The notes under the pieces were generated by a model. It was not told where the DNA came from. It did no database searches and was given only the letters and a program-made list of their open reading frames with translations. Below are positions 1 through 64,000 of a stretch of DNA of 64,000 nt, one piece after another. How positions within the stretch are numbered: the stretch's first letter is position 1; each line of letters begins with the position of its first letter. Both the position numbers and the translations under genes were made by a program. The stretch is from Burkholderiales bacterium (GTDB lineage Bacteria > Pseudomonadota > Gammaproteobacteria > Burkholderiales > SG8-41): positions 10,464 to 74,463 of the forward strand of contig JAIENU010000074.1 in assembly GCA_019751125.1 (NCBI GenBank), read 5' to 3'.

Positions 1-13
1 CGCCGAGCGCTAT

Positions 14-877
14 TTGCATGAGGCGCTCCTGGCCGATCCCCGCCGCCCTGTCAGTGGCGACGAGCTTGCGGCGCTGGCCGATGCCGACGCCCGGGACAAT
101 TACCAGATTCTGCTGCGGTTCCGGGACCGCCTGCTCGAAGCCGGCACCCTGGAGCATTTCTACTCGACACTGTTCCAGGCGGATGTCGCGGTACCTCCGC
201 AGTTTGTGCATTACACCGTCGAGGTCATCCTGCGCGGCCTGCTCGATGGTGTGAAGGACGGCCTGTGCCTGCGTGCCGCCGAGATTTTTTTCAGGGAGCA
301 GCGGGTCACCATCAACGAAGGCGCGGTGATGCTGGCCGATGCGGAGACGGTTCGCAGCCATGCCGATGACGGTGGTCTGGGCAATCTCGGCCGCATGCTG
401 CTGCAGGTCAATGCGCCACTGAAGAGCGCCGAACTCGATGTACTCGACCGCGACAACCATGAGCAGTATTTTCGCCGCGACAGTCGCCGCGATACCGTGC
501 TGCAGATCAACCCCGGCACCCCCGGATCGCAGGCGATTGCGCAGGTGATCGAGCGCTGGGTGTTGCATTTTCACGGCCTGCAGGTCCGGGTTACTCCGAT
601 CCGCGAGATCGACGACGAAGAATGGCTGTGGCATGTCGGCCTCGATGTCGAGGCGACCGCGCTGCTCAACGACATTTATGCCGGCGCCGAAGTCGATGAG
701 GCCCGGATGAAACGGGTGATCGGCCTGTTCCGCATGGATTTCGGGGATGCCGGCGCGCTGCGGCCCGAACTCGCCGGAGCGCCGGTATTTCTGGCGCTGG
801 CGATGACCCCCGAGGGCCGCCTGCGCATGAAGCCGCAGAACCTGCTGACCAACCTTCCCCTGGCAGACCGCACATGA
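14..877 (+). CDS. conserved hypothetical protein (frame stays open to the window edge, so it may be 5' truncated)
   Basis: 287-aa ORF with the GC-rich codon pattern of the window. Its stop overlaps the next start (ATGA at 874-877), which suggests translational coupling. No family recognised by eye. Confidence 0.55.
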   Translation: MHEALLADPRRPVSGDELAALADADARDNYQILLRFRDRLLEAGTLEHFYSTLFQADVAVPPQFVHYTVEVILRGLLDGVKDGLCLRAAEIFFREQRVTINEGAVMLADAETVRSHADDGGLGNLGRMLLQVNAPLKSAELDVLDRDNHEQYFRRDSRRDTVLQINPGTPGSQAIAQVIERWVLHFHGLQVRVTPIREIDDEEWLWHVGLDVEATALLNDIYAGAEVDEARMKRVIGLFRMDFGDAGALRPELAGAPVFLALAMTPEGRLRMKPQNLLTNLPLADRT

Positions 878-1764
878 GCCAGGCACAAATCAGTCCGGCC
901 GGGCAGGGCAGGGTCTCACCGGAGGCGCGCGCCGCTCAGGAGTGGCGGCGCATCGCAGCGATGCGCGACGAGGATGTGTCGCTTGCCGAGGGTGCGTTGT
1001 GGATTGCCGCGAGCGAATATCCGGATCTGGTGATCAGCGATTATCTGGCACGCATCGACGCCATGGCGGCCACGCTGCGCGGCCGGCTGCGTCCCGACAT
1101 CGCCACTGCGGACAAGCTGCTGGCCCTCAACCATTACCTGTTTGACGAGCAGGGTTTCAGCGGCAACAACGACGATTTTTATGATCCGCGCAACAGCTTT
1201 CTGAACGAGGTGCTTGAGCGCAGGCTGGGTATTCCGATCACGCTGGGCGTGATCTATATCGAAATCGGCAGGCGCATCGGGCTGGGGCTGCATGGCGTGT
1301 CCTTTCCCGGCCACTTCCTGGTGAAATGTGCCTTGCGCGACGGTGTCGTGGTGCTCGATCCCTATGGAGGCGGGATTTCCCTGGGGGTCGATGAGCTGCA
1401 GCAGAGATTGCGGGTTGCCGGGGCGCCCGACGATGTCGATCAGTCTCTCTTGAGCCATCTGCTCAGTGCCGCACCCTGCAAGGAAATCCTCGGCCGCATG
1501 CTGCGCAACCTGAAGGGCATTTACGTTGAACAGGGCGACTGGCTGCGCGCGCTGGCCGCCAGCGAGCGGGTGATCGCACTGTGTCCCGATGACGCCGGCG
1601 AGGAATACCGCGACCGCGGCAGCATCTATCTCCAGCTCGAGTGCATCCGCGCGGCGATGGGTGATTTCAACACCTATATCAGGCAGCGTCCCGGCGCCGA
1701 GGATGCGGATGGAGTGCGCGCAAAGATCGCGGAACTGCAGCCACTGGTGGCGCGGATGAACTGA
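874..1764 (+). CDS. SirB1/YchA-like transglutaminase-like protein with TPR-like C-terminus
   Basis: The blocks EGALWIAASEYPDL, FYDPRNSFLNEVLERRLGIPITLGVIYIEIGRRIGL and GVSFPGHFLVK match the SirB1-type family as I remember it. Confidence 0.7.
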   Translation: MSQAQISPAGQGRVSPEARAAQEWRRIAAMRDEDVSLAEGALWIAASEYPDLVISDYLARIDAMAATLRGRLRPDIATADKLLALNHYLFDEQGFSGNNDDFYDPRNSFLNEVLERRLGIPITLGVIYIEIGRRIGLGLHGVSFPGHFLVKCALRDGVVVLDPYGGGISLGVDELQQRLRVAGAPDDVDQSLLSHLLSAAPCKEILGRMLRNLKGIYVEQGDWLRALAASERVIALCPDDAGEEYRDRGSIYLQLECIRAAMGDFNTYIRQRPGAEDADGVRAKIAELQPLVARMN

Positions 1765-1774
1765 ATGAACGGGA

Positions 1775-2587
1775 TTGTTTGAGCGGAATGAGCCGGTGAG
1801 CGCACCAGCACGCTGCGTTGTCAGAAAGGCGGTAAAGCGCCGTGGTCTGCCGCTGCTGTTCGTACATGGTGCTTATGTCGGTGCCTGGTGCTGGGAGCGC
1901 CACTTCCTCGATTATTTTGCGGCACTGGGCCATGACAGCCATGCGGTCGATTTGCGTGGCCACGCCGCAGGTGAATCCGGCAACGACCTGAGTTCGATCG
2001 ACGATTACGTCGCCGATGTCCTGCTCGCAGCGGAGTCGCTGGATGAACCGCCGGTGCTGATCGGGCATTCCATGGGGGCAGTGGTGGTGCAGCGCGCCTG
2101 GCGGCGCGCCCGGGCACCCGGTTTTTCGCTGCTGGCGCCGGTGCCGCCACAGGGGCTGCTTGCCAGTAGTGCCATGCTGTCGCTCAACAGCCCTGAAATA
2201 TTCAATGAAATCAATGGCTTGCAGATTAGCGGCTATTATCACGGGTCACCAGCGCTGCTTCGCCAGGCGATTTTCTCGCCGACACTGGCTGAAGATGAAG
2301 CCATGGCCAGTCTGCGCCGCATGCGCCATGAGTCGCAGCGCGCGCTGATTGATCTGTCATGGCCGCAGTATTTCTGGATCGACAAGGCTGACGGCCGGGT
2401 GCCGGTTCAGGTCATTGGTGCTGCCGATGATCTGCTGTTTCCGCCGCCACTGGTCGAGACGGCGGCAGCCCTGCATGGCATTGAAGCCGAGATCCTGCAG
2501 GGCATCGCCCATGCGATGATGCTCGATACCCGATGGCGCGATGCAGCAGCCAGCATCGAGCGCTGGCTGAAATCCTTTGCATCATGA
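1775..2587 (+). CDS. alpha/beta hydrolase
   Basis: LLFVHGAYVGAWCWE oxyanion region and GHSMGA nucleophile elbow. Start uncertain (TTG 1775 or GTG 1796). Confidence 0.8.
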   Translation: MFERNEPVSAPARCVVRKAVKRRGLPLLFVHGAYVGAWCWERHFLDYFAALGHDSHAVDLRGHAAGESGNDLSSIDDYVADVLLAAESLDEPPVLIGHSMGAVVVQRAWRRARAPGFSLLAPVPPQGLLASSAMLSLNSPEIFNEINGLQISGYYHGSPALLRQAIFSPTLAEDEAMASLRRMRHESQRALIDLSWPQYFWIDKADGRVPVQVIGAADDLLFPPPLVETAAALHGIEAEILQGIAHAMMLDTRWRDAAASIERWLKSFAS

Positions 2588-2698
2588 CTACGGGGTTCCG
2601 GATTACGGTACCTGAAACATCCGTTGCTGATCACCCGCCGGCCCGGGCCGGCCTTATCATGCAGTCTGCGCATCCGCGCTGGCCGAAGAGGTGAGTGG

Positions 2699-3118
2699 AT
2701 GGACATGTCCTTGTGGTGGGCGATCGCAGGCATCCTGCTGATCATCGTCGAAATGCTGACCGGCACTTTTTACCTGATGGTGCTGGGTATTGCCGCGCTG
2801 GGCGCGGCGGCTGCGGCCTGGGCCGGGTATTCGTTCTGGGTGCAGGCGGTGGTGACCGCTGCGCTGGCCGTTGTCGGCGTGATCCTGATCAAGCGCTATC
2901 GTGGTACCGGCACCAGATCCACGACGCAGTCACTCGATATCGGTCAGCCGGTGACCGTCGAATCGTGGATCAGCGAGGCTGACGGCATCGCGCGTGTCAG
3001 CTACCGCAACGCGCAATGGGAAGCCCACATCGTTGGCGAGCGTGCGCCCGGCGGCAAGCTGTTCTATATCCGCGCCGTTGACGGCAACACGTTGACCGTA
3101 TCGGCACAACGTCCGTAA
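2699..3118 (+). CDS. NfeD-family membrane protein
   Basis: Two N-terminal hydrophobic helices (WWAIAGILLIIVEMLTGTFYLMVLGIAALGAAAAAWAG) followed by a soluble beta-rich C-terminus. It sits directly upstream of an SPFH gene, the classical NfeD-stomatin pairing. Start trimmed to the internal ATG at 2699. Confidence 0.75.
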   Translation: MDMSLWWAIAGILLIIVEMLTGTFYLMVLGIAALGAAAAAWAGYSFWVQAVVTAALAVVGVILIKRYRGTGTRSTTQSLDIGQPVTVESWISEADGIARVSYRNAQWEAHIVGERAPGGKLFYIRAVDGNTLTVSAQRP

Positions 3119-3166
3119 CGACGCGGCATCAGCGGCGCCGTCTCATTTCAGTCCAAAGGAGTCTCC

Positions 3167-4192
3167 ATGTTTCCGAAACTGGTCATCGTATTGTTCATCA
3201 CCGGCGTGCTGGTGGCGCTCGACCAGCGCTCGCTGGCGGTGCCGTTTTTTGTCGTCGCGCTGGGCGTGGTGGTTGCCATCGAGTCGATACGCCAGGTGCC
3301 GCAGCAGATGGCCTGGGTGGTCGAACGGCTGGGCAAATTTCATTCGGTACTGGAGCCGGGTCTGAACGTGATCGTGCCCTTTCTTGATCGTGTCGCCTAC
3401 CGGCATTCGCTGAAGGAAACATCACTCGATGTGCAGGAGCAGGTGTGCATCACCCGCGACAACACACAGCTTGGCGTCGACGGCATCATCTACTATCAGG
3501 TCACCGATCCCAAGCTCGCGTCCTATGGATCGTCCGATTATGTGTCGGCGGTCACCCAGCTGGCACAAACCACACTGCGCTCGGAAATCGGCAAGATGGA
3601 GCTCGACAAGACTTTCGAGAGCCGCGACGAGATCAACCGCCAGGTGGTGTCGGTGCTCGACGAAGCGGGGCGCACCTGGGGCGTCAAGGTGCTGCGCTAC
3701 GAGATCAAGAACCTGACGCCACCGGAAGCCATCCTGCGTGCGATGCAGGCGCAGATCACCTCGGAGCGCGAGAAGCGTGCGCTGATCGCCAAGTCCGAGG
3801 GCCAGCGCCAGGAGGAGATCAACCTGGCCGATGGCGAGAAGCAGGCTGCAGTGCTCAAGTCCGAGGGTGACAAGACCGCAGCAATCAATCGCGCCCAGGG
3901 CGAAGCTGCAAGAATCCAGCTGATTGCTGAAGCCACTGCAGGCGCGATCAGCACCGTGGCCCAGGCACTGAACAGCCCCGGCGGCAATCAGGCTGCGAAC
4001 CTTGAGGTGGCCAAGCAGTACGTCAATGCCTTTGCCCACCTGGCACGCACCAACAACACACTGATCGTGCCGGCCAACGTCGCCGATGTGGCGACGCTGG
4101 TCAGTTCCGCGATGGCGGTGATGGACAACGTGAAGAAGGCTGTGCCCGCAGGCACTGCGGGTGGCACTGCAACCGGTGCCACCGGCGGCTGA
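3167..4192 (+). CDS. SPFH/band-7 (stomatin/QmcA-like) protein
   Basis: N-terminal TM segment, SPFH core (VPQQMAWVVERLGKFHSVLEPGLNVIVPFLDRV, TRDNTQLGVDGIIYYQV, LRSEIGKMELDKTFESRDEIN) and a coiled-coil tail. Confidence 0.9.
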   Translation: MFPKLVIVLFITGVLVALDQRSLAVPFFVVALGVVVAIESIRQVPQQMAWVVERLGKFHSVLEPGLNVIVPFLDRVAYRHSLKETSLDVQEQVCITRDNTQLGVDGIIYYQVTDPKLASYGSSDYVSAVTQLAQTTLRSEIGKMELDKTFESRDEINRQVVSVLDEAGRTWGVKVLRYEIKNLTPPEAILRAMQAQITSEREKRALIAKSEGQRQEEINLADGEKQAAVLKSEGDKTAAINRAQGEAARIQLIAEATAGAISTVAQALNSPGGNQAANLEVAKQYVNAFAHLARTNNTLIVPANVADVATLVSSAMAVMDNVKKAVPAGTAGGTATGATGG

Positions 4193-4206
4193 TTGCCGCC
4201 CGGGAA

Positions 4207-5103
4207 TTACTGCGGAACGTAGACCGGTGTCGTAACCGTTGTCGCTTCGATGGCGGGGGGGCGCTGCAGCGTCTCTGCCTCGGCCGGTGTCAGTTGCAGC
4301 GGATCGGCCGGCAGCAGCGGCGTTGCCAGTTGCACAGTCGAACGCAGATTGACGCCATGCGGCCGGGTTTCGCCGACATCGGCGCCATCAAGCTTCTCGC
4401 GCGGCGGGTTGCCGTCATAAATCAGGTTGCGCCGGCGCTGCAGGTAGGCGTCGCGCAGGAATTCATAGGGGTCGATTGCCGCGGTTTCCAGCACCTTGCT
4501 CGCGCCGAGCAGGTTGGCGCGATCGGAGATCAGGCGCAGGGCGGCCACCTGGTTGCGGTCACGCGGCGGATCGATATGGCTGATCGGATCCACTGCCACA
4601 TAGACCACAGTGCCGGCCGCATCACGCAGCGTGCGCGGGCCGAGGAAGGGCAGCATCAGGTAGGGGCCGTCACCGACGCCCCAGTAACCCAGTGTCTGGC
4701 CGAAATCCTCGTCGTTTTTCTCGAGGCCGATCTTGCTCGCCACATCAAAAAATCCGAGCACGCCGACGGTGCTGTTGACGATGACGCGGCTGACATCGGA
4801 GCCGGCGGCATTGACCTTGCCCTGCAGCAGGTTGTTCAGCGCGACGATGATGTCGTTGACGTTGGAAAACATGTTGCTGATGCCGCTGCGGATGAATTCC
4901 GGCACCACACCTTCATAGATGGTGGCGAGCGGCTTGATCAGCACCGTGTCCAGGCCTTCGTTGAAGGTATAGACCGCGCGGTTCATCGGCTCCAGCGGGT
5001 CACGCGGATCACCGGCACCGGTGGTGGCGCAACCGGTGGTCAGGACCAGTCCGGCGAGGGCGCATACGGTGAGCAGGCGGAGGCGGCTGAGCAGGCGAAA
5101 CAT
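4207..5103 (-). CDS. mlaA: MlaA/VacJ-family outer-membrane lipoprotein
   Basis: Signal peptide with lipobox LVLTTGC, then PLEPMNRAVYTFNEGLD and GISNMFSNVND blocks typical of VacJ/MlaA. Confidence 0.9.
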   Translation of the reverse strand: MFRLLSRLRLLTVCALAGLVLTTGCATTGAGDPRDPLEPMNRAVYTFNEGLDTVLIKPLATIYEGVVPEFIRSGISNMFSNVNDIIVALNNLLQGKVNAAGSDVSRVIVNSTVGVLGFFDVASKIGLEKNDEDFGQTLGYWGVGDGPYLMLPFLGPRTLRDAAGTVVYVAVDPISHIDPPRDRNQVAALRLISDRANLLGASKVLETAAIDPYEFLRDAYLQRRRNLIYDGNPPREKLDGADVGETRPHGVNLRSTVQLATPLLPADPLQLTPAEAETLQRPPAIEATTVTTPVYVPQ

Positions 5104-5408
5104 TTGCGGTTCCTTGTCTGGGCTTACGGCGGGCGGCTGCGTTGTAAGGCCTTGTTATGACGCTTAAAAACAACGTGCCAGAAAACGGTAAGGATTATAT
5201 ACAAAGCACCCGGCAGGCTGCAGGACTTTTGCCGCGTTGCGGCGGCGGTATTGGTCGGGGATTGGTCGAGGGGGCTTTGTTATACTCGCCCGCGCTTTGC
5301 CGGCGGCAATCCGGCTGATTTTGCTGACCGGTTTTGCTGTCTGTTTGCCGCCTGTTTTTGGCGTTCGTTTTTGTCGACTGTCACTACTGACCGCAGAAGG
5401 AGTTAGCC

Positions 5409-6890
5409 ATGCTGCAGCAAGTCAAACCCGGGGTGGAACTGAAGGACATGAGCCTGTTCCGCCAGCAGTGTTATATCGATGGCACCTGGGTGGATGCCGA
5501 CGACAAGGCGACGCTGAGTGTCATTAATCCGGCCACCGGACTGCCGGTCGGCACCGTGCCCAAAATGGGGGCTGCCGAAACCCGCCGCGCGATCGAGGCC
5601 GCCAATGCCGCCTGGCCGGCCTGGCGCGCCAAAACCGCCAAAGAGCGCGCCAACATCCTGCGCAAGTGGTTCGACCTGATGATGGCCAACCAGGAAGACC
5701 TGGCCAGGCTGATGACCGTCGAGCAGGGCAAGCCGATTGCCGAGTCGCGCGGCGAGATTGCCTATGGCGCCTCGTTCATCGAGTGGTTCGCCGAGGAAGG
5801 CAAGCGCATCTACGGCGACACCATCCCGACCCATGCGCCGGACAAGCGCATCGTGGTCATCAAGCAGCCGATCGGTGTCTGCGCAGCCATCACGCCGTGG
5901 AATTTCCCCAACGCGATGATCACGCGCAAGGCCGGTCCGGCACTGGCCGCCGGCTGCACCATGGTGATCAAACCCGCCTCGCAGACACCGTACTCGGCGC
6001 TGGCGCTGTGCGAACTGGCCGAGCGTGCCGGCATTCCCAAGGGTGTGCTGTCGGTGGTCACCGGTTCCGCCGGCCCGGTCGGCAAGGAGCTGACCACCAA
6101 TCCGATCGTGCGCAAGTTCACCTTCACCGGCTCCACAGAAATCGGCAAGCTGCTGATGCAGCAGTGTGCGAGCACCGTGAAGAAGGTGTCGCTGGAGCTG
6201 GGCGGCAACGCGCCGTTCATCGTCTTCGACGATGCCGACCTGGCCTCGGCGGTGGAGGGTGCGCTGGCTTCCAAATTCCGCAACACCGGACAGACCTGTG
6301 TCTGCGCCAACCGCATTTTTGTGCAGGACGGCGTCTACGAGAAATTCTCGAAGATGCTGGCAGACCGCGTGTCGCAGATGAAGGTCGGCAACGGCCTCGA
6401 GGACGGCAATCTGCAGGGGCCGCTGATCGACATGAAGGCGGTGGAGAAGGTCGAGGAGCATATTGCCGACGCGCTGGAAAAAGGCGCGAAGGTGCTGACC
6501 GGCGGCAAGCGCCACGAGAAGGGCGGACAGTTTTTCCAGCCGACCGTGCTCGCCGGCGTCACCACCGAGATGAAGGTCACGCATGAAGAAACCTTCGGTC
6601 CGGTGGCGCCGCTGTACCGCTTCAAGACCGAGGACGAGTTGCTGAAGCTCGCCAACAACACCGAATACGGTCTGGCTTCCTACTTCTACAGCCGCGACAT
6701 CGGCCGCATCTGGCGCATCGCCGAAGGCCTGGAGTCGGGCATCGTCGGCATCAATGTCGGCATCATCTCCAACGAGATCGCGCCCTTCGGCGGCATGAAG
6801 GAATCGGGCATCGGCCGCGAGGGCTCGAAGTACGGTATCGACGAATTTGTCGAGGTGAAGTACCTGTGCATCGGTGACGTGAATAAATAA
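5409..6890 (+). CDS. gabD: NAD(P)+-dependent succinate-semialdehyde dehydrogenase
   Basis: Full-length aldehyde dehydrogenase with ELGGNAP and catalytic-Cys context GQTCVCANR. The N-terminus and overall sequence are strongly GabD-like. RBS GAAGGAG lies before ATG 5409. Confidence 0.9.
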   Translation: MLQQVKPGVELKDMSLFRQQCYIDGTWVDADDKATLSVINPATGLPVGTVPKMGAAETRRAIEAANAAWPAWRAKTAKERANILRKWFDLMMANQEDLARLMTVEQGKPIAESRGEIAYGASFIEWFAEEGKRIYGDTIPTHAPDKRIVVIKQPIGVCAAITPWNFPNAMITRKAGPALAAGCTMVIKPASQTPYSALALCELAERAGIPKGVLSVVTGSAGPVGKELTTNPIVRKFTFTGSTEIGKLLMQQCASTVKKVSLELGGNAPFIVFDDADLASAVEGALASKFRNTGQTCVCANRIFVQDGVYEKFSKMLADRVSQMKVGNGLEDGNLQGPLIDMKAVEKVEEHIADALEKGAKVLTGGKRHEKGGQFFQPTVLAGVTTEMKVTHEETFGPVAPLYRFKTEDELLKLANNTEYGLASYFYSRDIGRIWRIAEGLESGIVGINVGIISNEIAPFGGMKESGIGREGSKYGIDEFVEVKYLCIGDVNK

Positions 6891-6905
6891 ATCAATAAAA
6901 ACAAT
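6891..6905 (-). repeat. AT-rich intergenic motif copy a (ATTGTTTTTATTGAT on the minus strand)
   Basis: Reads ATCAATAAAAACAAT on plus, immediately after the gabD TAA stop. One of five strong copies in the window. Confidence 0.7.
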
Positions 6906-6961
6906 GGCTTATAACGGACTCCGCCGCAGCATCCCTGCGGCGGTTCTGTTTGGAGCGGGGC

Positions 6962-7372
6962 ATGTTCAGCATCCTTGGCCTTGATCATGTCGTGCTGCGC
7001 GCCGTCAATGTGGCGCGCATGCAGCGTTTTTATTGCGAGGTGCTGGGCTGCACGCTGGAGCGTGAGCGCGAGGATCTGGGGCTGACGCAGCTTCGCGCCG
7101 GCAGCGCGCTGATTGACCTGGTTGATGTCGAGGGGGCGCTCGGCCGCAAGGGTGGCGCGGCTCCGGGACGCGAAGGCCGCAACCTGGATCACCTGTGCCT
7201 GCGCATCGAGCCCTTCGATCCCGGCGCATTGACCGCACACCTGCTGCGTCACGGCGTGGTGCCCGGCGAAATCAAGCCGCGTTTTGGTGCCGATGGGCAG
7301 GGGCCGTCGCTGTATATCAACGATCCCGAGGGTAATGTGGTCGAACTGAAGGGGCCGCCGGTCCGCAACTGA
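6962..7372 (+). CDS. VOC-family (glyoxalase/bleomycin-resistance/dioxygenase fold) protein
   Basis: LDHVVLRAVNVARMQRFYCEVLGC N-terminal VOC module and a C-terminal LYINDPEGNVVEL block. GGAG lies 6 nt before ATG 6962. Confidence 0.8.
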   Translation: MFSILGLDHVVLRAVNVARMQRFYCEVLGCTLEREREDLGLTQLRAGSALIDLVDVEGALGRKGGAAPGREGRNLDHLCLRIEPFDPGALTAHLLRHGVVPGEIKPRFGADGQGPSLYINDPEGNVVELKGPPVRN

Positions 7373-7382
7373 GCTGTGCTGC

Positions 7383-8090
7383 TCAGGCGCGGCGTTTGCG
7401 CGGTGCTGACTGACCCTGTTGCGCCGCTTTTTCCTCCACCACCTGCACTGCGACATCGCGGCGCAGCCGGGAGTTTTCCCGTGCCACCTGTTCGGCGCGA
7501 ACTTCGTCACCATCGCGGATGGCCTCGAGCAGTGCGCGCCAATACCGCGCCGACTCGACGCGGCGCTGCGCCTCGCTCAAGCCGAGGCGGGTGTAGCGCG
7601 CGGTCTGCAGCGTCAGCGACTGCAGCGTGCCGCGCAGCCAGGGATTGTCGATGCGGTCGTTCAGCGCGCGATTCAGCGCGATGGCCTTGTCCGCGTAGTC
7701 CTTGCCGGCGGCCGGATCGGCTGCCAGGCGCTCGAGTTCACTGACAGCGAGCTCCATGTCCTTGACGAGTGTTTCGCGTGCGGGATCACGCGCCGCCTGG
7801 CGCGCGCGCAGGCCGACCAGTGCCTCGCGCACTTCGTACATCTGCCGCACGTCCTCGGTGGAGAGTTCGGTGACCTGCGCGCCGCGGTAGGGCTGGATGG
7901 TGACCAGACCCGATTGCTCGAGCAGGCGCAGCGCGTCGCGTACCGGGCCGTGGCTGACGCCGAACTCGGCGGCGATCACCGCCTCGGTCAGGCGCTGTCC
8001 CGGCGCATAACTGCCGTCGATGACCCGCTCGCGCAGCACTTCAGCGATGCGGTCGGGTATTTTCTGGGTGGTAAAGGCGGGGCGGTTCAT
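7383..8090 (-). CDS. GntR-family transcriptional regulator with FCD domain
   Basis: wHTH LTEAVIAAEFGVSHGPVRDALRLLEQSGLVTIQPYRGAQV followed by an all-helical FCD-like C-terminus. Start uncertain (ATG 8090 or TTG 8111). Confidence 0.85.
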   Translation of the reverse strand: MNRPAFTTQKIPDRIAEVLRERVIDGSYAPGQRLTEAVIAAEFGVSHGPVRDALRLLEQSGLVTIQPYRGAQVTELSTEDVRQMYEVREALVGLRARQAARDPARETLVKDMELAVSELERLAADPAAGKDYADKAIALNRALNDRIDNPWLRGTLQSLTLQTARYTRLGLSEAQRRVESARYWRALLEAIRDGDEVRAEQVARENSRLRRDVAVQVVEEKAAQQGQSAPRKRRA

Positions 8091-8142
8091 CGAATGATGG
8101 TTATCAATCAATTAAACTAATCAATTAAATTCAATGGCTTAT

Positions 8143-8160
8143 CTTATCTGATCAGTTAAG
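8143..8160. promoter_or_regulatory. near-perfect 18-bp palindrome CTTATCTGATCAGTTAAG (candidate operator)
   Basis: 16 of 18 positions are self-complementary, with a perfect CTGATCAG core. It abuts the -35 box of the putative TauD promoter in the divergent GntR/TauD spacer. Confidence 0.4.
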
Positions 8161-8162
8161 GC

Positions 8163-8191
8163 TTGACAATAGATTATAAATTATTAATAAT
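8163..8191 (+). promoter_or_regulatory. putative sigma70-type promoter (TTGACA, 17 nt, AATAAT)
   Basis: Perfect -35 hexamer at 8163-8168, a 17-nt spacer, then AATAAT at 8186-8191, about 75 nt upstream of the TauD start. Confidence 0.4.
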
Positions 8192-8266
8192 TTGGTCAGC
8201 CTGCTGAGCCCTGTGGCATTACAAGGCCGGCAAGAAACCCTCCGCCATCCAAGCCCGGGAGACACC

Positions 8267-9172
8267 ATGACCGCCGCAGTTGCCCTGAAGTCCACGCAAA
8301 ACGCCAATCACATCACCGTCACGCCGCTGACCGGCGCGATCGGAGCCGAAATCGCCGGTGTCGATCTGTCGCAGCCGCTGACCGATGCCGAATTTGAAGT
8401 CATCCACGATGCGTGGATGCAACACCTGGTGCTGCGCTTCCGCGGCCAGACGCTCGACAAGGACCTGCTGCTCGCTTTCAGCCGCCGCTTCGGCAAGCTC
8501 GACAAGGCGCCGATCAACCCGACCGGCAAGAGCTGGATCGACGGCTACGGTGAACTCGCGGTGATGTCCAACATCAAGCAGGACGGCAAGCCCGTGGGCA
8601 GCCTCGGCGATGGCGAAGCAGTGTGGCACACCGACATGTCGTACCAGGAAGTCACGCCTTCGGCGGCGCTGCTCTACGGCGTTGAAGTGGTGCAGAAGGA
8701 GGGCGGCGAGACCGGTTTCACCAGCATGTACCGCGCCTATGACCTGATGCCCGAGGATCTGAAGCAGGCGATCGCCGGCAAGCAGATCAAACACGATGCC
8801 AGCTACAACTCTGCCGGCCAGCTGCGCAAGGGCTTCAAGGAAGTGACCGATCCGCGCGAGGCGCCTGGCGCGGTGCACCCGATTGTGATCAAGCACCCGG
8901 TGACCGGCCGCAAGGCGCTGTTCCTCGGCCGCCGCCCGCATGCCTATGTGATGGGCCTGTCGCTGGAAGACAGCGAGGCACTGCTCGACCGCCTGTGGAC
9001 CTATGCACTGGGCCATGCCGAGCGCGAAAACTGGTTCCAGAAATGGAAGGTGGGCGATCTGCTGATGTGGGATAACCGCTGCACCATGCACATGCGCACC
9101 GCCTTCGATCCCGCGGAGCGCCGTTATCTGCTGCGCACCACCATCATCGACGGCAAGCCGCAGGCTGCCTGA
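8267..9172 (+). CDS. TauD/TfdA-family Fe(II)/2-oxoglutarate-dependent dioxygenase
   Basis: VTPLTGAIGAEIAGVDLSQPL N-terminus, a WHTDMSY His-x-Asp iron motif and a distal His in LMWDNRCTMHMR. Start trimmed to ATG 8267 (GGGAGA RBS). Confidence 0.85.
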   Translation: MTAAVALKSTQNANHITVTPLTGAIGAEIAGVDLSQPLTDAEFEVIHDAWMQHLVLRFRGQTLDKDLLLAFSRRFGKLDKAPINPTGKSWIDGYGELAVMSNIKQDGKPVGSLGDGEAVWHTDMSYQEVTPSAALLYGVEVVQKEGGETGFTSMYRAYDLMPEDLKQAIAGKQIKHDASYNSAGQLRKGFKEVTDPREAPGAVHPIVIKHPVTGRKALFLGRRPHAYVMGLSLEDSEALLDRLWTYALGHAERENWFQKWKVGDLLMWDNRCTMHMRTAFDPAERRYLLRTTIIDGKPQAA

Positions 9173-9194
9173 GTGGTATCCGCGGCAGCAAAAG

Positions 9195-9222
9195 AAAAAG
9201 CCCCGCAGCAGCGGGGCTTTTT
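9195..9222. terminator. bidirectional rho-independent terminator
   Basis: Hairpin AAAAAGCCCCGC-AGCA-GCGGGGCTTTTT between convergent genes. Confidence 0.8.
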
Positions 9223-9239
9223 AATTGCAGTAAAGAAAT

Positions 9240-10295
9240 TTACAGCGCGGCCACCAGATGTTGGGCGAAGGCCTGGGTGCCGAGTTTGCCGCCGAGGTCG
9301 GCGGTGCGCGTCGCCGGCGACTGCAGTGCGGCATCGATTGCGGCATCAATCGCCTTCGCCGCTTCGGCAAAGGCCGGCAGCTTGTGGCGCTGGGCCAGCC
9401 AGTCGAGCAGCATGGTTGATGACAGCAGCAGCGAGGTCGGGTTGGCCTTGTCCTGGTCCTGGATGTCGGGGGCTGAGCCGTGCTGGGCCTGCGCGCAGCA
9501 GGCGTTGTCGCCGGTCATCGTCGAGCCGGCGAGGCCGAGGCTGCCGGAAATCTCGGAGGCTTCGTCGGACAGGATGTCGCCGAACATGTTGCCGGTGACG
9601 ATGCAGTCAAACTGCGTCGGGTTGCGCACCAGCAACGCGGCCATTGCGTCGACGATTTTTTCATCGAGTTCGACGTCCGGATATTTTTTGGCGACGGCGC
9701 GCACTTCGCGCAGGAACAGGCCGTCGGACATGTGCAGCACATTGGCCTTGTGCACGGCGGTGACTTTCTTGCGGCGCTTGCGCGCCCACTCGAAGGCGAC
9801 TTCCGAAATGCGGCGGCACTGCTTCGCGGTGACCTTGCGGATGGCGATCGCCACATCCTCGGTCGGCATGAACTCGCCGCGGCCCATGAACATGTTGCGG
9901 TCGCCGTAAAACCCCTCGGTACATTCACGGAAGATCACCAGATCCACCGGCTTGCCGGTGAGGCCGACGCCCATGCGCGATTTTGCGGGGCGGATGTTGG
10001 CGAACAGGTCGAGCTGCACGCGCAGCCAGCCCGAAGGGTTGATGCCGCCTTTCTCCTTGTCCGGGTAATCGAGGTGCGACACCGGGCCGAGGATGATGCC
10101 TGGTGCCTGGCGCGCGGCTTCCTGCACCTCGACCGGCAGCGTGCTGCCCTGCGACTTCAGCGTCTTCAGGCCGATGTCGCGGATATCCCATTCCAGGCCG
10201 AGCTTGAATTTGGCGCTGGCGCGGTCGAGCACGGCCAGCGTGGCTCGGGTGATTTCGGGGCCGATGCCGTCACCGGGAAGGACGAGTAGCTTCAT
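9240..10295 (-). CDS. isocitrate/isopropylmalate dehydrogenase-family oxidoreductase (tartrate-dehydrogenase-like)
   Basis: N-terminus MKLLVLPGDGIGPEI, plus the NIRP, NMFGDILSDEAS and GSLGLAGS motifs of the beta-decarboxylating dehydrogenase family. Confidence 0.85.
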   Translation of the reverse strand: MKLLVLPGDGIGPEITRATLAVLDRASAKFKLGLEWDIRDIGLKTLKSQGSTLPVEVQEAARQAPGIILGPVSHLDYPDKEKGGINPSGWLRVQLDLFANIRPAKSRMGVGLTGKPVDLVIFRECTEGFYGDRNMFMGRGEFMPTEDVAIAIRKVTAKQCRRISEVAFEWARKRRKKVTAVHKANVLHMSDGLFLREVRAVAKKYPDVELDEKIVDAMAALLVRNPTQFDCIVTGNMFGDILSDEASEISGSLGLAGSTMTGDNACCAQAQHGSAPDIQDQDKANPTSLLLSSTMLLDWLAQRHKLPAFAEAAKAIDAAIDAALQSPATRTADLGGKLGTQAFAQHLVAAL

Positions 10296-10316
10296 TGCAA
10301 TTTCCTTATAAAAATG

Positions 10317-10330
10317 CCAATAAAAACAAT
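10317..10330 (-). repeat. AT-rich intergenic motif copy b (ATTGTTTTTATTGG on the minus strand)
   Basis: Lies between the GntR stop (10346) and the dehydrogenase start (10295), 22 nt upstream of that start. Confidence 0.6.
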
Positions 10331-10345
10331 CGGTTGTGATGAACT

Positions 10346-11281
10346 TCAGAGTTGTGCGGTGACCGTGCTGCGCGGCGTGGAGACGGCTTTGTCCTTGTCC
10401 ATGCCGGTCTTGCGTTCGCGCACCACGTCGAGGTGGCGGCGCAGGAATTCGGCTGCTTCCTGGCGGGAACCCTGTTCCAGCAACTCCAGCAGGTGCAGGT
10501 GTTCACGGCACTGGTCGGTGATGCGCTCGCGGTCGAACTTGGCGCGGTATTCGAGCAGGCGGCGCATGGCATTGACGCGGTGGATCGCATCGATCATGAA
10601 GCGGTTGTTGGAAAAACCGATGACCGTGTTGTGAAAGTCGGATCCCAATTCAAAGAGGCGGGCGCGTGACAGTCGCATCAGGCCGCCGTCCAGCAACATC
10701 TGCTGGTCCCGGCGCACGCGTTCAAGCTCACTCTTCACCAGGCGGAAGCCCGGTTCGAGCAGCGAGGCGGGTTCGAACAGCATGCGAAAGCGGTAACTCT
10801 GGGCATGTGCTTCCAGCGAGTCCGGCATCTGCACGAACATCCAGCCGTGGCCGGGCTTGCGCTCGATCCAGCCTTCCTTTTCCATCCGGTGCAACACACG
10901 CTGCAGTTCGCGCCGCGGCATGCCGTAACGGCGCATCAGCGCGGTTTCGGTGACATGTTCCTCGAGTTTGCCGGCGAGGCGGTCATCGGCAATCTGCAGA
11001 TACCGTTCCTCGGCAAGACCGGCGCCGTCAACCAGGGCGGGTCGCACACTGGCAGGCGGCAGTTTGCGCAGGAAATAACCGCGGTTCGGCTCCTGCACCA
11101 CCACGCCCATCTCCGCGAGCACGGCCAGCGCGCGGCGCACCGGTGTGCGTGACACCTTGAGTTCGTCAGCGAACTGCTGCTCGGCGAGGTGGGCGCCGAT
11201 CGCGATACCACTGCGGCGCAGATGGTCGGCCATGCGCAGCGCAAGCTGCTGGGCAAGTTCGGAAGCGTCGTTGCGGCTCAT
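10346..11281 (-). CDS. GntR-family regulator with two tandem wHTH modules plus an FCD-like domain
   Basis: First wHTH: LAEQQFADELKVSRTPVRRALAVLAEMGVVVQEPNRGYFL. Second wHTH: VTETALMRRYGMPRRELQRVLHRMEKEGWIERKPGHGWMF. A helical FCD-like C-terminus follows. Confidence 0.8.
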   Translation of the reverse strand: MSRNDASELAQQLALRMADHLRRSGIAIGAHLAEQQFADELKVSRTPVRRALAVLAEMGVVVQEPNRGYFLRKLPPASVRPALVDGAGLAEERYLQIADDRLAGKLEEHVTETALMRRYGMPRRELQRVLHRMEKEGWIERKPGHGWMFVQMPDSLEAHAQSYRFRMLFEPASLLEPGFRLVKSELERVRRDQQMLLDGGLMRLSRARLFELGSDFHNTVIGFSNNRFMIDAIHRVNAMRRLLEYRAKFDRERITDQCREHLHLLELLEQGSRQEAAEFLRRHLDVVRERKTGMDKDKAVSTPRSTVTAQL

Positions 11282-11302
11282 GGCGTGCGCAGTTCTCGGT
11301 GT

Positions 11303-12271
11303 TTATTCCGGCTTGATGTTCTGCGACTTGATCACGCCGGTCCAGCGTGTGATTTCGGCGCGGATGTGCTTGTCCAGCTCTTCCGGCGTGGTGCCGCGCG
11401 GCACGAAGCCCATGCCGGCGAAACGTTCCTTGCTGTCGGCCGACTGCACCACGCGGTTGATCGCCTGGTTGAGGCGGTCAACGATGGGGCGGGGCGTGTT
11501 TGCCGCGCTGACGATGCCGAACCAGTTGACCACCTCGAAATCGGTGACGCCGCTTTCGGAAATCGCCGGCACGCCGGGCAGCAGCGGCGTGCGTTCCGCC
11601 GCGGCAACGCCGATGACGCGGATGCGCTGCGTGCCGAGCATGGACTGCAGCGAACCCAGCGCGGCGAACATCACCGACACCTGGCCGCCGACCAGTTCGG
11701 TCAGCGAGATGTTCGCGCCCTTGTACGGGATGTGCACCATGTCGGTCTTGGTCTTGGCCTTGAAGAACTCCATCGCGAGGTGGGTGATCGCGCCGGTGCC
11801 GGATGAGCCGTAGTTGATCTGCCCGGGTTTTGATTTCGCCAGTGCGATCAGGTCGCGCGCCGAGCGCAGCGGCATCGAGGGATGCACCACCAGCACCTGC
11901 GGTGACACCGCCATCAGCGTGATCATCGAGAAGTCGCGCACCGGGTCATAGGGCGTCTTCGGCTGCAGCGCCGGATTGATTGCATTGGGTCCGGGATTGG
12001 CGAGCAGCAGCGTGTAGCCGTCGGGCTGTGATTTCGCCACCAGATCCGCACCGATCGCACCGCCGGCGCCGCCGCGGTTGTCCACCAGCACCTGCTGGCC
12101 CAGCGGTTCCACCAGGCGCTGTGCCACGACACGCGCGATGACATCGTTGGCGCCGCCGGGTGCGAAGGGCACCACGATGCGCACCGGTTTCACCGGAAAA
12201 TTCTGTGCTGCGACCGGTGCTGCGAGCAGTGCTGCGCAGGCCGCGGCGAGCGGCAGGTTGATGCGGTTCAT
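11303..12271 (-). CDS. Bug/TctC-family periplasmic solute receptor (tripartite tricarboxylate transporter SBP)
   Basis: Signal peptide MNRINLPLAAACAALLAAPVAAQ, then FPVKPVRIVVPFAPGG and the YGSSGTG, VPYKG and NWFG family blocks. GGAGGAA RBS; start trimmed to 12271. Confidence 0.9.
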   Translation of the reverse strand: MNRINLPLAAACAALLAAPVAAQNFPVKPVRIVVPFAPGGANDVIARVVAQRLVEPLGQQVLVDNRGGAGGAIGADLVAKSQPDGYTLLLANPGPNAINPALQPKTPYDPVRDFSMITLMAVSPQVLVVHPSMPLRSARDLIALAKSKPGQINYGSSGTGAITHLAMEFFKAKTKTDMVHIPYKGANISLTELVGGQVSVMFAALGSLQSMLGTQRIRVIGVAAAERTPLLPGVPAISESGVTDFEVVNWFGIVSAANTPRPIVDRLNQAINRVVQSADSKERFAGMGFVPRGTTPEELDKHIRAEITRWTGVIKSQNIKPE

Positions 12272-12315
12272 GGCTGGGTTCCTCCGGGATATGGACTGCC
12301 TGATTTTATTGCATT

Positions 12316-12336
12316 TTGTGTGTTCAAGATACACAA
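12316..12336. promoter_or_regulatory. inverted repeat TTGTGTGTTCAAGATACACAA (candidate GntR-type operator)
   Basis: TTGTGT/ACACAA arms in the divergent Bug / dehalogenase-like spacer. Half-sites resemble GntR-family TTGT..ACAA operators. Confidence 0.35.
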
Positions 12337-12386
12337 TGATGGGGCGCTTGGCAACGGCCGGCGGGCATCAGATCACGGAGGAGAGC

Positions 12387-13355
12387 ATGGCAGGATTGCA
12401 GATCATGGCGGCAGCCACGGCCGCTGATTATGCGCGTGACCCGACGCGCTGGGGCAGCGCGGAAGTGGCCGCGCATTTCCCGTGCTTCGAACATGTGGAC
12501 GTGCGCACGTCCGGCGCGGTGATCCGCCTGCGCCACGGCGGTTCCGGACCGCCGCTGCTGCTGGTCCACGGCAATCCGCAGAACCATACCTGCTGGTACA
12601 AGATCGCGGCGCAGCTGGCGAAGCGTTACCACGTGATCCTGCCCGACCTGCGCGGCTACGGCGACAGCTCGCTGCCTGATGCGGGTGACAACCACATCAA
12701 CTTCAGCTTCCGCGCGATGGCGCAGGACCTGTTGGAGATCATGGACCAGCTCGGCTACGACAAATTCTTTGTCGCCGGACATGACCGTGGCGGGCGCACC
12801 GTGCACCGCCTGTGCATGGATCATCCGCAGCGCATCCGCAAGGTGTGCCTGATGGACATCATTCCCAACCACTATGTGTGGAACAACATCACCAAGGCCT
12901 GGGCGGTCGGCACCTGGCACTGGGCCTTCATGGCGCAGCCCGAGCCTTTCCCGGAGCGGCTGATCAGCGCGGTGCCGGCGGAATACTTCATCAAGAGCCG
13001 CATGGCGATCCGCGGCGGTACCGGCCTCGGTTTCCTGACTGATGGCGCGCTCGCCGAATACATCCGCTGCTATACGCTGAAGACGATCAGCGGTTCCTGC
13101 CGTGATTACCGCGCGACGGCCACCTGCGATTTCGAGATGGACACGGCCGACAAGGACAAGAAACTGGCGATGCCGCTGATGCTGCTGTGGGGCGCACGCG
13201 GCCATTCGCCGGAGCGCGCGCAGCGTTTTGTCGAAATCTGGAAGCAGTACGCGTCAAACATCCAGATTACCGATCCGCTGGAGGCCGGGCATTACATGCA
13301 GGAGGAAATGCCTGAGCGTATCCACGACCGTTTTGTCGAGTTTTTCCGGGATTGA
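12387..13355 (+). CDS. haloacetate (fluoroacetate) dehalogenase-like alpha/beta hydrolase, paralog 1
   Basis: LLLVHGNPQNHTCW, LPDLRGYGDS, Asp-nucleophile motif GHDRGGR, WHWAF, CRDYRA and GHYMQEE. RBS GGAGGAGAG lies before ATG 12387. Confidence 0.8.
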   Translation: MAGLQIMAAATAADYARDPTRWGSAEVAAHFPCFEHVDVRTSGAVIRLRHGGSGPPLLLVHGNPQNHTCWYKIAAQLAKRYHVILPDLRGYGDSSLPDAGDNHINFSFRAMAQDLLEIMDQLGYDKFFVAGHDRGGRTVHRLCMDHPQRIRKVCLMDIIPNHYVWNNITKAWAVGTWHWAFMAQPEPFPERLISAVPAEYFIKSRMAIRGGTGLGFLTDGALAEYIRCYTLKTISGSCRDYRATATCDFEMDTADKDKKLAMPLMLLWGARGHSPERAQRFVEIWKQYASNIQITDPLEAGHYMQEEMPERIHDRFVEFFRD

Positions 13356-13373
13356 GCGGGTCGCATCTTAAGT

Positions 13374-13389
13374 AATTGTTTTTATTGAT
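13374..13389 (+). repeat. AT-rich intergenic motif copy c (AATTGTTTTTATTGAT)
   Basis: 18 nt after the paralog-1 stop and 36 nt before the paralog-2 start. The extended match AGTAATTGTTTTTATTGA..ATATTTA is shared with copy e. Confidence 0.7.
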
Positions 13390-13424
13390 AAATATTTAAC
13401 ATCCCGGAGCGGAGGAGCAAACCC

Positions 13425-14309
13425 GTGTTCGAAGGTTTCAAGCTGACCCAGATCCAGACCAGCGACCCCGAGGTCAGGATCAACCTGCGTTACGGCGGCA
13501 ACGGCCCGCCGATCCTGCTGATCCACGGCAATCCGCTGACCCATGTGCACTGGCACCTGGTGGCGCCACGGCTGGCGAAGAACTTCACTGTGGTGGTCAC
13601 CGACCTGCGCGGCTATGGCGACAGCGGCAAGCCGCGCGGGCTTGAAGACCACAGCAACTATTCCTTCCGGCGCATGGCGCTCGATCAGGTCGAGGTGATG
13701 CAGGCGCTCGGCTTTGAAAAATTCTGCGTCGCCGGCCACGACCGTGGCGGGCGCGCGGCGATGCGCATGGCGCTGGATCATCCGGACAAGGTGAAAAAGC
13801 TCGCCACCTTTGACATCCTGCCCACGCACCATGTGCTGACCCACACGACCTGGCAGTGGGCACTCAATTCCTACCACTGGTTTTTCATGGCCCAGCCCTA
13901 CGACATTCCGGAAAAGCTGATGGAAGGCAAGGAGGACTACTACATCCTGAAGAAGCTGACCAAGATGGGCATCGGCAAGGGCGGTTTTTCAGAGGAGACG
14001 CTGAAGGAATACGCGCGCTGCTGCACGCCGGAGAACCTGCACGCGGTCTGCGAGGACTATCGCGCCGCAGTGACGGCGGATATGGCAATGGATACCGAGG
14101 ACTTCAATGCCGGGCGCAAGGTGCAATGCCCGGCGGCGATCTACTGGGGTGAGCTGAGCCACACCAACAAGTTCTTCGATCCGTTCAAGGCCTGGCCGCA
14201 GTACGTCGCGGACATCCGCCGCATCAAGCCCTTGCCCTGCGGCCACTACCCGGCGGAGCAGGTGCCGGATCAGGTGGTCGAGGAACTGGATTCGTTTTTC
14301 AGGGATTAG
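13425..14309 (+). CDS. haloacetate (fluoroacetate) dehalogenase-like alpha/beta hydrolase, paralog 2
   Basis: MFEGF N-terminus (the same as characterised fluoroacetate dehalogenases as I recall them), GHDRGGR, FDILP, YHWFF, CEDYRA and CGHYP. GTG start with GGAGGAG RBS 7 nt upstream. Confidence 0.85.
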   Translation: MFEGFKLTQIQTSDPEVRINLRYGGNGPPILLIHGNPLTHVHWHLVAPRLAKNFTVVVTDLRGYGDSGKPRGLEDHSNYSFRRMALDQVEVMQALGFEKFCVAGHDRGGRAAMRMALDHPDKVKKLATFDILPTHHVLTHTTWQWALNSYHWFFMAQPYDIPEKLMEGKEDYYILKKLTKMGIGKGGFSEETLKEYARCCTPENLHAVCEDYRAAVTADMAMDTEDFNAGRKVQCPAAIYWGELSHTNKFFDPFKAWPQYVADIRRIKPLPCGHYPAEQVPDQVVEELDSFFRD

Positions 14310-15157
14310 GCGGCAAGGTTCGTTACAAGCTTCCAGCCCAGCCAATCGCAAAGCCCGCGGCCCATCACCCATTCGAGGTCCTCGCCTTTGAGCCAGGGCA
14401 GCTCTTCGGTGTACAGGGTGACCGCCTGACGGTAGCTGCAGGCGAGTTTGGTCATGTCGGTACCCCAGAACATGCGGCGCGGGCCGAAGGCGTCGAAGGC
14501 CGCGCGCAGCGGTGCGTGCAGGCTGGGGAAGGGGTAGGCATCGGTGGCGAAGTGCGGGATGCCGCTGGCCTTCACTGCGACGTTCGGATATTTCGCCAGT
14601 GCCAGCAGCATAGGCAGGTCGGCAAAGGCCACATCGGCACCTTTGCTGCCCTTGGGCACGGCCATGTGGTCGATGATCAGCCGCAGCTGCGGATGGCGCT
14701 CGGCAATCGTCGCGATCTTCGGCGCGAGACGCTGGTTGATCAGCACCATCAGCGGCAGGCCGGCGCGTTCGGCTTCAGGCCAGATCCAGTCGGCGCTGCC
14801 ATCATGCAGCATGGGTTCGAACTGCGGCGTATGGAAGGTGAAGCGCAGTCCGAGCATGCCCGGCTGCTCCTTCCAGCGCGCGAACCGGCTGCGTGACTGC
14901 GGGTCGCGCGGATCGAGCCGGCCCATCACTGCAAAACGCTGCGGGTAAGCCTGTGCGGCGGCAAGCACCAGATCGTTGCGTTCACCCTCCCATGACGGCG
15001 GCACCAGCACCGCGCGATCAACACCGGCTTCGACCATCTCGCGCAACAGGTCTTCAGCGGTGAAGGATCCGGGGCGGTGCGGCGCATGCCGGGCCGGCCA
15101 CGGGCGTTCGGGCGTGCTCTCGGCCCAGATGTGGATTTGTGCGTCGACGAGTTTCAT
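14306..15157 (-). CDS. amidohydrolase-2 family metal-dependent hydrolase
   Basis: N-terminal metal-binding signature VDAQIHIW and a TIM-barrel-type sequence. Its stop codon overlaps the convergent dehalogenase stop. Confidence 0.8.
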   Translation of the reverse strand: MKLVDAQIHIWAESTPERPWPARHAPHRPGSFTAEDLLREMVEAGVDRAVLVPPSWEGERNDLVLAAAQAYPQRFAVMGRLDPRDPQSRSRFARWKEQPGMLGLRFTFHTPQFEPMLHDGSADWIWPEAERAGLPLMVLINQRLAPKIATIAERHPQLRLIIDHMAVPKGSKGADVAFADLPMLLALAKYPNVAVKASGIPHFATDAYPFPSLHAPLRAAFDAFGPRRMFWGTDMTKLACSYRQAVTLYTEELPWLKGEDLEWVMGRGLCDWLGWKLVTNLAA

Positions 15158-15287
15158 GAGTGGTGATCCCGAGTGTTGCGATTGCCCACAACTTTAGCCG
15201 AGAACGGCAGGGCCGCGGTGCCGAAGTCTGCATTGAGGGCTGTGCTATCTTTTCCGGGACTTCTTAATTCTTTGATCGCCATCCGTC

Positions 15288-16079
15288 ATGCCCCACATCG
15301 TCGCCCTATACCGTTATCCGCTCAAGGGTTTCACGCCCGAACCCGTGCAAAGCCTGACCATCCTGCCCGACGGCCGCGCCTCGGGCGACCGTGTGCTCAA
15401 TCTGCGTTTTGCCGATGCGCCGGCGGCCGACGATGCCTGGTGCCGCAAGTATGCGGGCGTGGTGCTCGCCAACACGCCGGGGCTGGCGCGGCTGAAAACC
15501 ACCTATGACCACGAGACGCAGCAACTGAAAATCATGCACGGTGAGCGCGTGCTGGTCGATGAACGGCTGGAAGGCGCCGGCCGCCAGCGCATCGTTGACG
15601 CCCTGACCGCCTATGTGGATGACCTTGAAGAGAATCCCCTGCGCGGCCGCCCCGAACGCCTGCCGCTGAAGCTGGTCGGTGACGGCATCACGCCGCGCTA
15701 CCAGGATAACGACGCCGGGCAGGTCACGCTGCACAGCCGCGAGACCATCACCTCGGCGGCGCAGGCGCTGGGCGATCCGGATCTGAATGACCACCGCTTC
15801 CGTCACAACATCGTGATCGAAGGTGTCACGGCCTGGGAGGAGCTGTCGTGGCTGGGCAAACGGCTGCGCATCGGCGCGGTGGAGATGGATGTGGTCAAGC
15901 CGAAGACACGCTGCCTCGCCACCCACGCCAATCCGGCGACCGGTGAGCGCGACCTGATGGTGATGCAGGGGCTGGTCAAGCATTTCAGGCAGGAGCAGCC
16001 GACGCTGGGCATCGGCATGCTGACGCATGGCGCCGGCGGCGTGGTGCGCATCGGTGATGAAATCAGCGTGATCTCCTGA
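15288..16079 (+). CDS. MOSC domain-containing protein
   Basis: N-terminus MPHIVALYRYPLKGFTPE (MOSC_N beta-barrel type) and a C-terminal MOSC block with a conserved Cys (KPKTRCLATHANP). Confidence 0.8.
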   Translation: MPHIVALYRYPLKGFTPEPVQSLTILPDGRASGDRVLNLRFADAPAADDAWCRKYAGVVLANTPGLARLKTTYDHETQQLKIMHGERVLVDERLEGAGRQRIVDALTAYVDDLEENPLRGRPERLPLKLVGDGITPRYQDNDAGQVTLHSRETITSAAQALGDPDLNDHRFRHNIVIEGVTAWEELSWLGKRLRIGAVEMDVVKPKTRCLATHANPATGERDLMVMQGLVKHFRQEQPTLGIGMLTHGAGGVVRIGDEISVIS

Positions 16080-16126
16080 ACAAACGGCTTGCGGCATCGC
16101 GCCGCTGAAACTAGAATCCGATTACT

Positions 16127-16310
16127 CGCAGGAGAGTGAACCCTTGGTCATATCGGGGTTCCGCCGAAGGCGCAATCCCTCATGATCGCTCAGGCAAACA
16201 TACTGCGGGTGGTAACAGCCGATCTGGAGAGCGGTCACGCGATTCTGCGGTGACCCACCGAAGGGGCACACGGGCCCAGGCCCGTAAAACTCTCAGGTAA
16301 ACGGACAGGG
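16127..16310 (+). promoter_or_regulatory. tandem glycine riboswitch (two aptamers)
   Basis: Aptamer 1: CGCAGGAGAG...CGCCGAAGGCGCAA...CUCAGGCAAA...CUGCG. Aptamer 2: CUGGAGAG...CACCGAAGGGGCA...CUCUCAGGUAAACGGACAG. Both carry the invariant GGAGAG, CCGAAGG.GCA and CUCAGG cores of the glycine riboswitch in the canonical tandem arrangement. Confidence 0.9.
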
Positions 16311-16394
16311 AGGGCGGCGCGGAGTGAAAGCTCCGTCTGCTCATTCACTGTTCGAGTCCCTTGAATGCAAAACTTCGGGGTCTGAGAGGTCATC

Positions 16395-17660
16395 ATGCGA
16401 GTCATCGTACTCGGTGCCGGCGTTGTCGGTACCGCGGCGGCGTGGTTTCTTAGCCGCGCCGGCCATGAAGTCAGCGTCATCGATCGACAACCCGCCGCAG
16501 GCATGGAAACCAGCTACGCCAACGGCGGGCAGATTTCCGTCAGCCATGCCGAGCCCTGGGCCAATCCTTCAGCGCCGTTCAAGGTATTGAAGTGGTTGTT
16601 CCGCGAGGACGCGCCGCTGCTGTTCCGGCCGCGTCTCGACTGGGCGCAGTTGCGCTGGTGCCTGGGCTTCCTGCGCGAATGTACGCCGGCGCGCACGCGC
16701 CACAACATCATCCAGATCGTCAACCTTGGTCTGTACAGCCGCGCCACCCTGCGGGCGCTGCGTGCGGAGACCGGCATTGCCTATGACCACCTTGCGCGCG
16801 GCATCCTGCATTTCTACACCAGCCGGCAGGAGTTCGATGCCGCGCAGGAGCCGGCGCGTCTGATGCGTGAGTTCGGCTGCGAGCTCGACATGAAAACGCC
16901 GGAGGAGTGCGTCGCGATCGAGCCGGCGCTCGCCAGCGCGCGTGATCTGCTGGTCGGCGGCAGCATGACGCCTTCGGACGAATCGGGCGACGCGCACCAG
17001 TTCACACAGCGCCTTGCCGCGCTGTGCGCCGGGCGCGGCGTGCGTTATCACTACGACACCACGATCCTCGCGCTGGACGCCGCAGGCAGGCGCATCGAGG
17101 GCGTGCGTGTGCGCGACCGCGAAGGCTCGCGCCTGCTCAAGGCAGACGCCTATGTGCTGGCGCTGGGCAGTTACAGCGCGGGTCTTGCCGCGCGGCTGGG
17201 TCTGCGCCTGAACATTTATCCGGCCAAGGGTTATTCCGTGACCATGCCGGTGAGCGATCCGGCGCGCGCGTACCAGGTCAGCCTGACCGACGATGAATAC
17301 AAGCTGGTGTTTTCCCGGCTCGGCGACCGGCTGCGCATCGCCGGCACCTGCGAGCTGAACGGCTACGACACCCGGCTCAACGACGTGCGCTGCCGGGCTA
17401 TTGTCAAACGCACCGGTGAATTGTTTCCGGGCGGTGGCGACACCACTAAAGCCGAGTTCTGGACCGGTCTGCGGCCGGCGACGCCATCGAACCTGCCCTA
17501 CATCGGCGCTACGCGATATCCGAATCTGTTTCTGAACACCGGCCACGGTACGCTGGGGTGGACACACGCCTGCGGCTCGGGACAGGCCATCGCCGACATC
17601 GTGTCGGGGCGACGGCCGGAGGTGGATTTTGCGTTTTGTGCGGCGGCATGGCGGCAATAG
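16395..17660 (+). CDS. dadA: D-amino-acid dehydrogenase-like FAD oxidoreductase (DadA family)
   Basis: Collinear with E. coli DadA as I recall it: MRVIVLGAGVVGTAAAWFL, ETSYANGGQIS, YPAKGYS, FWTGLRPATP and NTGHGTLGWTHACGSG. Confidence 0.85.
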   Translation: MRVIVLGAGVVGTAAAWFLSRAGHEVSVIDRQPAAGMETSYANGGQISVSHAEPWANPSAPFKVLKWLFREDAPLLFRPRLDWAQLRWCLGFLRECTPARTRHNIIQIVNLGLYSRATLRALRAETGIAYDHLARGILHFYTSRQEFDAAQEPARLMREFGCELDMKTPEECVAIEPALASARDLLVGGSMTPSDESGDAHQFTQRLAALCAGRGVRYHYDTTILALDAAGRRIEGVRVRDREGSRLLKADAYVLALGSYSAGLAARLGLRLNIYPAKGYSVTMPVSDPARAYQVSLTDDEYKLVFSRLGDRLRIAGTCELNGYDTRLNDVRCRAIVKRTGELFPGGGDTTKAEFWTGLRPATPSNLPYIGATRYPNLFLNTGHGTLGWTHACGSGQAIADIVSGRRPEVDFAFCAAAWRQ

Positions 17661-17701
17661 GGGCGGGAGCCGGCAGGTCGGGGCTGCCGCAGTTGCGGTA
17701 A

Positions 17702-17722
17702 ATTGTATACACTGCATACAAT
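17702..17722. promoter_or_regulatory. inverted repeat ATTGTATACACTGCATACAAT (candidate GntR-type operator)
   Basis: ATTGTAT/ATACAAT arms lie about 75 nt upstream of the TauD-GntR-Bug-enolase gene string. Half-sites match the TTGTAT/ATACAA type known for GntR-family operators. Confidence 0.45.
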
Positions 17723-17796
17723 AAGCTTCTCGCGGCAAACATGCCGCACCGGCCGCCGGCGGCGATCCGGCTGATCCCACAAAACGGAAGACAAAC

Positions 17797-18744
17797 ATGG
17801 AAACAGCGCAACGCCAGTCACAACATCCGGTCAACCAGCCCGGCCAGGTGCAGGTGATCCCCAGCGGTGCCGCACTCGGTGCGGAAATCCGTGGCGTCGA
17901 TCTGTCGCAGCCGGTGCCTGAAGAGACCAAGGCACTGTTGCGCAAGGCCTGGGCGGATCATCTGGTGATTTACTGGCGGGGACAGAACCTGCCGGACGAG
18001 GCCCTGCTTGGTGCCGCGAAGATTTTCGGCGAAACCAAGGAACCGGCGGCGCGCAAGTACCAGGTGGCCGGCGGCTACAACATCGGCGGCAAGATCGTGC
18101 CGCTGCATCCCCACCTGACGCTGATCAGCAACCTCGACGAGAACGGAACGCCGGTCAAGGACAACGGCGCACTGGGCAGCTATGAGGTGGTGTGGCACAG
18201 CGACAATTCCTATGTGCAGGTGCCGCCAGCGGGCAGCATGCTCTACTCGGTGGTGCTGCCGGTGAATGGCGGGGGCGATACCTGGTTCAATAACCAGTAT
18301 CAGGCTTACGAGGAACTGCCGGATGACCTGAAGGCGGCGATCAAGGGCAAGTCGCAGATTCATGATGCGAGCCGCAACAGCGCAGGCGTGTTGCGACCGA
18401 CGGTCAAGATGCCGACGAAGCCCGAAGAGGTACCGGGTCCTGCACATCCACTCGTTCGTGTTCATCCGGTCACCGGCAAGCGCGCGCTGTACCTCGGCCG
18501 CCGTCGCGACTGGCCTTCGAACTACATCATCGGCATGTCCAACGAGGACAGCGAGGCCCTGCTCGACAAGCTGTGGGCACATGCCACACAGGTCAAATAT
18601 GCGTGGAAACACAGCTGGCAGGTCGGCGATCTGGTGCTGTGGGACAACCGCTGCGCGATGCATTACCGCTCCGAGGTCGATCCGAAGCAGCCGCGCGTCC
18701 TGCATCGCACCGTGATCAACGGCGAAGCCGTGATCGCGGGCTGA
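17797..18744 (+). CDS. TauD/TfdA-family Fe(II)/2-oxoglutarate-dependent dioxygenase, second copy
   Basis: VIPSGAALGAEIRGVDLSQPV, the WHSDNSY His-x-Asp motif and LWDNRCAMHYR. Confidence 0.85.
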   Translation: METAQRQSQHPVNQPGQVQVIPSGAALGAEIRGVDLSQPVPEETKALLRKAWADHLVIYWRGQNLPDEALLGAAKIFGETKEPAARKYQVAGGYNIGGKIVPLHPHLTLISNLDENGTPVKDNGALGSYEVVWHSDNSYVQVPPAGSMLYSVVLPVNGGGDTWFNNQYQAYEELPDDLKAAIKGKSQIHDASRNSAGVLRPTVKMPTKPEEVPGPAHPLVRVHPVTGKRALYLGRRRDWPSNYIIGMSNEDSEALLDKLWAHATQVKYAWKHSWQVGDLVLWDNRCAMHYRSEVDPKQPRVLHRTVINGEAVIAG

Positions 18745-18751
18745 GCGGTCG

Positions 18752-19531
18752 ATGGCGCCACGCAGCCGTTCAAAACGGCCGGCTCGCAGCAGCAGCCCCG
18801 ATGACTCCGCCCTGCAGCGTATTGCCGCACGCAGCGTTCCTGCGGGTGGCAATGCACGTTCGCTGGCTGAAGTCGCCTGCGACGAAATCCGCAGGGCGAT
18901 CAGGGAGGGCAGGGTTGCCACCGGAGCACACCTGACCGAGGTTGATCTGGCCGCGTGGCTGGGCATGAGCCGTACGCCGATACGAGAGGCGATGCGGCGG
19001 CTGCAAAGCGAGGGGCTGCTGCTCAACCAGCCGTTCCGCGGTGCGCTGGTGATGCGCCTTGATGCCGATGACATGCGGCAGATGTTCGCCGTGCGTGAAC
19101 TGCTGGAGCCGGCTGCTGCTGCAGCCTGTGCCGTTAACGCGGGTCCGGCCGACATTGCGGCGTTGAGGGCAATCCTCGACGAGGAAGCCGTGAAACTGGA
19201 TAATCCCGCAGCGCTGATTCCGCTGAACCGTCAGTTTCACGACATCATTCTCGAAAGCGCGCGCAACCAGTTCCTGAGCAAGGCCATTGCGGGCGTCTAT
19301 TCGCTGATTCCACTGCTGGGCGATTCGAATCTGCTGAACGGGCGTCACGCCCGGGAGGCCCATGCCCAGCATCAGGAAATCGTTGACGCTATCGAGCACC
19401 GCGATGCCGCGCGTGCAGAAGTTCTGGCGCGTGAACATGTGCGGGCTTCATTGCGGACCCGATTGGCCCGCATCGCGGACAATGTGCCGCAGGATTTCAT
19501 AAAAAAAACCACCAAAACGAGGAAGAAATAA
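18752..19531 (+). CDS. GntR-family transcriptional regulator with FCD domain
   Basis: wHTH LTEVDLAAWLGMSRTPIREAMRRLQSEGLLLNQPFRGALV and an FCD-like helical C-terminus with His residues. Confidence 0.85.
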   Translation: MAPRSRSKRPARSSSPDDSALQRIAARSVPAGGNARSLAEVACDEIRRAIREGRVATGAHLTEVDLAAWLGMSRTPIREAMRRLQSEGLLLNQPFRGALVMRLDADDMRQMFAVRELLEPAAAAACAVNAGPADIAALRAILDEEAVKLDNPAALIPLNRQFHDIILESARNQFLSKAIAGVYSLIPLLGDSNLLNGRHAREAHAQHQEIVDAIEHRDAARAEVLAREHVRASLRTRLARIADNVPQDFIKKTTKTRKK

Positions 19532-20503
19532 ATGCATCAATACTTCAGCGCGATCCTGCTGTGCGGCCTCAGCTGCCTGCCGATGACGGTGGCGGCGCAG
19601 GCGCCCGGCGGATATCCCTCGAAACCGGTGCGCATGCTGGTGCCGTTCGTGGCTGGCGGCGGCACCGATGTTGTCGCCCGTGCTGTCGCACAGAAACTGG
19701 CTGACCGCACCGCGCAGCAGTTCGTTGTTGACAACCGTCCCGGCGCCGGCGGGCGCATCGCCCTGGAAACCACCAAGATGGCTGCACCCGACGGCTACAC
19801 CATCACCATGATTTCCGGAACGACCACGGCCAGCAGCAACCTGCACAAGAACCTGCCTTACGATTTTGCGAAGGATTTTGCGCCGATCACCCAGGTCACC
19901 GAGCAGCCCTATGTGGTGCTGGTGCACGCTGCCTTGCCGGTCAAATCCATTCCGGAACTGGTCGCACTGGCCAAGGCCAAGCCGGGCGCGCTCAACTATG
20001 GTTCCTCTGGCACCGGTGGCATGCAGCATCTGTCCGGAACGCTGCTGTCGCAGAAGGCCGGCATTTCGATGGTGCATATTCCGTTCAAGGGCGGCGGGCA
20101 GGTGGTTGTTGATCTGGTTGCAGGGCAGATCCAGCTGGCCTTCCTGAATCCGCTGGGCGCGCGTCCCCATATCACTGCCGGACGTGTGCGCGGCATTGCG
20201 GTGACCACGCGCAAACGGGCGCAGGCTTTCCCCAATCTGCCTGCCGTGGCGGAAACACTGCCCGGTTTCCATGTCAGCAACTGGTATGGCCTGGTGGCGC
20301 CGGCAAAAACCCCGCAGCCGGTCATCCAGTTCCTCTACAAGAACGTGGTGGCGGCCCTGGCCGACGCCGAGCTGCGCGAGCGACTGGAAAAGGAAGGCTC
20401 CGAGCTGCTCGGCAGCACCCCCAGGGAGTTCGGCACCCACATCGTCAATGAGGTGCAGATGTGGGGCAGGGTCATCCGCGAGGCCGGCATCCAGGCCAAT
20501 TGA
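19532..20503 (+). CDS. Bug/TctC-family periplasmic solute receptor
   Basis: Signal peptide, then YPSKPVRMLVPFVAGGGTD and the YGSSGTG, IPFKGG and NWYG blocks. The start abuts the GntR stop. Confidence 0.9.
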   Translation: MHQYFSAILLCGLSCLPMTVAAQAPGGYPSKPVRMLVPFVAGGGTDVVARAVAQKLADRTAQQFVVDNRPGAGGRIALETTKMAAPDGYTITMISGTTTASSNLHKNLPYDFAKDFAPITQVTEQPYVVLVHAALPVKSIPELVALAKAKPGALNYGSSGTGGMQHLSGTLLSQKAGISMVHIPFKGGGQVVVDLVAGQIQLAFLNPLGARPHITAGRVRGIAVTTRKRAQAFPNLPAVAETLPGFHVSNWYGLVAPAKTPQPVIQFLYKNVVAALADAELRERLEKEGSELLGSTPREFGTHIVNEVQMWGRVIREAGIQAN

Positions 20504-20541
20504 TCCGTCTTTATCAGTATCCGATCACAGAAGAGGTTCCA

Positions 20542-21660
20542 ATGACTGCAAAGATCAGCAAGGTTGAAGTATTCAGCATCGGCATGCCCCTGGTGGGAAC
20601 CTTCACCAGCGGCGGTGTTTCCAAAAGCGTCACCAAGTGCGTGGTGGTGCGGGTCACCGACAAGGACGGCGCGACGGGCATCAGCAGCATCGACCCCGCA
20701 TCCACGGCCAAGTCGCCGCATACCGGACCGGAGCTGGCAATGGCCATCCGCGACCGAATTGCGCCGGTGCTGATCGGGCAGGATCCGGGCAACATCAACC
20801 ACATTCTCGAGATGGCCTCCAAACTGACACCGACGCAGCCCGGTGCGGTTGTCGGCGTGGAACTGGCCTGCATCGAACTGGTCTGCCGGCGCAGGGGCAT
20901 AGCGCTGCATGATTTTGTCGGAGGTGCCGTCCTTGACCGTGTGCAGTTCAACGGCTGGGTCGGTGAACTGCCGCCTGACGAGGCGGTGACCGAGGCGCTG
21001 CGCTGGAAAAATGCCGGATTCCGATCGATGAAGATCAAGGTCGGCAACGATGTGGCCAAGGACAGCGCCCGGGTGATCGCGGTGCGCGAGGCCGTCGGCA
21101 AGGATATCCAGCTGCGCATGGATGCCAACATGCAGTGCACCGTGGAGCAGGCGTTGGCACTGTGCAAGGCGGTCAAGTCCTGCGACATGCAGCTGTTTGA
21201 GCAACCGGTGCAAAAGGATGACCTTCAGGGGCTGGCACGGATCCGCCGCGAAGGCGGCATTCCGATCATGGCCGACGAATCGATCAGCGACCACCAGAGC
21301 CTGATCCGGGTGATCAAGGCCGACTGCGCTGATTACGTCAAGTTCGGCATCAAGCAGGCCGGCGGCCTGCTGCAGGCCTCGCGCATGCTCGCCACCGCGG
21401 AGGCCGCAGGACTGCCGGTGGTGCTCGGGCATGGATTCGGGCTCGATCTCAGCACGATGGCGGAGATCATGCTCGGCGCCACTTCCCGCAACGTTGTGCC
21501 GGGGCTGGAATGCGTGGGTCCGCTGAAAGTGGTCGACACCGTGGCAAAAACCCGGCTCGACATCAGCAGTGGCAGCGTGGCGCTGCCGTCCGGGCCCGGA
21601 CTGGGGATCGAACTGGACGAGGAGAAGCTGAAGCGTTACGGCCTGCCGATGGATCACTGA
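20542..21660 (+). CDS. enolase-superfamily enzyme (mandelate racemase/muconate lactonizing enzyme family)
   Basis: KIKVG, metal ligands in RMDAN, FEQP and MADES, and a C-terminal barrel. Start trimmed to ATG 20542. Confidence 0.85.
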   Translation: MTAKISKVEVFSIGMPLVGTFTSGGVSKSVTKCVVVRVTDKDGATGISSIDPASTAKSPHTGPELAMAIRDRIAPVLIGQDPGNINHILEMASKLTPTQPGAVVGVELACIELVCRRRGIALHDFVGGAVLDRVQFNGWVGELPPDEAVTEALRWKNAGFRSMKIKVGNDVAKDSARVIAVREAVGKDIQLRMDANMQCTVEQALALCKAVKSCDMQLFEQPVQKDDLQGLARIRREGGIPIMADESISDHQSLIRVIKADCADYVKFGIKQAGGLLQASRMLATAEAAGLPVVLGHGFGLDLSTMAEIMLGATSRNVVPGLECVGPLKVVDTVAKTRLDISSGSVALPSGPGLGIELDEEKLKRYGLPMDH

Positions 21661-21670
21661 TCGGCATCCG

Positions 21671-21708
21671 CAGCAAAAACGGCGCACCCTGGTGCGCCGT
21701 TTTTGCTG
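21671..21708. terminator. bidirectional rho-independent terminator
   Basis: Perfect 17-bp stem CAGCAAAAACGGCGCAC / GTGCGCCGTTTTTGCTG with a 4-nt loop, between convergent genes. Confidence 0.85.
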
Positions 21709-21721
21709 GAGCAGCGACGAT

Positions 21722-22648
21722 TTACGACAGGCCGTACAGCAGCTTGCCGGCCACCGGCATTTTTGCGGTGAGGATGTCGCCCGACAGCGATTCAGTGATG
21801 TAGATGGTCTTGCGATCCGGGCCGCCGAAGGCGAGGTTGGCCAGGTGGTGGTGCTTGTGGTCGGTGGAATGCACCAGGTGCGTGGGCAGCATGTTCGAGT
21901 CGAAGCGCCAGATGCCGACGCCGAGCTGGCACACCAGCAGGCCGTTCTCCGAATCCATCTCGATGCCGTCCGGGCCGCCGACGCCGCCCGAGAGCTGGAT
22001 TGCCACGCCTGTCTTCGACACCGAGCCGTCGGCCATCACCGGCAGACGCCACACCGAGTTCGAGCGGGTGACGCCGACATAGACATGTTTTTCCACGGTG
22101 GTTATGGTGATGCCGTTGGGGCTGGGCGCATTGTTGACCAGCTTGCGCAGGTCGCCGTTGGCCTTCAGGCGGAACACCGCGCCGGTCGGGTCGGCGATGC
22201 CGGTCTGGCCCTGGTCGGTGAAGTAAAGGTCGCCATCCTTGGTGAAGTGCAGGTCATTGAGGCCCTTGAAGCTTTCGCTGTAGGCGGTACGCAGCACGTT
22301 TTCCAGTTTGCCGGTTTTCGGATCGAGGGTCAGCAGGCCTTCCTTGTAATCGCAGATGAACAGGCGGCCGTCCTTGTGGAATTTCATGCCGTTGGGCCAG
22401 CCGTCGTACTGGGTCACCAGGTCCCAGTTACCTTTGGGGTCGATGCGGAAAATGCGGCCGAAGGGGATGTCGCAAATCCACAGGTTGCCTTCGCGGTCGA
22501 AGGACGGGCCTTCGAGAAAGCACTCCACTTCCGCGTTCTGCCGGTTCGGATCGGACCAGGCGCTGCGGCTTTTCTTGCGGAACTTGGCGGGCAGCGAGGT
22601 GAAGACTTCGGTGGTGATGTGCTCGAGCGGCTTGAACGGGTTGTACAT
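21722..22648 (-). CDS. SMP-30/gluconolactonase/LRE-family lactonase
   Basis: Six-bladed propeller-type repeats (EGPSFDREGNLWICD, WPNGMKFHKDGRLFICD, LNDLHFTKDGDLYFTD, PNGITI, GPDGIEMD). Start trimmed to 22648. Confidence 0.85.
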   Translation of the reverse strand: MYNPFKPLEHITTEVFTSLPAKFRKKSRSAWSDPNRQNAEVECFLEGPSFDREGNLWICDIPFGRIFRIDPKGNWDLVTQYDGWPNGMKFHKDGRLFICDYKEGLLTLDPKTGKLENVLRTAYSESFKGLNDLHFTKDGDLYFTDQGQTGIADPTGAVFRLKANGDLRKLVNNAPSPNGITITTVEKHVYVGVTRSNSVWRLPVMADGSVSKTGVAIQLSGGVGGPDGIEMDSENGLLVCQLGVGIWRFDSNMLPTHLVHSTDHKHHHLANLAFGGPDRKTIYITESLSGDILTAKMPVAGKLLYGLS

Positions 22649-22850
22649 GGCGCGGCATTCCTCAAACTTAAGCTGTTGAATGAAGGGTTTTTTCTGCGCC
22701 GGCAACAACCGAAAGAAAAGCAACGGCGCCCGAAGAGCCGCGATGTTAGCACCAGCTTGCGCGTTTTTGCATACGGTGCACCCCTGTGACCGTGGAGTGG
22801 GTTAGCATCGGCGCTCCCGGCTCAAGGTGAAAGTTCAAGGAGGCAGCACA

Positions 22851-23750
22851 GTGGAAGTGTTCGAAGGTTTCAAGGATTTCAAGCTGACCCAGATCCAGAC
22901 CAGCGACCCCGAGGTCAAGATCAACCTGCGTTACGGCGGCAACGGCCCGCCAATCCTGCTGATCCACGGCAATCCGCTGACCCATGTGCACTGGCACCTG
23001 GTGGCGCCGCGGCTGGCGAAAAACTACACCGTGGTGGTCACCGACCTTCGCGGCTACGGCGACAGCAGCAAGCCGCGCGGCAGGGAGGACCACAGCAACT
23101 ACACCTTCCGCCGCATGGGCCAGGACCAGATCGACGTGATGGCCGCACTCGGCTTCGACAAGTTCTGCGTGGCCGGCCACGACCGCGGCGCGCGCACCGC
23201 CTTCCGCATGGCGCTGGATCACCCCGAGAAAATCCTCAAGTTCGCCAGCTTCGACATCCTGCCGACCCACCACCTGCTGACCCACGCCACCTACCAGTGG
23301 GCGATGCATTCCTCGCACTGGTTTTTCATGGCCCAGGCCTATGACATTCCGGAGAAGCTGATCGAGGGCAAGTACGACTATTACATCAAGCAGAAGCTGA
23401 CCAAGCTCGGCATCGGCAAGGGCGGCTTCACCGAGGCGACGCTGCGCGAATACGCGCGGGTCTGCACTGCCGAGAACATCCATGCCGTGTGCGAGGATTA
23501 CCGCGCCGCGGTGACGCTGGACATGGAAATGGACACCGCTGACTTCAAGGCCGGCCGCAAGATCCAGTGCCCGACCGCGGTGTACTGGGGCGAGCAGAGC
23601 CACACCGAGAAACATTTCGACCCGCTGAAGGCGTGGCCGCAGTACGCCGCCGACATCCGCCGCATCAAGCCGTTGCCCTGCGGCCATTACCCGGCGGAGC
23701 AGGTGCCGGATATGGTGTTCGAGGAGATCAACGCGTTTTTCAGCTACTGA
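22851..23750 (+). CDS. haloacetate (fluoroacetate) dehalogenase-like alpha/beta hydrolase, paralog 3
   Basis: Close paralog of 13425..14309, with GHDRGAR, FDILP, SHWFF, CEDYRA and CGHYP. AAGGAGG RBS lies 7 nt before GTG 22851. GTG 22857 is the position homologous to the paralog-2 start. Confidence 0.85.
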   Translation: MEVFEGFKDFKLTQIQTSDPEVKINLRYGGNGPPILLIHGNPLTHVHWHLVAPRLAKNYTVVVTDLRGYGDSSKPRGREDHSNYTFRRMGQDQIDVMAALGFDKFCVAGHDRGARTAFRMALDHPEKILKFASFDILPTHHLLTHATYQWAMHSSHWFFMAQAYDIPEKLIEGKYDYYIKQKLTKLGIGKGGFTEATLREYARVCTAENIHAVCEDYRAAVTLDMEMDTADFKAGRKIQCPTAVYWGEQSHTEKHFDPLKAWPQYAADIRRIKPLPCGHYPAEQVPDMVFEEINAFFSY

Positions 23751-23767
23751 TCAAGAGTTGTGGCGGC

Positions 23768-23796
23768 AAAAAGGCGCTCCGCGGAGCGCCTTTTTT
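23768..23796 (+). terminator. rho-independent terminator
   Basis: AAAAAGGCGCTCCGCGGAGCGCCTTTTTT palindromic GC stem followed by a T-tract, just after the dehalogenase stop. Confidence 0.85.
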
Positions 23797-23954
23797 ATTG
23801 GCCATGCATCCATGGCCGGGCTCTGAAAAGATGCCAGATGCACGATGTTATGATCCTTGCGGATCTTTTTCAGATGGATGCGGTCTTTCCAGGGCAAGTG
23901 GCCAGGCACCAGACAAGAGCCCCCCTTCAGCCGCATCGTTTTCCGCATTTCTCC

Positions 23955-25184
23955 ATGAGTTCCCACATTTCCGACGACGAACAGCGCTACCCCTATTGGC
24001 GCAGCAACCGGCGTGTGTTGCCGCTGGCCAACCTGATCTGTGGCCTCGGTTTCAACCTGGCCTGGCCGTTTGTGCCGCTGATGGTGCGCGGGCTCGGCGT
24101 GCGCGAAAACCTCGAAACCTGGGTCGGCAACATGCTGATGGTGTTTTACATCGTCAGCTTCGTCGTGAGCCCGTTGTGGGGCGGTATTGCCGACCACTAC
24201 GGCCGCAAGCTGATGGTGCTGCGGGCGATGCTGGGCATCGGCATTTCGATGCTGTTGATGCCTTTTGCCGGATCGCCGCTGATGTTCGCGGCCCTGCTGA
24301 TGCTGATCGCGGTGTTCAACGGTTTCACGCCGGCCGGGGTGTCGCTGCTGGTCGCCAATACGCCGCCGAACCGTATTGGCAGTGTGGTGGCGCTGGCGCA
24401 GACGGGGGGATTGGTCGGTCAGGCCCTCGGTCCGGCACTGGGGGCCATGCTGATCGCCCTGTTTGACCACCAGCACCGGATATTCTGGGTCAGTGCCGCG
24501 CTGATGTTGTCCGGCGGCATGCTGGTCGCCCTGTTCGTGGGCGAGGTCAAGCATCTCGCGGCCGGCCCCTGGCGCGTGCGCTGGATCGGCGGCCTGCGCG
24601 ACCTGCTGGCAGTGCCGCGCATCGGCCTGCTGTACCTGCTCGGATTCCTGTTCATGATCATGTGGTACGGCGGCGTCACGGTGATCACGGTGTTCATGAT
24701 GCAGATCATGGAGGTGCGGGGTGCCGATGCCGCCGAGGAGGCATTCTGGGTCGGCGGGGCGGCCATGGCGATGGCCGTCGGCACCGTGATTGCATTGCCG
24801 TTCTGGGGACGCATCCTGGACCGCATAGGGCCGGCGCGGGTGCTGGTGTATGCCTCGATTGCAACCATCGTCACCCATCTGCCGCTGCTGTTCATAGATA
24901 CACCGCTGCAGGTGGTGATCGCGCGCGCGGCGTTCGGCCTCAGTGCCGCGGCCATGCCGACGGCGATTGTGCAATTGATCCGGATGCATGCGCCTCCTGG
25001 TACCGATGCGCGCGCGATTTCCTACTCGACGGCATTCCAGTTTTTTGCGATGGGCATCGCGCCGTTTGCCGCGGGCCTGATCGGACCGCTGCTGGGGCTG
25101 CGCTTTTATTTCGCGCTGACCATACTCGGCATGGCCGGCGGGTTGCTGCTGTGGTTGCGGGCCGTCCGCGCCGAAACGCGATAA
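23955..25184 (+). CDS. MFS transporter
   Basis: About 12 predicted hydrophobic segments and the loop 2-3 motif GGIADHYGRKLM. Start trimmed to ATG 23955. Confidence 0.8.
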   Translation: MSSHISDDEQRYPYWRSNRRVLPLANLICGLGFNLAWPFVPLMVRGLGVRENLETWVGNMLMVFYIVSFVVSPLWGGIADHYGRKLMVLRAMLGIGISMLLMPFAGSPLMFAALLMLIAVFNGFTPAGVSLLVANTPPNRIGSVVALAQTGGLVGQALGPALGAMLIALFDHQHRIFWVSAALMLSGGMLVALFVGEVKHLAAGPWRVRWIGGLRDLLAVPRIGLLYLLGFLFMIMWYGGVTVITVFMMQIMEVRGADAAEEAFWVGGAAMAMAVGTVIALPFWGRILDRIGPARVLVYASIATIVTHLPLLFIDTPLQVVIARAAFGLSAAAMPTAIVQLIRMHAPPGTDARAISYSTAFQFFAMGIAPFAAGLIGPLLGLRFYFALTILGMAGGLLLWLRAVRAETR

Positions 25185-25196
25185 CCGAAGCCGGCT

Positions 25197-26183
25197 TCAG
25201 TTCGGCTTGAGATTGGCCGCGCGGATCACCTTGCCCCATTTCGCCGTTTCGCTGCGGATGTAGGCAGCGAATTCATCGGGGCTGGAACTGGTGGCATCGA
25301 CGCCCCGTGTGGCCAGCGTGTCGCGCAGGTCGGGGATGTTCATCACCGCGACGACATCCTTGTGCAGGCGGTCAACAACCGGTTTTGGCGTGCCGGCAGG
25401 CGCCATCAGGCCATACCAGTTGCTCGCTTCATAACCCTTGAGGGCTGCGGTTTCGGCAATGGTCGGCACCTCGGGCAGGGCAGGGGTGCGTTTGGCACCG
25501 GTCACGGCGAGGGCGACGGCGCGCCCGTTTTTCACCACCGGCACGCCGGTGGAGATCACCGCGACAAATACCGGCACCTGGCCGCTGACCAGATCGCCCA
25601 GTGCGGGGGCGCCGCCCTTGTACGCTATATGCATCATGTCGATTTTGGCCATGCTCTTGAGCAATTCACCGGCGAGGTGGCCGGGACTGCCCAGTCCTGA
25701 ACTCGCGTAGTTCAGCGTTCCCGGCTTTTGCCGGGCGAGGGTGATCAGTTCCCCGACTGATTTGGCGGCCACGGTGGGGTGCACGATAAAAATGTTCTGG
25801 AGCTGCACGGCCAGCGAAATCGGCAACAGGTCGCGCTGCGGGTCGTAGGACACCTTGGTGATGGCAGGGCTGATCACCAGCGCGCCGAGGGTGCCCAGAT
25901 GGAGGTTGTAGCCGTCGGGCGTGGCCTGGCTGGCGAGTTCGGCGGCAATGGTGCCGTTGGCACCGGCGCGGTTGTCGATAACCACTTGCTGCTTCAGCGC
26001 GTCACCGAGGCGCGGCGCGATCACGCGGGCGACAAGGTCGGTGGCGCCACCCGGCGGGAAACCGACAATGATGCGCACCGGCCGGTTCGGGAATTCTTCG
26101 GCAGCCGCGGCGGGCAGGGCGCCAGCAAGCGAGGCCGTGCAGGCCATGGCGATCCGGCAAAGATGTCGGGAGCGTCGGTTCAT
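25197..26183 (-). CDS. Bug/TctC-family periplasmic solute receptor
   Basis: Signal peptide, then FPNRPVRIIVGFPPGGATD and the YASSGLGSPGH, IAYKGG and NWYG blocks. GGAGGAA RBS. Divergent from tcuA. Confidence 0.9.
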   Translation of the reverse strand: MNRRSRHLCRIAMACTASLAGALPAAAAEEFPNRPVRIIVGFPPGGATDLVARVIAPRLGDALKQQVVIDNRAGANGTIAAELASQATPDGYNLHLGTLGALVISPAITKVSYDPQRDLLPISLAVQLQNIFIVHPTVAAKSVGELITLARQKPGTLNYASSGLGSPGHLAGELLKSMAKIDMMHIAYKGGAPALGDLVSGQVPVFVAVISTGVPVVKNGRAVALAVTGAKRTPALPEVPTIAETAALKGYEASNWYGLMAPAGTPKPVVDRLHKDVVAVMNIPDLRDTLATRGVDATSSSPDEFAAYIRSETAKWGKVIRAANLKPN

Positions 26184-26424
26184 GCTCGGTTCCTCCGGCA
26201 GCGGCCAATGGTTTATTCCACGGCTCAGATCATGGCGCGGATTATACCGGTGACCGGCTGTTGCCGAGCGCCATCCACAATATGCAAGGGTCGGGTTTCG
26301 GCGACGGGGCCGCAGGTGCTGCGGTGCTGTTCAACATATGACCCGAAGCGGCGGTTCCAGCAGGGTGGCGGGGTATAATCCGCGCACTTTTTTCAACACA
26401 GATCGATAGCCGAAAGCCCTGCCC

Positions 26425-27822
26425 ATGCTGGATACCAACAAGACCTGGGATTTGCTCGTCGTCGGCGGCGGCAACGCGGCGCTGTGCGCGGCGCTGATGG
26501 CCCGCGAAGCCGGCTGCAGCGTGATCCTGCTCGAGGGCGCTCCCAAGCCCTATCGCGGCGGCAACAGCCGACATACCCGCAACCTGCGCTGCATGCACGA
26601 GGAACCGCAGGACATCCTGCTCGATGCCTACCCGGAAGAGGAGTACTGGCAGGACCTGGTCAAGGTCACCGGCGGCCTCACCAACGAGCGCCTGGCGCGG
26701 ATGATGCTGAAGCACACCTCGAGCTGCCGGCCGTGGATGGTCAAGCACGGCGTGCGTTTCCAGCCGCCGCTGGGTGGCACGCTGCACCTGTCGCGCACCA
26801 ATGCGTTTTTCCTCGGTGGTGGCAAGGCCCTGGTCAACGCCTATTACGATTCGGCCGAGCGCCTCGGCGTGTCGATCCACTACGAAGCCAAGGTCACCGA
26901 CATTGAAATGGAGGGCGACACTTTCAAATCGGCGACCTTCACCTACCAGGGCGCCACCCACCAGGTGCGCGCCAAGGCAGTGGTGGTGGCCTGCGGCGGC
27001 TTTCAGGCCAACCTCGAATGGCTGGAAGAGGCCTGGGGTCCGGCAGCGAAGAATTTCCTGGTGCGCGGCACGCCGTACAACCGTGGCGACATCCTGAAAG
27101 TGCTGCTGGCCAAGGGCGCCAAGCAGATCAGCGACCCGCTGCAGGGCCATTGCGTGGCGATCGACGCGCGCTCGCCGAAGTACGACGGCGGCATCATCAC
27201 CCGTGTGGATGCGGTGTCGCTGGGCATCGTCGTCAACAAGAATGCCCGGCGCTTTTATGACGAGGGCGAGGATTTCTGGCCCAAGCGTTACGCGATCTGG
27301 GGTCGCCTGGTGGCGGGCCAGCCAGACCAGATCGGCTACTCGATTGTTGACGCCAAGGTCATGGGCAAGTTCATGCCGCCGGTGTATCCGCCGATCCGTG
27401 CCAAAACGCTGCGCGAGCTGGCTCAGAAGCTGGAGATTGATCCGGACGCGCTGGAGCAGACCGTGGCCGAGTTCAACGCCGCGGTGCGCCCGGGCACCTT
27501 CGACCACACCATCCAGGATGACTGCGCGACCATTGAGCTGACGCCGCCGAAGACGCACTGGGCGCAGAAAATCGATACCGCGCCGTTTTTCGGCTATCCG
27601 CTGCGGCCCGGCATCACCTTCACCTATCTCGGGGTCACCGTCGACGACAAGGCGCGGATGATCCTGCAGGACGACAAGCCCTGCAAAAACATATTTGCAG
27701 CCGGAGAAATCATGGCAGGAAACGTATTGGGCAAGGGGTACCTGGCGGGCATCGGCATGTCCATCGGCACCGTGTTCGGGCGCATCGCGGGCGAGGAGGC
27801 GGCGAAACATGTACGCGGCTGA
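26425..27822 (+). CDS. tcuA: FAD-dependent tricarballylate dehydrogenase
   Basis: WDLLVVGGGNAALCAALMAREAG dinucleotide fold, RGGNSRHTRN, and length and blocks typical of TcuA. It is coupled to a TcuB-like gene. Confidence 0.8.
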   Translation: MLDTNKTWDLLVVGGGNAALCAALMAREAGCSVILLEGAPKPYRGGNSRHTRNLRCMHEEPQDILLDAYPEEEYWQDLVKVTGGLTNERLARMMLKHTSSCRPWMVKHGVRFQPPLGGTLHLSRTNAFFLGGGKALVNAYYDSAERLGVSIHYEAKVTDIEMEGDTFKSATFTYQGATHQVRAKAVVVACGGFQANLEWLEEAWGPAAKNFLVRGTPYNRGDILKVLLAKGAKQISDPLQGHCVAIDARSPKYDGGIITRVDAVSLGIVVNKNARRFYDEGEDFWPKRYAIWGRLVAGQPDQIGYSIVDAKVMGKFMPPVYPPIRAKTLRELAQKLEIDPDALEQTVAEFNAAVRPGTFDHTIQDDCATIELTPPKTHWAQKIDTAPFFGYPLRPGITFTYLGVTVDDKARMILQDDKPCKNIFAAGEIMAGNVLGKGYLAGIGMSIGTVFGRIAGEEAAKHVRG

Positions 27823-28957
27823 AGACAAACCGATGTCCCTCGACGAGCTGATTGAGGACGCGCAGCGCGTGCTTAGGGTGTGCAATGCCTGCCGCTACTG
27901 CGAAGGCTTCTGCTCGATGTTCCCGGCGATGGCGCGCCGTCTTGAGTTCACCGAGAACGATGTCCATTACCTCGGCAACCTCTGCCACAACTGCGGTTCC
28001 TGCCTCTACGCCTGCCAGTTCGCGCCGCCGCACGAATTCATGGTCAACGTGCCGCGGCTGATGGCCAAGGTGCGCGGCGAAACCTACCGCCAGTACGCCT
28101 GGCCGGGTTTCCTCGGCAAGCTCTACAACAACAACGGCGTCGCGGTGAGCCTGATCTCGGCATTCAGCATTGCGCTGCTGTTCTGGGTGGCCGGCGCTCT
28201 GAATAATCCGGAGCGCTTCTTCGCAGCGCACAGCGATGCGCAGGGTTCCTTCTATGCGCTGATGCCGCACAACCTGATGGCCGGCATGTTCGGTGCGGTG
28301 TTTGCGTTCGCGATGGTTGCGCTGTTCATGGGCTTCATCCGCTTCTGGCCGTATATGGGTGAGGAACTCTCGGACTTCTTCAAAAAACCGCTGGCTGAAG
28401 GCCTGCATGACGCCTTTACCCTGAAGAACCTGGGCGGCGGTGTCGAGAACGAAGGCTGCACCTATCCCAACGAACAGAAGTCGCTGGTGCGGCGGGTGTT
28501 CCATCACTTCACCTTCTACGGCTTCATGTTGTGCCTGGCATCAACCAGCGTAGCCACGGTCTATCACTACGTGCTCAATTATCCGGCGCCATATCCGTAC
28601 ACCAGCCTGCCGGTGATCCTCGGCACCCTCGGCGGCATCGGCCTGCTGATCGGGCCCGCGGGCCTGTTGTACCTGAAGTCGCAGCGCGATCCGGAACTGG
28701 CCGCCACTGATCAGACCGGCATGGATGCCGGCCTGCTGGTGCTGCTGTTCATGATCAGCCTGACCGGCCTCGGCCTGATGATCTGGCGTGAAACCGGCGC
28801 GATGGGCACCTGGCTCGCGATCCACCTCGGCTTTGTGCTCGCGCTGTTCCTGACCATGCCCTATGGCAAGTTCGTGCACGGCATGTACCGCCTGATGGCG
28901 CTGGTGCGCTGGCATGTCGAGCGGCGGCGCCCGGTGCCGGGGGTTGCGCCCGAGTAA
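27809..28957 (+). CDS. tcuB: tricarballylate utilization membrane Fe-S protein
   Basis: Two Cys clusters (CNACRYCEGFC and CHNCGSCLYAC) followed by about six TM helices. The start overlaps the tcuA stop by 14 nt. Confidence 0.8.
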   Translation: MYAAEDKPMSLDELIEDAQRVLRVCNACRYCEGFCSMFPAMARRLEFTENDVHYLGNLCHNCGSCLYACQFAPPHEFMVNVPRLMAKVRGETYRQYAWPGFLGKLYNNNGVAVSLISAFSIALLFWVAGALNNPERFFAAHSDAQGSFYALMPHNLMAGMFGAVFAFAMVALFMGFIRFWPYMGEELSDFFKKPLAEGLHDAFTLKNLGGGVENEGCTYPNEQKSLVRRVFHHFTFYGFMLCLASTSVATVYHYVLNYPAPYPYTSLPVILGTLGGIGLLIGPAGLLYLKSQRDPELAATDQTGMDAGLLVLLFMISLTGLGLMIWRETGAMGTWLAIHLGFVLALFLTMPYGKFVHGMYRLMALVRWHVERRRPVPGVAPE

Positions 28958-28980
28958 GCCGCGACAGTTGTTGTCATCCC

Positions 28981-29016
28981 GCAAAAGGGCCGCTGCTGCG
29001 GCCCTTTTGCTTTTTT
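28981..29016 (+). terminator. rho-independent terminator
   Basis: 13-bp stem GCAAAAGGGCCGC / GCGGCCCTTTTGC, a 4-nt loop and a T6 tract after tcuB. Confidence 0.9.
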
Positions 29017-29061
29017 GATGGCGGCATTCAACCGCCTCATCTCCCGGCTCATTATGCAGAC

Positions 29062-29083
29062 TTGTATCGCGATGTGGATACAA
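29062..29083. promoter_or_regulatory. inverted repeat TTGTATCGCGATGTGGATACAA (candidate GntR-type operator)
   Basis: Perfect 7-bp arms TTGTATC/GATACAA, about 95 nt upstream of the first gene of the GGT-bracketed operon. Confidence 0.4.
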
Positions 29084-29176
29084 CATGGCGGCGCCCGGGT
29101 GATGCTGCTATCGTTCGTAACAGACTGATGCCAACGGCGCTGCCACTGCGCCAGTCCTTTTTCCGGGGTTCATATC

Positions 29177-30895
29177 ATGGCCGGCAAACGCATGACCATC
29201 ATGGGCACCCGCCACGTCGTGGCGGCGGGGCACTATCTTGCGGCACATGCCGCATTCGAAATTCTTGAAGCCGGAGGCAATGCCATTGATGCCGGCGTTG
29301 CTGCAGGCCTGGCAATCGGCGTGCTGCAGACCGACAAGGTCAACATCGGCGGTGTCGCGCCGCAGATCATCTACACCGCGAAAGACCGCAAGGTGCATTC
29401 GATCGACGGCCTCGGCGTGTGGCCGGCGGCGGTGACGCCGGATTATTTTCGCGACAACCACGGCGGCAAGATTCCGCAGGGGGTGCTGCGCTGTATCGTA
29501 CCGGCGGCGCCTGATGCCTGGATCACCGCGCTGTCGCGCTTCGGCACCATGAGCTTCGGTGAAGTGGCCTCCGCCGCGATCCGCTTCGCGCGGGAAGGCT
29601 TCCCGATGCACCCGATGATGTCGAAATTCATCACCGAGCGCGTCGACATGTACAAGCGCTGGCCGTCGAGCAAAAAAGTGTTTCTGCCCGGCGGCAAGCC
29701 GCCGCAGGTGGGGCAGGTGTTCGTGCAGTGCGAACTCGCCGCTACCCTGCAATACATGGCCGACCAGGAACGCCGTGCCGCGCGCAAGGGCCGCAAGGCC
29801 GGGCTGCAGGCGGCACGCGACGCCTTCTACAAGGGTGACATTGCCAGAACCGTTGCCGACTGGATCACCCGCCAGGGCGGGCTGATGCGTTATGACGACT
29901 TTGCCAACTTCAAGGTCAATTTCGAGCCCACGGTGAAGTCGCGCTTCGGCGACCTCGAACTGCACGCCTGCGGTCCCTGGTCGCAGGGACCCGCGTTGCC
30001 GCTGGCGCTGAACATCCTGAAGGGCTTCGACCTGAAGGCGATGGGGCACAACACGCCGCAGTACATCCACACCCTGGTCGAGGCGCTGAAGCTCGCGTAT
30101 GCCGACCGCCACCAGTATTTCGGCGATCCGAAATTCGTCAAGGTGCCGATGGCGGGGCTGATGTCGCAGCGTTATGCCGACTGGCGGCGTTCGCTGATCC
30201 GCGGTGATCGTGCCTGTCCCGGCATGCCGCCGGCAGGTGATCCGAAAACGCTGCAGGAAGTGGCCAGCATCTGCATGCCGGCGCCCACGCTGCACGAGGG
30301 CCCCAAACCCGGCGACACCTCCTATCTCTGCGTGATGGACCGCCATGGCAATGCCTTCTCCGCGACACCTTCGGACGGCTCCGACAAGACACCGATCATC
30401 CCCGGCGTCGGCATCCTGTGCTCGGGACGCGGCACGCAGTCCTGGTCCGACCCCTCGCACCCGTCTTCGGTGGCGCCAGGCAAACGGCCGCGGCTGACCC
30501 CCAATCCGGCACTGGCACTGAAGGGCGGCAAGGCCTATATGCCTTTCGGCACGCCGGGTGGTGATGTGCAGATCCAGGCAATGATCCAGGTGTTCCTCAA
30601 CATCCAGGTCTTCGGCATGGCGGTGCAGGACGCGGTGGAGGCGCCGCGTTTCGCCAGCTACAGCTTTCCCGGTTCCTTCGAGCCGCATGAGTATTTCCCG
30701 GCACGGCTCAATCTCGAGCCGGCGATGGGGGAGGTCACCGGCAAGGCGCTGGCGGCGATGGGGCATGACGTGTACTGGTGGGATGACATGACATCCACCG
30801 CGGGTTCGGTCTGCACCATCGTCAAGGATTTCCGCAACGGCGTGCTGCATGGCGGCGCCGACCCGCGGCGTCCGGCGTATGTGCTGGGCTGGTAA
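29177..30895 (+). CDS. gamma-glutamyltransferase-family Ntn hydrolase, paralog 1
   Basis: GGNAIDAGVAAG N-terminal block, autoprocessing/nucleophile context PGDTSYLCVMDRHGNAFSATPS and a FGTPGG block. Confidence 0.85.
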   Translation: MAGKRMTIMGTRHVVAAGHYLAAHAAFEILEAGGNAIDAGVAAGLAIGVLQTDKVNIGGVAPQIIYTAKDRKVHSIDGLGVWPAAVTPDYFRDNHGGKIPQGVLRCIVPAAPDAWITALSRFGTMSFGEVASAAIRFAREGFPMHPMMSKFITERVDMYKRWPSSKKVFLPGGKPPQVGQVFVQCELAATLQYMADQERRAARKGRKAGLQAARDAFYKGDIARTVADWITRQGGLMRYDDFANFKVNFEPTVKSRFGDLELHACGPWSQGPALPLALNILKGFDLKAMGHNTPQYIHTLVEALKLAYADRHQYFGDPKFVKVPMAGLMSQRYADWRRSLIRGDRACPGMPPAGDPKTLQEVASICMPAPTLHEGPKPGDTSYLCVMDRHGNAFSATPSDGSDKTPIIPGVGILCSGRGTQSWSDPSHPSSVAPGKRPRLTPNPALALKGGKAYMPFGTPGGDVQIQAMIQVFLNIQVFGMAVQDAVEAPRFASYSFPGSFEPHEYFPARLNLEPAMGEVTGKALAAMGHDVYWWDDMTSTAGSVCTIVKDFRNGVLHGGADPRRPAYVLGW

Positions 30896-30940
30896 CAGGT
30901 TCAATCAGCGATTCAACCGTTCAACAGGGAGGTGCCGCAG

Positions 30941-31927
30941 ATGATCACCACGACCGGGCAGTCCATCCGATTTGCTGCAAGTCTGATGTTTGTATTGGCT
31001 GCGGTGGCTGCAACGCCGGCCGCTGCGCAGTCCTTCCCCAACAAACCGATCAAGCTTTACGTCGGCTTCCCGCCGGGCGGCGGTTCCGATGCGCTGGCGA
31101 GGCTGGTCGGCGGGGCCATGCCGGGCCGCCTCAACCAGCAGATCGTCGTCGACAACAAGCCTGGTGCAAATACCATTCTTGCCACCGAATACGTCAAAAG
31201 CCAGCCGGCTGACGGTTACACACTGCTGTTTGTTTCGGCCTCGTTTGCGATCAACCCCAGCCTGTATAAGCTGAGTTATGACATTGAAAAGGACCTGACA
31301 CCGGTGGGGCTGGTGGCAATGGTGCCGCTGTTGATGGTGACCTACCCCGGTTCGGGTGTGGGCAGCGTCAATGAGCTGCTGGCGATGGCGAAAAAACAGC
31401 CGGGCAAACTGACCTTTGCCTCCTTCGGCACCGGCAGTGCCGCGCACCTGGCCGGTGAAATGCTCAACAGCATGACCGGCAGCGATCTGCTGCATGTGCC
31501 GTACAAGGGCAGTGCACCAGCGCTGGCCGATGTGATGGGTGGGCGCATCACGATGATGATGCCGGGCATCGGCTCGGCGATAGCCCTTGCGCGCGAAGGC
31601 AAGCTGCGCGCACTGGCGGTATCGACCGCAAAACGTGCCTCCGGTGCTCCTGAAATTCCCACCGTGGCCGAATCCGGTGTGCCCGGTTTTGATGTAGGCA
31701 CCTGGGAGTCGATCCAGGCGCCGGGCGGCACGCCGCCGGATGTGGTGTCCCGGCTCAACACCGCGCTGCGCGAGGTGACCGCCAATGCCGAGATCCGCGC
31801 CAAGATGGTGGCGATGGGTTTTGAGCCCGAGGGTGCGCGCTCCCCGGCGGAAACCGTGGCCTTCATCCGCAATGAACGCAACAAGTTCGCCAAGCTGGTC
31901 AAGGAACGAAATATCAAGGCGGAGTAA
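30941..31927 (+). CDS. Bug/TctC-family periplasmic solute receptor
   Basis: Signal peptide, then FPNKPIKLYVGFPPGGGSD and the FASFGTGSAAH and VPYKGS blocks. RBS AGGGAGG lies 9 nt before ATG 30941. Confidence 0.9.
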   Translation: MITTTGQSIRFAASLMFVLAAVAATPAAAQSFPNKPIKLYVGFPPGGGSDALARLVGGAMPGRLNQQIVVDNKPGANTILATEYVKSQPADGYTLLFVSASFAINPSLYKLSYDIEKDLTPVGLVAMVPLLMVTYPGSGVGSVNELLAMAKKQPGKLTFASFGTGSAAHLAGEMLNSMTGSDLLHVPYKGSAPALADVMGGRITMMMPGIGSAIALAREGKLRALAVSTAKRASGAPEIPTVAESGVPGFDVGTWESIQAPGGTPPDVVSRLNTALREVTANAEIRAKMVAMGFEPEGARSPAETVAFIRNERNKFAKLVKERNIKAE

Positions 31928-31934
31928 ATCGATT

Positions 31935-33194
31935 TTGACTCCGGCCGCATTGAACAAGCCCTCGGTCACCGTGGTCGGCGCCGGCATAGTCGGCGTCTGC
32001 TCGACCCTGTGGCTGCAGCGCGCCGGCTTTGAGGTGACGCTGGTTGACAGCGGCGGTGTCGGCGAAGGTGCATCCTTCGGCAACGCCGGCAACATCAGTC
32101 CCGGTGCGGTGGTGCCCTATCTGATTCCCGGCATCTGGAAGGAGGCACCGGGCTGGCTGCTCGATCCCGAGGGTCCTCTTGCGGTACGCCCCGGTTATTT
32201 CCTGAAAGCATTGCCCTGGCTGATGGCTGCGGTGCGTTCGGCCGGCGAAGAGGCCGCGCTTCGCACTTCACGTGCAATGCATGCGATACACAGCAGCACG
32301 CTGGATGATTACGCCGAGCTGACCCGCGGCACCGCGGCAGCCGACCTGATCGAACTGTCAGGCCAGCTGTATGTGTCGGAGAAGCCGGGTTCTGCACAGG
32401 GCTCTGCGCTGGCGCAGCGCATGCGCACCGAATTCGGCGTCGAGGCCGTGGCACTGGACTGGATGGAAGTGCGCGAACTGGAGCCCTGTCTGGCGCCGAT
32501 ATTCAAAAGCGGCCTGCTGCTGCCGAAAAACGGCCGCACCAAGAATCCGCACCACCTGGTCACCGCGCTGGCTGACATCGCGCAACGCAACGGTGCACGG
32601 GTGCTGCGCGGCAAGGTCGATGGTTTTGTCACCGAAGGTGCTGCGGTGAAGGCGTTGATCATTGACGGCCAGACCCAGGCCGCCGAGCGGGTGGTGATTG
32701 CCGCGGGTGCTGCCTCGCGCGACCTGGCTGCGCAGCTCGGCAGCAAGTTGCCGCTGGAGGCCGAGCGTGGCTACCACATCACCATCAGCAATCCCGGCGT
32801 GATGCCGCGGATGCCGGTGACCAATACCGATGCCAAATTCGCCTGTGCGCCGATGAATGTCGGGCTGAGGCTGGCGGGCACCGCGGAGTTTGGCGGGCTC
32901 AAGGCTGAACCGAACTGGCAGCGCACCGAAGTGCTCAAGCGCCAGGCGCAGCGCATGTTTCCGGGTGTGAACCTCGAATCGGTTTCAACCTGGAGCGGTA
33001 ACCGGCCGAGCCTGCCCGATGGCCTGCCGGTGCTCGGCGCCGCGCCGAAATTCAACAATGCCTGGTTTGCCTTCGGCAATTCGCACTTCGGCATGTCGGC
33101 GGGGCCGGTGATGGGCAAACTTGCAGCCCAACTGGTGGCCGGGCAGCGCAGCAGTGTCGATATCACGCCTTTCCGCCCGGAACGGTTTAAGTAA
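31935..33194 (+). CDS. FAD-dependent oxidoreductase (DAO/D-amino-acid dehydrogenase-like)
   Basis: VTVVGAGIVGVCSTLWLQRAGFEVTLVD Rossmann motif, GNAGNISPG and a C-terminal DAO block. No ATG is available, so the start is provisionally TTG 31935 (low certainty). Confidence 0.75.
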   Translation: MTPAALNKPSVTVVGAGIVGVCSTLWLQRAGFEVTLVDSGGVGEGASFGNAGNISPGAVVPYLIPGIWKEAPGWLLDPEGPLAVRPGYFLKALPWLMAAVRSAGEEAALRTSRAMHAIHSSTLDDYAELTRGTAAADLIELSGQLYVSEKPGSAQGSALAQRMRTEFGVEAVALDWMEVRELEPCLAPIFKSGLLLPKNGRTKNPHHLVTALADIAQRNGARVLRGKVDGFVTEGAAVKALIIDGQTQAAERVVIAAGAASRDLAAQLGSKLPLEAERGYHITISNPGVMPRMPVTNTDAKFACAPMNVGLRLAGTAEFGGLKAEPNWQRTEVLKRQAQRMFPGVNLESVSTWSGNRPSLPDGLPVLGAAPKFNNAWFAFGNSHFGMSAGPVMGKLAAQLVAGQRSSVDITPFRPERFK

Positions 33195-33208
33195 TTCAGG
33201 ATCAGGAC

Positions 33209-34606
33209 ATGCTCGCGCAACAACTCGCTGAACGTATCGTCGCACTGCGTGATGCCGAACATCCGGCCGCGGCATATGAGGCTTCGCGTGTCGCGGTTGA
33301 AGACACGCTGGGCTGCATGCTTGCCGGTGCGGCAGAGCCGGCGACGACCATGGTTGCCGCGACGGTTGCCGGCAGCGACGGTCCCTGCACCTTGCTCGGT
33401 ACGGGGCGCCGCACCACTCCCCTGGATGCCGCGCTGGTCAATGGCACCGCGGCACATGCCCTGGATTACGACAATGGCAGCAACAGCATGGGTGGCCATG
33501 CCTCGGCAACCATGGTGCCGGCGCTGCTCGCCGCGGCCGAGGCCTTTGGTGGCAGTGGCCGCGACCTGATGGTGGCGCATACCGTCGGCTTCGAGGTCGG
33601 CACGCGCATCGGACTCGGCGTCAACTTCCATCACTACGAAAAGGGCTGGCATCCGACTTCGACCCTGGGCACCTTCGCGGTGGTGGGGGCCTGCGCCTCG
33701 TTGCTGAAGCTGGATGCGGCACAGACTGCAACCGCACTGGCCATCGGTGCCTCGCTGGCCTCGGGCATCAAGGCCAATTTCGGCACCATGACCAAACCGA
33801 TGCATGTCGGCCACTGCGCGCGCAACGGGCTGTTCGCGGTGCTGCTTGCGCGCGAGGGCTTTACCGCGAGTGCGGCAGCCTTTGAACACAAGCAGGGTTT
33901 TTTCGAGGTTTACAACGGCGCCGGCCATTACGACGCGGCGCGCATTCTTGAGGACTGGGCCTCGCCGCTGCAGATCCTGCAGCCGGGGGCCGGATACAAA
34001 CAGTATCCCTGCTGCGCGGCGACCCATTCAGCGCTGGATGCCACGCTGGCCATCGTGCGGGGTGAGGGCGGGCGCATCGACCCGCGGCGCATAGCAAAAA
34101 TCGAAACCTGGACACCGGCGCGGCGCCTCGTGCATACCGACCGCCCTGATCCGAAAAGTAATCTTGATGCCAAGTTCAGCGTGCAGTACTGCGTCAGCCG
34201 CGCGGTGATCGATGGCCGCATCGGCATCGAGCATTTCGAAGGCGAAACCTGGCGCGATCCGGCAGTGCGCGAGCTGATGACGCGGGTGCGCTCAACGGTG
34301 CATCTGCCGGGACAGTTTCCGGCGGACAACCACTTCGGCGCTGAAGTGAAGATCACGCTCGATGACGGCCGCGTGTTGTCCGATCGCGTCGACATCCAGC
34401 TCGGCCGCACCGCGAACAATCCGATTCCGCCGGCACAGTTGCGCGGAAAATTTCTCGACTGCGCCGGCCGTGCCTTGCCGGCGGTCCGCGTCACGCAACT
34501 CGCGCAGCAGCTCGACACGCTGCAGACCTTACCCGATGCGGCCCGGCTGATGGCTGCTGCGGCTGAAGATACAGAAAATTATCAATTAAAACAAGGGGTT
34601 AAGTGA
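33209..34606 (+). CDS. MmgE/PrpD-family protein (2-methylcitrate-dehydratase-like fold)
   Basis: DTLGCMLAGAAEP, GWHPTSTLGTFA and KPMHVGHCARNG blocks of the family. Confidence 0.85.
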   Translation: MLAQQLAERIVALRDAEHPAAAYEASRVAVEDTLGCMLAGAAEPATTMVAATVAGSDGPCTLLGTGRRTTPLDAALVNGTAAHALDYDNGSNSMGGHASATMVPALLAAAEAFGGSGRDLMVAHTVGFEVGTRIGLGVNFHHYEKGWHPTSTLGTFAVVGACASLLKLDAAQTATALAIGASLASGIKANFGTMTKPMHVGHCARNGLFAVLLAREGFTASAAAFEHKQGFFEVYNGAGHYDAARILEDWASPLQILQPGAGYKQYPCCAATHSALDATLAIVRGEGGRIDPRRIAKIETWTPARRLVHTDRPDPKSNLDAKFSVQYCVSRAVIDGRIGIEHFEGETWRDPAVRELMTRVRSTVHLPGQFPADNHFGAEVKITLDDGRVLSDRVDIQLGRTANNPIPPAQLRGKFLDCAGRALPAVRVTQLAQQLDTLQTLPDAARLMAAAAEDTENYQLKQGVK

Positions 34607-35607
34607 TGACTTCCGCTGCGCTGTGTTGTTGCTCCCGCTTTTCTCTGGCCGGTTTGCTGATGGCATTGCCGCTGACCGTGCCGGCGGCACAGTCCCCGAA
34701 AGGTGGTGATGTTGCCTATCCCACGCGTCCGGTGCGGATGATCGTGGCGCAGGCGGCGGGTGGGCCCACCGATGTCGCAGCGCGGGTGTTTGCAACACGC
34801 CTGTCAGACATCATGGGCCAGCAGGTGGTGGTGGATAACCGTCACGGTGCCGGTGGCAGCGTGGCTGGCGAGATTGCAGCGCGGGCGCCGGCTGACGGCC
34901 ACACCGTGCTGGTTGCCGCCAATGGCACGGTGGCTGTGGCGCCGCATTTGATCAAGCTGCCGTTCAGCATACGCACCGATTTCGTGATGACGGCGCTGAT
35001 CGGCAACAGCCCGCTGGGTGTGATGGTGGCGCCCAACCTGCCGGCGAATTCGGTGAAAGAGTTGCTGGCGCTGGCCAAATCACGGCCGGGCAAACTCAAT
35101 TTCGGTTCCTCGGGGCAGGGCGCCACTTCGCATCTGGCCGGCGAACAGTTGAAAATGCTTGCCGGCATCAACATCGTGCATGTGCCGTACAAGGGCGCGG
35201 GCCCGGCGCTGATCGGACTCGTCGGCGGCGAGATCGACATCCTGATTTCCGGGTTGTCGAGCGCGCTGCCTTTCGTCAAACAGAAGCAGCTCAAGCTGCT
35301 GGCGGTGAGCAGCGCGAAGCGCACGGCCCTGATGCCCGAGCTGCCCTCGATGGCGGAGACGGTGCCCGGTTATGACGTCGGTTCCTGGTATGGCGTGTTG
35401 ACCACGTCGGGGACGCCGCGGCCGGTGATCGAGAAGCTGCACGCGATGTCCAACCGCGCGCTGGGGGCGCCGGATATCGTGGCCAAGCTGATTTCTCTGG
35501 GCATCGACCCCGAGCTGATGACACTGCCGCAGCTCTCGGACAAGCTCAACTCCGAATACGAGCGCTGGGGCAAGGTGGTGAAGGCGGCCGGCATCAAGGC
35601 CAACTGA
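34606..35607 (+). CDS. Bug/TctC-family periplasmic solute receptor
   Basis: Signal peptide, then YPTRPVRMIVAQAAGGPTD and the FGSSGQGATSH and VPYKGAG blocks. The start overlaps the PrpD-like stop (GTGATG). Confidence 0.9.
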   Translation: MTSAALCCCSRFSLAGLLMALPLTVPAAQSPKGGDVAYPTRPVRMIVAQAAGGPTDVAARVFATRLSDIMGQQVVVDNRHGAGGSVAGEIAARAPADGHTVLVAANGTVAVAPHLIKLPFSIRTDFVMTALIGNSPLGVMVAPNLPANSVKELLALAKSRPGKLNFGSSGQGATSHLAGEQLKMLAGINIVHVPYKGAGPALIGLVGGEIDILISGLSSALPFVKQKQLKLLAVSSAKRTALMPELPSMAETVPGYDVGSWYGVLTTSGTPRPVIEKLHAMSNRALGAPDIVAKLISLGIDPELMTLPQLSDKLNSEYERWGKVVKAAGIKAN

Positions 35608-35617
35608 GGCACTCACG

Positions 35618-36739
35618 ATGAGCAGCAGGGATGCCGATGTTCTGGTACTCGGCGGTGGCCTGGTCGGCACCGCCGTGGCCTATGGGCTGGCGCGGCTGGG
35701 CCAGCGCGTACTGGTACTCGACGAGGGTGACATCGCGCATCGTGCCTCGCGCGGCAATTTCGGACTGGTGTGGGTGCAGAGCAAGGGTTTCGGCGTGCCC
35801 GAATACCAGCGCTGGACACGGCGTTCGGCCGACGATTGGGCTGATTTTTCCGCGGAGCTTCTGAGCGAAACCGGCGTCGCCAGCGGCCACGAGCGGCCGG
35901 GCGGGGTGACGATCTGCCTGAATGAAGAAGAGCTTGAACGCCGGCGCAAACGCATGGAGCAGCTGCACCTGGAGGCGGGCGAGACGCAGTTCCAATACGA
36001 AATGCTCAACCCCGCCGAGCTGAAAAAACTGATCCCCGCGATCGGTCCCGAAGTCGTCGGCGCCTCGTTTACGCCGTACGACGGCCATGCCAATCCGCTG
36101 TACACGCTGCGTGCGCTGCATGCGGCGCTGCTCAAGCATGGCGGCCGTTACCAGCCCAATGCGCGGGTGACCGCGGTGGATGCCAGGCCCGGCGATTTCA
36201 GGGTCAGTGCCGGCGGCCATAGTTATGCCGCGCCGAAGGTGGTACTCGCCGCGGGCCTCGGCAACAAGGAGCTGGGGGCCATGGTCGGGCTCAATGTGCC
36301 GGTGCGTCCGGTGCGCGGGCAGATCATCGTCACCGAGCGCATGCAGCCGGTGCTGCCGATGCCGACACTGATGATCCGCCAGACCGTGGAAGGCACGATC
36401 ATGATCGGTGAATCGCGCGAGGAAAGCGGTTTCGACGACACGACTTCGCCGGAAATCGTGCACACGCTGGCCCAGCGCGCGGTGAAAACCTTTCCCTTCC
36501 TGCGCCATGCACGCATCGTGCGCAGCTGGGGCGCGCTACGCGTGATGTCGACCGACGGCCTGCCGGTGTATGAGCAGTCGGTGCAGTTTCCGGGTGCCTT
36601 TGTCTGCACCTGCCACAGCGGCGTCACCCTGGCCGCGGCGCATGCCCGCCATTACGCGCGTTATGTCGTCGAAGGCGCCTTGCCGGCGGAGCTGGCGCGT
36701 TTTTCCACGGGACGGTTCAATGTTCAAGCTGCTGCCTGA
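35618..36739 (+). CDS. FAD-dependent oxidoreductase, beta-type subunit of an opine/D-hydroxyproline/HCN-synthase-like heteromeric flavoenzyme
   Basis: DVLVLGGGLVGTAVAYGLARLG Rossmann motif and DAO-family blocks. It is followed by a small 2Fe-2S subunit and an HcnB/OoxA-like subunit. Confidence 0.75.
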   Translation: MSSRDADVLVLGGGLVGTAVAYGLARLGQRVLVLDEGDIAHRASRGNFGLVWVQSKGFGVPEYQRWTRRSADDWADFSAELLSETGVASGHERPGGVTICLNEEELERRRKRMEQLHLEAGETQFQYEMLNPAELKKLIPAIGPEVVGASFTPYDGHANPLYTLRALHAALLKHGGRYQPNARVTAVDARPGDFRVSAGGHSYAAPKVVLAAGLGNKELGAMVGLNVPVRPVRGQIIVTERMQPVLPMPTLMIRQTVEGTIMIGESREESGFDDTTSPEIVHTLAQRAVKTFPFLRHARIVRSWGALRVMSTDGLPVYEQSVQFPGAFVCTCHSGVTLAAAHARHYARYVVEGALPAELARFSTGRFNVQAAA

Positions 36740-37022
36740 AAGTAATCCACTGGCGCCGGCCGTCACGGTGGTCGTCAACGGGCGCAGCGTCGCGGTGCCG
36801 CAGGGCTGCAGCGCGGCGGCGGCGATGCTGATGCACGGCGGCGGCAGCACGCGCACCACGCCGGTCAGCGGCGAAGCGCGCGCGCCGTACTGCATGATGG
36901 GTTTGTGTTACGAATGCCTGATGGAAATCGACGGCGAACCCAACCAGCAGGGCTGTCTGGTGATCGTGCGCGAAGGCATGCACATCAATCCCCAGCTCGG
37001 CAAACCGGGAGTGAAGCCGTGA
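36720..37022 (+). CDS. (2Fe-2S)-binding small subunit (HcnA/opine-oxidase gamma-like)
   Basis: 100-aa protein with the Cys cluster PYCMMGLCYECLMEIDG. It overlaps the upstream gene by 20 nt. Confidence 0.75.
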   Translation: MFKLLPESNPLAPAVTVVVNGRSVAVPQGCSAAAAMLMHGGGSTRTTPVSGEARAPYCMMGLCYECLMEIDGEPNQQGCLVIVREGMHINPQLGKPGVKP

Positions 37023-38443
37023 TGCAGACCGATCTCGCCATCATCGGCGCCGGGCCTGCAGGGCTGTCGGCTGCAATCAGTGCGACGGCGGCAGGGCTCA
37101 AGGTGGTGGTGCTTGACGAGCAGCCGGTGCCCGGCGGGCAGATCTACCGCAATATCGAAACACTGGCGGCAACACGGCCCGCGCATCTGCAATGGCTGGG
37201 GCCCGACTACGCGGCGGGCCTGCCGCTGCTGCGCCATTTCCATGAATGTGCTGCAACGTATCTGCCGATGGCGCAGGTGTGGCAGGTCGGTCACGACGGG
37301 CGCGTGTATTACCGCCGTAATGTCGCAAATGAAGGCGCGGTGGGCATAGTCCATGCACGCAAGGTGTTGATTGCCACCGGTGCAATGGAGCGTCCGCTGC
37401 CGGTGCCGGGCTGGACGCTGCCCGGCGTGATGAGCTGCGGTGCTGCGCAGACCCTGCTCAAGGCCAGTGGCCTCGCGCCTGATGGCCGTTTTGTTCTTGC
37501 GGGTAGCGGCCCCTTGCTGCTGTTGCTCGCGGCGCAACTGATCCGCGCGGGCAGGCCGCCGGCGGCGATACTCGAGACTTCCTATGATTTCTGGGGCGCC
37601 CTGCCGCATCTGCCCGGCATGCTCGGTCTGCCCGGCTATCTGCTGAAGGGCCTTGGGCTGCTGCGCGAGATTCGTGCCGCTGCGCTGCCGTTTTACCGCG
37701 GCGTGACGCGGCTGGAGATCAAGGGCAGGGAACGCGCGCGGGAAATCGAGTTCGAGGTGGACGGCCGCAGCTTCATTGAGGCGGTAGATCTGGTCTTTCT
37801 GCACCAGGGTGTAGTGCCCAACGGCAACCTGGCGCTGTCCACCGACATCCGCCATCACTGGGACGATCTGCAGAAGTGTTTCCGGCCCGAACTCGATGCC
37901 GCGGGCCGCAGTTCCAGCGACATGGTGCGTGTGGCTGGTGATGCCGGCGGCATTGTTGGTGCGGTTGGCGCTGCGGCGATGGGCGAAGTGGCGGGGCTGG
38001 CAGCCGCTGCCGACCTTGGCAGTATTGATGCGGCCGAATTTGAAAGCCGCGCAGCTGCTGCGAGGCAATTGCTGACACGGCACCGGGCGGCGCGGCCATT
38101 TCTGGATCGCTTGTATCGCCCGCGGCAGCAGTGGGTGGCGCCCACCGATCCCGACACGGTGATCTGCCGCTGCGAGGAAATTCGCGCCGGTGATGTGCGC
38201 CACCTCGTTGCCGCACAAAATTGCCCCGGCCCGAACCAGATGAAATCCTTCATGCGCTGCGGCATGGGTCCCTGCCAGGGGCGGCTGTGCGGCTTGACCG
38301 CGGTCGAGCTGATCGCTGAAACCCGTGGCCAGACCCCGGCTGAGATCGGTTATTACCGGATCCGCGCCCCGATCAAACCTGTCACCCTCGGTGACATGGC
38401 GGCCCTTGATGTGCCGAGCCGCCATGACGCCGTCAATCCCTGA
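37022..38443 (+). CDS. NAD(P)/FAD-dependent oxidoreductase, alpha-type subunit (HcnB/OoxA-like)
   Basis: DLAIIGAGPAGLSAAISA fold and a C-terminal BFD-like Cys motif ICRCEEIRAGDV...MRCGMGPCQGRLC. The start overlaps the upstream stop (GTGATG). Confidence 0.8.
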   Translation: MQTDLAIIGAGPAGLSAAISATAAGLKVVVLDEQPVPGGQIYRNIETLAATRPAHLQWLGPDYAAGLPLLRHFHECAATYLPMAQVWQVGHDGRVYYRRNVANEGAVGIVHARKVLIATGAMERPLPVPGWTLPGVMSCGAAQTLLKASGLAPDGRFVLAGSGPLLLLLAAQLIRAGRPPAAILETSYDFWGALPHLPGMLGLPGYLLKGLGLLREIRAAALPFYRGVTRLEIKGRERAREIEFEVDGRSFIEAVDLVFLHQGVVPNGNLALSTDIRHHWDDLQKCFRPELDAAGRSSSDMVRVAGDAGGIVGAVGAAAMGEVAGLAAAADLGSIDAAEFESRAAAARQLLTRHRAARPFLDRLYRPRQQWVAPTDPDTVICRCEEIRAGDVRHLVAAQNCPGPNQMKSFMRCGMGPCQGRLCGLTAVELIAETRGQTPAEIGYYRIRAPIKPVTLGDMAALDVPSRHDAVNP

Positions 38444-38474
38444 ACTGAAACCAAACCTCAAAGTGAGCTGACTC

Positions 38475-40187
38475 ATGGCTGTCTACCGTCCCACCATCAC
38501 CGGCGAACGCCACATGATTTCCGCCGGTCATTATTCGGCCACCCATGCCGGTTTCAAGATCCTCGAGGCCGGCGGCAATGCCATCGACGCCGGTGTGGCT
38601 GCAGGCATTGCGCTGGGCATCCTGCAGACCGACCGCGTCAATTTCGCCGGTGTCGCGCCGATCATGATCTGGCTTGCCGACAGGCAGCAGGTGGTCAACA
38701 TCGACGGCCTGGGCACCTGGCCGAAGGCGGCGTCGCTGGAGCATTTCCACAAACACCACGAAGGCAAGATGCCGCCGGGCCTGCTGCGCGCGGTGATGCC
38801 GGCGGCACCGGCATCCTGGCTCGCTGCACTCGAGCGCTACGGCACGATGAGTTTCGGCGAAGTTGCGGCGGAAGCGACGCGGCTTGCGCGGGACGGTTTC
38901 GCGATGCACGAATTCATGGCCGACTACATCAAGGACAACGAGGCGGGTTACCGCCACTGGCCCTCGAGCACCGCGGTGTTCCTGCCCAAGGGCAGGCCGC
39001 CGGAAGTCGGCGAGCGTTTTATCCAGTCGGAACTTGCGGCCTCGCTGCAGTACATGATTGACGAGGAGGCGGCGCACAAGGGCAAGGGCAGGGCGGCCGG
39101 CCTGCGCGCGGCGCGTGATGCCTTCTACAAGGGCGATATCGCGCAGAAGATCGCCAGATACCATCGCGAAAACGAAGGCTGGGTCACTGCCGAAGACCTC
39201 GCCGCTTACGAAGTCAGCTTTGAAGATCCGGTACACACGCGTTTTCATGGGGTTGATCTCTATGCCTGCGGCCCGTGGTCGCAGGGGCCGGTGCTGCCGC
39301 AGACACTGAACCTGCTGTCGGGTTTTGACCTGAAGGCGATGGGCCATAACTCGCCGCAGTACGTGCACACCATCGTCGAATCCCTGAAGCTGTCCTTCGC
39401 CGACCGCCACCGTTATTACGGCGATCCGAAATTCGTCAAGGTGCCGATCGATATCCTGCTTTCGCCGGCCTATGCCGACGAGCGGCGCAAGCTGATCAAT
39501 GCCGATGCCGCCGCACCGGGCATGCCGGAGGCGGGTGATGTGATCGGCTTCGCCAAGCTGCACAATCTGCCGCCGCCGACGCCCGGCGAGCCGAATCCGC
39601 CGCCGGACACTTCTTATGTCTGTGTTGTTGACCGCCACGGCAATGCCTTCTCGGCCACGCCCAGCGACGGCTCCAGCGCGATGCCGGTCATTCCCGGCAC
39701 GGGGCTGTGCCCGTCCTCGCGCGGCTCGCAGTCGTGGACCGATCCGAAAATGCCGGCAGTGATGGCGCCGGGCAAACGGCCGCGGCTGACGCCGAATCCG
39801 GCGATGGCACTGAAGGACGGCAAGCTGCTGATGCCTTTTGGTTCGCCCGGCAACGACATCCAGCCGCAGGCGATGACCCAGGTTTTTCTCAACATCGTGG
39901 TGTTCGGCATGGAGCCGCAGGCCGCGGTCGAGGCGCCGCGCTTCGCCACCTACAGCTTCCCCAGTTCCTCGGAGCCGCACGCCTATCACCCGGGGCGGAT
40001 CAATCTCGAATCGCGTTTTGAAACAAAGACGGTTGAACAGCTCGCGAAGCTGGGCCACACCGTCGCGGCGTGGCGCGAAATCGAATGGCGCGCCGGCGCG
40101 GTGTGTGCGGTGCGTGTGAATCGCGACAACGGCCTGCTCGAAGGTGCTGCCGATCCGCGGCGGCCCTGTTATGCGATGGGGGTTTGA
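38475..40187 (+). CDS. gamma-glutamyltransferase-family Ntn hydrolase, paralog 2
   Basis: Collinear paralog of 29177..30895, with GGNAIDAGVAAG, PPDTSYVCVVDRHGNAFSATPS and FGSPGN. Confidence 0.85.
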   Translation: MAVYRPTITGERHMISAGHYSATHAGFKILEAGGNAIDAGVAAGIALGILQTDRVNFAGVAPIMIWLADRQQVVNIDGLGTWPKAASLEHFHKHHEGKMPPGLLRAVMPAAPASWLAALERYGTMSFGEVAAEATRLARDGFAMHEFMADYIKDNEAGYRHWPSSTAVFLPKGRPPEVGERFIQSELAASLQYMIDEEAAHKGKGRAAGLRAARDAFYKGDIAQKIARYHRENEGWVTAEDLAAYEVSFEDPVHTRFHGVDLYACGPWSQGPVLPQTLNLLSGFDLKAMGHNSPQYVHTIVESLKLSFADRHRYYGDPKFVKVPIDILLSPAYADERRKLINADAAAPGMPEAGDVIGFAKLHNLPPPTPGEPNPPPDTSYVCVVDRHGNAFSATPSDGSSAMPVIPGTGLCPSSRGSQSWTDPKMPAVMAPGKRPRLTPNPAMALKDGKLLMPFGSPGNDIQPQAMTQVFLNIVVFGMEPQAAVEAPRFATYSFPSSSEPHAYHPGRINLESRFETKTVEQLAKLGHTVAAWREIEWRAGAVCAVRVNRDNGLLEGAADPRRPCYAMGV

Positions 40188-40207
40188 GAAGGGGAATTGT
40201 TGTAAAT

Positions 40208-40223
40208 AATTGTTTTTATTGAA
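40208..40223 (+). repeat. AT-rich intergenic motif copy d (AATTGTTTTTATTGAA)
   Basis: 20 nt after the GGT-2 stop and 46 nt before the MFS start. The 19-nt TAATTGTTTTTATTGAATA is identical to copy e. Confidence 0.7.
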
Positions 40224-40268
40224 TAATTTATAGAGCGGCGACAAGCCGTCCGGGGGGCAAAAGCAATC

Positions 40269-41513
40269 ATGAAATTCCTGCGCATCCAGGGCATCCATCG
40301 CGCCTGGATCATTCTTGCTGCAGCCTGTGTGCTGGGTGTGGTGAGCCGCGCCGACTCGGCGTCGTTTGCCGTGCTCGTCGATCCGCTGGTTGAAAAATTC
40401 GGCTGGAAGCGCGGCGACATCGGCCTCGCCTATTCGCTGGCCTTTTTGTGCAGCATGCCGGCGATGCTGGTCTTCGGCTGGCTGGGGGATCGATACAGCG
40501 CGCGCACGCTGATGCTCGGCTCGTCGCTGATGATTTCAGTGGGCACCGTCATGCTCGGCATGATCCAGGAGCTGTGGCATCTGCATGTCATCTACGGCGT
40601 GTTTGTCGGCGCGCTGGGCAACGCGGCTTTTGTCGTGCTGCTGCCGGTGATCATCACCCGCTGGTTCAACCACAAGATGGGGCTGGCACTGGGCATCTAC
40701 TGGGCGGGGCTGGGCATGGGTCCGGTGGTGTTTGCGCTGCTGTTCCGCTGGATGATCGAGAATCGCGGCTGGGAGCCGGCATTCATGGTGTTCGGCATCG
40801 CCTTCGGTGTGGTGCTGCTGTTTTTCTCCTGGTTCATCCGATCCAGTCCAGCCGAAATGGGGTTGACGGCCTATGGCGCTGATGAGGCGGACAAGGAAAA
40901 GCAGGCCTCGGGCCCGACGGTCAGCTTGAAGTCGGTGTTTTCCAGCCGGCCGGTGTGGCTGCTGATGGGCTGCCATCATCTCGGTTGTGCGGGGCATGCG
41001 GTGATCCTTGCGCATGGCGTGTCGATGGCCACCCACCACGGCATCCCCGGCCTGCAGGCGGCGGGTGTGCTCAGCACCATCGCCGGGGTATCGATTTTCA
41101 GCCGCTTCAGTTTCTCACTGCTCACCGAGCGTTTCGGTGGTCGCACCATCCTGTCCGGCGCGATCTTCGGGCAGAGCCTGTCGGTGCTGATGCTGCTGTT
41201 CGCAAGCGAGGCCTGGCACTTCTACATCTTCGCCGTCATCTTCGGCATCTGCTACGGCGGCGAGATGGTCGGATTCCCGATCATCAACCGCCAGATGTTC
41301 GGCCCGAAGGCACCCTTGAGTTCGATTTTTTCATTCCAGATGATCGGAGGCACCACCGGCATGGCGCTCGGCGGCTGGCTGGGCGGGGCGTTGTTTGATC
41401 ATTCTGGCAACTACACGGCGGCCATTCTGGTGGCGTCGGGGATTGGCTTTTTGGCGGTGCCGTTGGCGCTTTGGTTGCCGAGGCATCGGCACAAAGCTGT
41501 GGCGCAGGTGTGA
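40269..41513 (+). CDS. MFS transporter
   Basis: About 12 hydrophobic segments, with GWLGDRYSARTLM in loop 2-3. Confidence 0.8.
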   Translation: MKFLRIQGIHRAWIILAAACVLGVVSRADSASFAVLVDPLVEKFGWKRGDIGLAYSLAFLCSMPAMLVFGWLGDRYSARTLMLGSSLMISVGTVMLGMIQELWHLHVIYGVFVGALGNAAFVVLLPVIITRWFNHKMGLALGIYWAGLGMGPVVFALLFRWMIENRGWEPAFMVFGIAFGVVLLFFSWFIRSSPAEMGLTAYGADEADKEKQASGPTVSLKSVFSSRPVWLLMGCHHLGCAGHAVILAHGVSMATHHGIPGLQAAGVLSTIAGVSIFSRFSFSLLTERFGGRTILSGAIFGQSLSVLMLLFASEAWHFYIFAVIFGICYGGEMVGFPIINRQMFGPKAPLSSIFSFQMIGGTTGMALGGWLGGALFDHSGNYTAAILVASGIGFLAVPLALWLPRHRHKAVAQV

Positions 41514-41550
41514 TGATAGTGACTGGTGATCTTATTTTTTTGAAGTGATT

Positions 41551-42837
41551 TCAGAGTTTCATGCTTTCTCGATATTGCTCTGCTGATGGCTCGTGAATCA
41601 AATCAAAAACCTTGTCGTAATTTTCTCGGATAACTTTTTCAATTTCTTTGATATCGGCCTTGAAAAACTCTTTTCTCGTGTTGACCTTGTTCACCCTTGA
41701 TTGAGTGAAATGGGCGTGAATTTTTGCTTCTAATTCTGGGGCGTTGTCTGAAAAAATCATGGCATGCAAGTCAAATTCAAAAGGTACGGATGCATCTCCA
41801 AGTTCATCAACCCGTTCTAGTGGCTCGAGCCTTCTGGTCATGCCAATTTTGTATATGTTGTGACCAAATGCCCCTATGTTCGAGACGATATAGATATAAC
41901 CCGCTTTTGCATTTTTCTCGCGGTAATCAATTTGTTTTTCTTCGCTGTCAAGAGCATTAATTTGGGAGCTAACCTCGTTTAATTTTTCTTCAATCTCTTT
42001 TTTCTCTTGCTCATCTTTGGATGCAGCCAGTTTTTGTTGAAGATTTTTAATGGCAGCAGAAAAATGCTTTCTTTCCTTTTCTATTTTTTCGCGAGCTTGC
42101 CTTATTTCTCGCTCTATTTTTTGCTGCTCTCTTAGCTCCTCCCTTGCTTTTCTTTGCTCATCTTTTTCTTCTTGTTTTTTGATCTGATATTCAAAGGCTA
42201 GTTGTAGCTCTGAAATTTTTAGATTTTTATATTGCGTGGTTACTTTGGCACTTAATATTCGTCCTAATTTTTCCAATGCTTTAAATGATTTTTCAATGCG
42301 CTCTTCAAAGTTTTCGATATTGTTAAATTTAACGTTATCGACGCAATAGTCACATTCATTGTTGAACGACCTGAGAAGAAGCCTTTTCATGTCGTTGACC
42401 ATCTTTTTTCCTTCTGCCTTGCTGCCATTAACGGTCCAATTTTCATCGGCGATAACGGCTTTACCTTCCTTGATAAGTAGTTTTTGTTCTTCTCTGATTT
42501 GGTCGAGTTTTTCTTTGTGTGATGCGCTGTTGCTGAATGGAAATTTCGGTTTATAAAGCGCGAAAGACTCGAGAAGTATTTCATCATCGAGGGAAATAAT
42601 TTGTAATTTTCTTTCGGCTATTTCTTGTTCTAGGGAATTTTTTTGCAATGCCAGTGCCTTCAAGTCCCTCTCGATTTCACTGCATTTTTTTAGGTAGATT
42701 TCTAGTTTGGCATGTACTTTTTCTACTTCATCTGCACCAATTTCCCGCATCAGATCCCTTAGTCGATTGAGATCATCAGTCAGTTTTTCGTTTTCTTTTC
42801 GAATCTCAGATACTCTAAAAATGTCGAAAATGCTCAT
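41551..42837 (-). CDS. DUF4041 + T5orf172 (MUG113/GIY-YIG-like) domain protein, candidate phage-defence nuclease
   Basis: Strongly AT-rich gene. Coiled-coil N-terminus, a DUF4041-like core (NWTVNGSKAEGKKMVNDMKRLLLRSFNNECDYCVDNVKFNNI) and a C-terminal GYIYIVSN...YKIGMTRRLEPLERVDELGD...EFFKADI T5orf172 signature. Confidence 0.8.
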   Translation of the reverse strand: MSIFDIFRVSEIRKENEKLTDDLNRLRDLMREIGADEVEKVHAKLEIYLKKCSEIERDLKALALQKNSLEQEIAERKLQIISLDDEILLESFALYKPKFPFSNSASHKEKLDQIREEQKLLIKEGKAVIADENWTVNGSKAEGKKMVNDMKRLLLRSFNNECDYCVDNVKFNNIENFEERIEKSFKALEKLGRILSAKVTTQYKNLKISELQLAFEYQIKKQEEKDEQRKAREELREQQKIEREIRQAREKIEKERKHFSAAIKNLQQKLAASKDEQEKKEIEEKLNEVSSQINALDSEEKQIDYREKNAKAGYIYIVSNIGAFGHNIYKIGMTRRLEPLERVDELGDASVPFEFDLHAMIFSDNAPELEAKIHAHFTQSRVNKVNTRKEFFKADIKEIEKVIRENYDKVFDLIHEPSAEQYRESMKL

Positions 42838-42889
42838 TTTTATATCTCTTGATCGGGTAAAGTTGACTTATTGAGAGGAGATTTTCGCT

Positions 42890-43216
42890 TTAAGCGGCTG
42901 CTGCGTGTAGCTTTACACCAAGTGCCCTAGCAACTCTTAGAACCGTCGCAAAACTCGGATTCCCATCCTCACTGAGTGCGCGGTAAAGACTTTCGCGTGA
43001 CAGGCCCGTCGCCTTGGCAACCTGTGTCATTCCTTTGGCGCGAGCTATGTCACCCAGCGCCCGCGCAATACCTGCTGCATCCTCCGGAAAATCACTAAGC
43101 CAGGCATCAAGGTAGGCAGCCATTTCCTCTGGCGTCCGGAGTTGAGCCGCGACGTCGTAGGGCAGGGTTTTGGTTTTCGCTGGTTTTTTGGCTGAAGTTC
43201 GTGTCATGTCATTCAC
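42890..43216 (-). CDS. HTH (XRE-type) addiction-module antidote protein (HigA-like antitoxin)
   Basis: 108-aa protein with AAYLDAWL..., MTQVAKATGLSRESLYRALSEDGNPSFATVLRVARALG. Overlaps the toxin stop by 4 nt. Confidence 0.85.
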   Translation of the reverse strand: MNDMTRTSAKKPAKTKTLPYDVAAQLRTPEEMAAYLDAWLSDFPEDAAGIARALGDIARAKGMTQVAKATGLSRESLYRALSEDGNPSFATVLRVARALGVKLHAAAA

Positions 43217-43506
43217 TCCTGAAAATCACGTGCCAGTTCGGTGGCGCGTTTGATGTCTCGTTCCTGCGTGGTTTTATCGCCGCCTGCCAGCAGCAGGATC
43301 AAGCGGGTTCCGCGCTGCATGTAATACACGCGATAGCCGGGACCGAAGTCGATTTTTAATTCGGATACACCGCCGGTCAGGTTGCGATGTTGGCCGGGGT
43401 TGCCGTGCACCAGCCGATCCACACGCACCTGTATCCGTGCGCGGCTCGCGGTGTCCCGCATGCCGTTGATCCACGCTCGATAGACTTCGGTCTCTTCGAC
43501 GCGCAT
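43213..43506 (-). CDS. RelE/ParE-superfamily addiction-module killer protein (HigB-like toxin)
   Basis: 97-aa protein with VSELKIDFGPGYRVYYMQRGTRLILLLAGGDKTTQERDI, typical of the killer-protein family. Toxin-first gene order. Confidence 0.85.
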   Translation of the reverse strand: MRVEETEVYRAWINGMRDTASRARIQVRVDRLVHGNPGQHRNLTGGVSELKIDFGPGYRVYYMQRGTRLILLLAGGDKTTQERDIKRATELARDFQE

Positions 43507-43514
43507 GAGCTAGT

Positions 43515-43530
43515 GTAGCCTATAGGCTAC
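43515..43530. promoter_or_regulatory. perfect 16-bp palindrome GTAGCCTATAGGCTAC (candidate TA operator)
   Basis: Fully self-complementary and located 9 nt upstream of the toxin start codon. Confidence 0.6.
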
Positions 43531-43582
43531 GTCAATAAAAGGATGGTTTGATCCTGGATGAACAGGCTATTTTTAAATAAGT

Positions 43583-43598
43583 AATTGTTTTTATTGAA
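43583..43598 (+). repeat. AT-rich intergenic motif copy e (AATTGTTTTTATTGAA)
   Basis: 4 nt from the stop of the minus-strand amidohydrolase gene, at the right edge of the AT-rich islet. Confidence 0.7.
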
Positions 43599-43601
43599 TA
43601 T

Positions 43602-44600
43602 TTATTTCATCCCCAACAAACCCACCACGTTCTTCCACAGAATCTTTTCCTTCTCCTCTGCCGACAGCAGGTCATTACGCTGCAGCCATTCCACCGGGGA
43701 GGGGTGCCATTCGACGAAGGGCCAGTCGCTGCCCATGACCACGTGGTCGATGCCGATCTGGTCGATCAGGAAGCGCAGTTCGGCTTCGCTGCCGACAGCC
43801 GAGTCGTAGTAGATCTTTTTCAGGTAGTGGCTCGGAGGCTTGGGCGTGCTGCGGGTGTTGGGGCGATCCTGCCAGGTGCGTTCGAGGCGGCCCATGGTGT
43901 AGCAGGCGGTGCCGCCGCCGTGGGCGATGCAGACCTTGAGGTCGGGGCAGTGCTCAAGCACGCCGCCGCAGACCAGCACCGCAGTGATGATGGCGTCGTC
44001 GAGGATCACGCCGAGGCTGTTGCTGAGGCCGTGGCGCTTGATGCGGTCAACGAGGAAGTTGTTCTGCGGCTGCGGGTGGTAGAACAGCAGCGCGCCCATC
44101 TGTTCCGCGGCCTTGAAAAAGGGCAGGAATTTGGGATCATCCCACTGCTCGCCGTTGACGCTGGTGTCGAGCGATGCACCCTTGAGCCCGAGCTTGGTCA
44201 CCGCACGTTCGAGTTCGCCGATGGCGAGCTTCACATCTTGCATCGGTACCGTGGCCAAGCCTGCCAGCCGGGTCGGGTTGGCTTTTGCGGTATCGGCAAG
44301 TTCGTCGTTGAATTCGCGTGACAGCGCGAGCCCGCGTTCGGCTTCCAGCTGGTAGCCGGCAAAGGGGGTGTGGATCGACAGCACCTGCATGTCGACCTTC
44401 TGCGCGTCCATGTCCTTCAGCCGTTCCTCGACCGTGTATTTCACCTTGTTCGAGGTGAACACGGTGCGCATGCCGCAGCCGACCATGGTGCCGAGGCCCT
44501 GGCCGGGTTCGTGTTTGAAGCCGTGCCACTCCTGTTTGCCGGATACCGCCCGCCACAGGGATTCGGGAACGATGTGTGCGTGGATGTCGATGTTTTTCAT
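43602..44600 (-). CDS. amidohydrolase-2 family protein (ACMSD-like decarboxylase/hydrolase)
   Basis: N-terminal IDIHAHIVP metal motif and length and blocks like the ACMSD/amidohydrolase_2 family. Confidence 0.8.
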   Translation of the reverse strand: MKNIDIHAHIVPESLWRAVSGKQEWHGFKHEPGQGLGTMVGCGMRTVFTSNKVKYTVEERLKDMDAQKVDMQVLSIHTPFAGYQLEAERGLALSREFNDELADTAKANPTRLAGLATVPMQDVKLAIGELERAVTKLGLKGASLDTSVNGEQWDDPKFLPFFKAAEQMGALLFYHPQPQNNFLVDRIKRHGLSNSLGVILDDAIITAVLVCGGVLEHCPDLKVCIAHGGGTACYTMGRLERTWQDRPNTRSTPKPPSHYLKKIYYDSAVGSEAELRFLIDQIGIDHVVMGSDWPFVEWHPSPVEWLQRNDLLSAEEKEKILWKNVVGLLGMK

Positions 44601-44638
44601 GGGAGGTCTTGTTCAAAAAATAATCACGCTTGCTGCAA

Positions 44639-45832
44639 TCAGGCACTGGCGGTGACGCCACCGGCCTTGAGTCTGGCAATGTCCTCGGCACTGTAGCCGT
44701 ATTCCTTGAGGATTTCGTCGGTTTCCGCGCCCTTGTCTGGTGCGGCGTTTCTGACGGTGAACGGTGTCTTCGAGAAGTTGATGCCGTTACGGACTACGCC
44801 GATGTCGCCCAGCTTGTAGTGTTTTGCCGGCGCCGACAGGCCGAGGTGCTTGACCTGTTCGTCGGCGAAGACCTCGCTCATCTTGTAGATCGGGCCGCAG
44901 GGTACGCCGGCCTTGTTCAGTGATTCGATCCATTCCGCCGAAGTTTTGGTTTCAATCTGCGCGGCAATGATCTTGTTCAGGGCGTCGCGGTTCTTGGAGC
45001 GGATCTTGGAGTTGGAATAATCGGGATTCTTCGGGATGTCGGGCAGGCCGATCGCCTTGCACAGGCGCTCGAAGAGCTGGCCGGAGCCGGCGATGTTGAT
45101 GTGGCCGTCCCTGGTCTTGTAGGTGCCGGTGGGGATCGCCGTGGGGTGGTTGTTGCCCGCCTGGCCGGCGACTTCCTGCGCCACGGTCCAGCGCGCGGCC
45201 TGGAAGTCGGTCATCGCGATCAGTGCCTGCAGCAGCGAGGTGTGCACCCATTGCCCTTCACCGGTGTGCTCGCGATCGAGCAGCGCGGTGACGATGCCGA
45301 AGGCGAGGAACATGCCGGCACTGGAGTCGCCGATGGCGATGCCGGCGCGCACCGGGCCCTGGCCGGGCAGTCCGGTGATCGACATCAGGCCGCTCATGCC
45401 CTGTGCCACCTGGTCGAGGCCGGGGCGGTCGGCGTAGGGGCCGTCCTGGCCGAAGCCGCTGATGCTGGCGTAGACGATGCGCGGATTGATCGCGCGTATC
45501 GACTCGTAATCGATACCGAGGCGGTGTTTCACTTTCGGCCGGTAGTTTTCGACGATGACATCGGCGGTGGCGGCCATTTTCTTGAACACGGCCACACCTT
45601 CGGGCGATTTCAGGTTCAGTGTCAGGCTGCGCTTGTTGCGGTGCAGGTTCTGGAAGTCAGGGCCGTGGCGTTTGTCGAAGGGGCTGCCATCACCATCCTG
45701 TTCGCCGAGTTCTTCAACCTTGATCACCCTGGCGCCCCAGTCGGCGAGCTGGCGCACGGCTGTCGGGCCGGAGCGGGCACGGGTGAGGTCGAGGACGGTG
45801 AATCTTGAGAGAGGGCCGGTGTTGTTGGGCAC
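44639..45832 (-). CDS. family III CoA-transferase (CaiB/BaiF type)
   Basis: FTVLDLTRARSGP, VIVENYRP and ISGFGQDGPYADRPGLDQVAQGMSG. Start set to GTG 45832 (GGAG 8 nt upstream), because no ATG gives a family-typical N-terminus. Confidence 0.8.
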   Translation of the reverse strand: MPNNTGPLSRFTVLDLTRARSGPTAVRQLADWGARVIKVEELGEQDGDGSPFDKRHGPDFQNLHRNKRSLTLNLKSPEGVAVFKKMAATADVIVENYRPKVKHRLGIDYESIRAINPRIVYASISGFGQDGPYADRPGLDQVAQGMSGLMSITGLPGQGPVRAGIAIGDSSAGMFLAFGIVTALLDREHTGEGQWVHTSLLQALIAMTDFQAARWTVAQEVAGQAGNNHPTAIPTGTYKTRDGHINIAGSGQLFERLCKAIGLPDIPKNPDYSNSKIRSKNRDALNKIIAAQIETKTSAEWIESLNKAGVPCGPIYKMSEVFADEQVKHLGLSAPAKHYKLGDIGVVRNGINFSKTPFTVRNAAPDKGAETDEILKEYGYSAEDIARLKAGGVTASA

Positions 45833-45875
45833 GGTGAAAGCTCCGGTTAAGTCAGTGATGAGTGATGAATAAAAG

Positions 45876-46859
45876 TCAGAGCGGCGTGATGCCGGCGGCC
45901 TTGACCACCTTGCTCCATTTTTCGATCTGCTTGCGCGCGAAGTCCCACAGTTCCTCGGGCGTGCTGCCGATGGGAATGGCACCGTTCTGGATCATGCGCT
46001 CGCGCATCGCCGGCTGGTTGATCACGGCGCCGGCTTCGCTGTTCAGGCGCTTGAGTATTGCGGGCGGTGTTTTCGCGGGGGCGACCAGGCCTTGCCAGGC
46101 CGTGGTTTCGAAACCGGGCAGCCCCGATTCGGACAGCGTCGGCAGTTCAGGCAGCAGCGGGAAACGCCGGTCGCTGGTGACCGCGATAGCGTTGAGCTTG
46201 CCGGCGCGGATATGCGCGATCGCGCTGGGCAGGCTGGCGAAGGACATCGAGATGCGGCCGCCGATCAGGTCGATCATCGCCGTGGCTGCACCCTTGTAAG
46301 GCACATGGACCATGTCGGTGCCGGTCATCAGTTCGAACAGCTCGCCGGCAAGGTGCGGAGAGCCGAGGTTGCCCGAGGAACCGTAGGTGAGTTTGCCCGG
46401 GCTGGCTTTGGCGGCCTTGATCAGGTCGGCCACCGACTTGATCGGCAGCGAGGGGCCGACCACCAGCACATTGGGTGCGCTGGCGACATGGGTGATCGGC
46501 GCCAGGTCGCGCAACTGGTCGTAGGGCAGCTTGCGGGTGACGGCCGGGTTGACGCCGAAGGAGCTGGGCACCAGCAGGATGGTGTAGCCGTCGGCGGTGG
46601 CGCGGACCGTCATCTCGGTGGCGATGATGCCGCTGGCGCCGGGCCGGTTGTCGGCCACCACATTCTGGCCGAGGCGCTCGGCCATGCCTTCGGCCAGCGC
46701 GCGGGCGATGATGTCAGCGTTGCCGCCCGGAGCCTGGGCAATCAGCAGGCGGATCGGACGGTCGGGATAGCCGCCTTTGGCCTGTGGCTGCGCGGCCTGT
46801 GCTGCGGTGGCGACCAGCAGCGCGGCAAGGCTGCAAACCGCGTATTGCGCGACGGACAT
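45876..46859 (-). CDS. Bug/TctC-family periplasmic solute receptor
   Basis: Signal peptide, then YPDRPIRLLIAQAPGGNAD and the YGSSGNLGSPH and VPYKGA blocks. Start trimmed to 46859. Confidence 0.9.
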   Translation of the reverse strand: MSVAQYAVCSLAALLVATAAQAAQPQAKGGYPDRPIRLLIAQAPGGNADIIARALAEGMAERLGQNVVADNRPGASGIIATEMTVRATADGYTILLVPSSFGVNPAVTRKLPYDQLRDLAPITHVASAPNVLVVGPSLPIKSVADLIKAAKASPGKLTYGSSGNLGSPHLAGELFELMTGTDMVHVPYKGAATAMIDLIGGRISMSFASLPSAIAHIRAGKLNAIAVTSDRRFPLLPELPTLSESGLPGFETTAWQGLVAPAKTPPAILKRLNSEAGAVINQPAMRERMIQNGAIPIGSTPEELWDFARKQIEKWSKVVKAAGITPL

Positions 46860-47055
46860 GATCAAGCTCCTCTCCAGTTTCCGTTCAACGGGTGGCCGCA
46901 TGCTTGTTTTTTGCGCCCGGCCGCGGCCGGCCTTGGCGCCTGGTTCGCAGTATTGCACCGGTGCGTGATGCCGGCACGGCAATGCCCACATATTGGCGTG
47001 CCGCGAGGGGCGGTCGCGGTATCATGCCGGCACCCATAAAAAGGAGGAGAAGCCC

Positions 47056-47838
47056 ATGAATACCCGGTTCTTCATGTTGCTGCCGGCGCTGCTGCTGACC
47101 GCGGCCTCGGCCCTTGCCGCAACACCGGCGGTGAAGCAGCCCCAGGTCGATACCCCGAAGCGCGTGCTGTTCGTCGGCAACAGCTATCTCTATTACAACA
47201 ACAGCATGCACAACCACGTGCGCATGCTGGCGGTGGCGGCGGATCCCGCTGCGGCCAAGGCCTTCGAGTACAAGTCCGCGACCATCGGCGGCGCGACGCT
47301 GGACCACCACAACATGGACCACCTGACCGCGCCCGGCCGTATCGGCGTGAAAGAGCCCTTCGAACTGGTGATCATGCACGGCAACAGCACGGATGGCCTG
47401 GCTGATGCGCGCCGTTCGGCCTTCCGCGCCACGGCCGTGGAGTACAGCAAGCTCATCCAGAGCCGTGGAGCCAAAGTTGCCTTGTACATGACCCCGGCGC
47501 ACACCAAGCCGAGCCGGGCGGCTGCGCCTGACATGATGGCGAAAACCGCGGACCTGTATGTGTCGGTCGGCAACGAGATCAATGCGCTGGTGATTCCGTC
47601 GGGGCTGGCCTTCGAGGAGGCTTACCGCCGCCGGCCCGACATCAAGCTGCACATCCACGATGGCAGCCATCCGACGCTGATCGGCACTTATCTCGCGGCC
47701 TGCACCATTTACGCTACGGTCTATAACAAGCCCTGCAGCGGCAACAGCTATGACGCCTACGGCGAGGTGTCAAAGGCCGATGCCGCCTTCCTGCAGCAGG
47801 TGGCGGATGACACCGTGAAGAAGTTTTTTGGCCGCTGA
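47056..47838 (+). CDS. secreted SGNH/GDSL-like hydrolase-fold protein
   Basis: Signal peptide MNTRFFMLLPALLLTAASALA, block I-like VLFVGNSY and block V-like DGSHP. AAGGAGGAG RBS. Confidence 0.65.
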   Translation: MNTRFFMLLPALLLTAASALAATPAVKQPQVDTPKRVLFVGNSYLYYNNSMHNHVRMLAVAADPAAAKAFEYKSATIGGATLDHHNMDHLTAPGRIGVKEPFELVIMHGNSTDGLADARRSAFRATAVEYSKLIQSRGAKVALYMTPAHTKPSRAAAPDMMAKTADLYVSVGNEINALVIPSGLAFEEAYRRRPDIKLHIHDGSHPTLIGTYLAACTIYATVYNKPCSGNSYDAYGEVSKADAAFLQQVADDTVKKFFGR

Positions 47839-48245
47839 TGGGCGGATTGCCACCGATCCTGCGCCCGCATCCCGGCGTCGAGGTGTTCATTGACGAGGGT
47901 TGCCACATCCTCGAACTCGCCAATGACGAGAACGACCCGGCGATGTCGATTGCAAGGGCGCGGGTGGAGCCGGGCGTCACCACTGCCTGGCACCGCGTGC
48001 GCGCCACCGTCGAGCGTTATGTGATTCTTGATGGCAGCGGTCGCATGGAGGTGGGCGACCTGCCGCCGCAGGAGGTGCAGGCCGGCGACGTGGTGCTGAT
48101 TCCGCCATCGGTGAGGCAGCGCATCGCCAACACCGGTGACGTTGATCTGGTGTTTCTGGCGATCTGCACGCCGCGCTTCAAACCTGAAAATTACGAGGAT
48201 GTTGATGGCAAAGATGCGGGCGAAGATGCAGGCGATACCCGCTAG
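47838..48245 (+). CDS. cupin-domain protein
   Basis: Cupin motifs (TTAWHRVRATVERYVILDGSGRMEVG and GDVVLIPPSVRQRIANTG). The start overlaps the upstream stop (TGATG). Confidence 0.75.
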   Translation: MGGLPPILRPHPGVEVFIDEGCHILELANDENDPAMSIARARVEPGVTTAWHRVRATVERYVILDGSGRMEVGDLPPQEVQAGDVVLIPPSVRQRIANTGDVDLVFLAICTPRFKPENYEDVDGKDAGEDAGDTR

Positions 48246-48702
48246 TCTCGGACTCATGCTGCTGGCCGTGGTTGGTGGCGCACAAGCGCAGCAGGTCGGC
48301 ATGGGCATGGAGGATGTGCCGCTGCGCCCGAGTGAGCTGAAGCTGTTGCAGCGGATCACTGCTGTCGATCCTGCATTCCGCCACGGCGATCGCGTCAAGC
48401 GTTACTACCGCACCCATCCAACGACCAAGAACCGGATTCCCCTGCGGGTCGAGGTCATCGCGCCGAAAAGCGGCGGGCTTTTTTTCGGCGAGTTCATCAG
48501 CTACAACATGGTCATCGACGAACCGGCCGGGCTGGTGACTTATGACTACGACGCCGGCACCGCCAACCGCGGCCGCGGCACGGTGCTGGTGACGCCCAAA
48601 GAAATCATCAAGACCGAATACAGCTGCGGCATTTCGAGCTGCAGCACCAGGGTTGAACGCAATGGCCGGCCGATGCGCGAGGGCGCTCAGGCGCAGAACT
48701 AA
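48205..48702 (+). CDS. hypothetical secreted protein
   Basis: Signal-peptide-like N-terminus MAKMRAKMQAIPASLGLMLLAVVGGAQA. No family recognised. Start chosen among several in-frame ATGs. Confidence 0.5.
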   Translation: MAKMRAKMQAIPASLGLMLLAVVGGAQAQQVGMGMEDVPLRPSELKLLQRITAVDPAFRHGDRVKRYYRTHPTTKNRIPLRVEVIAPKSGGLFFGEFISYNMVIDEPAGLVTYDYDAGTANRGRGTVLVTPKEIIKTEYSCGISSCSTRVERNGRPMREGAQAQN

Positions 48703-48754
48703 TTATTTAATAAAATCAAATAGTTGGTAAATTATGCCGAGCGGCCGCTGAGGC

Positions 48755-49732
48755 TCAGTTGGCTTCGATCCTGGCCTTGCGGATCACCGGCACCCAGCGC
48801 TCGGTTTCGGCGCGGATGAACTTGACATAATCGGCGCCGGTGCCGGGAGCGGCGTCGATGCCGCGTTCCTTCAGCTGCTTCACCACATCGGGTGCGTTCA
48901 GCGCGGCGTTGAATTCCCTGTTCAGGCGCGCAATGATCGCCGGCGGTGTTTTTGGCGCTGCTGACAGGCCGTACCAGTTGATAGCGAGATAACCCTTCAC
49001 GCCGGCCTCGGCGATGGTTGGCACATCCGGCACGGCCTCGGCACGTTTGCCGCCGGTGACACCCAGCGCTCGCGCCTTGCCCGACTGCACATGCGGCACC
49101 GCGGTGGAAATCACCGCCATGAACGACGGAATATGTCCGGCGATGAGGTCGGTGACCGCCGGACCGCCGCCCTTGTACGGCACATGATTCATCTGCGCGC
49201 CGGTCATGCTCTCGAGCAGCGCCATCGCGAGGTGACCGGGGCTGCCGATGCCGGAGGTGGCGTAGTTGATCTTGCCCGGCTGGCTTTTTGCGCTGGCAAT
49301 GAACTCGGCCAGGTTTTTCGCCGGCACCGAAGGATGCACGATCAGCATGTTCTGCAGCGACACCAGCATGCCGAGGTGGGTGAAATCCTTGATCGGGTCG
49401 TAGCCGGTTTTCTGGATCGCCGGGCTCACCACCATCGAACCGATATGCGACATGCCGACGCTGTGGCCGTCGGGCTCCGAGCGCGACAGGATCTGCATCG
49501 AGATCACGCCGTTGGCGCCGGGCCGGTTATCGACGATGACCTGGTTGCCGAGGCTGGCCGCGAGCTTGGGCTGCAGGAAACGCGCGACAAGGTCGGTGGC
49601 GCCACCGGGCGGAAAGCCAACGATGAAGCGCACCGGCTTGGTCGGGCCCCAATCTGCGGCGGATGCCGGGATGGAGAACAGGGCCGGGGCGAGGGTGGCG
49701 AGTGCAACGCCGCATCTGAGCAGGGTGTTCAT
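48755..49732 (-). CDS. Bug/TctC-family periplasmic solute receptor
   Basis: Signal peptide, then PTKPVRFIVGFPPGGATD and the YATSGIGSPGH and VPYKGGG blocks. Start trimmed to 49732. Confidence 0.9.
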   Translation of the reverse strand: MNTLLRCGVALATLAPALFSIPASAADWGPTKPVRFIVGFPPGGATDLVARFLQPKLAASLGNQVIVDNRPGANGVISMQILSRSEPDGHSVGMSHIGSMVVSPAIQKTGYDPIKDFTHLGMLVSLQNMLIVHPSVPAKNLAEFIASAKSQPGKINYATSGIGSPGHLAMALLESMTGAQMNHVPYKGGGPAVTDLIAGHIPSFMAVISTAVPHVQSGKARALGVTGGKRAEAVPDVPTIAEAGVKGYLAINWYGLSAAPKTPPAIIARLNREFNAALNAPDVVKQLKERGIDAAPGTGADYVKFIRAETERWVPVIRKARIEAN

Positions 49733-49803
49733 CCCAATTCCTTTGCAAGGGTTGACCGGAGGGCGGCCGGAGCCGGCATGACGGAGTGATTGTGCCAAAA
49801 ACA

Positions 49804-49840
49804 AAGACCGCAAGGCGGCTGCCTTGCGGTCTTCTTTTTC
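49804..49840. terminator. rho-independent terminator-like hairpin
   Basis: AAGACCGCAAGG / CCTTGCGGTCTT stem flanked by A-rich and T-rich tracts, between two same-strand Bug genes. Confidence 0.7.
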
Positions 49841-49882
49841 AGCACTGGATTTAGATTGTCTAAATCAACGCGGCTGCTGTGA

Positions 49883-50857
49883 TCAATTGCTGTGATACAA
49901 GCCTGCCGCCTTGATCACCTTCTCCCACTTGTCCTTTTCCGACTTGATGTAGGCGCCGAACTGCTCGGGTGTGGTCGGTGCGGCATCGAGGCCGGAAGCG
50001 AACAGGATCTTGGTCACATCGGGCATTTTCAGCACGGTGACAATTTCCTTGTTCAGGCGGTTGATGATCGGACGCGGGGTCTTGGCCGGCACCAGCACGC
50101 CGTACCAGTTGTTGGCGTCAAAACCCTTCACGCCGGCTTCGGCGATGGTCGGCAGGGCCGGAACCAGCGCAGAACGCTTGGCGGTGGTCACACCCAATGC
50201 GCGCAGCTTGCCGGTGTTGATGTGCGGCACGGCACTGGCGGCGGTGGCGAAGATCAGGTGGATGTTGCCGGCGACGAGATCGACGATCGAGGGGCCGCCA
50301 CCCTTGTACGGCACGTGGACGATCTTGGTGCCGGTCTGCAGGTTGAACAGCTCCAGCGCGAGGTGGCCGGCGCCGCCGACACCCGATGAACCGCCGTTGA
50401 GCGGCTTGGCCTTGGCCAGCGCGACCAGTTCGGTGACGTTTTTGGCGGCGACCGAGGGGTGAACCACCAGGATATTGGTCGAATCCACGGCCTGCGACAC
50501 CGGCAGCACATCCTTCAGCGGATCAAAGCCCAGTTTTTTGTAGAGCGCGGGGTTGATCGCCAGCGAGGCGATGGTACCCATCAGCACCGTGTAGCCGTCG
50601 GGCGCGGCGTTGGCGGTGATTTCCGTGGCGATATTGCCTGAGGCGCCCGGACGATTGTCGATGATGATCTGCTGGCCGAGCAGCTCACCCAGCTTGTTGC
50701 CCATCGCGCGTGCGGTGGTGTCGGTGCCGCCGCCGGGGGCAAAGCCCACCAGCATGCGGATCGGTTTGTTGGGCTGCCATTCCTGCGCAGTGGCCGGTGC
50801 GGCAAAGGCCGCGCAAAGTGCGCCGGCGACGGCGCAGGGGATCAGTTTGCGAATCAT
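49883..50857 (-). CDS. Bug/TctC-family periplasmic solute receptor
   Basis: Signal peptide MIRKLIPCAVAGALCAAFAAPATA, then PNKPIRMLVGFAPGGGTD and VPYKGGG. GGAGGAAAG RBS. Start trimmed to 50857. Confidence 0.9.
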   Translation of the reverse strand: MIRKLIPCAVAGALCAAFAAPATAQEWQPNKPIRMLVGFAPGGGTDTTARAMGNKLGELLGQQIIIDNRPGASGNIATEITANAAPDGYTVLMGTIASLAINPALYKKLGFDPLKDVLPVSQAVDSTNILVVHPSVAAKNVTELVALAKAKPLNGGSSGVGGAGHLALELFNLQTGTKIVHVPYKGGGPSIVDLVAGNIHLIFATAASAVPHINTGKLRALGVTTAKRSALVPALPTIAEAGVKGFDANNWYGVLVPAKTPRPIINRLNKEIVTVLKMPDVTKILFASGLDAAPTTPEQFGAYIKSEKDKWEKVIKAAGLYHSN

Positions 50858-50942
50858 GGGCTTTCCTCCGTTTTTACGTTGTTGTAATGACTTGCCGCCA
50901 TTGCTGAGACTGCGGTCACGCGCTGCAGTTCCTGGCCCGGGT

Positions 50943-51983
50943 TCAGGCTGCGGCGCTGGCTGACTTGGCCGCCTTGCGGCCGGCAGCCATGCGCGCGGCC
51001 AGCGTGAAAGCATGTTCCATCGCACCGGGATCAGCCTTGCCCTGGCCGACGATGTCGTAGGCGGTGCCGTGGGCCGGGGTGGTGAACACCGATTTCAGTC
51101 CGGCGGTGACGGTGACGCCCTTGTTGAAGCCGAGCAGTTTGGTCGCGATCTGGCCCTGGTCGTGGTACATCATCACCACGCCGTCGTAATTGCCTTTGAG
51201 CGCCTGCAGGAAGATCACGTCCGACGAGATCGGGCCGCTGCAGTTGATGCCGCCGGCTTTCAGCTTGTCCACGGTCGGGCGGATGATGCGGATTTCCTCG
51301 TCGCCGAACAGGCCGTTTTCACCGTTGTGCGGATTCAGCGCGGCGACCCCGATGCGCGGCTTGGTTTTGCCGGCGGCGGTGAGCGTGTCGTTGGCGAGGT
51401 TGACCGCGGCGGTGATGCGCTCCGGCGTGATCATCGTCACCGCTTCGCGCAGCGCGACGTGCGAGGTCACGCGGAAGGTGCTGAACTGGTCGATCACGTT
51501 CATTTCGCCGAAGAAGCCGCTGTGGTTGAGCAGGCTGGCGAACATCTGGTGCTCGTCATTGAATTTCCAGCCGCCGCGGTTCATCGCGCCCTTGTTCAGC
51601 GGCGCGAAGCAGATGCCGTCGAGCTTGCCGGCGGTGGCGAGGTCGATCATCACCTTCAGCGTGTCGCCGGCGATCTTGCCGGCTTCGTCGGACGACACAC
51701 CCTGCGGGTATTTAGCCGGATCGGTGTTGCCGAGGTCGAGCAGGGGATAGTCCTCGCGCGGCCAGCGGATGTCCTCGATGCTGCGGTACACGGTATGCGG
51801 CACCTTGACGCCGGCATTGCGCATGCCGAGTTCAAGCACGCGCTGGTCGCCGATGATGATGACTTCGGCCTGTTCGCGGGGTTTGCCCGAGGCCAGCAGT
51901 TTTGATGCGATTTCAGGGCCGATGCCGGTGACATCGCCGAGCATGAATCCGATGCGGGGGAGAGTGTTCGATGCGTTGTTCAT
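50943..51983 (-). CDS. PdxA-family NAD(P)-dependent 4-hydroxy(phospho)acid dehydrogenase/decarboxylase homolog
   Basis: LGDVTGIGPEI, ALNPHNGENG and MMYHDQGQ motifs of the PdxA family. Confidence 0.8.
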   Translation of the reverse strand: MNNASNTLPRIGFMLGDVTGIGPEIASKLLASGKPREQAEVIIIGDQRVLELGMRNAGVKVPHTVYRSIEDIRWPREDYPLLDLGNTDPAKYPQGVSSDEAGKIAGDTLKVMIDLATAGKLDGICFAPLNKGAMNRGGWKFNDEHQMFASLLNHSGFFGEMNVIDQFSTFRVTSHVALREAVTMITPERITAAVNLANDTLTAAGKTKPRIGVAALNPHNGENGLFGDEEIRIIRPTVDKLKAGGINCSGPISSDVIFLQALKGNYDGVVMMYHDQGQIATKLLGFNKGVTVTAGLKSVFTTPAHGTAYDIVGQGKADPGAMEHAFTLAARMAAGRKAAKSASAAA

Positions 51984-52013
51984 TGGGACCTCCAGGGAGC
52001 CTGCGATTTTAAT

Positions 52014-53447
52014 CTATTTCGAGCGGCCGGACCGCTTTGCCGCCGGGGTAATGACCAGCAACCGGGTCAGGTCGCGGCTGCGTTTGAGCTGCTCGAGGCT
52101 GAACACCATGTCGATGACCTTCTCGATGTTCTTCGCCGGCAGTCCACCCCAGTCCGCGCATTCGCGGAATTTGTCGGCGACCTCCTTGTCGCTCATCGGA
52201 TTGGCCGGGCTGCCCTTGCCGAAATCGGCGCGGCCGCTGACTCGGCGGCCATCGCTGAGTTCGATGTCGATGATGGTGGTCATCTTCTCGTAACCGGCGG
52301 CTTCGGCCTCGGGGTGAACACCGAAATCGATCTTTTTCATCATCCGCTGCACATCGGCGCGGTTGACCACGGCATCGGTGAACTGGGCCAGTCCCGCTTT
52401 GCGCTCCAGCAGCAGTATCGCCATGCAGAACTCCATGCTGAATTTGGCCTGCAGCTCGGTTTTCGGATTGCGATGGATCAGCGTGTTCGGCATGTGGCGG
52501 TTGGTGCCGACGCGGACCTTGCGCACCTGTGCCGGGCGGATGTCATGGGCCTGGATCAGCGCCAGCATCTCTGCCATGCCGGGATGGGTCAGCGAACCGC
52601 TGGGATGCGGCTTGATCGACACGCCGGGCATGGCAAATGTCCAGGGTTTGCCCAGTTTGCCGTGGATGGCGCTGGCGTCGTAGCCACCGCCGGCGGCGTT
52701 GAAAAAGCCGCGCTTGGCCTCAATCGCATTCGGTGCCGCGCTCCAGCCGAGGCGGATCAGTTCCGCGGCCAGCACGCCGGATTCGGCGGATCGGCCGGGG
52801 TGGAAGGGCTTGGTCATGGTGCCGAAGTTTTCACGCAGTCCGGCGGCCTGGGTGGCGCCGAGGCTCAGCGCCTGCGCGGTCTGCGCGTCGTCGAGCCCGA
52901 GCAGGCGCGCGGCACCGGCCGCCGCACCGATCGCGCCGAAGGTTGCGGTGGAATGAAAACCATCGGAGTAATGCCGCGGGTTGATCGCCTCGGCGAGCTT
53001 GGTCTCGACTTCAACGGCGATCTGGTAGGCCGCCAGCAGGTCAAGGCCGGAGCGGTTGTCCTGTTCGGCCAGCGCCAGCACCGCGGGCAGCGCCGGCGCA
53101 GTGGGATGCGTCAGCAAGCCGTACACGCGGTCGCTGGCCACGGCGAGCTGGGTGTCATCGTAATCGTCGGCATGGATTGCCACGCCGTTGGCGAAGGCAG
53201 CAAAACGCGGCGGCACCTTCATTCCGGTGCCGATCACCGTGGCACCGCGGTCCAGCGGCAGGCCCAGGGTTTTCAGGTAATCACGCACGACATGGCCGGA
53301 CTCTGCCTTGTTGCCCGCGAGTGCGAGGCCGAGGCCGTCGAGCAGGGAACGTTTGCCGTGATGCATCACGTTTTTCGGGATGCGGGCGGCGGCGGTGCGG
53401 GTGACAAAGCGGGCGATTTCTGCGGTGAGGGCGAGGTCTTTGGTCAT
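52014..53447 (-). CDS. MmgE/PrpD-family protein, second copy
   Basis: LLDGLGLALAG, DGFHSTATFGAIGA and KPFHPGRSAESG blocks. Confidence 0.85.
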   Translation of the reverse strand: MTKDLALTAEIARFVTRTAAARIPKNVMHHGKRSLLDGLGLALAGNKAESGHVVRDYLKTLGLPLDRGATVIGTGMKVPPRFAAFANGVAIHADDYDDTQLAVASDRVYGLLTHPTAPALPAVLALAEQDNRSGLDLLAAYQIAVEVETKLAEAINPRHYSDGFHSTATFGAIGAAAGAARLLGLDDAQTAQALSLGATQAAGLRENFGTMTKPFHPGRSAESGVLAAELIRLGWSAAPNAIEAKRGFFNAAGGGYDASAIHGKLGKPWTFAMPGVSIKPHPSGSLTHPGMAEMLALIQAHDIRPAQVRKVRVGTNRHMPNTLIHRNPKTELQAKFSMEFCMAILLLERKAGLAQFTDAVVNRADVQRMMKKIDFGVHPEAEAAGYEKMTTIIDIELSDGRRVSGRADFGKGSPANPMSDKEVADKFRECADWGGLPAKNIEKVIDMVFSLEQLKRSRDLTRLLVITPAAKRSGRSK

Positions 53448-53584
53448 GGTGTAGGGGGAAATTGGCGGGTTTCACAGACGGCGAGGCCGCGCATTATCGC
53501 ATCGTGGATGCTTCCTTGCCGCTGTGCCTGCCGCGGAGTAATCTCGCCGCCCGCCTGTTCATTCCCTGGTGTTCGACACATTCC

Positions 53585-54355
53585 ATGAAAAATCCGATAC
53601 GTGCCCGCCTGCAGCGTGGCGAAACCGTCACCGGCCTGATCCTGTTCAGCGGCAGCCCGATGATCACCGAGCTGGCCGCCGCGGCCGGCATCGACTTCGT
53701 GATCATCGACATGGAGCACAGCGCGCTCGACCTGAACACCTGCGCCCATGTCGTGCGCGCCGCCGACGCCGCAGGCATCACGCCTTTTGTTCGGGTGCCC
53801 GAGGTGGATGCCAACCTGATCCTGAAGCTGATGAACATGGGTGTCGCCGGCATTGCGCTGTCGCATGCCACCACGGAGAACTGTGCCAAAGCCCTCGATG
53901 CCGTGCGTTACGCGCCCGAGGGCAGCCGCGGTGCCTGCGCCATCGTGCGTTCCGCGGGGTATGCACCGGATGACTGGAATGTGCATGTCCGCCGCAGCAA
54001 CGACGAGCTGATGGTGATTCCGCTGATCGAGGACACCGCGACGCTTCAGGATTTTGAAACCATGGCGGCGATGCTGGGGCTGGAAGTGTTTTTCATCGGC
54101 CCGACCGACCTGTCGATCGCGCTGGGTGTGCCGCACGCCACCTTCGATGAACCGAAAATGTCCGCCGCGCTGGAGAAAGTGGTGGCCGCCGCGCGCAAGC
54201 ACGGCAAGTATGTGATGACCACCATCGGCAACAAACCCGATCCGGTGTACGGCAAGGCGGTGCGCGCCCGCGGCGTGCAGGCCATCGTGCTCGGTACCGA
54301 CGGGCACCTGTTTCTGGATGTGTGCCGCCGCGTCAATACCGTCAAGCAGCCCTGA
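53585..54355 (+). CDS. HpcH/HpaI-family aldolase
   Basis: DFVIIDMEHSA, VRVP and a YAPEGSRG-type loop. Start trimmed to ATG 53585. Confidence 0.8.
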   Translation: MKNPIRARLQRGETVTGLILFSGSPMITELAAAAGIDFVIIDMEHSALDLNTCAHVVRAADAAGITPFVRVPEVDANLILKLMNMGVAGIALSHATTENCAKALDAVRYAPEGSRGACAIVRSAGYAPDDWNVHVRRSNDELMVIPLIEDTATLQDFETMAAMLGLEVFFIGPTDLSIALGVPHATFDEPKMSAALEKVVAAARKHGKYVMTTIGNKPDPVYGKAVRARGVQAIVLGTDGHLFLDVCRRVNTVKQP

Positions 54356-54374
54356 AACCGGAGTCCTGAATACC

Positions 54375-55256
54375 GTGACCAAAAAACTCATCATCACCGT
54401 GCGCGTCAATGAATACATGTCGCGTGACATCAACCGCAACGTGCCGTTCACGCCGGACGAGATCGCCGAAACCGCGGCGGAATGCCGGGCGGCCGGCGCC
54501 TCGATCATCCATTTCCACGCGCGCACGCCGGATGGCGGCAAATGCCACGAGCCCGAGGTCTATGCCGAGATCGTTGCCAAGATACGCGAGAAGACCGACA
54601 TCCTGATCGATTCGACGCTGGGTCAGATCACCGTCAACGAGGACGAGAACCGCCTCGCCCACATCAAGCTGATGGGGCAGAAGAGCAAGACCCGGCCCGA
54701 CTTTGCCGCAGTTGACACCGGCAGCAGCAACATCGACGCCTATGACCCGGCGCAAAAAAAGTTTCTGACCACCAACAAGATCTACAAGAACAGCACCGAG
54801 ACCTGCCTGTTCCTGGCCAGGGGCATGACCGATGCCGGCGTGAAGCCGCATCTGTCGGTGTGGGCGGTGCCCTTCGTGCGCATGGTCGAAGCCTTCCTCG
54901 ACATGGGTGCGGTGAAAGAGCCGGCCTATGTGCAGTGCGTGCTGGCCGAAGGCGGCATCGTCGGTGCGCATCCCTGCACCACGCGCGGGCTCGAAGCGCT
55001 GATCGATTTCATGCCCCCGCAGCGTCGCATCGAATGGACGGTGGCCTGCAAGGAAGGCAATCTGTTCAACGTCGCCACCACTGCGCTGGACCGTGGCGGC
55101 CACCTCGCGCCGGGCATTGGCGACTATCCCTATCCGGAAATCGGCTGCCCGACCAATGCCGAGCTGGTGCGGCGTTTCGCGGAGCTGGGGCGCGCGGTGG
55201 GGCGTGAGCCGACGACTACAGACGAGGCGAGGGTGCTGCTGGGCATTGCGAAGTAG
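54375..55256 (+). CDS. BKACE-family (3-keto-5-aminohexanoate cleavage enzyme-like, DUF849) protein
   Basis: KLIITVRVNE N-terminus and an IIHFHAR His pair typical of BKACE Zn ligands. GTG start at 54375. Confidence 0.75.
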   Translation: MTKKLIITVRVNEYMSRDINRNVPFTPDEIAETAAECRAAGASIIHFHARTPDGGKCHEPEVYAEIVAKIREKTDILIDSTLGQITVNEDENRLAHIKLMGQKSKTRPDFAAVDTGSSNIDAYDPAQKKFLTTNKIYKNSTETCLFLARGMTDAGVKPHLSVWAVPFVRMVEAFLDMGAVKEPAYVQCVLAEGGIVGAHPCTTRGLEALIDFMPPQRRIEWTVACKEGNLFNVATTALDRGGHLAPGIGDYPYPEIGCPTNAELVRRFAELGRAVGREPTTTDEARVLLGIAK

Positions 55257-55392
55257 GCGGATCGCGTCGCGGGACGGCGTTATCCTGTAAGCTGAATAAT
55301 AAAAAAAAGCAGGAAAAAGGCGGGGCGCAATCGCCGACGCCTTCCGGGATGATCATCCACCGGCCTCTCCCGGGCGGCCAAGGGAGGGGAAC

Positions 55393-56541
55393 ATGCTGAA
55401 CAAGGCAGGCGTTGTCGTTTTGCTTGCGGCGGCCGTGACGCTGCAGGGCTGTGCTTCATCTTCCACCGGCGGTGCCGGCGGTCTGGTCACCACGGATAAT
55501 TTTGTTCCGCACACTTCCACGCTGCAGCAGATCAAGGGGCAGCGGGTCGGCCTGTTCGTGCGCCAGATCGCGCCGGCGCAGGCCCCGGCTGACATGAAAG
55601 GCCGGGTGGTGCTGTTTGTGCATGGCGCAACAGTGCCTTCGGTGCCGGATTTTGCGCTGGAGCACGGCGATTACAACTGGATGGGTTTTCTCGCCAGGGC
55701 AGGTTTCAACACCTACTCGATGGACCTGTCCGGCTATGGCGGTTCGCCACGGCCGATGATGGACGATCCCTGCAACGTCAATCCGAAGCAGCAGAACCTG
55801 ATCGCCGGCAAACCGCTGCGCGCAAACTGCGCGCCAAACCATGCCCGTGACTTCAACACCATCCGCGATGACTGGGCGGAGATGGACGCGGTGGTTGACC
55901 ATCTGCGCAAGGTCAACAAGGTCGATCGCATCCACATCATCGGCTGGTCCGCAGGTGGACCCCGTGTGGGCGGCTATGTGTCCCAGAACCCGGAAAAGAT
56001 TGACCGGGTGATGCTCTATGCACCGAGCCCGGTGATCAAGGGGCCGATACCGGAGCAGCCGGGCCCCGGCTTCCCGGTGCAGCTGCAGACCCGTGATGAC
56101 ATGGAGCGCCTGCGCTGGGATCCCGATGTGCGCTGCCCCGGGCAGATCGAGCCCGGCGTGCGTGATGCGGTGTGGAAATCCATCATGCAGTGGGACCGTG
56201 TTGGCGAAAGCTGGGGCAAGGACGGCGCAATGCGCGGTCGTACCGCCACCGGCTTTGGCTGGACCGAGGCGCTGTCCCGCAAGGTGGTATCACCGACGCT
56301 GGTGGTGGTTGGTGAGTTCGACCGGCTGGCGGAACGCCGCACCGTGTACGAGCAGATTGCTTCACAGGAAAAAGTATTCCTCGATGTGGCCTGTGCTTCG
56401 CATTTCATGGTCTGGGAGAAGCAGTACAAGGTGCTGCACGAGTCCTCGCTGCAATGGCTGCGCGACGGGCATGTGAAAGGCGTCAAGCGGGGTGAGTTCC
56501 GGGTTGAATATGACGGGCGATATTTGCCTGCGGGAAAGTAA
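55393..56541 (+). CDS. alpha/beta-hydrolase lipoprotein
   Basis: Lipobox VTLQGC, VLFVHGATVP and the nucleophile elbow IIGWSAGG. Confidence 0.75.
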   Translation: MLNKAGVVVLLAAAVTLQGCASSSTGGAGGLVTTDNFVPHTSTLQQIKGQRVGLFVRQIAPAQAPADMKGRVVLFVHGATVPSVPDFALEHGDYNWMGFLARAGFNTYSMDLSGYGGSPRPMMDDPCNVNPKQQNLIAGKPLRANCAPNHARDFNTIRDDWAEMDAVVDHLRKVNKVDRIHIIGWSAGGPRVGGYVSQNPEKIDRVMLYAPSPVIKGPIPEQPGPGFPVQLQTRDDMERLRWDPDVRCPGQIEPGVRDAVWKSIMQWDRVGESWGKDGAMRGRTATGFGWTEALSRKVVSPTLVVVGEFDRLAERRTVYEQIASQEKVFLDVACASHFMVWEKQYKVLHESSLQWLRDGHVKGVKRGEFRVEYDGRYLPAGK

Positions 56542-56551
56542 TTTTTGACTT

Positions 56552-57307
56552 ATGGCTAACAAGTCACTCGAATTCAAACGAGAGCTTGAGGTATTTCGCA
56601 CTGAAGGAGATGCGGCTGTACAGTTCTTTTACATATGGCAGACCGTCAATATCGTAGCCAGCAAGGATCGGTCCGTGTATCGAGCTCTGAATCAAGCACC
56701 ATTGTTCTGGAACACCAGTCTCGGTGCGCTTCAATCAGCTACTCTAGTTACACTGGGGCGTGTGTTTGACCCGGATCCGAACAACCACAGCATCACGCGA
56801 TTACTTGGTATCGCTCATCGCAACTTAGACATTTTCTCGAAGGATGCGCTTGCTGAGCGAAAGCGGGAGCTGAGTACCAACGCTGACCAATGGCTTCCCG
56901 AATATCTTAAGAGTGTTTATGTCCCTGACGGCGAGGATTTTAGGCGGCTCAAGCGACATGTTGCGATTCGTCGTCGCATCTACGAAGAAAGCTATAGGCC
57001 ACTTCGTCACCAGGTCTTTGCTCATCGCAGTGCATCGGACAGCTTTGACGTCTCTGCGTTATTCGCGAAGACGAACATCCGAGAACTTCAGCTGTTGCTG
57101 GTATTTTTGCGTCGAATGCATGAGGCACTTTGGCAGCTATTCTTCAACGGACTTAAGCCAACTCTCAGGCCTGCGCGCTACTCCGTTAACCAAATAAGAG
57201 AGCAGCCATCATCCTCGATACGCCAATCGCAACTTCAAGAGCGATTGACACATGAGGCTGAGAGCGTTGTTCGCTCGCTTGGAAAAAATGCGCCACCCAA
57301 TACTTGA
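56552..57307 (+). CDS. hypothetical protein, possible HEPN-domain (AbiU2-like) abortive-infection protein
   Basis: Lower-GC gene. Contains RHQVFAH, which fits the HEPN Rx4-6H motif, within an all-helical context (LGALQSATLVTLGRVFD ... YRPLRHQVFAHRSASD ... IRELQLLLVFLRRMHEAL) resembling AbiU2-type HEPN proteins as I remember them. The CDS call is solid. The function is tentative. Confidence 0.6.
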   Translation: MANKSLEFKRELEVFRTEGDAAVQFFYIWQTVNIVASKDRSVYRALNQAPLFWNTSLGALQSATLVTLGRVFDPDPNNHSITRLLGIAHRNLDIFSKDALAERKRELSTNADQWLPEYLKSVYVPDGEDFRRLKRHVAIRRRIYEESYRPLRHQVFAHRSASDSFDVSALFAKTNIRELQLLLVFLRRMHEALWQLFFNGLKPTLRPARYSVNQIREQPSSSIRQSQLQERLTHEAESVVRSLGKNAPPNT

Positions 57308-57396
57308 TTGGTGCCAAGCAGTTTGGCAGCTGCTTGGTGCCAGAGCATTTATTGCGTCCGCTCAATCGCGACGTTAGCAACTTTCAGGAGGCTCCC

Positions 57397-57783
57397 TTGT
57401 CGTTTGGTAAAAACTTACGAATCCTTTGCTCGGCCGTGGCTTTTTTTGTGTCATTTTCGGCTCAAGGCGCAACAATCAGCTACACATGCGAGTTCTCGCT
57501 CGAAGCTACGCCTAAGGGGCTATCCAAGCAGCCGAAGCCTTTTGAGTTGCGCTACGTGGTCGATACCGGTACTAAGAAAGCCTATTTAATGGGTAATGCG
57601 GGTTCCTCAGAGGTCGAGATCATTCCAAATACTGATGGAATTTCGTTCGTGGAAATCACTCGCTCTGGAAACGTGATGGTCACTGCTGTAACCAAGAGCG
57701 GCGAAGCCGTTCATAGCCGCAATGGAATTTTGTTTAAAGAGCTTGTCCCAAGCCAGTTCTACGGAAAGTGTGCTGTGCGATGA
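57397..57783 (+). CDS. small hypothetical secreted protein
   Basis: AGGAGG RBS lies 5 nt before TTG 57397. Signal peptide LRILCSAVAFFVSFSAQG. No family recognised. Confidence 0.5.
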   Translation: MSFGKNLRILCSAVAFFVSFSAQGATISYTCEFSLEATPKGLSKQPKPFELRYVVDTGTKKAYLMGNAGSSEVEIIPNTDGISFVEITRSGNVMVTAVTKSGEAVHSRNGILFKELVPSQFYGKCAVR

Positions 57784-57796
57784 CCCCTCCGGCGCG

Positions 57797-57891
57797 GTAG
57801 GGCGGATAAGCCGCATAGCGGCGCCATCCGCCGTATGCAATGCCGCTGATCATCCGGCGGATAACGTCGCTTCGCTCCTCATCCGCCCTAC
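57797..57891. repeat. REP-like composite palindromic element
   Basis: The terminal inverted repeats GTAGGGCGGAT...ATCCGCCCTAC enclose two GGCGGATAA...ATCCGCC hairpin units. The design mirrors enterobacterial REP/BIME-type GTAGG-CGGATAAG sequences. Confidence 0.65.
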
Positions 57892-57993
57892 AAACCATTC
57901 CGGGGTCTTGACACTCCCGAAGCCCAGCCCCTATCGTCACTCCGAGGCCTGATTCATAACAACAACAGGGCCCGCCAAACCCGGAGGGGAGTG

Positions 57994-59001
57994 ATGATCA
58001 AGTCCCGTATTGTTATGCGTGTCTGGAGTGTCGCCTGCGCTGCTGCGCTGATGGCTGTGGCCTCACCGGTTCTGGCGCAACCCGCGTGGAAACCCGACAA
58101 GCCTGTCGAGCTGATCGTCGGCTCCGCGGCCGGCAACAGCAACGACCTGATGCTGCGCCTGATTTCCCAGGTGACCCAGGAAAAACGGCTGCTCGACGTG
58201 CCGATGAATGTGATGAACAAGCCCGGCGGCGGCAACACCGTGGCCTGGAACTATCTGCAGCAGCGTGCCGGGGATGGCCATTACCTGATGATGGCCAACC
58301 TCAACCTGTCGGTGGGACATCTGACCGGCACCACGACCTTCAGCTACCGCGATTTCACGCCGGTGTGCCTGCTCTATGACGAGTATGTGGTGTTCGTGGT
58401 GCGCAATGAGTCACCAATCAGGACCGGGCGGGATTTGCTGGAGCGGCTGAAAAAGGATCCGGCTTCACTGAGTGTTGCGTTCTCCTCGGTGGCAGGCGGG
58501 GCCAACCACATTGCTGCGGGCCTGGTGTTCAAGGCCTCGGGCATTGATGTCCGGAAGGTGCGCTCGGTGGTGTTCGACTCCGCCGGCAAGGCGATCACCG
58601 CGGCGCTGGGTGGGCATGTTGATTTTGTATCGGCCAGCGCTTCATCGGCAGTGCAGCACCTGAAGTCCGGCACGGTGCGGGTGATCGGCATTACCGCACC
58701 GAAACGCATCGGCGGGGTGTTTGCCGACGTGCCGACCTTCCGCGAGCAGGGCGCCAATACTTCATTTTCAAACTACCGCGGCCTGATCGCCGGCAAGGCG
58801 CTGCCTGCCAACCAGCTGGCTTTCTGGGAGCAATTCTTCGCCAACCTGGACAAGGATGCGAGTTGGCGCGGCCACCTCGACAAGAACGAGTGGGAGCCCA
58901 ACTACACCAACAGCCGCGATACCCGCAAATACTGGGACGAACTGGATGCGCAGATGCGCAGCACGCTGGACGATCTCGGACTTCTGAAGAAAGGCAGTTG
59001 A
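57994..59001 (+). CDS. Bug/TctC-family periplasmic solute receptor (divergent, TctC-like)
   Basis: Signal peptide, then PDKPVELIVGSAAGNSND and family-length collinearity. GGAGGGGA RBS before ATG 57994. Confidence 0.85.
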   Translation: MIKSRIVMRVWSVACAAALMAVASPVLAQPAWKPDKPVELIVGSAAGNSNDLMLRLISQVTQEKRLLDVPMNVMNKPGGGNTVAWNYLQQRAGDGHYLMMANLNLSVGHLTGTTTFSYRDFTPVCLLYDEYVVFVVRNESPIRTGRDLLERLKKDPASLSVAFSSVAGGANHIAAGLVFKASGIDVRKVRSVVFDSAGKAITAALGGHVDFVSASASSAVQHLKSGTVRVIGITAPKRIGGVFADVPTFREQGANTSFSNYRGLIAGKALPANQLAFWEQFFANLDKDASWRGHLDKNEWEPNYTNSRDTRKYWDELDAQMRSTLDDLGLLKKGS

Positions 59002-59004
59002 TTC

Positions 59005-59781
59005 ATGGACCTGCGCATCAAGGGCAAGACCGCGCTGATTACCGGCGGCTCGCGGGGCATCGGGCTGGGTGTGGCAAGACTGCTGGCCGAGGAGGGTTGC
59101 AAGCTGCATCTGGTGTCGCGCAAGCCGGAGAACCTTGAAGCTGCACGGGCACAGATTGCCACTGAATTCGGCGCAGAGGTGCGTTGCCATGCCGTCGATC
59201 TGTCGAAGCCGGAGTTGGCCGGCAAGCTGGCGCATGAGCTGCGCGATGTCGATATCCTGATCAACAATGCGGGTTCGATTCCGCAGGGTGCGCTGGCGAA
59301 GATTGACCAGGCGGCGCTGGAAGCGGCGTGGTCCCTGAAGCTGTTCGGCTTCCTGAATGTCGCGCGCGAGGTCTACAGCGCGATGTGTGAACGTAAACGC
59401 GGCGTCATCGTCAATGTCATCGGCGCTTCCGGCGAACGTCCGCGCGCCGACTACATTGCCGGCAGCATGGCCAACGCCGCGTTGGTCGCAATGTCGCGCG
59501 CGCTGGGTGCGGAAAGCCCGGCGCATGGCGTACGTGTGGTCGGCCTGAATCCGGCGGCCACCGAAACCGAGCGCCAGCGTGTGCGCTGGGAGGCGCGCGC
59601 GGAAAAGGAGCTGGGGGATGCGCAGCGCTGGCGTGAACTGACCAAGGGATATCCCTTCGGGCGGCTCGCCACCGTGGATGAAATTGCCAGCGCCATCGTG
59701 TTCCTGGCTTCGGGGCGGGCCAGCTATATCAGCGGCACCATTCTGACTGTTGATGGCGGGCGTTCCTATCGCGACAAGTAA
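59005..59781 (+). CDS. SDR-family oxidoreductase
   Basis: TGGSRGIG cofactor motif, NNAG, and classical SDR length. Confidence 0.85.
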   Translation: MDLRIKGKTALITGGSRGIGLGVARLLAEEGCKLHLVSRKPENLEAARAQIATEFGAEVRCHAVDLSKPELAGKLAHELRDVDILINNAGSIPQGALAKIDQAALEAAWSLKLFGFLNVAREVYSAMCERKRGVIVNVIGASGERPRADYIAGSMANAALVAMSRALGAESPAHGVRVVGLNPAATETERQRVRWEARAEKELGDAQRWRELTKGYPFGRLATVDEIASAIVFLASGRASYISGTILTVDGGRSYRDK

Positions 59782-59859
59782 TTGCGACGTTAGCGATTCC
59801 GCGGCGGTTTGATATAGTGGTTCCGCGGTTCAAAAACAAAACAACATCAGCGGTGGCCG

Positions 59860-61935
59860 GTGGCGAGCAGTTCGGCAGGGGAATTCGGCGACATTGAACA
59901 TCAGCCGTGGACCACGGCTGACCTGCTTTGGCTGCTCGGCAGCCTGTGCCGGCTGCAGCGCAAGCCTTTTGATGCCGGACTGATTGCCCGCCAGTATCCG
60001 CCGCCGCATGCCCTGCATACCCTGATCGAGGCTGCAGCCACGCTGGGCCTGAACCTGAGCCGCGGTCCATTTGGCGCCAACAACGAAGGACAATCCTGTA
60101 TCGCCTTCGCCCGCGCGGATAAACGTGCCGCGCTGGTTGCCCGCATCGAAGCGGAACGGGTGCTGTTTTTCCCGGCGGGTACCCAGTCCGCCGAAACGTT
60201 GACGGTCGAAGAGTTCACGCAACGGTTCGCGCCGCAGGTGCTGTGGGTGGCTGCAGCCGTGGAGGAGGGTGAGACGCAGGATGCCCTGGCGCCGCCACGT
60301 TTCAGCTTTCGCTGGTTTTTCCCCGAGCTGCTCAAGCACAAGCGCCTGTGGCGCGACGTGCTGCTGACCTCACTTGCGCTTCAACTCACCGCGCTGGCGA
60401 CGCCGTTGTTTACCCAGGTCATCATCGACAAGGTGGTGGTGCACCAGACGCAGAGCACGCTGCTCGCGGTGGCGGCGGGACTGCTGCTGTTTCTGGTGTT
60501 CAACGCCGGGCTGACCTGGCTGCGCCAGTACCTGGTACTGCATACCGGCAACCGTATCGACGCGGTGCTCGGCACCACGGTGTTCCGCCACCTGCTGCGC
60601 CTGCACCTGCGTTATTTCGAGCACCGGCCCAGCGGCACGCTGATCGCGCGGCTGCACGGCATTGAAACCATTCGCCAGTTTGTCAGCGGCGCCGCGGTGA
60701 CGCTGTTCCTCGATCTGCCTTTCCTGTTTGTGTTCCTCGGCGTGATGTTCTGGTACAGCTGGCAGCTGTCGCTGATCGCGGTGGCCACCGTGCTGCTGCT
60801 CACCGGCCTCAGTCTGCTGGTGACGCCGCTGCTGCGCGAACGTGTCAACGAGCAGTTCCTGAAAGGCGCGCGCAACCAGGCTTTCCTCACCGAATATGTC
60901 GCCGGCATGGAGACGGTGAAATCGCTGCAGCTCGAGCCGCACCTCGAACGCCGTTACCAGGAGCTGCTGTCGGATTTCCTGAAGGCGGGTTTCCGCGCGC
61001 GCCAGTTGAGCAACACCACCAACACCGCGGCGACCACCATCGAGCAGGCGCAGACGCTCGCCGTACTCTGCGCCGGCGCGCTGCTGGTGATGCAGAACGA
61101 GGGCTTCACCATCGGCATGCTGGTGGCTTTCCAGATGTTTGCCAGCCGCATGGCGCAGCCGATGCTGCGCCTCGCTTCACTGTGGCAGGAATTCCAGCAG
61201 GCCGACATCGCGGTGCGCCGCCTCGGCGACCTGATGGATGCACCGGCCGAGCCTTATGCACTGCTGCCTTCGCGCGCACCGGGTGGCGCGGGTGCCCTGC
61301 GCCTGCTCGACGTGGCTTTCCGTTATGGTGAAACCTATCCCTGGCTGTATCGCGGCCTTAACCTCGAACTGCCGCCGGGCAGCCTGACCGTGGTTACCGG
61401 TCCTTCGGGTTGCGGCAAGAGCACGCTGGCCAAGCTGCTGCAGGGCTTCTATCCGGTGATGGAAGGGCGCATCGAAATCGACGGTCGCGACATCCGCCAC
61501 CTTGCCGCCAACGAACTGCGCCAGCATTACGGCGTGGTGCCGCAGGAGACCGTGCTGTTTGCCGGCAGCGTCTATGAAAACCTGGTGATGGCGAATCCGC
61601 ACACCAGCTTTGACGAGGTGGTGCAGGCCTGTCGTTATGCCGGCATTCATGACGTGATCGAGGCGCTGCCCCAGGGCTACCAGACGCCGCTCGGCGAGCA
61701 TGGTGTCGGCCTCTCCGGCGGGCAGAAGCAGCGGCTGGCGATTGCTCGCGCCTTGCTGAAACGGCCACAGGTGCTGATATTCGACGAGGCCACCAGCAGC
61801 CTTGATGCGCAGACTGCCGAACAGTTTGCGCAGACCGTGAACCGGCTGCGCGGCCAGGTCACAGTGCTGTTCATCGCCCACCAGATTCCCGCCGGCCTGC
61901 AGGTGGACGCGCGCTTCGATCTCGGTGCGCTTTAA
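59860..61935 (+). CDS. HlyB-type type I secretion ABC transporter (C39-like domain + TMD + NBD)
   Basis: N-terminal C39-like domain of about 130 aa without an obvious catalytic Cys-Gly context, six TM segments, Walker A GPSGCGKST, signature LSGGQKQRLAIARAL and Walker B VLIFDEATS. Confidence 0.85.
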   Translation: MASSSAGEFGDIEHQPWTTADLLWLLGSLCRLQRKPFDAGLIARQYPPPHALHTLIEAAATLGLNLSRGPFGANNEGQSCIAFARADKRAALVARIEAERVLFFPAGTQSAETLTVEEFTQRFAPQVLWVAAAVEEGETQDALAPPRFSFRWFFPELLKHKRLWRDVLLTSLALQLTALATPLFTQVIIDKVVVHQTQSTLLAVAAGLLLFLVFNAGLTWLRQYLVLHTGNRIDAVLGTTVFRHLLRLHLRYFEHRPSGTLIARLHGIETIRQFVSGAAVTLFLDLPFLFVFLGVMFWYSWQLSLIAVATVLLLTGLSLLVTPLLRERVNEQFLKGARNQAFLTEYVAGMETVKSLQLEPHLERRYQELLSDFLKAGFRARQLSNTTNTAATTIEQAQTLAVLCAGALLVMQNEGFTIGMLVAFQMFASRMAQPMLRLASLWQEFQQADIAVRRLGDLMDAPAEPYALLPSRAPGGAGALRLLDVAFRYGETYPWLYRGLNLELPPGSLTVVTGPSGCGKSTLAKLLQGFYPVMEGRIEIDGRDIRHLAANELRQHYGVVPQETVLFAGSVYENLVMANPHTSFDEVVQACRYAGIHDVIEALPQGYQTPLGEHGVGLSGGQKQRLAIARALLKRPQVLIFDEATSSLDAQTAEQFAQTVNRLRGQVTVLFIAHQIPAGLQVDARFDLGAL

Positions 61936-62027
61936 TTCGGTCGGCACACGTTCTGCGTTCCAGAACGTGGCGGGATGCATGCGGGGCGGCGCTGCAGGTG
62001 TGACAATGGCGCTCCCGATGAACGAGC

Positions 62028-64000
62028 ATGAGTAACAACATGAAATTCCGCAGCGAACTGACTGCCAGCGGTGGGCGTTACGCCTATTGCGATCTGCGCG
62101 CGCTGGCGCGTGAACCGGGCCTCGAAGGCCTTAACACGCTGCCCTTCACCTTGCGCATCCTCGCCGAGAACCTGGCGCGCCACCTGGATGCCGCCGATGT
62201 TGACCCTGTGATGCTGCAGCGGCTGGCCCGTGGCGAACGCGGTTTCGAGATGCCGTACCGGCCGGCAAGGGTGCTGCTGCAGGACTTGCTGGGCGTGCCG
62301 GTGATGGTTGACCTGGCGGCGCTGCGTGATGCCGTGGCCGAGGCGGGCGGTGATCCGCGCACGGTGAATCCGGTGATTCCGGTGGATTTTGTGATGGACC
62401 ATTCGCTGATCGCCGATGTTTCGGGATCAAAGGATGCGGCCCGGCGCAATTCCGAAATCCAGTTCGAGCGCAACCGCGAACGTTTCGCCTTTCTGGCCTG
62501 GTGCCAGCAGGCTTTCGACAATTTCCGCGTGGTTCCGCCGGACAGCGGCATCGTCCACCAGATCAACCTTGAGCGGCTGGCCCGCGGCGTGTGGACTCGT
62601 GAAGTGCAGGGGGGGCTGCCGCTGGCCTATCCCGACACACTGGTGTGCAACGACAGCCATACGCCGATGGTCAGCGGCATCGGCGTGCTTGGCTGGGGTG
62701 TCGGCGGCATCGAGGCCGAGGCGGCGATGCTGGGCCGCGCGCTGTCGATGCGCGTGCCCGAGGTGCTGGGTGTGCGCGTCAGTGGCGAACTGCCGCCGGG
62801 CGCCACGGCCACCGACCTGGTGCTCACTGTGACCGAGCGTCTGCGCCAGACCGGCGTGGTCGGCAAGCTGGTCGAGTTCTACGGTCCGGGACTGGATCGC
62901 CTGCCGGTGACGGACCGCGCGACGCTGGCGAACATGGCACCGGAGTACGGCGCGACCTGCGTTTATTTCCCCTTCGACCGCCTGTGCCTGGACTACATGG
63001 CCTTCACCGGCCGTGACGCGCGCACGCTGGCACTGGTCGAGGCCTACGCCAAGGCGCAGGGCCTGTGGCGCGATGGCGATACTGCGGAGCCGCGTTTTGA
63101 CGCGACGATCGAGCTCGACCTCGGCACGGTCGAGCGTTGTATCGCCGGTCCGCGGCGGCCGCAGGAACGTATCGCGCTACCGAATGCAGCAAAGCAGTTT
63201 GCTGCCGACCTGCCGACGCTGGCGCGCGACAAACGCAGTTCGCCGCTGCAGGACGTGGCGGTGGCGGGACGCACGCACACATTGACCGATGGCGATGTGG
63301 TGATTGCCGCGATCACCAGCTGCACCAATACTTCCAATCCGGCGAACATGATTGCCGCCGGCCTGCTGGCGCGTAATGCCGCGTCCAAAGGCCTGCGCGC
63401 GCAGCCCTGGGTGAAGACTTCATTTGCACCGGGTTCCAAGGTGGTGATGGCCTATCTCGAACGAGCGGGGCTGGTCGCGCCGCTGGAGGCGCTGGGTTTC
63501 CATCTAACCGGTTTCGGCTGCACCACCTGCAACGGCAATTCCGGTCCGATCGACGCAGGCATCGAAGCGGCAATCCGCGAGCATGAGCTGGTGTCGGTGG
63601 CGGTGATTTCCGGCAACCGCAATTTCGAGGGCCGCGTGCATCCGCATGCCCGTGCCGCCTATCTCGCATCGCCGCCGCTGGTGGTGGCTTATGCCATCGC
63701 CGGCACCATGCGACGGGATTTCGAAACCGAGGCTTTGGGCACCGGGTCTGATGGTAAGCCATTGTTTTTAAAGGATTTATGGCCCAGCCCCGAGGAGGTC
63801 GCAAATACCCTGGCGCAGTGCCTGAGCACGGAGCTGTATGTCAAAAGTTATGCGCAGCTGTTTGAAGGCAGTGCCGAGTGGCGTGCGCTGCGTGGTGAGG
63901 CGAGTGCGCGTTTCAACTGGCGCGCGGGCAGCACCTTTCTGCGCCGGCCGCCGTTTTTTGAGGATGTGCCGGCGCAGCCGCGGCCGCTACCGCCGTTCAG
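62028..64000 (+). CDS. acnA: aconitate hydratase, AcnA family (3' end outside the window)
   Basis: My own translation of the frame starting at ATG 62028 gives [62 protein letters not shown] and SGNRNFEGR. It is absent from the ORF track because there is no stop codon before the window end. Confidence 0.85.
   Translation, partial: [657 protein letters not shown]

Follow-up and report, generated by a model that had tools for sequence, protein, structure and literature searches.

Copies of the motif and their gene setting

The window analysed here is a stretch of 64,000 nucleotides from a Burkholderiales bacterium, with a GC content of 55-66% except for a low-GC island at 41.5-43.6 kb. As the original prediction had proposed, a recurrent AT-rich motif is present in its intergenic DNA: the 14-mer ATTGTTTTTATTGA occurs in four exact copies, at 6892-6905 (minus strand), 13375-13388 (plus), 40209-40222 (plus) and 43584-43597 (plus), and in a copy with one mismatch (ATTGTTTTTATTGG) at 10317-10330 (minus), and the predicted coordinates were correct within 1-2 nt. 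The strands are thus three plus and two minus. With its flanks, the element extends over about 30-37 bp and reads YAA-N3-ATTGTTTTTATTGA, with a T/A-rich tract after it. According to the gene calls, all five strong copies lie, as predicted, between co-directional genes, in spacers of 50-95 nt.

The copy at 13369..13398 (plus strand; TAAGTAATTGTTTTTATTGATAAATATTTA), which has the exact core, fits YAA-N4-TTGTTT and is in the sense orientation, is flanked by alpha/beta-hydrolase genes (12336-13355(+) and 13425-14309(+)), with its core 19 nt from the nearest stop codon and 36 nt from the next start codon. The copy at 40203..40232 (plus strand; TAAATAATTGTTTTTATTGAATAATTTATA; exact core, sense) lies between the genes for gamma-glutamyltransferase (38475-40187(+)) and an MFS transporter (40269-41513(+)), at corresponding distances of 21 and 46 nt. 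At the edge of the low-GC island, the copy at 43578..43607 (plus strand; TAAGTAATTGTTTTTATTGAATATTTATTT; exact core) is antisense to both neighbouring genes, starting 4 nt past the stop codon of an amidohydrolase gene (43602-44600(-)) and 77 nt upstream of a higB-like gene (43213-43506(-)). The copy at 6882..6911 (minus strand; TAAGCCATTGTTTTTATTGATTTATTTATT; exact core, antisense) starts 1 nt past the stop codon of a succinate-semialdehyde dehydrogenase gene (5409-6890(+)) and 44 nt from the next start codon; the terminator hairpin of this gene (6921-6943) comes after the copy and is separate from the motif. In the copy at 10307..10336 (minus strand; CAACCGATTGTTTTTATTGGCATTTTTATA; sense), CAA replaces TAA and GG replaces GA, and a clean A5 tract is found, the only one among the window copies; its neighbours are a GntR-family gene (10346-11281(-)) and an isocitrate/isopropylmalate-dehydrogenase-family gene (9240-10295(-)), with 15 nt to the nearest stop codon and 21 nt to the next start codon. 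Three strong copies are therefore sense and two antisense, both orientations having been expected. The predicted start distance of 22-60 nt holds for most copies, with 77 nt (43584) and 21 nt (10317) slightly outside. The motif had also been described as not a hairpin, in agreement with RNA folding of the spacers at 13375, 40209 and 10317, which gave z-scores of about 0; the sole strong hairpin is the above-mentioned terminator.

Weaker sites were compared with the consensus of integration host factor (IHF), the DNABII nucleoid protein that binds DNA in a sequence-specific manner in Proteobacteria. A diverged copy (48697..48726, minus strand), whose neighbouring genes are convergent (48199-48702(+) and 48755-49732(-)), has a core, CAACTATTTGATT (AATCAAATAGTTG in reverse complement), that fits WATCAANNNNTTR at every position, so that the degenerate relative suspected at about 48700 is real and has a perfect IHF core at 48714-48726. 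The relative suspected at 8120-8142 belongs to a group of ATTGA repeats, spaced by about 10 nt (8092..8153, minus strand), in a divergent promoter region, adjoined by sigma-70-like promoters at 8141-8191; within this cluster, TAAGCCATTGAAT deviates from the IHF core at one position and TAATTGATTGATA fits the relaxed pattern described below. A weaker copy (TAACCCCTTGTTTTAATTGATAATTTTCTG; 34572..34601, minus strand) shares sequence with the 3' end of gene 33209-34606(+) and is closely followed by a TctC-family gene. The core-only match TAAGGCCTTGTTA (5145..5157, plus strand; divergent region 5104-5408) is a doubtful member of the family, because the AT-rich second half is missing. A second perfect IHF core (CAAGCCATTGATTTCATTGAATATTTCAGG; 2192..2221, minus strand; core at 2209-2221) lies within the coding sequence 1775-2587(+); this stretch is conserved in L253 and L284 as well, inside homologous genes, so that it is probably retained for its coding role, and its status as a site is uncertain. 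The status of the core match TAAGCCATTGTTTTTAAAGGATTTATGGCC (63755..63784, plus strand), inside the predicted open reading frame 62028-63998(+), is likewise uncertain. The third suspected relative, 12303-12320, has just TTTTATTG in common with the motif and was rejected as a member.

With up to two mismatches allowed, ATTGTTTTTATTGA has seven matches in the window against 0.05 expected, a number reached in none of 100 shuffles. Enrichment over shuffled intergenic sequence was likewise found when every intergenic region was shuffled by itself, so that the AT-rich spacers served as their own control: ATTG-N5-ATTG was observed five times (0.32 expected) and the IHF core pattern YAANNNNTTGWTW seven times (0.41 expected), each equalled in none of 2000 shuffles. 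In the whole window, 12 matches to the relaxed pattern YAANNNNTTGWTW were counted, against 0.99 expected.

Anatomy of the motif and the IHF consensus

IHF sites are defined by four elements within about 34 bp, with AA steps 9 bp apart and an A tract of 4-6 (PMC1874591; 10.1101/382655). The reverse complement of the motif reads 5'-(A/T tract)-TCAAT-AAAA-ACAAT-NNN-TTA-3', and all four canonical elements are present in it: the A/T-rich tract; two AA steps 9 bp apart, namely both CAA of the ATTG-N5-ATTG repeat; the WATCAA hexamer as AAACAA, with one mismatch; and TTR (TTA or TTG), four bases after WATCAA. The motif had been claimed not to fit the consensus of IHF; an alignment is obtained when the 6 nt upstream (TAAGNN) are added, and the match was missed because only the 14-nt core had been tried, the TTR being in the flank (TAAG/CAAC) and WATCAA having one mismatch. 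All five window copies match YAA-N4-TTG-T-T-W. When 22 distinct copies were collected with the 14-mer core alone, so that the flank was unbiased, YAA stood exactly at -6 to -4 in 20 of them, and the three bases between YAA and the core varied. Among 67 copies from GC-rich genomes, conservation is limited to about -9 to +28 (about 37 bp), which is as wide as a footprint of IHF. The motif also aligns with the lambda H' site AAAAAAGCATTGCTTATCAATTTGTTG, parts of which were confirmed in the literature; the complete 35-mer and its register, base by base, are those of PDB 1IHF. The two sites agree in the register of the A tract, of both kink steps, of the core and of TTR.

The fit has deviations. 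In four of the five window copies the A tract is broken (AAATAAA, AAATA), against a clean run of 4-6 A, and the main window version differs from WATCAA at the T (AAACAA). TTGATT copies, which have the perfect core, occur in related lineages (L264, L286, L288); L293 also has TTGATT but differs elsewhere in the 14-mer. Like the window sites at 48714-48726 and 2209-2221, these variant copies shift toward the IHF consensus. The copies of the family vary less than the classical consensus would allow, TTTTA between the kinks being fixed, and this could reflect either an IHF optimum narrower than WATCAR-N4-TTR, or shared descent, or a different protein reading the sequence.

Occurrence in other genomes and in viral contigs

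The 20-mer was found in at least 111 reference-genome stretches, with 100 distinct flank contexts among the matches listed. About half of the records listed are Burkholderiales or Betaproteobacteria MAGs, several with two or three copies; a few matches are in MAGs of Bacteroidota and Planctomycetota, phyla without established classical heterodimeric IHF. No strict orientation bias was found among the 54 intergenic copies with both flanking genes called (19 stop/start, 13 start/stop, 9 convergent and 13 divergent). In four stretches (L149, L218, L210, L168), the motif is followed, always in the same orientation, by a -24/-12 sigma-54 promoter whose start is 30-39 nt downstream; these are four of the ten sigma-54-like matches in 1.63 Mb, and gcvH, whose operon in Pseudomonas depends on sigma-54/GcsR (PMC4894688), follows two of the four. 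From this spacing, the motif occupies about -58 to -39, near the interval from -44 to -69 in which IHF sites were tested (PMC2709558). The 3' ends of tRNA genes are close to the motif in L196 (5 nt) and in L192 (18 nt), and tRNA-like 3' ends, as read by eye, are next to it in several viral contigs. Many viral copies have iterons on either side, and some adjoin terminase genes. Positions just upstream of sigma-54 promoters, next to tRNA 3' ends and between iterons are classic for IHF, and the 20-mer occurs at all three. Conservation in close relatives was seen at the site upstream of the dehydrogenase gene (10307..10336), which is retained in four contigs (L234-L237) whose dehydrogenase orthologs have 93-96% amino-acid identity; the orthologous site has point changes and a 2-nt indel, with the IHF features mostly kept. 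A BLAST search of E. coli genomes gave no equivalent copy linkable to experimentally mapped IHF sites.

Exact matches of 20-mer variants were counted in IMG/VR viral contigs. The perfect-core version TAAGYMATTGATTTTATTGA was found in at least 120 stretches (72 distinct flank contexts among the matches listed) and the window version in 65 (31 distinct flank contexts), whereas a change of the TTR centre (TAA to TTA) left 2 stretches, a core G to A change left 7, and two scrambles of unchanged composition had none each. The TTR-centre change is reported to reduce IHF affinity more than 100-fold (10.1101/382655). The exact-match counts track the known sequence requirements of IHF. Note that a TAAG to TAAT change also reduced the viral matches from 65 to 2, though the IHF consensus leaves this position free.

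Weighing of the explanations

On the anatomy, over-representation, indifference to orientation, retention at one orthologous site and count pattern described above, each copy is quite probably a high-affinity site of about 30-37 bp at which IHF binds and bends the DNA. IHF is named as the binding protein from consensus and context, and the recurring motif is most likely a well-known kind of DNA-bending element, not a new kind. A nucleoid-associated protein site had been among the original proposals; the kind is favoured by the evidence, but IHF, the best-fitting candidate, had been ruled out. That a different abundant DNA-binding protein is responsible, with the resemblance to the IHF consensus arising by chance, is unlikely, though a direct repeat with 9-bp spacing speaks for it, as does constraint beyond WATCAR-N4-TTR, with an invariant T run and an invariant G following TAA. 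An Lrp/AsnC-type regulator (about 11 of 15 positions agree with the Lrp consensus in a hand alignment), an H-NS-like silencer (the 13375 copy includes TTGATAAATA, similar to TCGATAAATT, the H-NS nucleation motif), a response regulator reading ATTG(A)-N4/5-ATTGA and a lineage-specific factor are candidates. The 20-mer is, however, spread over alpha-, beta-, gamma- and deltaproteobacteria and, among phages, over more than 100 unrelated contexts, which argues for a universally conserved host factor and not a lineage-specific regulator; the sigma-54, tRNA-adjacent and inter-iteron positions are classic for IHF; and IHF-relevant substitutions deplete the 20-mer, the perfect-IHF version being commonest. 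The element has neither the G-N13-C pattern of Fis nor a palindrome like those of CRP, FNR or ArgR.

A miniature mobile element, as had been suggested, is an improbable source of the copies, whether as its footprints or as its solo ends, and so is a cassette of about 35 bp spread by some copy mechanism, the likeness to IHF sites being secondary. Conservation stops sharply near -9 and +28, neither terminal inverted repeats nor target-site duplications were seen around window or MAG copies, and no transposase was seen beside the window copies, against which stand the identical 14-mer in four copies within 64 kb, some copies that fill the whole spacer with both neighbours' stop codons within the motif, the window copy at the edge of the island with its toxin-antitoxin and T5orf172 genes, and a Parabeggiatoa MAG in which the 20-mer is within a longer repeated unit flanked by inverted repeats (L154, L161, L164, L195). 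IHF sites are known from repeat elements, both from Correia elements (PMC2649163) and from further small mobile sequences (PMC2229807). In the 22-copy set, the positions free in the IHF consensus differ between copies and the consensus positions are constant, which points to functional selection, not recent copying, and the orthologous 10307..10336 site drifts like ordinary inherited sequence. An element acting in RNA or transcription (a compact promoter with an extended -10 TGnTATTTT and an AT-rich UP element, an mRNA processing or stability element as originally suggested, or a terminator) would suit the co-directional setting of all five window copies and the many MAG copies that end in TTGATATTTTTA, a string similar to TGn with a -10 hexamer, and that have a start codon 16-54 nt further on. 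We regard it as about as improbable as mobile footprints: the motif is found in either orientation and in each of the four intergenic configurations, including convergent and divergent spacers, the distance from core to TTTA tract differs between copies, the promoter scan gave no consistent sigma-70 site at the motif, no terminator lies inside it, RNA structure does not exceed that of shuffled controls, no Rfam family matches, and in several copies the Shine-Dalgarno sequence comes so soon after the motif that no leader would be left. A genome-wide signal of the USS/DUS, Chi or KOPS type, such as a DNA uptake sequence or a mark for strand or segregation, is the least credible of all. The motif is, as such a signal would be, a short, over-represented and exactly conserved oligomer, but uptake sequences and Chi/KOPS are mostly within genes and far denser, whereas all five strong copies are intergenic; there is no strand bias (three plus, two minus); and the string is common to phages and many unrelated phyla, uptake signals being lineage-specific.

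Under binding by IHF, the A/T-rich tract, with its narrow minor groove, would be clamped by one flank of the dimer and TTR by the opposite flank, and two proline-tipped arms would intercalate at the AA/TT steps and kink the DNA. The spacer would be folded into a U-turn of about 160 degrees, and the site would therefore act at the DNA level in either orientation. Against this reading, no role is evident for a sharp bend within 50-nt spacers between co-directional metabolic genes. In this compact GC-rich genome, only intergenic spacers would tolerate AT-rich sites of this kind. We think that the copies are constitutive IHF landing pads, which in some spacers, such as the 8.1 kb divergent promoter region and the 10.3 kb spacer upstream of the dehydrogenase gene, probably shape local promoter or terminator architecture, and in other spacers may be sites of nucleoid architecture only.

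Copies of the element in the window

The core of the element, ATTGTTTTTATTGA, was found by search of the window to be exact at 6892-6905 (minus strand) and at 13375-13388, 40209-40222 and 43584-43597 (plus strand), and a fifth copy, at 10317-10330 (minus strand), has one mismatch. Gene calling was performed with a codon-usage model trained on the long ORFs of the window. All five of these strong copies, named below by their core start, were intergenic (5 per 64 kb, approximately one per 13 kb), and the spacers hosting them were 50-95 nt long with co-directional genes on either side; three copies were in the sense and two in the antisense orientation. Since the core matches, the gene calls and the spacer placement agree, the original prediction of five copies lying in short co-directional spacers in both orientations was an accurate description. 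Enrichment over shuffled intergenic sequence, proposed there as a genome-wide check, also holds within the window: ATTG-N5-ATTG was observed 5 times in its intergenic DNA versus 0.32 expected when every spacer was shuffled separately, and none of the 2,000 shuffles reached 5. With up to two mismatches allowed, the core had 7 matches in the window versus 0.05 expected from dinucleotide-preserving shuffles. The GC content of the window was 55-66%, except for the low-GC stretch at 41.5-43.6 kb.

In the aligned copies, conservation reached 6 nt upstream of the core (TAAGNN, or CAACCG in one copy) and ran downstream into a T/A-rich tract ending in TTTA. The information content of 67 copies from GC-rich loci was above background only from approximately -9 to +28 relative to TAAG (about 37 bp). 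No terminal inverted repeats were present around the copies and the flanks were unrelated between copies, which, together with the 37-bp limit, indicates that the site is short and complete in itself and does not belong to a larger repeat. The 36-mer form of the element is TCTATAAGTAATTGTTTTTATTGATATTTTTATAAC, and its reverse complement reads TAAAAATA-TCAAT-AAAA-ACAAT-KAC-TTA. To check whether this bipartite structure came from the search pattern, we used 22 distinct copies gathered from GC-rich DNA via the 14-mer core alone: YAA was present exactly at -6 to -4 in 20 of them, the three bases between YAA and the core varied (gta, ata, ccg, gcc, cca, cta, acg and others), and the base after TAA was G, C or A, never T. 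Across the family, this base and the T run between the two predicted kink positions (see below) were constrained.

Matches to the window proteins were confined to short metagenome contigs; the closest reference contig, L128 from a Burkholderiales MAG, showed approximately 82% nucleotide identity over the best-matching genes (window 44.6-46.8 kb). With the TctC/Bug-family receptor and catabolic enzyme genes described below, these matches point to an uncultured Burkholderiales-like betaproteobacterium as the source of the window. Ten further copies were found in about 0.5 Mb of 8-kb loci from related MAGs. For the dehydrogenase-family protein beside copy 10317, the metagenome search returned 80 loci. 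The element was present at the same place in four contigs, in which the ortholog was 93-96% identical and the GntR-family neighbour was kept; point changes and a 2-nt indel had altered the orthologous site, in which the YAA, TTG and T-tract features were for the most part retained (TAACCAATTGTTTTTATTGATTTTTTA, TAAGTTATTGTTTTCATTTATATTTTTTA and TAAGCCTTTGTTTTTTGATATTTTTA), with CTG in place of TTG in one of the contigs (L234). Where the orthologs were 86% identical or less, the neighbouring genes were different and the element was absent. Conservation in related genomes, another check proposed earlier, was thus seen in the four close contigs and absent at greater distance, so that the element is inherited and maintained over short distances and not deeply conserved at the locus. 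L128 carries the motif at a non-orthologous place, and could not be used for this comparison because its gene content differs there.

Correspondence with the IHF site

The canonical IHF site covers about 34 bp and contains the hexamer WATCAR, TTR four bases 3' of it, and two AA steps 9 bp apart at which prolines intercalate, to which the strongest sites add an A tract of 4-6 within the other half-site (PMC1874591; 10.1101/382655). When the lambda H' site AAAAAAGCATTGCTTATCAATTTGTTG was aligned with the element, the hexamer C, the TTR, both kink steps and the A tract were in register, and the sole departure was AAACAA in place of WATCAA. The full H' 35-mer and the register of the alignment are taken here to be those of PDB 1IHF. 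Parts of the H' string were confirmed from the literature.

The hexamer is AAACAA in the five strong copies, a 5/6 match to WATCAR with A where T is expected. The perfect hexamer AATCAA was found in the window at 48714-48726 (AATCAAATAGTTG) and 2209-2221 (AATCAATGGCTTG), both of which had looked like degenerate relatives, and at four related-lineage loci (L264, L286, L288 and L293); in these other lineages, covered by 748 kb of metagenome contigs with orthologs of a window gene, the perfect hexamer, read as TTGATT, stood in the same framework. TTR lies exactly 4 nt 3' of the hexamer, as TTA in four strong copies and TTG in one; copy 10317 has CAA, the other base allowed by TTR. All five fit YAA-N4-TTG-T-T-W. 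AA/TT steps stand 9 bp apart at the kink positions, since ATTG-N5-ATTG gives TT steps at this distance in every copy, one of the two kink steps being the AA of the hexamer. As for the A tract, defined as 4-6 A or an A/T-rich segment approximately 12-17 bp 5' of the hexamer C, an A/T-rich segment was always at the right distance (81-100% A/T at positions +20 to +26 in the 67 copies), with a clean A5 run in copy 10317 and most MAG copies (TATTTTTA) and interrupted runs in the other four window copies. The extent of about 34-35 bp agrees, with conservation at the background level outside -9 to +28. The relaxed pattern YAANNNNTTGWTW had 12 matches in the window versus 0.99 expected, or 7 versus 0.41 in intergenic DNA only.

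The original prediction had found no alignment to the IHF consensus. This does not stand for the element with its flanks, which largely fits that consensus; IHF was dismissed because the 14-mer alone was tested. By these sequence criteria, the copies probably belong to the canonical IHF-site class and are predicted sites of binding and bending. They resemble sites of the lambda attP H' type in the length of about 34 bp, in the same four elements in register and in independence of orientation, and differ from them in the window hexamer AAACAA and in the A tract broken in four of the five strong copies. They also differ far less from one another than the IHF sites of E. coli do, with the inter-element bases and the G beside TAA fixed as well.

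Exact matches of variants of the 20-mer, the string spanning flank and core, were counted in 2.9 million viral contigs. The perfect-core version TAAGYMATTGATTTTATTGA was the commonest (at least 120 stretches; 72 distinct flank contexts among the matches listed), and the window version was found in 65 stretches (31 distinct flank contexts). Changing the centre of TTR (TAA to TTA) left 2 stretches, changing the core G to A (the C of WATCAA) left 7 in spite of the higher A+T content of this version, and two scrambles of the same composition gave 0 each. Substitution at the TTR centre reportedly lowers IHF affinity more than 100-fold (10.1101/382655). String abundance, as judged from the TTR-centre, core G-to-A and scrambled versions, thus tracks the sequence requirements of IHF. 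TAAT in place of TAAG reduced the matches from 65 to 2, so that the supposedly free position after TAA is not free, in agreement with the G, C or A but never T found there among the core-found copies. The 14-mer alone gave chance matches in AT-rich viral contigs of phages, with YAA in only 15 of 112 flanks among the matches listed. At least 100 unrelated contexts in phages, mobile elements and chromosomes contain the exact 20-mer. This recurrence and the losses on changing IHF-critical bases suggest that IHF prefers a narrower site than the textbook consensus describes, a finding that could improve how att sites, sigma-54 promoters and origins are annotated. The uniformity of the family exceeds what that consensus requires, possibly owing to a narrower true optimum of IHF, common descent or another reader protein.

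Alternative readings and proposed role

Among 54 intergenic copies with both neighbours called, 19 were in the stop/start, 13 in the start/stop, 9 in the convergent and 13 in the divergent configuration, and the occupation of all four argues against a strand-specific role. Scans for a sigma-70 promoter (-35/-10 hexamers at 16-18 nt spacing), an extended -10 promoter and an intrinsic terminator (GC-rich hairpin followed by a T run) showed no consistent site within the motif, which occurs in both orientations. A structured RNA is disfavoured by folding z-scores of about 0 for the spacers of copies 13375, 40209 and 10317, while the terminator hairpin at 6921-6943 is unrelated to the motif, and Rfam reported no family for the element, only an unrelated glycine riboswitch in the window. 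A DNA uptake sequence (USS/DUS) or other strand-biased signal accords poorly with strong copies that are intergenic only, at about one per 13 kb, and with the same string occurring across phyla and in phages. Compared by hand, none of Fis, CRP/FNR, ArgR, Fur, the PhoP/ArcA direct-repeat boxes, dif, Ter and attC fits.

Repeat families that carry IHF sites come closer. The IHF-recruiting REP/BIME of E. coli, the RIP/RIB class, are likewise many-copy extragenic repeats with an IHF site, here predicted, after the 3' ends of genes; their site lies between GC-rich palindromic REP units, whereas the present element is a bare site with no inverted repeat or hairpin flanking the copies, the 6921-6943 hairpin being a single terminator beside one copy only. 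REP sequences recruit IHF (PMC3479197), and IHF binding with effects on adjacent genes is also possible for the Correia repeat-enclosed elements (CREE) of Neisseria and for further repeats of MITE-like type (PMC2649163; PMC2229807). CREE are, like the present element with its predicted IHF site, betaproteobacterial intergenic repeats, but they are 100-150 bp long, are bounded by terminal inverted repeats, show a TA target duplication and give rise to promoters and to RNase III sites; none of these features was seen in the element of about 35 bp. The conserved length of about 37 bp, the lack of terminal inverted repeats and target duplications around the copies, and the variation of consensus-free positions between copies count against a MITE or Correia-type mobile element.

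We thus prefer the IHF site, a class already known, and the element reveals no new kind of system. In a compact genome of 63% GC, such AT-rich sites would be tolerated in the spacers only, and the predicted U-turn would fall within 50-nt spacers between co-directional catabolic genes. Some copies may help to shape promoters or terminators locally, and others may serve nucleoid organisation only. If the IHF reading is right, a compact genome can retain near-identical IHF sites in dozens of its short spacers, and the element provides a ready-made and very specific IHF-site predictor for GC-rich Burkholderiales MAGs. A further-reaching proposal, which we regard as rather unlikely, is that the motif is a pan-bacterial IHF/DNABII "super-consensus" (TAAG-(T/C)(A/C)-ATTG-(A/T)-TTTTATTGA followed by a T tract), far tighter than WATCAR-N4-TTR, adopted by phages and amplified in a Burkholderiales lineage, the copies being amplified or homogenised into short intergenic spacers. 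It would imply that over 100 phages and mobile elements, unrelated to one another, adopted the string convergently at their att sites, in iteron arrays or at genome ends, that bare copies, numbering dozens to hundreds, fill the spacers of uncultured, probably freshwater, Burkholderiales, and that there is either a genome-wide architectural role (domain boundaries, transcription-unit punctuation) or an undescribed way of copying 35-bp protein-binding sites.

Occurrence elsewhere and neighbouring features

Among genomes represented by one reference per species, TAAGYMATTGTTTTTATTGA was found in at least 111 stretches (100 distinct flank contexts among the matches listed). About half of the listed records were MAGs of Burkholderiales or of Betaproteobacteria, and several of these had two or three matches; the rest were distributed among alpha-, gamma- and deltaproteobacteria and a small number of other phyla. 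Classical IHF locations are att sites, origins, cos/pac regions and enhancer-dependent promoters, and the 20-mer likewise occurs at sigma-54 promoters, att-like tRNA junctions, iterons and phage genome ends. As at the enhancer/sigma-54 IHF sites of nifH, Pu and glnHp2, the identical 20-mer lies upstream of a -24/-12 promoter, which starts 30-39 nt downstream in constant orientation, at four loci of other Proteobacteria (4 of the 10 sigma-54-like matches in 1.63 Mb scanned); unlike these, the window copies have no adjoining sigma-54 promoter. This spacing puts the 20-mer at approximately -58 to -39, close to the IHF-site range tested in PMC2709558. Two of the four loci have gcvH downstream, and the gcvH operon is sigma-54/GcsR-dependent in Pseudomonas (PMC4894688). 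At loci L196 and L192, the distance between the motif and a tRNA 3' end is 5 and 18 nt, respectively, and in several viral contigs the motif borders on tRNA-like 3' ends recognised by eye; many viral contigs have iteron arrays on both sides of it, and some viral copies are beside terminase genes or at contig ends.

BLAST with 32-36-nt consensus queries gave short AT-rich partial or unannotated intergenic matches in plasmids, E. coli genomes and GenBank phages, among which no experimentally mapped IHF site matching the queries was found; the matches in Achromobacter phage ehaak_LB5 and Pseudomonas phage PaMx28 had no useful annotation. The searchable literature held nothing relevant for the exact motif strings. 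Table 2 of PMC6907758 gives WATCAANNNNTTR under H-NS and TCGATAAATT under IHF, and the two motifs appear to be swapped there.

Other arrangements of the motif were seen. In viral contigs L061 (3843-3927), L325 (5907-5991) and L345, two 20-mers stand in tandem on one strand at a distance of 65 nt, and similar repeats of about 45 nt follow both of them. At L139 (about 1992-2070) and L189 (about 1284-1350), the motif or a close variant forms inverted pairs with approximately 27-30 nt between the partners; one of these loci belongs to a Betaproteobacteria MAG, the other to a Balneolaceae MAG. In four contigs of a Candidatus Parabeggiatoa MAG (L154, L161, L164 and L195), the 20-mer is inside a repeated unit of at least about 130 nt with inverted repeats flanking the site (ggggtggggtc ... 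gggtaccccaccc), which from its sequence looks like a MITE-like element carrying an IHF-type site.

In the window, a low-GC island (41551-43506, minus strand; 48-55% GC versus about 63%) lies between MFS transporter and amidohydrolase genes, and encodes a DUF4041/T5orf172 protein (41551-42837), a HigA-type antitoxin (42890-43216) and a HigB-like toxin (43213-43506), all on the minus strand. The motif copy at 43578-43607 directly adjoins this island, which may be an insertion beside a predicted IHF site. An inverted partial copy, TCAATAAAAG, is found at 43531-43540 in the higBA upstream region, about 50 nt from copy 43584, with which it pairs in the predicted RNA fold (spacer z = -3.4); it might serve as a second half-site or belong to the toxin-antitoxin operator. 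Another segment of lower GC (0.545), at 56542-57990, may also be acquired; the codon-usage caller finds no gene there, and the mechanical ORF list gives 56552-57307 and 57304-57783 (both plus strand). The glycine riboswitch aptamer (RF00504; 16119-16215, plus strand; 58.2 bits versus a gathering score of 32) is upstream of a gene at approximately 16395/16503-17660. Three TctC/Bug-family (PF03401) periplasmic receptor genes are present in the 64 kb, at 11303-12271 (minus), 34654-35607 (plus) and 48755-49732 (minus), together with catabolic enzyme genes; multiple receptors of this kind are typical of Burkholderiales with expanded tripartite tricarboxylate transporter receptor families. Strong back-to-back sigma-70-like promoters lie in the divergent region at 8141-8191 (TTGACA-17-AATAAT on the plus strand, 11/12; TTGTCA-17-TAAGAT on the minus strand), immediately beside a cluster of ATTGA repeats at 8092-8153.

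Follow-up and report, generated by a model that had tools for sequence, protein, structure and literature searches.

The window, a 64,000-nucleotide stretch of a Burkholderiales contig, carries three intact genes of the fluoroacetate dehalogenase (FAcD) family, P1, P2 and P3. Judging from their sequences, they specify Asp-nucleophile hydrolases that would displace a leaving group from the α-carbon of a carboxylic acid. The natural substrate is probably more polar than fluoroacetate, a proposal to which we give about an even chance.

Family membership and catalytic residues

The three hydrolase genes are as follows.

12387..13355, + strand: P1, FAcD-family α/β hydrolase of 322 aa ("P1-type"), ATG start
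13425..14309, + strand: P2, FAcD-family hydrolase of 294 aa ("P2/P3-type"), GTG start
22851..23750, + strand: P3, FAcD-family hydrolase of 299 aa, GTG start

An ORF check confirmed the three originally predicted reading frames, all on the forward strand; a longer ORF from 22827 encloses P3. When the whole window was searched with tblastn, only P1, P2 and P3 were recovered, and no fourth copy. P2 follows P1 on the same strand after a gap of 69 bp. Shine-Dalgarno sequences precede the starts of P1 (GGAGGAG), P2 (GGAGGA) and P3 (AAGGAGG). At its N-terminus, P1 carries an extra stretch of ∼28 aa, which is conserved and probably structured according to prediction.

To place the proteins within the α/β hydrolases, we searched PDB chains using phmmer. 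P1, P2 and P3 matched solved FAcDs over their full length with E values of 1e-59 to 1e-86 and 36–48% identity, a likeness far above chance. The best match was NOS0089; individual values were 8.6e-76 (3qyj) and 5.2e-71 (3r3u) for P1, 5.7e-86 (3qyj, 48% identity) for P2 and 1.2e-81 (3qyj) for P3. An AF2 model of P1 (pLDDT 87.4, pTM 0.89) superimposed on RPA1163 and NOS0089 with TM scores of 0.86–0.89 and an rmsd of 2.5–2.9 Å. In fold searches, the best 50 PDB matches of the P1 model were all FAcDs (50/50; TM 0.83–0.89, rmsd 2.5–3.2 Å), and the best 50 of the P2 model were all of the FAcD family, comprising solved FAcDs and one PA2086 chain. Overall, these data bear out the assignment of all three proteins to the FAcD branch. 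NOS0089, DAR3835, DeHa4, RPA1163 and FA1 release fluoride from fluoroacetate (PMC11022551, PMC11223199). FA1 and RPA1163 are 42% identical (PMC11022551), and RPA1163 and NOS0089 are 48% identical.

We then aligned the proteins with five solved FAcDs (RPA1163, FA1, NOS0089, DeHa4 and DAR3835). All eight mechanistic residues of RPA1163 (D110, R111, R114, D134, H155, W156, Y219 and H280) were positionally conserved in P1, P2 and P3. The corresponding predicted residues are listed below.

P1: nucleophile D133 (codon 12783-12785), R134, R137, acid D157, H178/W179, Y241, base H302
P2: D106 (codon 13740-13742), R107, R110, D130, H151/W152, Y212, H274
P3: D111 (codon 23181-23183), R112, R115, D135, H156/W157, Y217, H279

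The original prediction had equated the nucleophile, acid, base, two carboxylate-binding arginines and His/Trp/Tyr halide triad with those of characterized FAcDs, and had proposed that non-equivalent halide-pocket positions would refute it; in the alignment, the residues were equivalent. The motifs behind that prediction were likewise all found: GHDRGGR in P1 and P2 and GHDRGAR in P3 (nucleophile); MDIIP in P1 and FDILP in P2 and P3 (acid); WHWAF, YHWFF and SHWFF, respectively (His-Trp); CRDYRA in P1 and CEDYRA in P2 and P3 (Tyr); GHY in all three; and an N-terminal FEGF in P2 and P3. Also present was the His preceding the nucleophile, which is 96% conserved among defluorinases (bioRxiv 10.64898/2026.09.12.751135). 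Among 87 clade sequences plus RPA1163 and NOS0089, seven of the eight positions were invariant (89/89) and D134 was kept in 88, with one Glu; the Arg111/Arg114 pair was invariant in 130/130 subclade sequences. Such full retention is common in the family: of 101 full-length representatives of 50% clusters, 59 keep all eight residues.

The substrate pocket and the predicted reaction

According to the alignment, P1, P2 and P3 all belong to one subclade that is set apart from the solved FAcDs and has a predicted more polar pocket. Its marks, in RPA1163 numbering, are Asn40 within HGNP, His253, Tyr281 and the absence of the gate residue Trp185. The first three correspond to the following residues.

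P1: N63 (HGNP), H273, Y303
P2: N36, H246, Y275
P3: N41, H251, Y280

Position 40 is Asn in P1–P3 and F/F/Y/H/Y in the five solved FAcDs; position 253 is His as against I/L/I/V/F; and Trp185 is replaced by G/M/L. Across assayed FAcDs, these three pocket-lining positions are aromatic or hydrophobic (F/Y/H40; I/L/V/F253; W185), and in RPA1163 complexes F40 and I253 line the sites for the α-carbon substituent (PMC13328661; PMC13403318). Asn40 occurred in 130/130 subclade sequences, and His253 in 45/45 P2-type and 59/85 P1-type sequences. The subclade is abundant among uncultured Burkholderiales, and conservation is very high, thousands of metagenome sequences from fresh water and soil sharing 70–90% identity. 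In haloalkane dehalogenases, the Asn of HGNP is a halide-binding residue; Asn40 could thus be no more than an additional halide ligand, with no part in binding a second carboxylate.

Each residue needed for the FAcD mechanism is present, and by homology the reaction would proceed as follows. The carboxylate of a small acid would be held by two arginines (R134/R137 in P1, R107/R110 in P2, R112/R115 in P3), and the adjoining Asp (D133, D106 or D111) would attack the α-carbon in an SN2 displacement. The His-Trp pair (H178-W179, H151-W152 or H156-W157) and Tyr (Y241, Y212 or Y217) would stabilize the leaving group. The His-Asp pair (H302-D157, H274-D130 or H279-D135) would then activate water to hydrolyse the aspartyl ester, yielding a 2-hydroxy acid. 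In vitro, the proteins would probably accept haloacetates, fluoroacetate among them. The predicted haloacetate-dehalogenating and possibly C–F bond-cleaving capacity is thus supported by family membership and the eight residues; because P1–P3 share the substitutions at positions 40, 253 and 185, however, those residues alone do not establish fluoroacetate as the substrate.

Copy history and gene neighbourhoods

P1 and P2 are 42% identical, and P2 and P3 80–81%. P2 and P3 stem from different orthologous lineages of the same gene and so are not a recent tandem duplication. By position, P3 is orthologous to the gene found between the lactonase and MFS genes in most related genomes, the order SGL(−)/hydrolase(+)/MFS(+) recurring in ∼20 loci. 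The closest relative of P2 (96% identity) is in L001, which has the same P1-P2-Amidohydro_2 arrangement and a P1 orthologue with 94% identity over residues 1–322. In L001, the closest relative, the gene of the P3 slot has been lost. P1 would represent a subtype apart, found in variable contexts of its own, and the third copy, P2, would derive from a lineage sister to that of the P3 gene and have been placed beside P1. Of the triplication originally predicted, the three copies stand, but they comprise one divergent paralogue (P1) and two ∼80%-identical genes of different lineages. Three copies within 11 kb occurred only here among 80 species-representative loci, but two copies per replicon are seen elsewhere and the eight-residue conservation is common.

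The neighbouring genes considered here are the following.

21722..22723, − strand: SMP-30/gluconolactonase-type gene, divergent from P3 (Pfam SGL, 9.5e-36)
23955..25184, + strand: MFS transporter gene downstream of P3, MdtG-like below cut-off (Pfam MFS_1)
9240..10295, − strand: isocitrate/isopropylmalate-dehydrogenase-family gene (Pfam Iso_dh, 1.8e-89)
50943-51983, − strand: PdxA-family dehydrogenase gene (Pfam PdxA, 3.6e-84)
52014-53447, − strand: MmgE/PrpD-family gene (Pfam MmgE_PrpD_N/C)

Pfam confirmed the predicted amidohydrolase (Amidohydro_2), lactonase, MFS transporter and Bug/TctC receptors in the window, but these are not conserved partners beyond the close lineage. The SGL gene adjoins a hydrolase in 29/87 loci, each with a hydrolase identity of at least 76%, and the pairing is kept only in the close Burkholderiales lineage. 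The MFS gene, which scored 132 bits against NCBIfam MdtG (cut-off 571), was found in 20/87 loci and is conserved only in that lineage; its product likely begins MSSHISDD, as read from the ORF translation, leaving a gap of ∼200 bp.

In other lineages, P2/P3-type genes travel with PdxA-like, MmgE/PrpD-like and Iso_dh-family genes and carboxylate transporters (rhizobial plasmids and several MAG lineages). Four lineages showed the link, and in 31/87 loci one or more partners lay within 4 kb; it was absent at many other loci and in SAR116. In L080, the genes lie on one strand.

5768-7465: ABC permease
7462-8526: PdxA-like
8545-9978: MmgE/PrpD
10001-10864: hydrolase

The gap between MmgE/PrpD gene and hydrolase gene was 6–177 bp over L071–L080. 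The PdxA-like and MmgE/PrpD families also flank the hydrolase in L030–L050, as they do on Phyllobacterium and Neorhizobium plasmids, where tartrate dehydrogenase genes accompany them. Partner orthologues are 55–72% identical between these lineages. The neighbours of P1-type genes elsewhere are unrelated (GST and rhodanese in L083; cyclase and aldehyde dehydrogenase in L085).

Within the window, the PdxA and MmgE/PrpD genes lie 27 kb from P3. They are orthologues of the genes that, in other lineages, flank P2/P3-type hydrolases or share an operon with them: identity is 56–64% to the Phyllobacterium plasmid genes and 59% and 67%, respectively, to those of the L080 operon. They are possible functional partners of the hydrolases. 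The Iso_dh gene, which scored below all NCBIfam equivalog cut-offs, shares 45% identity with the Iso_dh-family gene abutting the Phyllobacterium plasmid hydrolase. Iso_dh genes occurred within 4 kb of a hydrolase in 15/87 loci and as direct neighbours in L035, L037 and L038, and the window gene may be a partner of P2/P3-type hydrolases. Neither the window nor any of seven diverse related loci yielded a fluoride riboswitch, and no glcDEF-type glycolate oxidase genes were found downstream or nearby; there is no nearby sign of fluoride handling or glycolate use. The conserved partners suggest organic-acid breakdown rather than fluoroacetate metabolism.

Alternative readings and candidate substrates

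That all three are true haloacetate or fluoroacetate dehalogenases, serving haloacetate detoxification or use and yielding glycolate, is a serious possibility, if somewhat short of an even chance; extra copies would then provide dosage or a spread of halide or substrate preferences. The eight residues and the preceding His fit this well, and 36–48% identity to assayed FAcDs is the range between assayed FAcDs themselves. Annotators at JGI and GenBank name homologues 'haloacetate dehalogenase' or dehH; detoxification enzymes typically stand alone in variable contexts, as with the P1-type gene next to a GST gene; and the Asn of HGNP has its halide-ligand role in haloalkane dehalogenases. Residues 40, 253 and 185, however, are unlike those of all five solved FAcDs, and active-site conservation does not guarantee a useful rate: the active site of DeHa4 is fully conserved, yet the enzyme's kcat for fluoroacetate is 0.77 per hour (<1 per hour at pH 7; PMC11223199). 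The missing riboswitch and glcDEF-type genes, and a conserved PdxA-like and MmgE/PrpD-like operon that has no evident function in the metabolism of glycolate or haloacetates, also weigh against it, and conservation across thousands of metagenome sequences ill fits so rare a natural substrate as fluoroacetate. This last objection is weaker for chloro- or bromoacetate. All tested family members with the eight residues are fluoroacetate dehalogenases, so the haloacetate dehalogenase reading stays strong.

It is highly improbable that the proteins are α/β-fold epoxide hydrolases or haloalkane dehalogenases with neutral, non-carboxylate substrates, their likeness to FAcDs being merely superfamily-wide. 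The HGXP motif and Asp nucleophile are common to epoxide hydrolases, and the homologue PA2086 was deposited as a 'probable epoxide hydrolase', but PDB epoxide hydrolases matched at 1e-13 to 1e-28 as against 1e-59 or better for FAcD-family chains, and there is one cap-domain Tyr rather than the canonical two. A haloalkane dehalogenase NCBIfam model was the best for P1 and within the top three for P2 and P3, yet at 30–70 bits against cut-offs of 241–466; moreover, the nucleophile is followed by Arg instead of the Trp of haloalkane dehalogenases, and the carboxylate-binding arginines are invariant. We consider it equally far-fetched that at least one copy is a redundant duplicate, decaying or non-catalytic. 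The dN/dS of P2 versus P3 (0.25) exceeds the values against orthologues (P1 0.065, P2 0.056, P3 0.09–0.10), at codon positions 1+2 the branch of P3 is long, and the counterpart of P3 was lost in L001. Nevertheless, the three ORFs are full-length with intact catalytic residues, and their GC3 (0.82–0.90) matches host coding sequence. The Shine-Dalgarno sequences and dN/dS of 0.06–0.10 mark all three genes as functional.

For the favoured reading, in which the physiological substrate is a polar α-substituted acid, two lines of evidence suggest a substrate different from fluoroacetate: the polar residues at two positions contacting the α-carbon substituent in RPA1163 crystal structures, and the recurrence, near P2/P3-type genes, of genes for PdxA-like, MmgE/PrpD-like and Iso_dh-family enzymes and for carboxylate transporters. 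Taken together, they favour a more polar α-substituted acid over fluoroacetate. The substrate, which we infer entirely from such evidence, could be a di- or tricarboxylate that is halogenated or epoxidised; the 2-hydroxy product would then supply the linked dehydrogenases or dehydratases. A precedent is the cis-epoxysuccinate hydrolase CESH[L], a homologue of L-2-haloacid dehalogenase that works by the same mechanism, in two steps through an ester (PMC6429283).

Three genes of the fluoroacetate dehalogenase family

The window contains three genes, P1, P2 and P3, that encode hydrolases of the fluoroacetate dehalogenase (FAcD) family. Their open reading frames lie where the original prediction had placed them, and every motif that it quoted is present.

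12387-13355, + strand: P1, open reading frame of 322 aa
13425-14309, + strand: P2, open reading frame of 294 aa
22851-23750, + strand: P3, open reading frame of 299 aa

Each start codon is preceded by a good Shine-Dalgarno sequence. According to BLASTP, P2 and P3 share 81% identity, and P1 and P2 42%. Searches of the window with each of the three proteins using tblastn revealed no fourth copy. Another α/β-hydrolase gene (55393-56541, + strand; 382 aa, Abhydrolase_1/6) is not detectably related to the FAcDs, since these searches missed it at 1e-5. The P1-P2 intergenic region contains an AT-rich stretch of ∼35 bases (taagtaattgtttttattgataaatatttaacatc; 13365-13405), located just upstream of the P2 ribosome-binding site in a genome of otherwise 63% GC, which could be a promoter or a junction from the insertion of P2. 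Promoter and terminator scans around both loci yielded counts no higher than those for shuffled sequence and therefore do not resolve the operon structure.

Homologues were divided into two subtypes, P1-type and P2/P3-type, named after the genes of the window. P1-type proteins possess an N-terminal extension of ∼28 residues (12387-12470 in P1) that is conserved in orthologues and absent from P2, P3 and the solved FAcDs; some P1-type homologues are 350-374 aa long. In the AlphaFold prediction, the extension of P1 is ordered (pLDDT 85-90) and comprises a short strand and three short helices.

Pfam assigned only generic α/β-hydrolase domains to P1-P3, and no NCBIfam model reached its cut-off: the haloalkane dehalogenase models NF002938, NF002873 and NF002043 scored 30-70 bits versus cut-offs of 241-466. 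In phmmer searches, each protein matched FAcD-family PDB chains over its full length (E 1e-59 to 1e-86), including 3QYJ (Alr0039, which is NOS0089), 9C9F (DeHa4 of Delftia D4B), RPA1163, FA1 and DAR3835. Canonical epoxide hydrolases in the PDB were weaker matches (1e-13 to 1e-28). Defluorination by these five solved FAcDs has been shown experimentally (PMC11022551; PMC11223199). Whole-chain identity of P1-P3 to the solved enzymes is 36-48%, the same range that characterised enzymes span among themselves. An AlphaFold2 monomer model of P1, generated from a 130-sequence alignment (pLDDT 87.4, pTM 0.89), matched only FAcDs among its top 50 Foldseek hits in the PDB, with TM scores of 0.83-0.89 (target length) and rmsd values of 2.5-3.2 Å. 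The top 50 PDB matches of a P2 model, generated from 33 sequences, were also all FAcD-family chains, one of which was PA2086; this model had a pLDDT of 73 (<50 in the cap), a TM score of 0.75 and an rmsd of 6.5 Å, and we took it as weak support only, using the P1 model instead. P1-P3 have the α/β-hydrolase core, the helical cap and full-length homology to FAcDs. Their assignment to the FAcD family is sound.

P1-P3 were aligned with the five solved FAcDs using MAFFT. The PDB sequences were rebuilt from HMMER alignments; the FA1 sequence used was checked against 1Y37 and is 100% identical to it. All eight mechanistic positions (D110, R111, R114, D134, H155, W156, Y219 and H280 in RPA1163 numbering) are conserved in P1, P2 and P3, in the same columns as in the solved enzymes. 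The equivalents of the catalytic triad, Asp110/His280/Asp134, are D133, H302 and D157 in P1, D106, H274 and D130 in P2, and D111, H279 and D135 in P3; those of the carboxylate-binding Arg111/Arg114 are R134/R137, R107/R110 and R112/R115, respectively. The triad and the two arginines are invariant in all 130 sequences of the subclade that holds P1-P3. The halide-pocket residues His155, Trp156 and Tyr219 are likewise present in the three proteins, as is the His preceding the nucleophile; Tyr219 is replaced by Phe in 9 of 85 P1-type sequences. Among 87 clade sequences plus RPA1163 and NOS0089, seven of the eight positions are invariant (89/89) and Asp134 occurs in 88/89, with one Glu. The positional equivalence of the halide-pocket residues, whose failure would have refuted the original prediction, therefore holds in the alignment with the five solved FAcDs.

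A polar substrate pocket

The compact hydrophobic or aromatic pocket lining and gate of all assayed FAcDs (an aromatic residue at position 40, an aliphatic or aromatic one at 253, and Trp185) were not found in P1-P3.

Pocket residues of P1-P3 and of the five solved FAcDs (RPA1163 numbering)
Position 40: Asn (of HGNP) in P1-P3; Phe, Phe, Tyr, His and Tyr in the solved FAcDs
Position 253: His in P1-P3; Ile, Leu, Ile, Val and Phe in the solved FAcDs
Position 185 (gate): Arg or Gly (alignment-dependent) in P1, Met in P2, Leu in P3; Trp in 4/5 solved FAcDs, Arg in DeHa4
Position 281: Tyr in P1-P3; Phe in 4/5 solved FAcDs

In complexes of RPA1163, F40 and I253 touch the α-carbon substituent of bulky 2-fluoro acids (PMC13328661), and F40 and W185 are counted in the active-site composition of this enzyme (PMC13403318). 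All 130 subclade sequences have Asn40. His253 occurs throughout the P2/P3-type; of the 85 P1-type sequences, 59 have it and 24 have Gln in its place. Judging from these substitutions (∼10% Phe219, ∼28% Gln253), part of the P1-type clade may have drifted from halide chemistry.

In a neighbour-joining tree, P1-P3 group on a branch of their own. When 1.84 billion cluster representatives were searched, 651 clusters matched at E ≤ 1e-30. All eight FAcD residues were kept in 59 of the 101 full-length representatives, only two of which had the full Asn40 and His253 pair. Having the eight residues is thus widespread in the family; what sets a discrete branch apart is the polar pocket. The PDB contains no solved structure belonging to this Asn40/His253 branch; 4NVR was considered and rejected, as its residues at positions 155 and 40 are Trp and His, respectively.

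Copy history and conserved partners

Both types are very abundant in metagenomes: the sequences scored number in the thousands, and the 120 best for each type show 68-95% identity. These homologues are mostly unnamed or annotated 'haloacetate dehalogenase' by JGI. Relatives of P2 were found at 511 loci (one genome per species). The best 80 of these were almost all from uncultured Betaproteobacteria/Burkholderiales MAGs, plus SAR116, and the closest was L001 (96% identical). Among these 80, a P1-type gene also lies within 10 kb at five loci, and none of the related loci examined has three copies. Members of the close lineage share the layout Iso_dh(−) ... lactonase(−) / hydrolase(+) / MFS(+) / Bug(−) / TcuA(+), in which a single P2/P3-type gene occupies the slot that P3 holds in the window. 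L001 has P1, P2 and Amidohydro_2 genes as in the window and nothing between the lactonase and MFS genes.

In trees of protein, third-position and first-plus-second-position data, P3 fell into the clade of L016-L028, and P2, together with L001, into that of L002-L015. The 83.7% DNA similarity of P2 and P3 stops at the edges of their coding sequences. We therefore rejected a recent tandem duplication: the third copy is a gene from a sister lineage set beside P1. All copies are under purifying selection (dN/dS 0.06-0.10 versus orthologues), and P3 has a longer amino-acid branch.

The immediate neighbours of the three genes are of mixed catabolic character: two TauD-family dioxygenases, GntR/FCD regulators, three Bug receptors, an MR/MLE enzyme, MOSC, TcuA, TcuB and a DadA-like dehydrogenase behind a glycine riboswitch. 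These and other features of the window are as follows.

16119-16215, + strand: glycine riboswitch aptamer (RF00504, 58 bits)
16395-17660: DadA-like D-amino-acid dehydrogenase gene, downstream of the aptamer
26425-28957, + strand: TcuA (tricarballylate dehydrogenase, 731 bits versus a cut-off of 369) and TcuB genes
29177-30895, + strand: γ-glutamyltransferase-like gene
38475-40187, + strand: second γ-glutamyltransferase-like gene
41551-42837, − strand: low-GC patch
49883-54541, − strand: Bug receptor, PdxA-family and MmgE/PrpD-family genes and a 365-aa open reading frame without a Pfam hit
50943-53447: PdxA and MmgE/PrpD orthologues of hydrolase partners
56552-57307, + strand: second low-GC patch

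P3 and the MFS gene are followed by a Bug gene, with the tcu genes immediately behind it, and TcuA is syntenic in related MAGs. A tandem aptamer pair (4066-4266) occupies the equivalent position in the related locus L006; in the window, only one aptamer passes the threshold. Neither of the γ-glutamyltransferase-like paralogues reaches the equivalog cut-off; between them lies a group of FAD-dependent amino-acid and sarcosine-oxidase-like genes. The low-GC patches (0.48-0.55 versus a background of 0.62-0.65) carry DUF4041/T5orf172 and HEPN AbiU2 abortive-infection genes and are probably two small, horizontally acquired defence islets.

No fluoride riboswitch was detected in the 64-kb window or in seven diverse related loci, in which only glycine riboswitches were found. 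Similarly, glycolate oxidase genes glcDEF were not found downstream of P3: the open reading frames at 33-37 kb were checked and rejected as glcDEF, the region encoding TcuB, γ-glutamyltransferases and amino-acid oxidases.

We surveyed partners by clustering every gene located up to 4 kb from the hydrolase at 87 loci. The lactonase and MFS partners were restricted to the close lineage. We rejected a functional link to Amidohydro_2, MOSC, the lactonase and MFS: these are conserved in the close lineage only, so the association may be mere shared synteny. The partners that recur across deep branches are MmgE/PrpD (15 loci), PdxA-family (14) and Iso_dh-family (15) proteins, with at least one of the three in 31 of the 87 loci. 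In the L070-L080 group of loci, in which the hydrolase is ∼60% identical to P2, genes for an ABC permease, a PdxA-like protein, MmgE/PrpD and the hydrolase follow one another on one strand with overlaps or very short gaps; in L080, this run spans 5768-10864. In the cultured Phyllobacterium zundukense (A18/3m; gene N8E88_RS01230) and Neorhizobium sp. NCHU2750 (NCHU2750_42780), plasmid-borne orthologues are 54-57% identical and have HGNP and His253; one is annotated 'alpha/beta hydrolase', the other 'dehH haloacetate dehalogenase'. The rhizobial gene is flanked by tartrate dehydrogenase genes, an Iso_dh-family gene, PdxA and two MmgE/PrpD genes, in a context that further holds TctA/B and an AfuB-like ABC permease. 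Across the L070-L080-type and rhizobial plasmid lineages, the partner proteins share 55-72% identity. The PdxA-family and MmgE/PrpD genes of the window are orthologous to those flanking P2/P3-type genes on the rhizobial plasmids and in other MAG lineages.

In distant genomes, no partner recurred next to P1-type genes, and the context of the SAR116 hydrolase differs from the PdxA/MmgE-PrpD/Iso_dh type. In locus L083 of a distant genome (7309-9086), a P1-type hydrolase gene lies 45 bp after a glutathione S-transferase gene on the same strand, with a rhodanese gene before it. This context is detoxification-like, unlike that of the window.

Predicted activity, natural substrate and relation to known systems

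P1-P3 have complete catalytic machinery for SN2 displacement at a carboxylate α-carbon, and this mechanism, assigned by homology, is the best-supported statement on them. As in the FAcDs, the Asp would attack the α-carbon by SN2, followed by hydrolysis of the ester. They are likely to act on haloacetates in vitro, as do all assayed members of the family with these residues, although rates can be very low, as in DeHa4. A triplicated capacity to cleave fluoroacetate, which the original prediction raised as a possibility, is supported in part only. The genes are best filed within the known family, with the same chemistry, an altered pocket and different conserved partners.

For the P2/P3-type at least, we infer a natural substrate that is a more polar α-substituted acid. 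This is suggested by the polarity of the pocket, the missing gate Trp, the conserved association with 2-hydroxy-polycarboxylate enzyme partners, the carboxylate transporters and the absence of fluoride and glycolate functions nearby (in the window and, for the fluoride riboswitch, also seven loci). The 2-hydroxy product would be oxidised or dehydrated further by the partner enzymes. The most concrete candidate would be an epoxy- or halo-dicarboxylate, with CESH[L], a HAD-like enzyme, as mechanistic precedent: trans- or cis-epoxysuccinate might be opened to tartrate, or halide removed from a 2-halo-dicarboxylate. In this dicarboxylate reading, Asn40 and His253 would bind the second carboxylate, and the 2-hydroxy acid would pass to the PdxA-like, Iso_dh/tartrate-dehydrogenase-like and MmgE/PrpD-like partners. 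An equally simple alternative is that Asn40 provides an extra halide contact, by analogy with haloalkane dehalogenases, in which the Asn of HGNP is a halide ligand. Literature searches returned nothing useful on a trans-epoxysuccinate hydrolase, or linking haloacetate dehalogenase with tartrate dehydrogenase. We consider it unlikely that the Asn40/His253 subclade (P2/P3-type, possibly P1-type) functions in vivo as a hydrolase of an α-substituted di- or tricarboxylate, and not as an FAcD, within an organic-acid catabolic module.

Very few known enzymes break C-F bonds by hydrolysis; FAcDs do, and they are being mined and engineered for organofluorine clean-up. The eight-residue test is not discriminating: most of the family passes, and the residues are also kept by an abundant branch with a polar pocket and partners pointing to polycarboxylate metabolism. 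If this branch defluorinates, it offers three new, naturally diverged polar-pocket scaffolds, which might suit polar or dicarboxylic fluoro-acids. Otherwise, it marks a limit of residue-based defluorinase prediction and may reveal a new step in organic-acid catabolism. Should the dicarboxylate reading be true, the module would be previously unrecognised and widespread, ranging from freshwater and soil Burkholderiales to rhizobial plasmids; P. zundukense and Neorhizobium sp. NCHU2750 provide two cultured hosts of orthologues.

Among known systems, the α/β-hydrolase-fold FAcDs (EC 3.8.1.3) RPA1163 (R. palustris, 3R3U), FA1 (Burkholderia sp., 1Y37), H-1 (Delftia acidovorans B), NOS0089/Alr0039 (Nostoc, 3QYJ), DAR3835 (Dechloromonas, 8SDC) and DeHa4 (Delftia D4B, 9C9F) share fold and length with P1-P3. 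The Asp-His-Asp triad, the His before the nucleophile, Arg111/Arg114 and His155/Trp156/Tyr219 are common to FAcDs and P1-P3, and the N-terminal FEGF to FA1, P2 and P3. RPA1163 and FA1 are described as homodimers with half-of-sites behaviour. A monomeric state and slow turnover are reported for DeHa4, whose kcat is 0.77 per hour although its active site is fully conserved (PMC11223199). POL4478 from Polaromonas sp. JS666 is likewise a reported defluorinase. The P2/P3-type genes are set apart by their conserved PdxA-like, MmgE/PrpD-like and Iso_dh-family partners.

The family probably also holds members that are not FAcDs, namely PA2086 of Pseudomonas aeruginosa (4B9A/4B9E, 'probable epoxide hydrolase') and Salmonella 4NVR ('putative acyltransferase'), both matched at E 1e-59 to 1e-70. 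Whereas 4NVR has Trp for His155 and His at position 40, P1-P3 keep His155. PA2086 was crystallised as T131D and Q244E mutants, which we take to imply that the acid Asp is absent; P1-P3, unlike PA2086 so understood, keep this Asp. Some cluster representatives have Thr at position 134.

Epoxide hydrolases of the α/β fold have an HGXP oxyanion motif and an Asp nucleophile and use two cap-domain tyrosines to protonate the epoxide; P1-P3 have HGNP and the Asp nucleophile, but only one cap Tyr (the Y219 equivalent) alongside His/Trp. They may nevertheless take an epoxy-carboxylate substrate. The haloalkane dehalogenases LinB and DhaA (subfamily II) have the α/β fold and Asp nucleophile in common with P1-P3, and their HGNP Asn side chain is one of two halide-stabilising residues. 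They have Trp after the nucleophile and lack the carboxylate-binding arginines, whereas P1-P3 have Arg after the nucleophile. Identity as a haloalkane dehalogenase (EC 3.8.1.5) was rejected on the basis of scores far below the cut-offs and of D-R-G-G/A-R after the nucleophile. CESH[L], a homologue of L-2-haloacid dehalogenase, has an unrelated fold and no sequence similarity and is an analogy of mechanism only: on a 2-haloacid-dehalogenase scaffold, it opens an epoxy-dicarboxylate to tartrate using an Asp nucleophile and a two-step ester mechanism (PMC6429283).

What the first reader, a model, noticed from the sequence alone, without database searches (positions are those of the whole stretch)
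16127..17660. Tandem glycine riboswitch controlling a DadA-like flavoenzyme instead of the glycine cleavage system
**Seen in sequence**
- Two consecutive aptamers carry the invariant cores:
  - GGAGAG ... CGCCGAAGGCGCAA ... CUCAGGCAAA
  - CUGGAGAG ... CACCGAAGGGGCA ... CUCUCAGGUAAACGGACAG
- They occupy the 315-nt spacer upstream of a full-length homolog of D-amino-acid dehydrogenase DadA.
- No obvious U-tract terminator follows the aptamers, so control is probably translational or rho-related.

**Established knowledge**
- Glycine riboswitches most commonly activate gcvTHP or glycine and alanine transporters.

**Inference**
- This DadA paralog acts on glycine, oxidising it to glyoxylate, as an alternative glycine-detoxifying or assimilating route.
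- It is notable that it sits among haloacetate-dehalogenase-like genes, whose product is glycolate, and TauD-type dioxygenases. Both groups feed C2 metabolism.
Basis: partly seen in the sequence, partly recalled or inferred. Interest (0 to 1): 0.6.

Follow-up and report, generated by a model that had tools for sequence, protein, structure and literature searches.

The report
Glycine riboswitch controlling DadA-like oxidoreductase gene
A genuine two-aptamer glycine-sensing RNA switch of the known 'ON' type sits in front of a D-amino-acid-dehydrogenase-like gene, a pairing conserved in dozens of Burkholderiales species; the enzyme probably oxidises glycine to glyoxylate, but that was not tested here.

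Summary
Window 16119-16318 holds two adjacent Rfam RF00504 glycine aptamers (58.2 and 55.4 bits; gathering score 32). A conserved promoter-like element precedes them, and a 421-aa DadA-subfamily flavoenzyme gene follows (16395-17660). The pairing is not a one-off: 57 of the 80 closest homolog loci from other species carry the same tandem switch directly upstream. These homologs form one clade, 42% identical to E. coli DadA. Canonical dadA loci (with Lrp, alr or dadX) have no aptamer.

The leader carries the already-described P5 pseudoknot, a hallmark of glycine ON switches. No terminator follows. The Shine-Dalgarno sequence is complementary to the aptamer-2 core, which fits glycine-induced translation.

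That the enzyme oxidises glycine to glyoxylate is plausible. The nearest solved relatives are glycine oxidases, and C. necator DadA6 does this and is induced 185-fold by glycine. I could not obtain the DadA6 sequence, so orthology is unproven.

The fluoroacetate-dehalogenase-like and TauD neighbours are real, but they are shared only with the three closest relatives, so they are probably incidental.

Verdict: new member of a known kind, moderate interest.

The parts
16089..16117 (+). Promoter-like element: TTGCGG (-35, 16089-16094), 17-nt spacer, TAGAAT (-10, 16112-16117). It predicts a transcription start near 16124, the first base of aptamer-1 P1.
   Evidence: Sequence verified. The same TTGCGG/TTGTCG-17-TAGAAT arrangement is aligned in L001 and L002, and L004 has a TACAAT-type -10. 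The strict consensus scan did not call it. The start site is inferred.
16119..16215 (+). Glycine aptamer 1. P1 is 16124-16131 with 16203-16210. P2 is 16138-16143 with 16156-16161. P3a/P3b is 16163-16172 with 16187-16195. The P3b loop is 16173-16186.
   Evidence: RF00504 at 58.2 bits, gathering score 32. Own model R1 at 72.4 bits. Helix covariation. Coordinates verified.
16177..16181 (+). 5' strand of the P5 pseudoknot (CCCTC) in the aptamer-1 P3b loop.
   Evidence: It pairs with GAGGG at 16310-16314. Compensatory variants occur across loci. Formal count: 97.1% paired against 59-83% for slid controls, 3 of 5 pairs changed on both sides, 0 of 500 shuffles. P5 is described in PMC7161355.
16214..16318 (+). 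Glycine aptamer 2. P1 is 16223-16226 with 16306-16309. P2 is 16233-16238 with 16250-16255. P3b is 16270-16285. The conserved core CTCTCAGG is at 16290-16297.
   Evidence: RF00504 at 55.4 bits when searched alone. R1 at 61.7 bits. Coordinates verified.
16310..16314 (+). 3' strand of the P5 pseudoknot (GAGGG), immediately after aptamer-2 P1.
   Evidence: CGGC (16315-16318) follows and could pair with GCCG (16218-16221) in the linker. That pairing is inferred and does not vary, so it could not be tested.
16319..16394 (+). Expression platform. It holds a hairpin (16319-16336, GCGGAG-UGAAAG-CUCCGU) with no U-tract after it, and the Shine-Dalgarno GAGAGG (16384-16389) inside TCTGAGAGG (16381-16389). 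That nonamer pairs with the aptamer-2 core at 16290-16297.
   Evidence: No terminator found. In the free fold the SD pairs with 16290-16297, with unpaired probability 0.01-0.5; with both aptamers locked it rises to 0.18-0.73; the duplex is -12.3 kcal/mol. The same complementarity is kept in L001 (-16.8) and L002 (-17.8), although their spacers have otherwise diverged.
16395..17660 (+). DadA-like FAD-dependent oxidoreductase gene, 421 aa. The N-terminus MRVIVLGAGVVG carries the GxGxxG dinucleotide-binding motif.
   Evidence: Pfam DAO at 229.7 bits. NCBIfam NF001933 at 514 bits, cutoff 383. It is 42% identical to E. coli DadA. The nearest PDB entries are glycine oxidases. An identical protein is annotated 'D-amino acid dehydrogenase' in a Burkholderiales MAG.

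Best explanation
The region is a free-standing, monocistronic unit: its own promoter, a tandem glycine riboswitch of the ON type, and a DadA-family flavoenzyme gene.

**At low glycine (inferred from folding).** Aptamer 2 is not locked. Its core CUCUCAGG (16290-16297) pairs with UCUGAGAGG (16381-16389), which contains the Shine-Dalgarno sequence, and translation initiation is blocked.

**With glycine bound (inferred).** Both aptamers fold and dock. The P5 pseudoknot forms between CCCUC (16177-16181) and GAGGG (16310-16314). The aptamer-2 core is held inside its own three-way junction, the Shine-Dalgarno sequence is released, and the enzyme is made.

**Enzyme (inferred).** It most likely oxidises glycine to glyoxylate plus ammonium. 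This would give a catabolic or detoxifying route induced by glycine, parallel to the glycine cleavage system.

**Shown here**
- Both aptamers are bona fide.
- The helices and P5 covary.
- The riboswitch-gene pairing is conserved across a whole clade.

**Inferred**
- The ON polarity, taken from P5 and from the literature.
- The Shine-Dalgarno sequestration mechanism.
- The substrate.
For: **RNA identity**
- RF00504 scores both aptamers at 58.2 and 55.4 bits.
- Covariation supports P1, P2 and P3.

**Conservation of the pairing**
- A tandem pair lies directly upstream of the homolog in 57 of 80 species-level loci.
- The curated Rfam model confirms aptamers in 12 of 12 sampled loci.
- L069 has two consecutive riboswitch-DAO modules.
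- Riboswitch-negative members are nested inside the clade. L003 has a clean deletion of the leader and L010 keeps a remnant of it, so the association looks ancestral.
- Canonical dadA loci have no aptamer and sit with Lrp, alr or dadX.

**ON type**
- The P5 pseudoknot is present and covaries.
- PMC7161355 reports P5 in 87% to over 99% of ON switches and in none of the OFF symporter switches.
- In the Cupriavidus relatives, the P5 3' strand is also the 5' half of a strong terminator. That fits glycine-dependent anti-termination.

**Translational control in the window**
- No terminator follows the aptamers.
- The Shine-Dalgarno sequence pairs with the aptamer-2 core in the free fold and is released when the aptamers are constrained.
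- This complementarity is retained in L001 and L002.

**Own promoter**
- A promoter-like element is conserved in the closest relatives.

**Substrate**
- The nearest solved structures are glycine oxidases.
- C. necator DadA6 (H16_B0508) is a DadA-family enzyme, 185-fold induced on glycine. It converts glycine to glyoxylate in vivo and is required for growth on glycine (bioRxiv 10.1101/2020.03.11.987487).
Against: - No experiment exists on this RNA or this protein.
- The nearest-neighbour model puts the native two-aptamer state about 34 kcal/mol above the free MFE. It ignores ligand, Mg2+ and tertiary contacts, so the folding argument is only qualitative.
- Complementarity between the Shine-Dalgarno sequence and the aptamer-2 core is not general in the clade. 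The median equals that of the riboswitch-negative controls, and only 16 of 58 reach -9 kcal/mol or lower. The aptamer-side strand is invariant, so covariation cannot test this helix.
- Orthology with DadA6 is unproven. C. necator was absent from the top 120 hits of both protein searches, which suggests DadA6 is less than about 72% identical to both queries.
- By sequence the protein passes the NCBIfam D-amino-acid dehydrogenase subfamily model and fails the ThiO glycine oxidase model (130 bits against a cutoff of 250.8).
- No glyoxylate-consuming gene is nearby.
Confidence: 0.6

Rival explanations
1. The riboswitch is real, but the enzyme is an ordinary broad-range D-amino-acid (D-alanine) dehydrogenase. 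Glycine would then be only a regulatory proxy, for example for peptidoglycan or amino-acid turnover, and not the substrate.
For: The protein passes the NCBIfam 'D-amino acid dehydrogenase' subfamily cutoff (514 against 383) and fails the ThiO model. All database names say D-amino acid dehydrogenase. Glycine riboswitches also control sodium:alanine symporters (PMC7161355), so links between glycine and alanine exist.
Against: The clade is only 42% identical to E. coli DadA. It lacks the alr/dadX and Lrp partners seen at canonical loci. A catabolic enzyme behind an ON-type glycine switch is most simply explained by glycine being its substrate. A DadA-family enzyme, DadA6, is shown to oxidise glycine in vivo.
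Confidence: 0.2
2. Control in the window is mainly transcriptional: Rho-dependent or otherwise non-canonical termination in the 76-nt platform, with P5 acting as anti-terminator. Shine-Dalgarno occlusion would then not be the main mechanism.
For: Many relatives use intrinsic terminators that overlap the P5 3' strand: Cupriavidus at -29 to -36 kcal/mol with a T5 run, and also L011, L069 and Limnobacter. The window keeps a hairpin at 16319-16336 right after P5. The complementarity between the Shine-Dalgarno sequence and the aptamer-2 core cannot be tested by covariation.
Against: No U-tract follows any hairpin in the window. The Shine-Dalgarno sequence sits inside a 7-bp perfect complement (plus a G-U wobble pair) of the aptamer-2 core, and this is retained in L001 and L002 although their spacers diverged. 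PMC12452182 reports that only about 10% of riboswitches in Pseudomonadota have terminators.
Confidence: 0.2
3. It is an OFF switch, or a decaying non-functional relic.
For: Some clade members have lost the leader (L003, L010, the Marinobacter loci), so it is dispensable in some lineages.
Against: Both aptamers score more than 20 bits above the gathering score. The helices and P5 keep compensatory changes. P5 is absent from known OFF switches. The aptamer-1 P3b loop that forms P5 is present, whereas most OFF switches lack that stem-loop and 90% carry a P4 helix in aptamer 1 instead; P4 itself was not looked for in the window.
Confidence: 0.05

Closest known systems
Tandem glycine riboswitch, ON type (Rfam RF00504; e.g. 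the B. subtilis gcvT leader; the aminomethyltransferase-linked (ON-AMT) and GcvP glycine-dehydrogenase-linked (ON-GD) classes of Torgerson, Hiller and Strobel 2020, PMC7161355)
   Same: Two adjacent aptamers with canonical cores and a single expression platform. The P5 pseudoknot links the aptamer-1 P3b loop to the sequence just after aptamer-2 P1. A catabolic gene lies downstream.
   Different: The downstream gene is a DadA-family flavoenzyme and not gcvT or gcvP. In the window the platform has no terminator and appears to occlude the Shine-Dalgarno sequence with the aptamer-2 core. The P5 strands are CCCUC/GAGGG, not the common polyC/polyG tract.
Cupriavidus necator H16 DadA6 (H16_B0508)
   Same: A DadA-family FAD enzyme of almost the same length (1.269 kb gene against 1.266 kb here). 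It is strongly glycine-induced (185-fold) and oxidises glycine to glyoxylate in vivo. It comes from the same bacterial order.
   Different: Its sequence could not be retrieved, so orthology and the presence of a riboswitch at H16_B0508 are unknown. It is probably less than about 72% identical to the window protein and to the riboswitch-linked Cupriavidus homologs. The C. necator papers I read that name DadA6 do not connect it to a glycine riboswitch.
Canonical DadA (E. coli b1189, dadAX operon; Lrp-alr-dadA clusters in Rhizobiaceae and Comamonas)
   Same: Same NCBIfam subfamily (NF001933), same length and same domain layout.
   Different: Only 42-47% identical. These genes are linked to alanine racemase and an Lrp-type regulator and have no glycine aptamer.
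ThiO-type glycine oxidases (PDB 4YSH, 6J38, 7CYX)
   Same: They are the nearest solved structures (E = 2e-23 to 2.5e-16). They share the DAO fold and convert glycine to the imine and then glyoxylate.
   Different: The window protein fails the ThiO equivalog model (130 bits against 250.8). It is not in a thiamin gene context. DadA-type enzymes are dehydrogenases, not oxidases (established knowledge of the family).

Membership tests
Glycine riboswitch (Rfam RF00504), tandem architecture | Each aptamer scores at or above the curated gathering score (32 bits) | tested here: met
   58.2 bits (16119-16215) and 55.4 bits (16214-16318).
Glycine riboswitch (Rfam RF00504), tandem architecture | A P1-P2-P3 three-way junction, with helices supported by compensatory change among homologs | tested here: met
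   P2/P3: 95.6% of cells paired against 32-44% for slid controls, 154 cells changed on both sides, 0 of 500 shuffles. Aptamer-1 P1: 80.4% against 22-38%, 54 cells changed on both sides.
Glycine riboswitch (Rfam RF00504), tandem architecture | Two aptamers joined by a short linker, followed by one expression platform and a gene on the same strand | tested here: met
   The linker is 16211-16222 and the single platform is 16319-16394 before the ATG at 16395. The same layout occurs in 57 related loci.
Glycine riboswitch (Rfam RF00504), tandem architecture | Selective binding of glycine | not testable with these tools
   This needs in-line probing, ITC or equilibrium dialysis.
ON-type tandem glycine riboswitch (Torgerson 2020 classes) | P5 pseudoknot between the aptamer-1 P3b loop and the sequence just 3' of aptamer-2 P1 | tested here: met
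   CCCTC (16177-16181) pairs with GAGGG (16310-16314). At least 6 compensatory variants occur across loci. 97.1% of cells paired, 0 of 500 shuffles. Defined in PMC7161355.
ON-type tandem glycine riboswitch (Torgerson 2020 classes) | Glycine increases expression of the downstream gene | not testable with these tools
   Inferred from P5 and from the terminator/P5 overlap in the Cupriavidus relatives. A reporter assay is needed.
D-amino acid dehydrogenase DadA subfamily (NCBIfam NF001933 / Pfam DAO) | A full-length match above the curated cutoff, with an N-terminal GxGxxG FAD-binding motif | tested here: met
   NF001933 at 514.4 bits against cutoff 383, residues 1-412. DAO at 229.7 bits. The N-terminus is MRVIVLGAGVVG.
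D-amino acid dehydrogenase DadA subfamily (NCBIfam NF001933 / Pfam DAO) | Equivalog-level identity with characterised DadA, and the alanine-catabolism context (alr/dadX, Lrp) | tested here: not met
   The equivalog NF009074 scores 352.9 against a cutoff of 494. Identity to E. coli DadA is 42%. No alr, dadX or Lrp gene lies near it in the window or its relatives, unlike the canonical loci.
Glycine oxidase ThiO (TIGR02352) | Score above the equivalog cutoff | tested here: not met
   130.2 bits against a cutoff of 250.8, although ThiO-type enzymes are the nearest solved structures.
DadA6-type glycine-to-glyoxylate dehydrogenase (C. necator H16_B0508) | Orthology to H16_B0508, and activity on glycine | not tested
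Activity needs an enzyme assay.

The most novel reading that the evidence does not exclude
The whole clade of riboswitch-linked 'D-amino acid dehydrogenases' may be mis-named. This covers at least 57 species, mostly Burkholderiales, plus an alphaproteobacterial isolate. It would in fact be a dedicated glycine dehydrogenase that forms glyoxylate and is gated directly by glycine. That would make it a second major glycine-catabolic route beside the glycine cleavage system, and the natural, RNA-regulated counterpart of C. necator DadA6. The same mechanism might then explain the 185-fold glycine induction of DadA6.
Probability: 0.5. Interest if true: 0.5.

Novelty: new member of a known kind. Interest (0 to 1): 0.35.

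Why it matters
If the enzyme inference holds, thousands of database entries named 'D-amino acid dehydrogenase' would be better described as glycine-inducible glycine dehydrogenases. Glycine catabolism in Burkholderiales would then have a riboswitch-controlled glyoxylate branch in addition to the cleavage system.

That branch matters for engineering the reductive glycine pathway. In C. necator, DadA6 diverts glycine, and it has been deleted or exploited in engineered strains.

The compact unit of promoter, riboswitch and Shine-Dalgarno sequence could also serve as a native glycine-inducible expression cassette for Betaproteobacteria.

For riboswitch biology it adds a well-populated gene class to the ON-type regulon. 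It also offers a natural series in which the same aptamers and P5 drive either a terminator or Shine-Dalgarno occlusion. None of this changes the known principles.

Tried and rejected
**1. The loop-tail pairing as a new pseudoknot.** I first took it for new. It is real, but it is the published P5 (Kladwang 2012; Torgerson 2020).

**2. Retrieving C. necator dadA6 (H16_B0508).** Every route failed.
- C. necator was absent from the top 120 hits of the window protein and of the Cupriavidus L066 homolog.
- The plasmid collection holds nothing above 48% identity, and chromosome 2 is not held.
- The published dadA6 check-primers match no fetched locus.
- An exact forward-primer hit in two metagenome contigs lies next to no DAO gene and no aptamer.
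- The CSD/DUF1294 gene upstream of the Cupriavidus homolog has C. necator homologs, but none lies beside a DAO gene.

**3. Conserved metabolic neighbours.** None was found. A roughly 708-aa downstream family that I suspected was malate synthase G is an EF-G paralog. The others are ArgRS, SPOR, DsbA and LysR genes.

**4. Shine-Dalgarno/aptamer-2-core pairing as a clade-wide rule.** Rejected. It holds only for the window subclade and a few other loci.

**5. Literature.** No paper holds both 'glycine riboswitch' and 'D-amino acid dehydrogenase'. The hits for dadA, glycine oxidase, COG0665 and Cupriavidus were irrelevant.

**6. The RNA-seq supplement of the C. necator paper.** It shows no 'Glycine' ncRNA row in the part that is held.
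Full report
**1. The observation**

The Rfam glycine model RF00504 matches 16119-16215 at 58.2 bits. Searched on its own, 16214-16318 scores 55.4 bits. The gathering score is 32.

Whole-window scans report only the first aptamer. The second overlaps it by 2 nt and is removed as a lower-scoring overlapping match. That is a tool effect and not a weakness of the RNA.

The downstream ORF (16395-17660, 421 aa) is a full-length DAO-family flavoprotein. It passes the NCBIfam 'D-amino acid dehydrogenase' subfamily cutoff (514 against 383). It fails the DadA equivalog model (353 against 494) and the ThiO glycine oxidase model (130 against 251). No terminator-like site lies between aptamer 2 and the start codon.

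**2. Is the pairing of RNA and gene meaningful?**

I fetched the 80 closest homologs (62-91% identity) from a collection holding one genome per species. I then built a covariance model of the aptamer from them.

- 57 of the 80 loci carry two adjacent aptamers directly upstream of the homolog, on the same strand.
- The curated Rfam model confirms aptamers in all 12 loci I sampled, and finds none at the E. coli dadA locus.
- One locus, L069, has two consecutive units of tandem riboswitch plus DAO gene.
- The hosts are mainly Burkholderiales: Polaromonas, Acidovorax, Aquabacterium, Paucibacter/Roseateles, Methylibium, Rubrivivax, Ramlibacter, Sphaerotilus, Limnobacter and Cupriavidus. One alphaproteobacterial isolate, Flaviflagellibacter deserti, also carries it.

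In a neighbour-joining tree, all 80 homologs form one clade far from E. coli DadA, at 42% identity. The 23 riboswitch-negative members are nested inside that clade. Thirteen are one Marinobacter block and the rest are scattered Burkholderiales.

The negatives are genuine, and two are informative. In L003, dadA follows the same MOSC gene after 26 nt, in a block that is otherwise syntenic with the window. L010 keeps only a remnant of the 3' tail. The simplest reading is an ancestral association with secondary losses.

Canonical dadA genes, at about 46% identity, have no aptamer. They sit with alanine racemase and Lrp-type regulators.

**3. Anatomy and structure**

A promoter-like TTGCGG-17-TAGAAT (16089-16117) is conserved in the nearest relatives. 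It would start transcription at the first pair of aptamer-1 P1.

| Helix | Cells paired | Slid controls | Cells changed on both sides |
|---|---|---|---|
| P2/P3 | 95.6% | 32-44% | 154 |
| Aptamer-1 P1 | 80.4% | 22-38% | 54 |

I also noticed a pairing between the aptamer-1 P3b loop (CCCTC, 16177-16181) and the tail just after aptamer-2 P1 (GAGGG, 16310-16314). Several compensatory variants occur across loci: CTCCC/GGGAG, CTTCC/GGAAG, CCCGCCCG/CGGGCGG, CCCCC/GGGGG and CACCC/GGGTG. A position-anchored count gave 97.1% of cells paired against 59-83% for slid controls. Three of five pairs changed on both sides, and 0 of 500 shuffles reached the observed score.

This is not new. It is the P5 pseudoknot proposed by Kladwang et al. 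2012 and catalogued by Torgerson, Hiller and Strobel 2020 (PMC7161355). That paper reports it in 79% of tandem glycine riboswitches, in 87% to over 99% of ON switches, and in none of the OFF-type symporter switches. It is usually mutually exclusive with the alternative helix of the expression platform. Its presence here therefore identifies the window's RNA as an ON-type switch.

**4. How it most likely works**

Expression platforms differ between lineages.

- **Terminator type.** The Cupriavidus loci have strong terminators (-29 to -36 kcal/mol, followed by TTTTT). The 5' half of each terminator stem is the P5 3' strand, which is a textbook arrangement for glycine-dependent anti-termination.
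- **Shine-Dalgarno type.** The window, L001 and L002 have no U-tract. Their Shine-Dalgarno sequence lies inside TCTGAGAGG, CCTGAGAGG or CCTGAGGG, the reverse complement of the invariant aptamer-2 core CUCUCAGG. The duplex energies are -12.3, -16.8 and -17.8 kcal/mol. The rest of the spacer has diverged between these loci.

Folding the window leader without constraints pairs 16381-16388 with 16290-16297, and the Shine-Dalgarno bases are unpaired with probability 0.01-0.5. Locking both aptamers in their native structure, with the P5 strands reserved, raises this to 0.18-0.73.

The best model is therefore glycine-induced release of the ribosome-binding site. This step is inferred. The aptamer-side strand is invariant, so covariation cannot test it. 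The energy model also ignores ligand and tertiary contacts. Rho-dependent termination remains possible.

**5. What the enzyme does**

Nothing here measures activity. Five points argue for glycine as the substrate:

- The sensor is glycine-specific, of the ON type, and conserved with the gene across a whole clade.
- The clade is distinct from alanine-linked DadA.
- The nearest solved structures are glycine oxidases (4YSH, E = 2e-23).
- Glycine is the simplest substrate for a deaminating DAO-fold enzyme.
- Cupriavidus necator DadA6 (H16_B0508) is a 'putative D-amino acid dehydrogenase' whose gene is 1.269 kb. It is 185-fold induced on glycine, converts glycine to glyoxylate in an E. coli biosensor strain, and is essential for growth on glycine (bioRxiv 10.1101/2020.03.11.987487).

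The DadA6 papers I read do not connect it to a glycine riboswitch. I could not obtain the DadA6 sequence. It is probably less than about 72% identical to the window protein, so it may be a different paralog. I treat DadA6 as a functional precedent and not as an ortholog.

**6. The genomic neighbourhood**

The alpha/beta-hydrolases at 13425-14309 and 22827-23750 are full-length homologs of fluoroacetate dehalogenases (230-260 bits), and the alpha/beta-hydrolase gene at 12078-13355 (Pfam match only) may be a third. Two TauD-family genes are present.

However, the order MOSC, dadA, TauD, GntR, TctC, MR/MLE is shared only with L001-L003. No neighbour family is conserved across riboswitch-positive loci. 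In other genera the flanking genes are housekeeping genes.

A unique palindrome at 17702-17722, in the spacer between dadA and TauD, looks like an operator for the adjacent GntR/FCD regulator. That suggests a separate transcription unit. Among the window genes sampled I found no gcv, gcl, glycerate-pathway or malate-synthase gene. The idea that the neighbourhood reflects shared C2 metabolism is not supported.

**7. Comparison with what is known, and novelty**

The RNA is a standard member of RF00504, ON-type with P5. The protein belongs to the DadA subfamily by sequence but not at equivalog level.

The open literature I could search never pairs 'glycine riboswitch' with 'D-amino acid dehydrogenase'. 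The surveys list the glycine cleavage system, transporters, glyA and sdaA. [quoted passage not shown]

So the association is under-described, but it is very likely visible in automated annotations. I rate it a new member of a known kind.

**8. Verdict**

This is a real and ordinary riboswitch class with a less familiar cargo. The association turns out to be widespread rather than exceptional. Its value lies in the testable hypothesis that this clade is a glycine-gated enzyme converting glycine to glyoxylate.

- Interest: 0.35.
- Confidence in the composite explanation: 0.6.
- Component estimates: riboswitch identity about 0.97, ON polarity about 0.8, Shine-Dalgarno occlusion about 0.55, glycine as substrate about 0.6.

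Noticed in passing
window 16119-16318: Tool caveat. Whole-window Rfam scans list only one of the two aptamers, because the second overlaps the first by 2 nt and is removed as a lower-scoring overlapping hit. Automated pipelines could mis-call such tandem switches as singlets.
   Followed up: yes
window 12078-13355, 13425-14309, 22827-23750: At least two paralogous alpha/beta-hydrolases (13425-14309 and 22827-23750) are full-length homologs of structurally characterised fluoroacetate dehalogenases (230-260 bits to PDB 3R3U and 9C9F). A third alpha/beta-hydrolase gene (12078-13355) was matched only at Pfam level and not compared with solved structures. I did not check the catalytic or halide-binding residues.
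   Followed up: partly
window 17702-17722: A unique near-perfect palindrome, ATTGTATACA-C-TGCATACAAT, lies in the spacer between dadA and the TauD-family gene. It is a candidate operator for the adjacent GntR/FCD regulator (18752-19531) and marks a separate transcription unit.
   Followed up: partly
window 8192-9172 and 17797-18744: Two TauD/TfdA-family dioxygenase genes. The one tested against NCBIfam (17797-18744) scores well below the taurine dioxygenase equivalog cutoff (146.8 against 313).
   Followed up: no
window 11303-12334(-), 19532-20503, 25197-26183(-), 45876-46991(-), 48755-49813(-), 57991-59001: At least six TctC/Bug-family periplasmic receptor genes. This is typical of Burkholderiales catabolic regions and consistent with the window coming from a Burkholderiales MAG.
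   Followed up: no
L069 3109-3311 and 4691-4909 (MAG JAFEEH010000091): Two consecutive units, each a tandem glycine riboswitch followed by a DAO-family gene (ORFs from 3398 and from 5001). This looks like a duplicated module.
   Followed up: partly
L003 4188-5001; L010 about 4780-4830: Secondary loss of the riboswitch. In L003, dadA follows the syntenic MOSC gene after 26 nt. L010 keeps only the tail remnant ACTGCGGGAGCGGCG.
   Followed up: yes
L057, L064, L066, L073 (Cupriavidus), about 4930-5000: The P5 3' strand (GGGGG) is also the 5' half of a strong intrinsic terminator (-29 to -36 kcal/mol in L064, L066 and L073, followed by TTTTT; the same stem and T-run are visible in L057). The same aptamers therefore drive a transcriptional platform in Cupriavidus and an apparent translational one in the window.
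   Followed up: partly
window 52014-55256: A cluster of a PrpD/MmgE-family gene, an HpcH/HpaI aldolase gene and a BKACE (beta-keto acid cleavage enzyme) gene. It is unrelated to the finding.
   Followed up: no
L049 10894-11072; L069 447-568(-): The Rfam scan also found a cobalamin riboswitch (70.8 bits) and a Bcj11 sRNA (83.6 bits) in the flanks of related loci.
   Followed up: no
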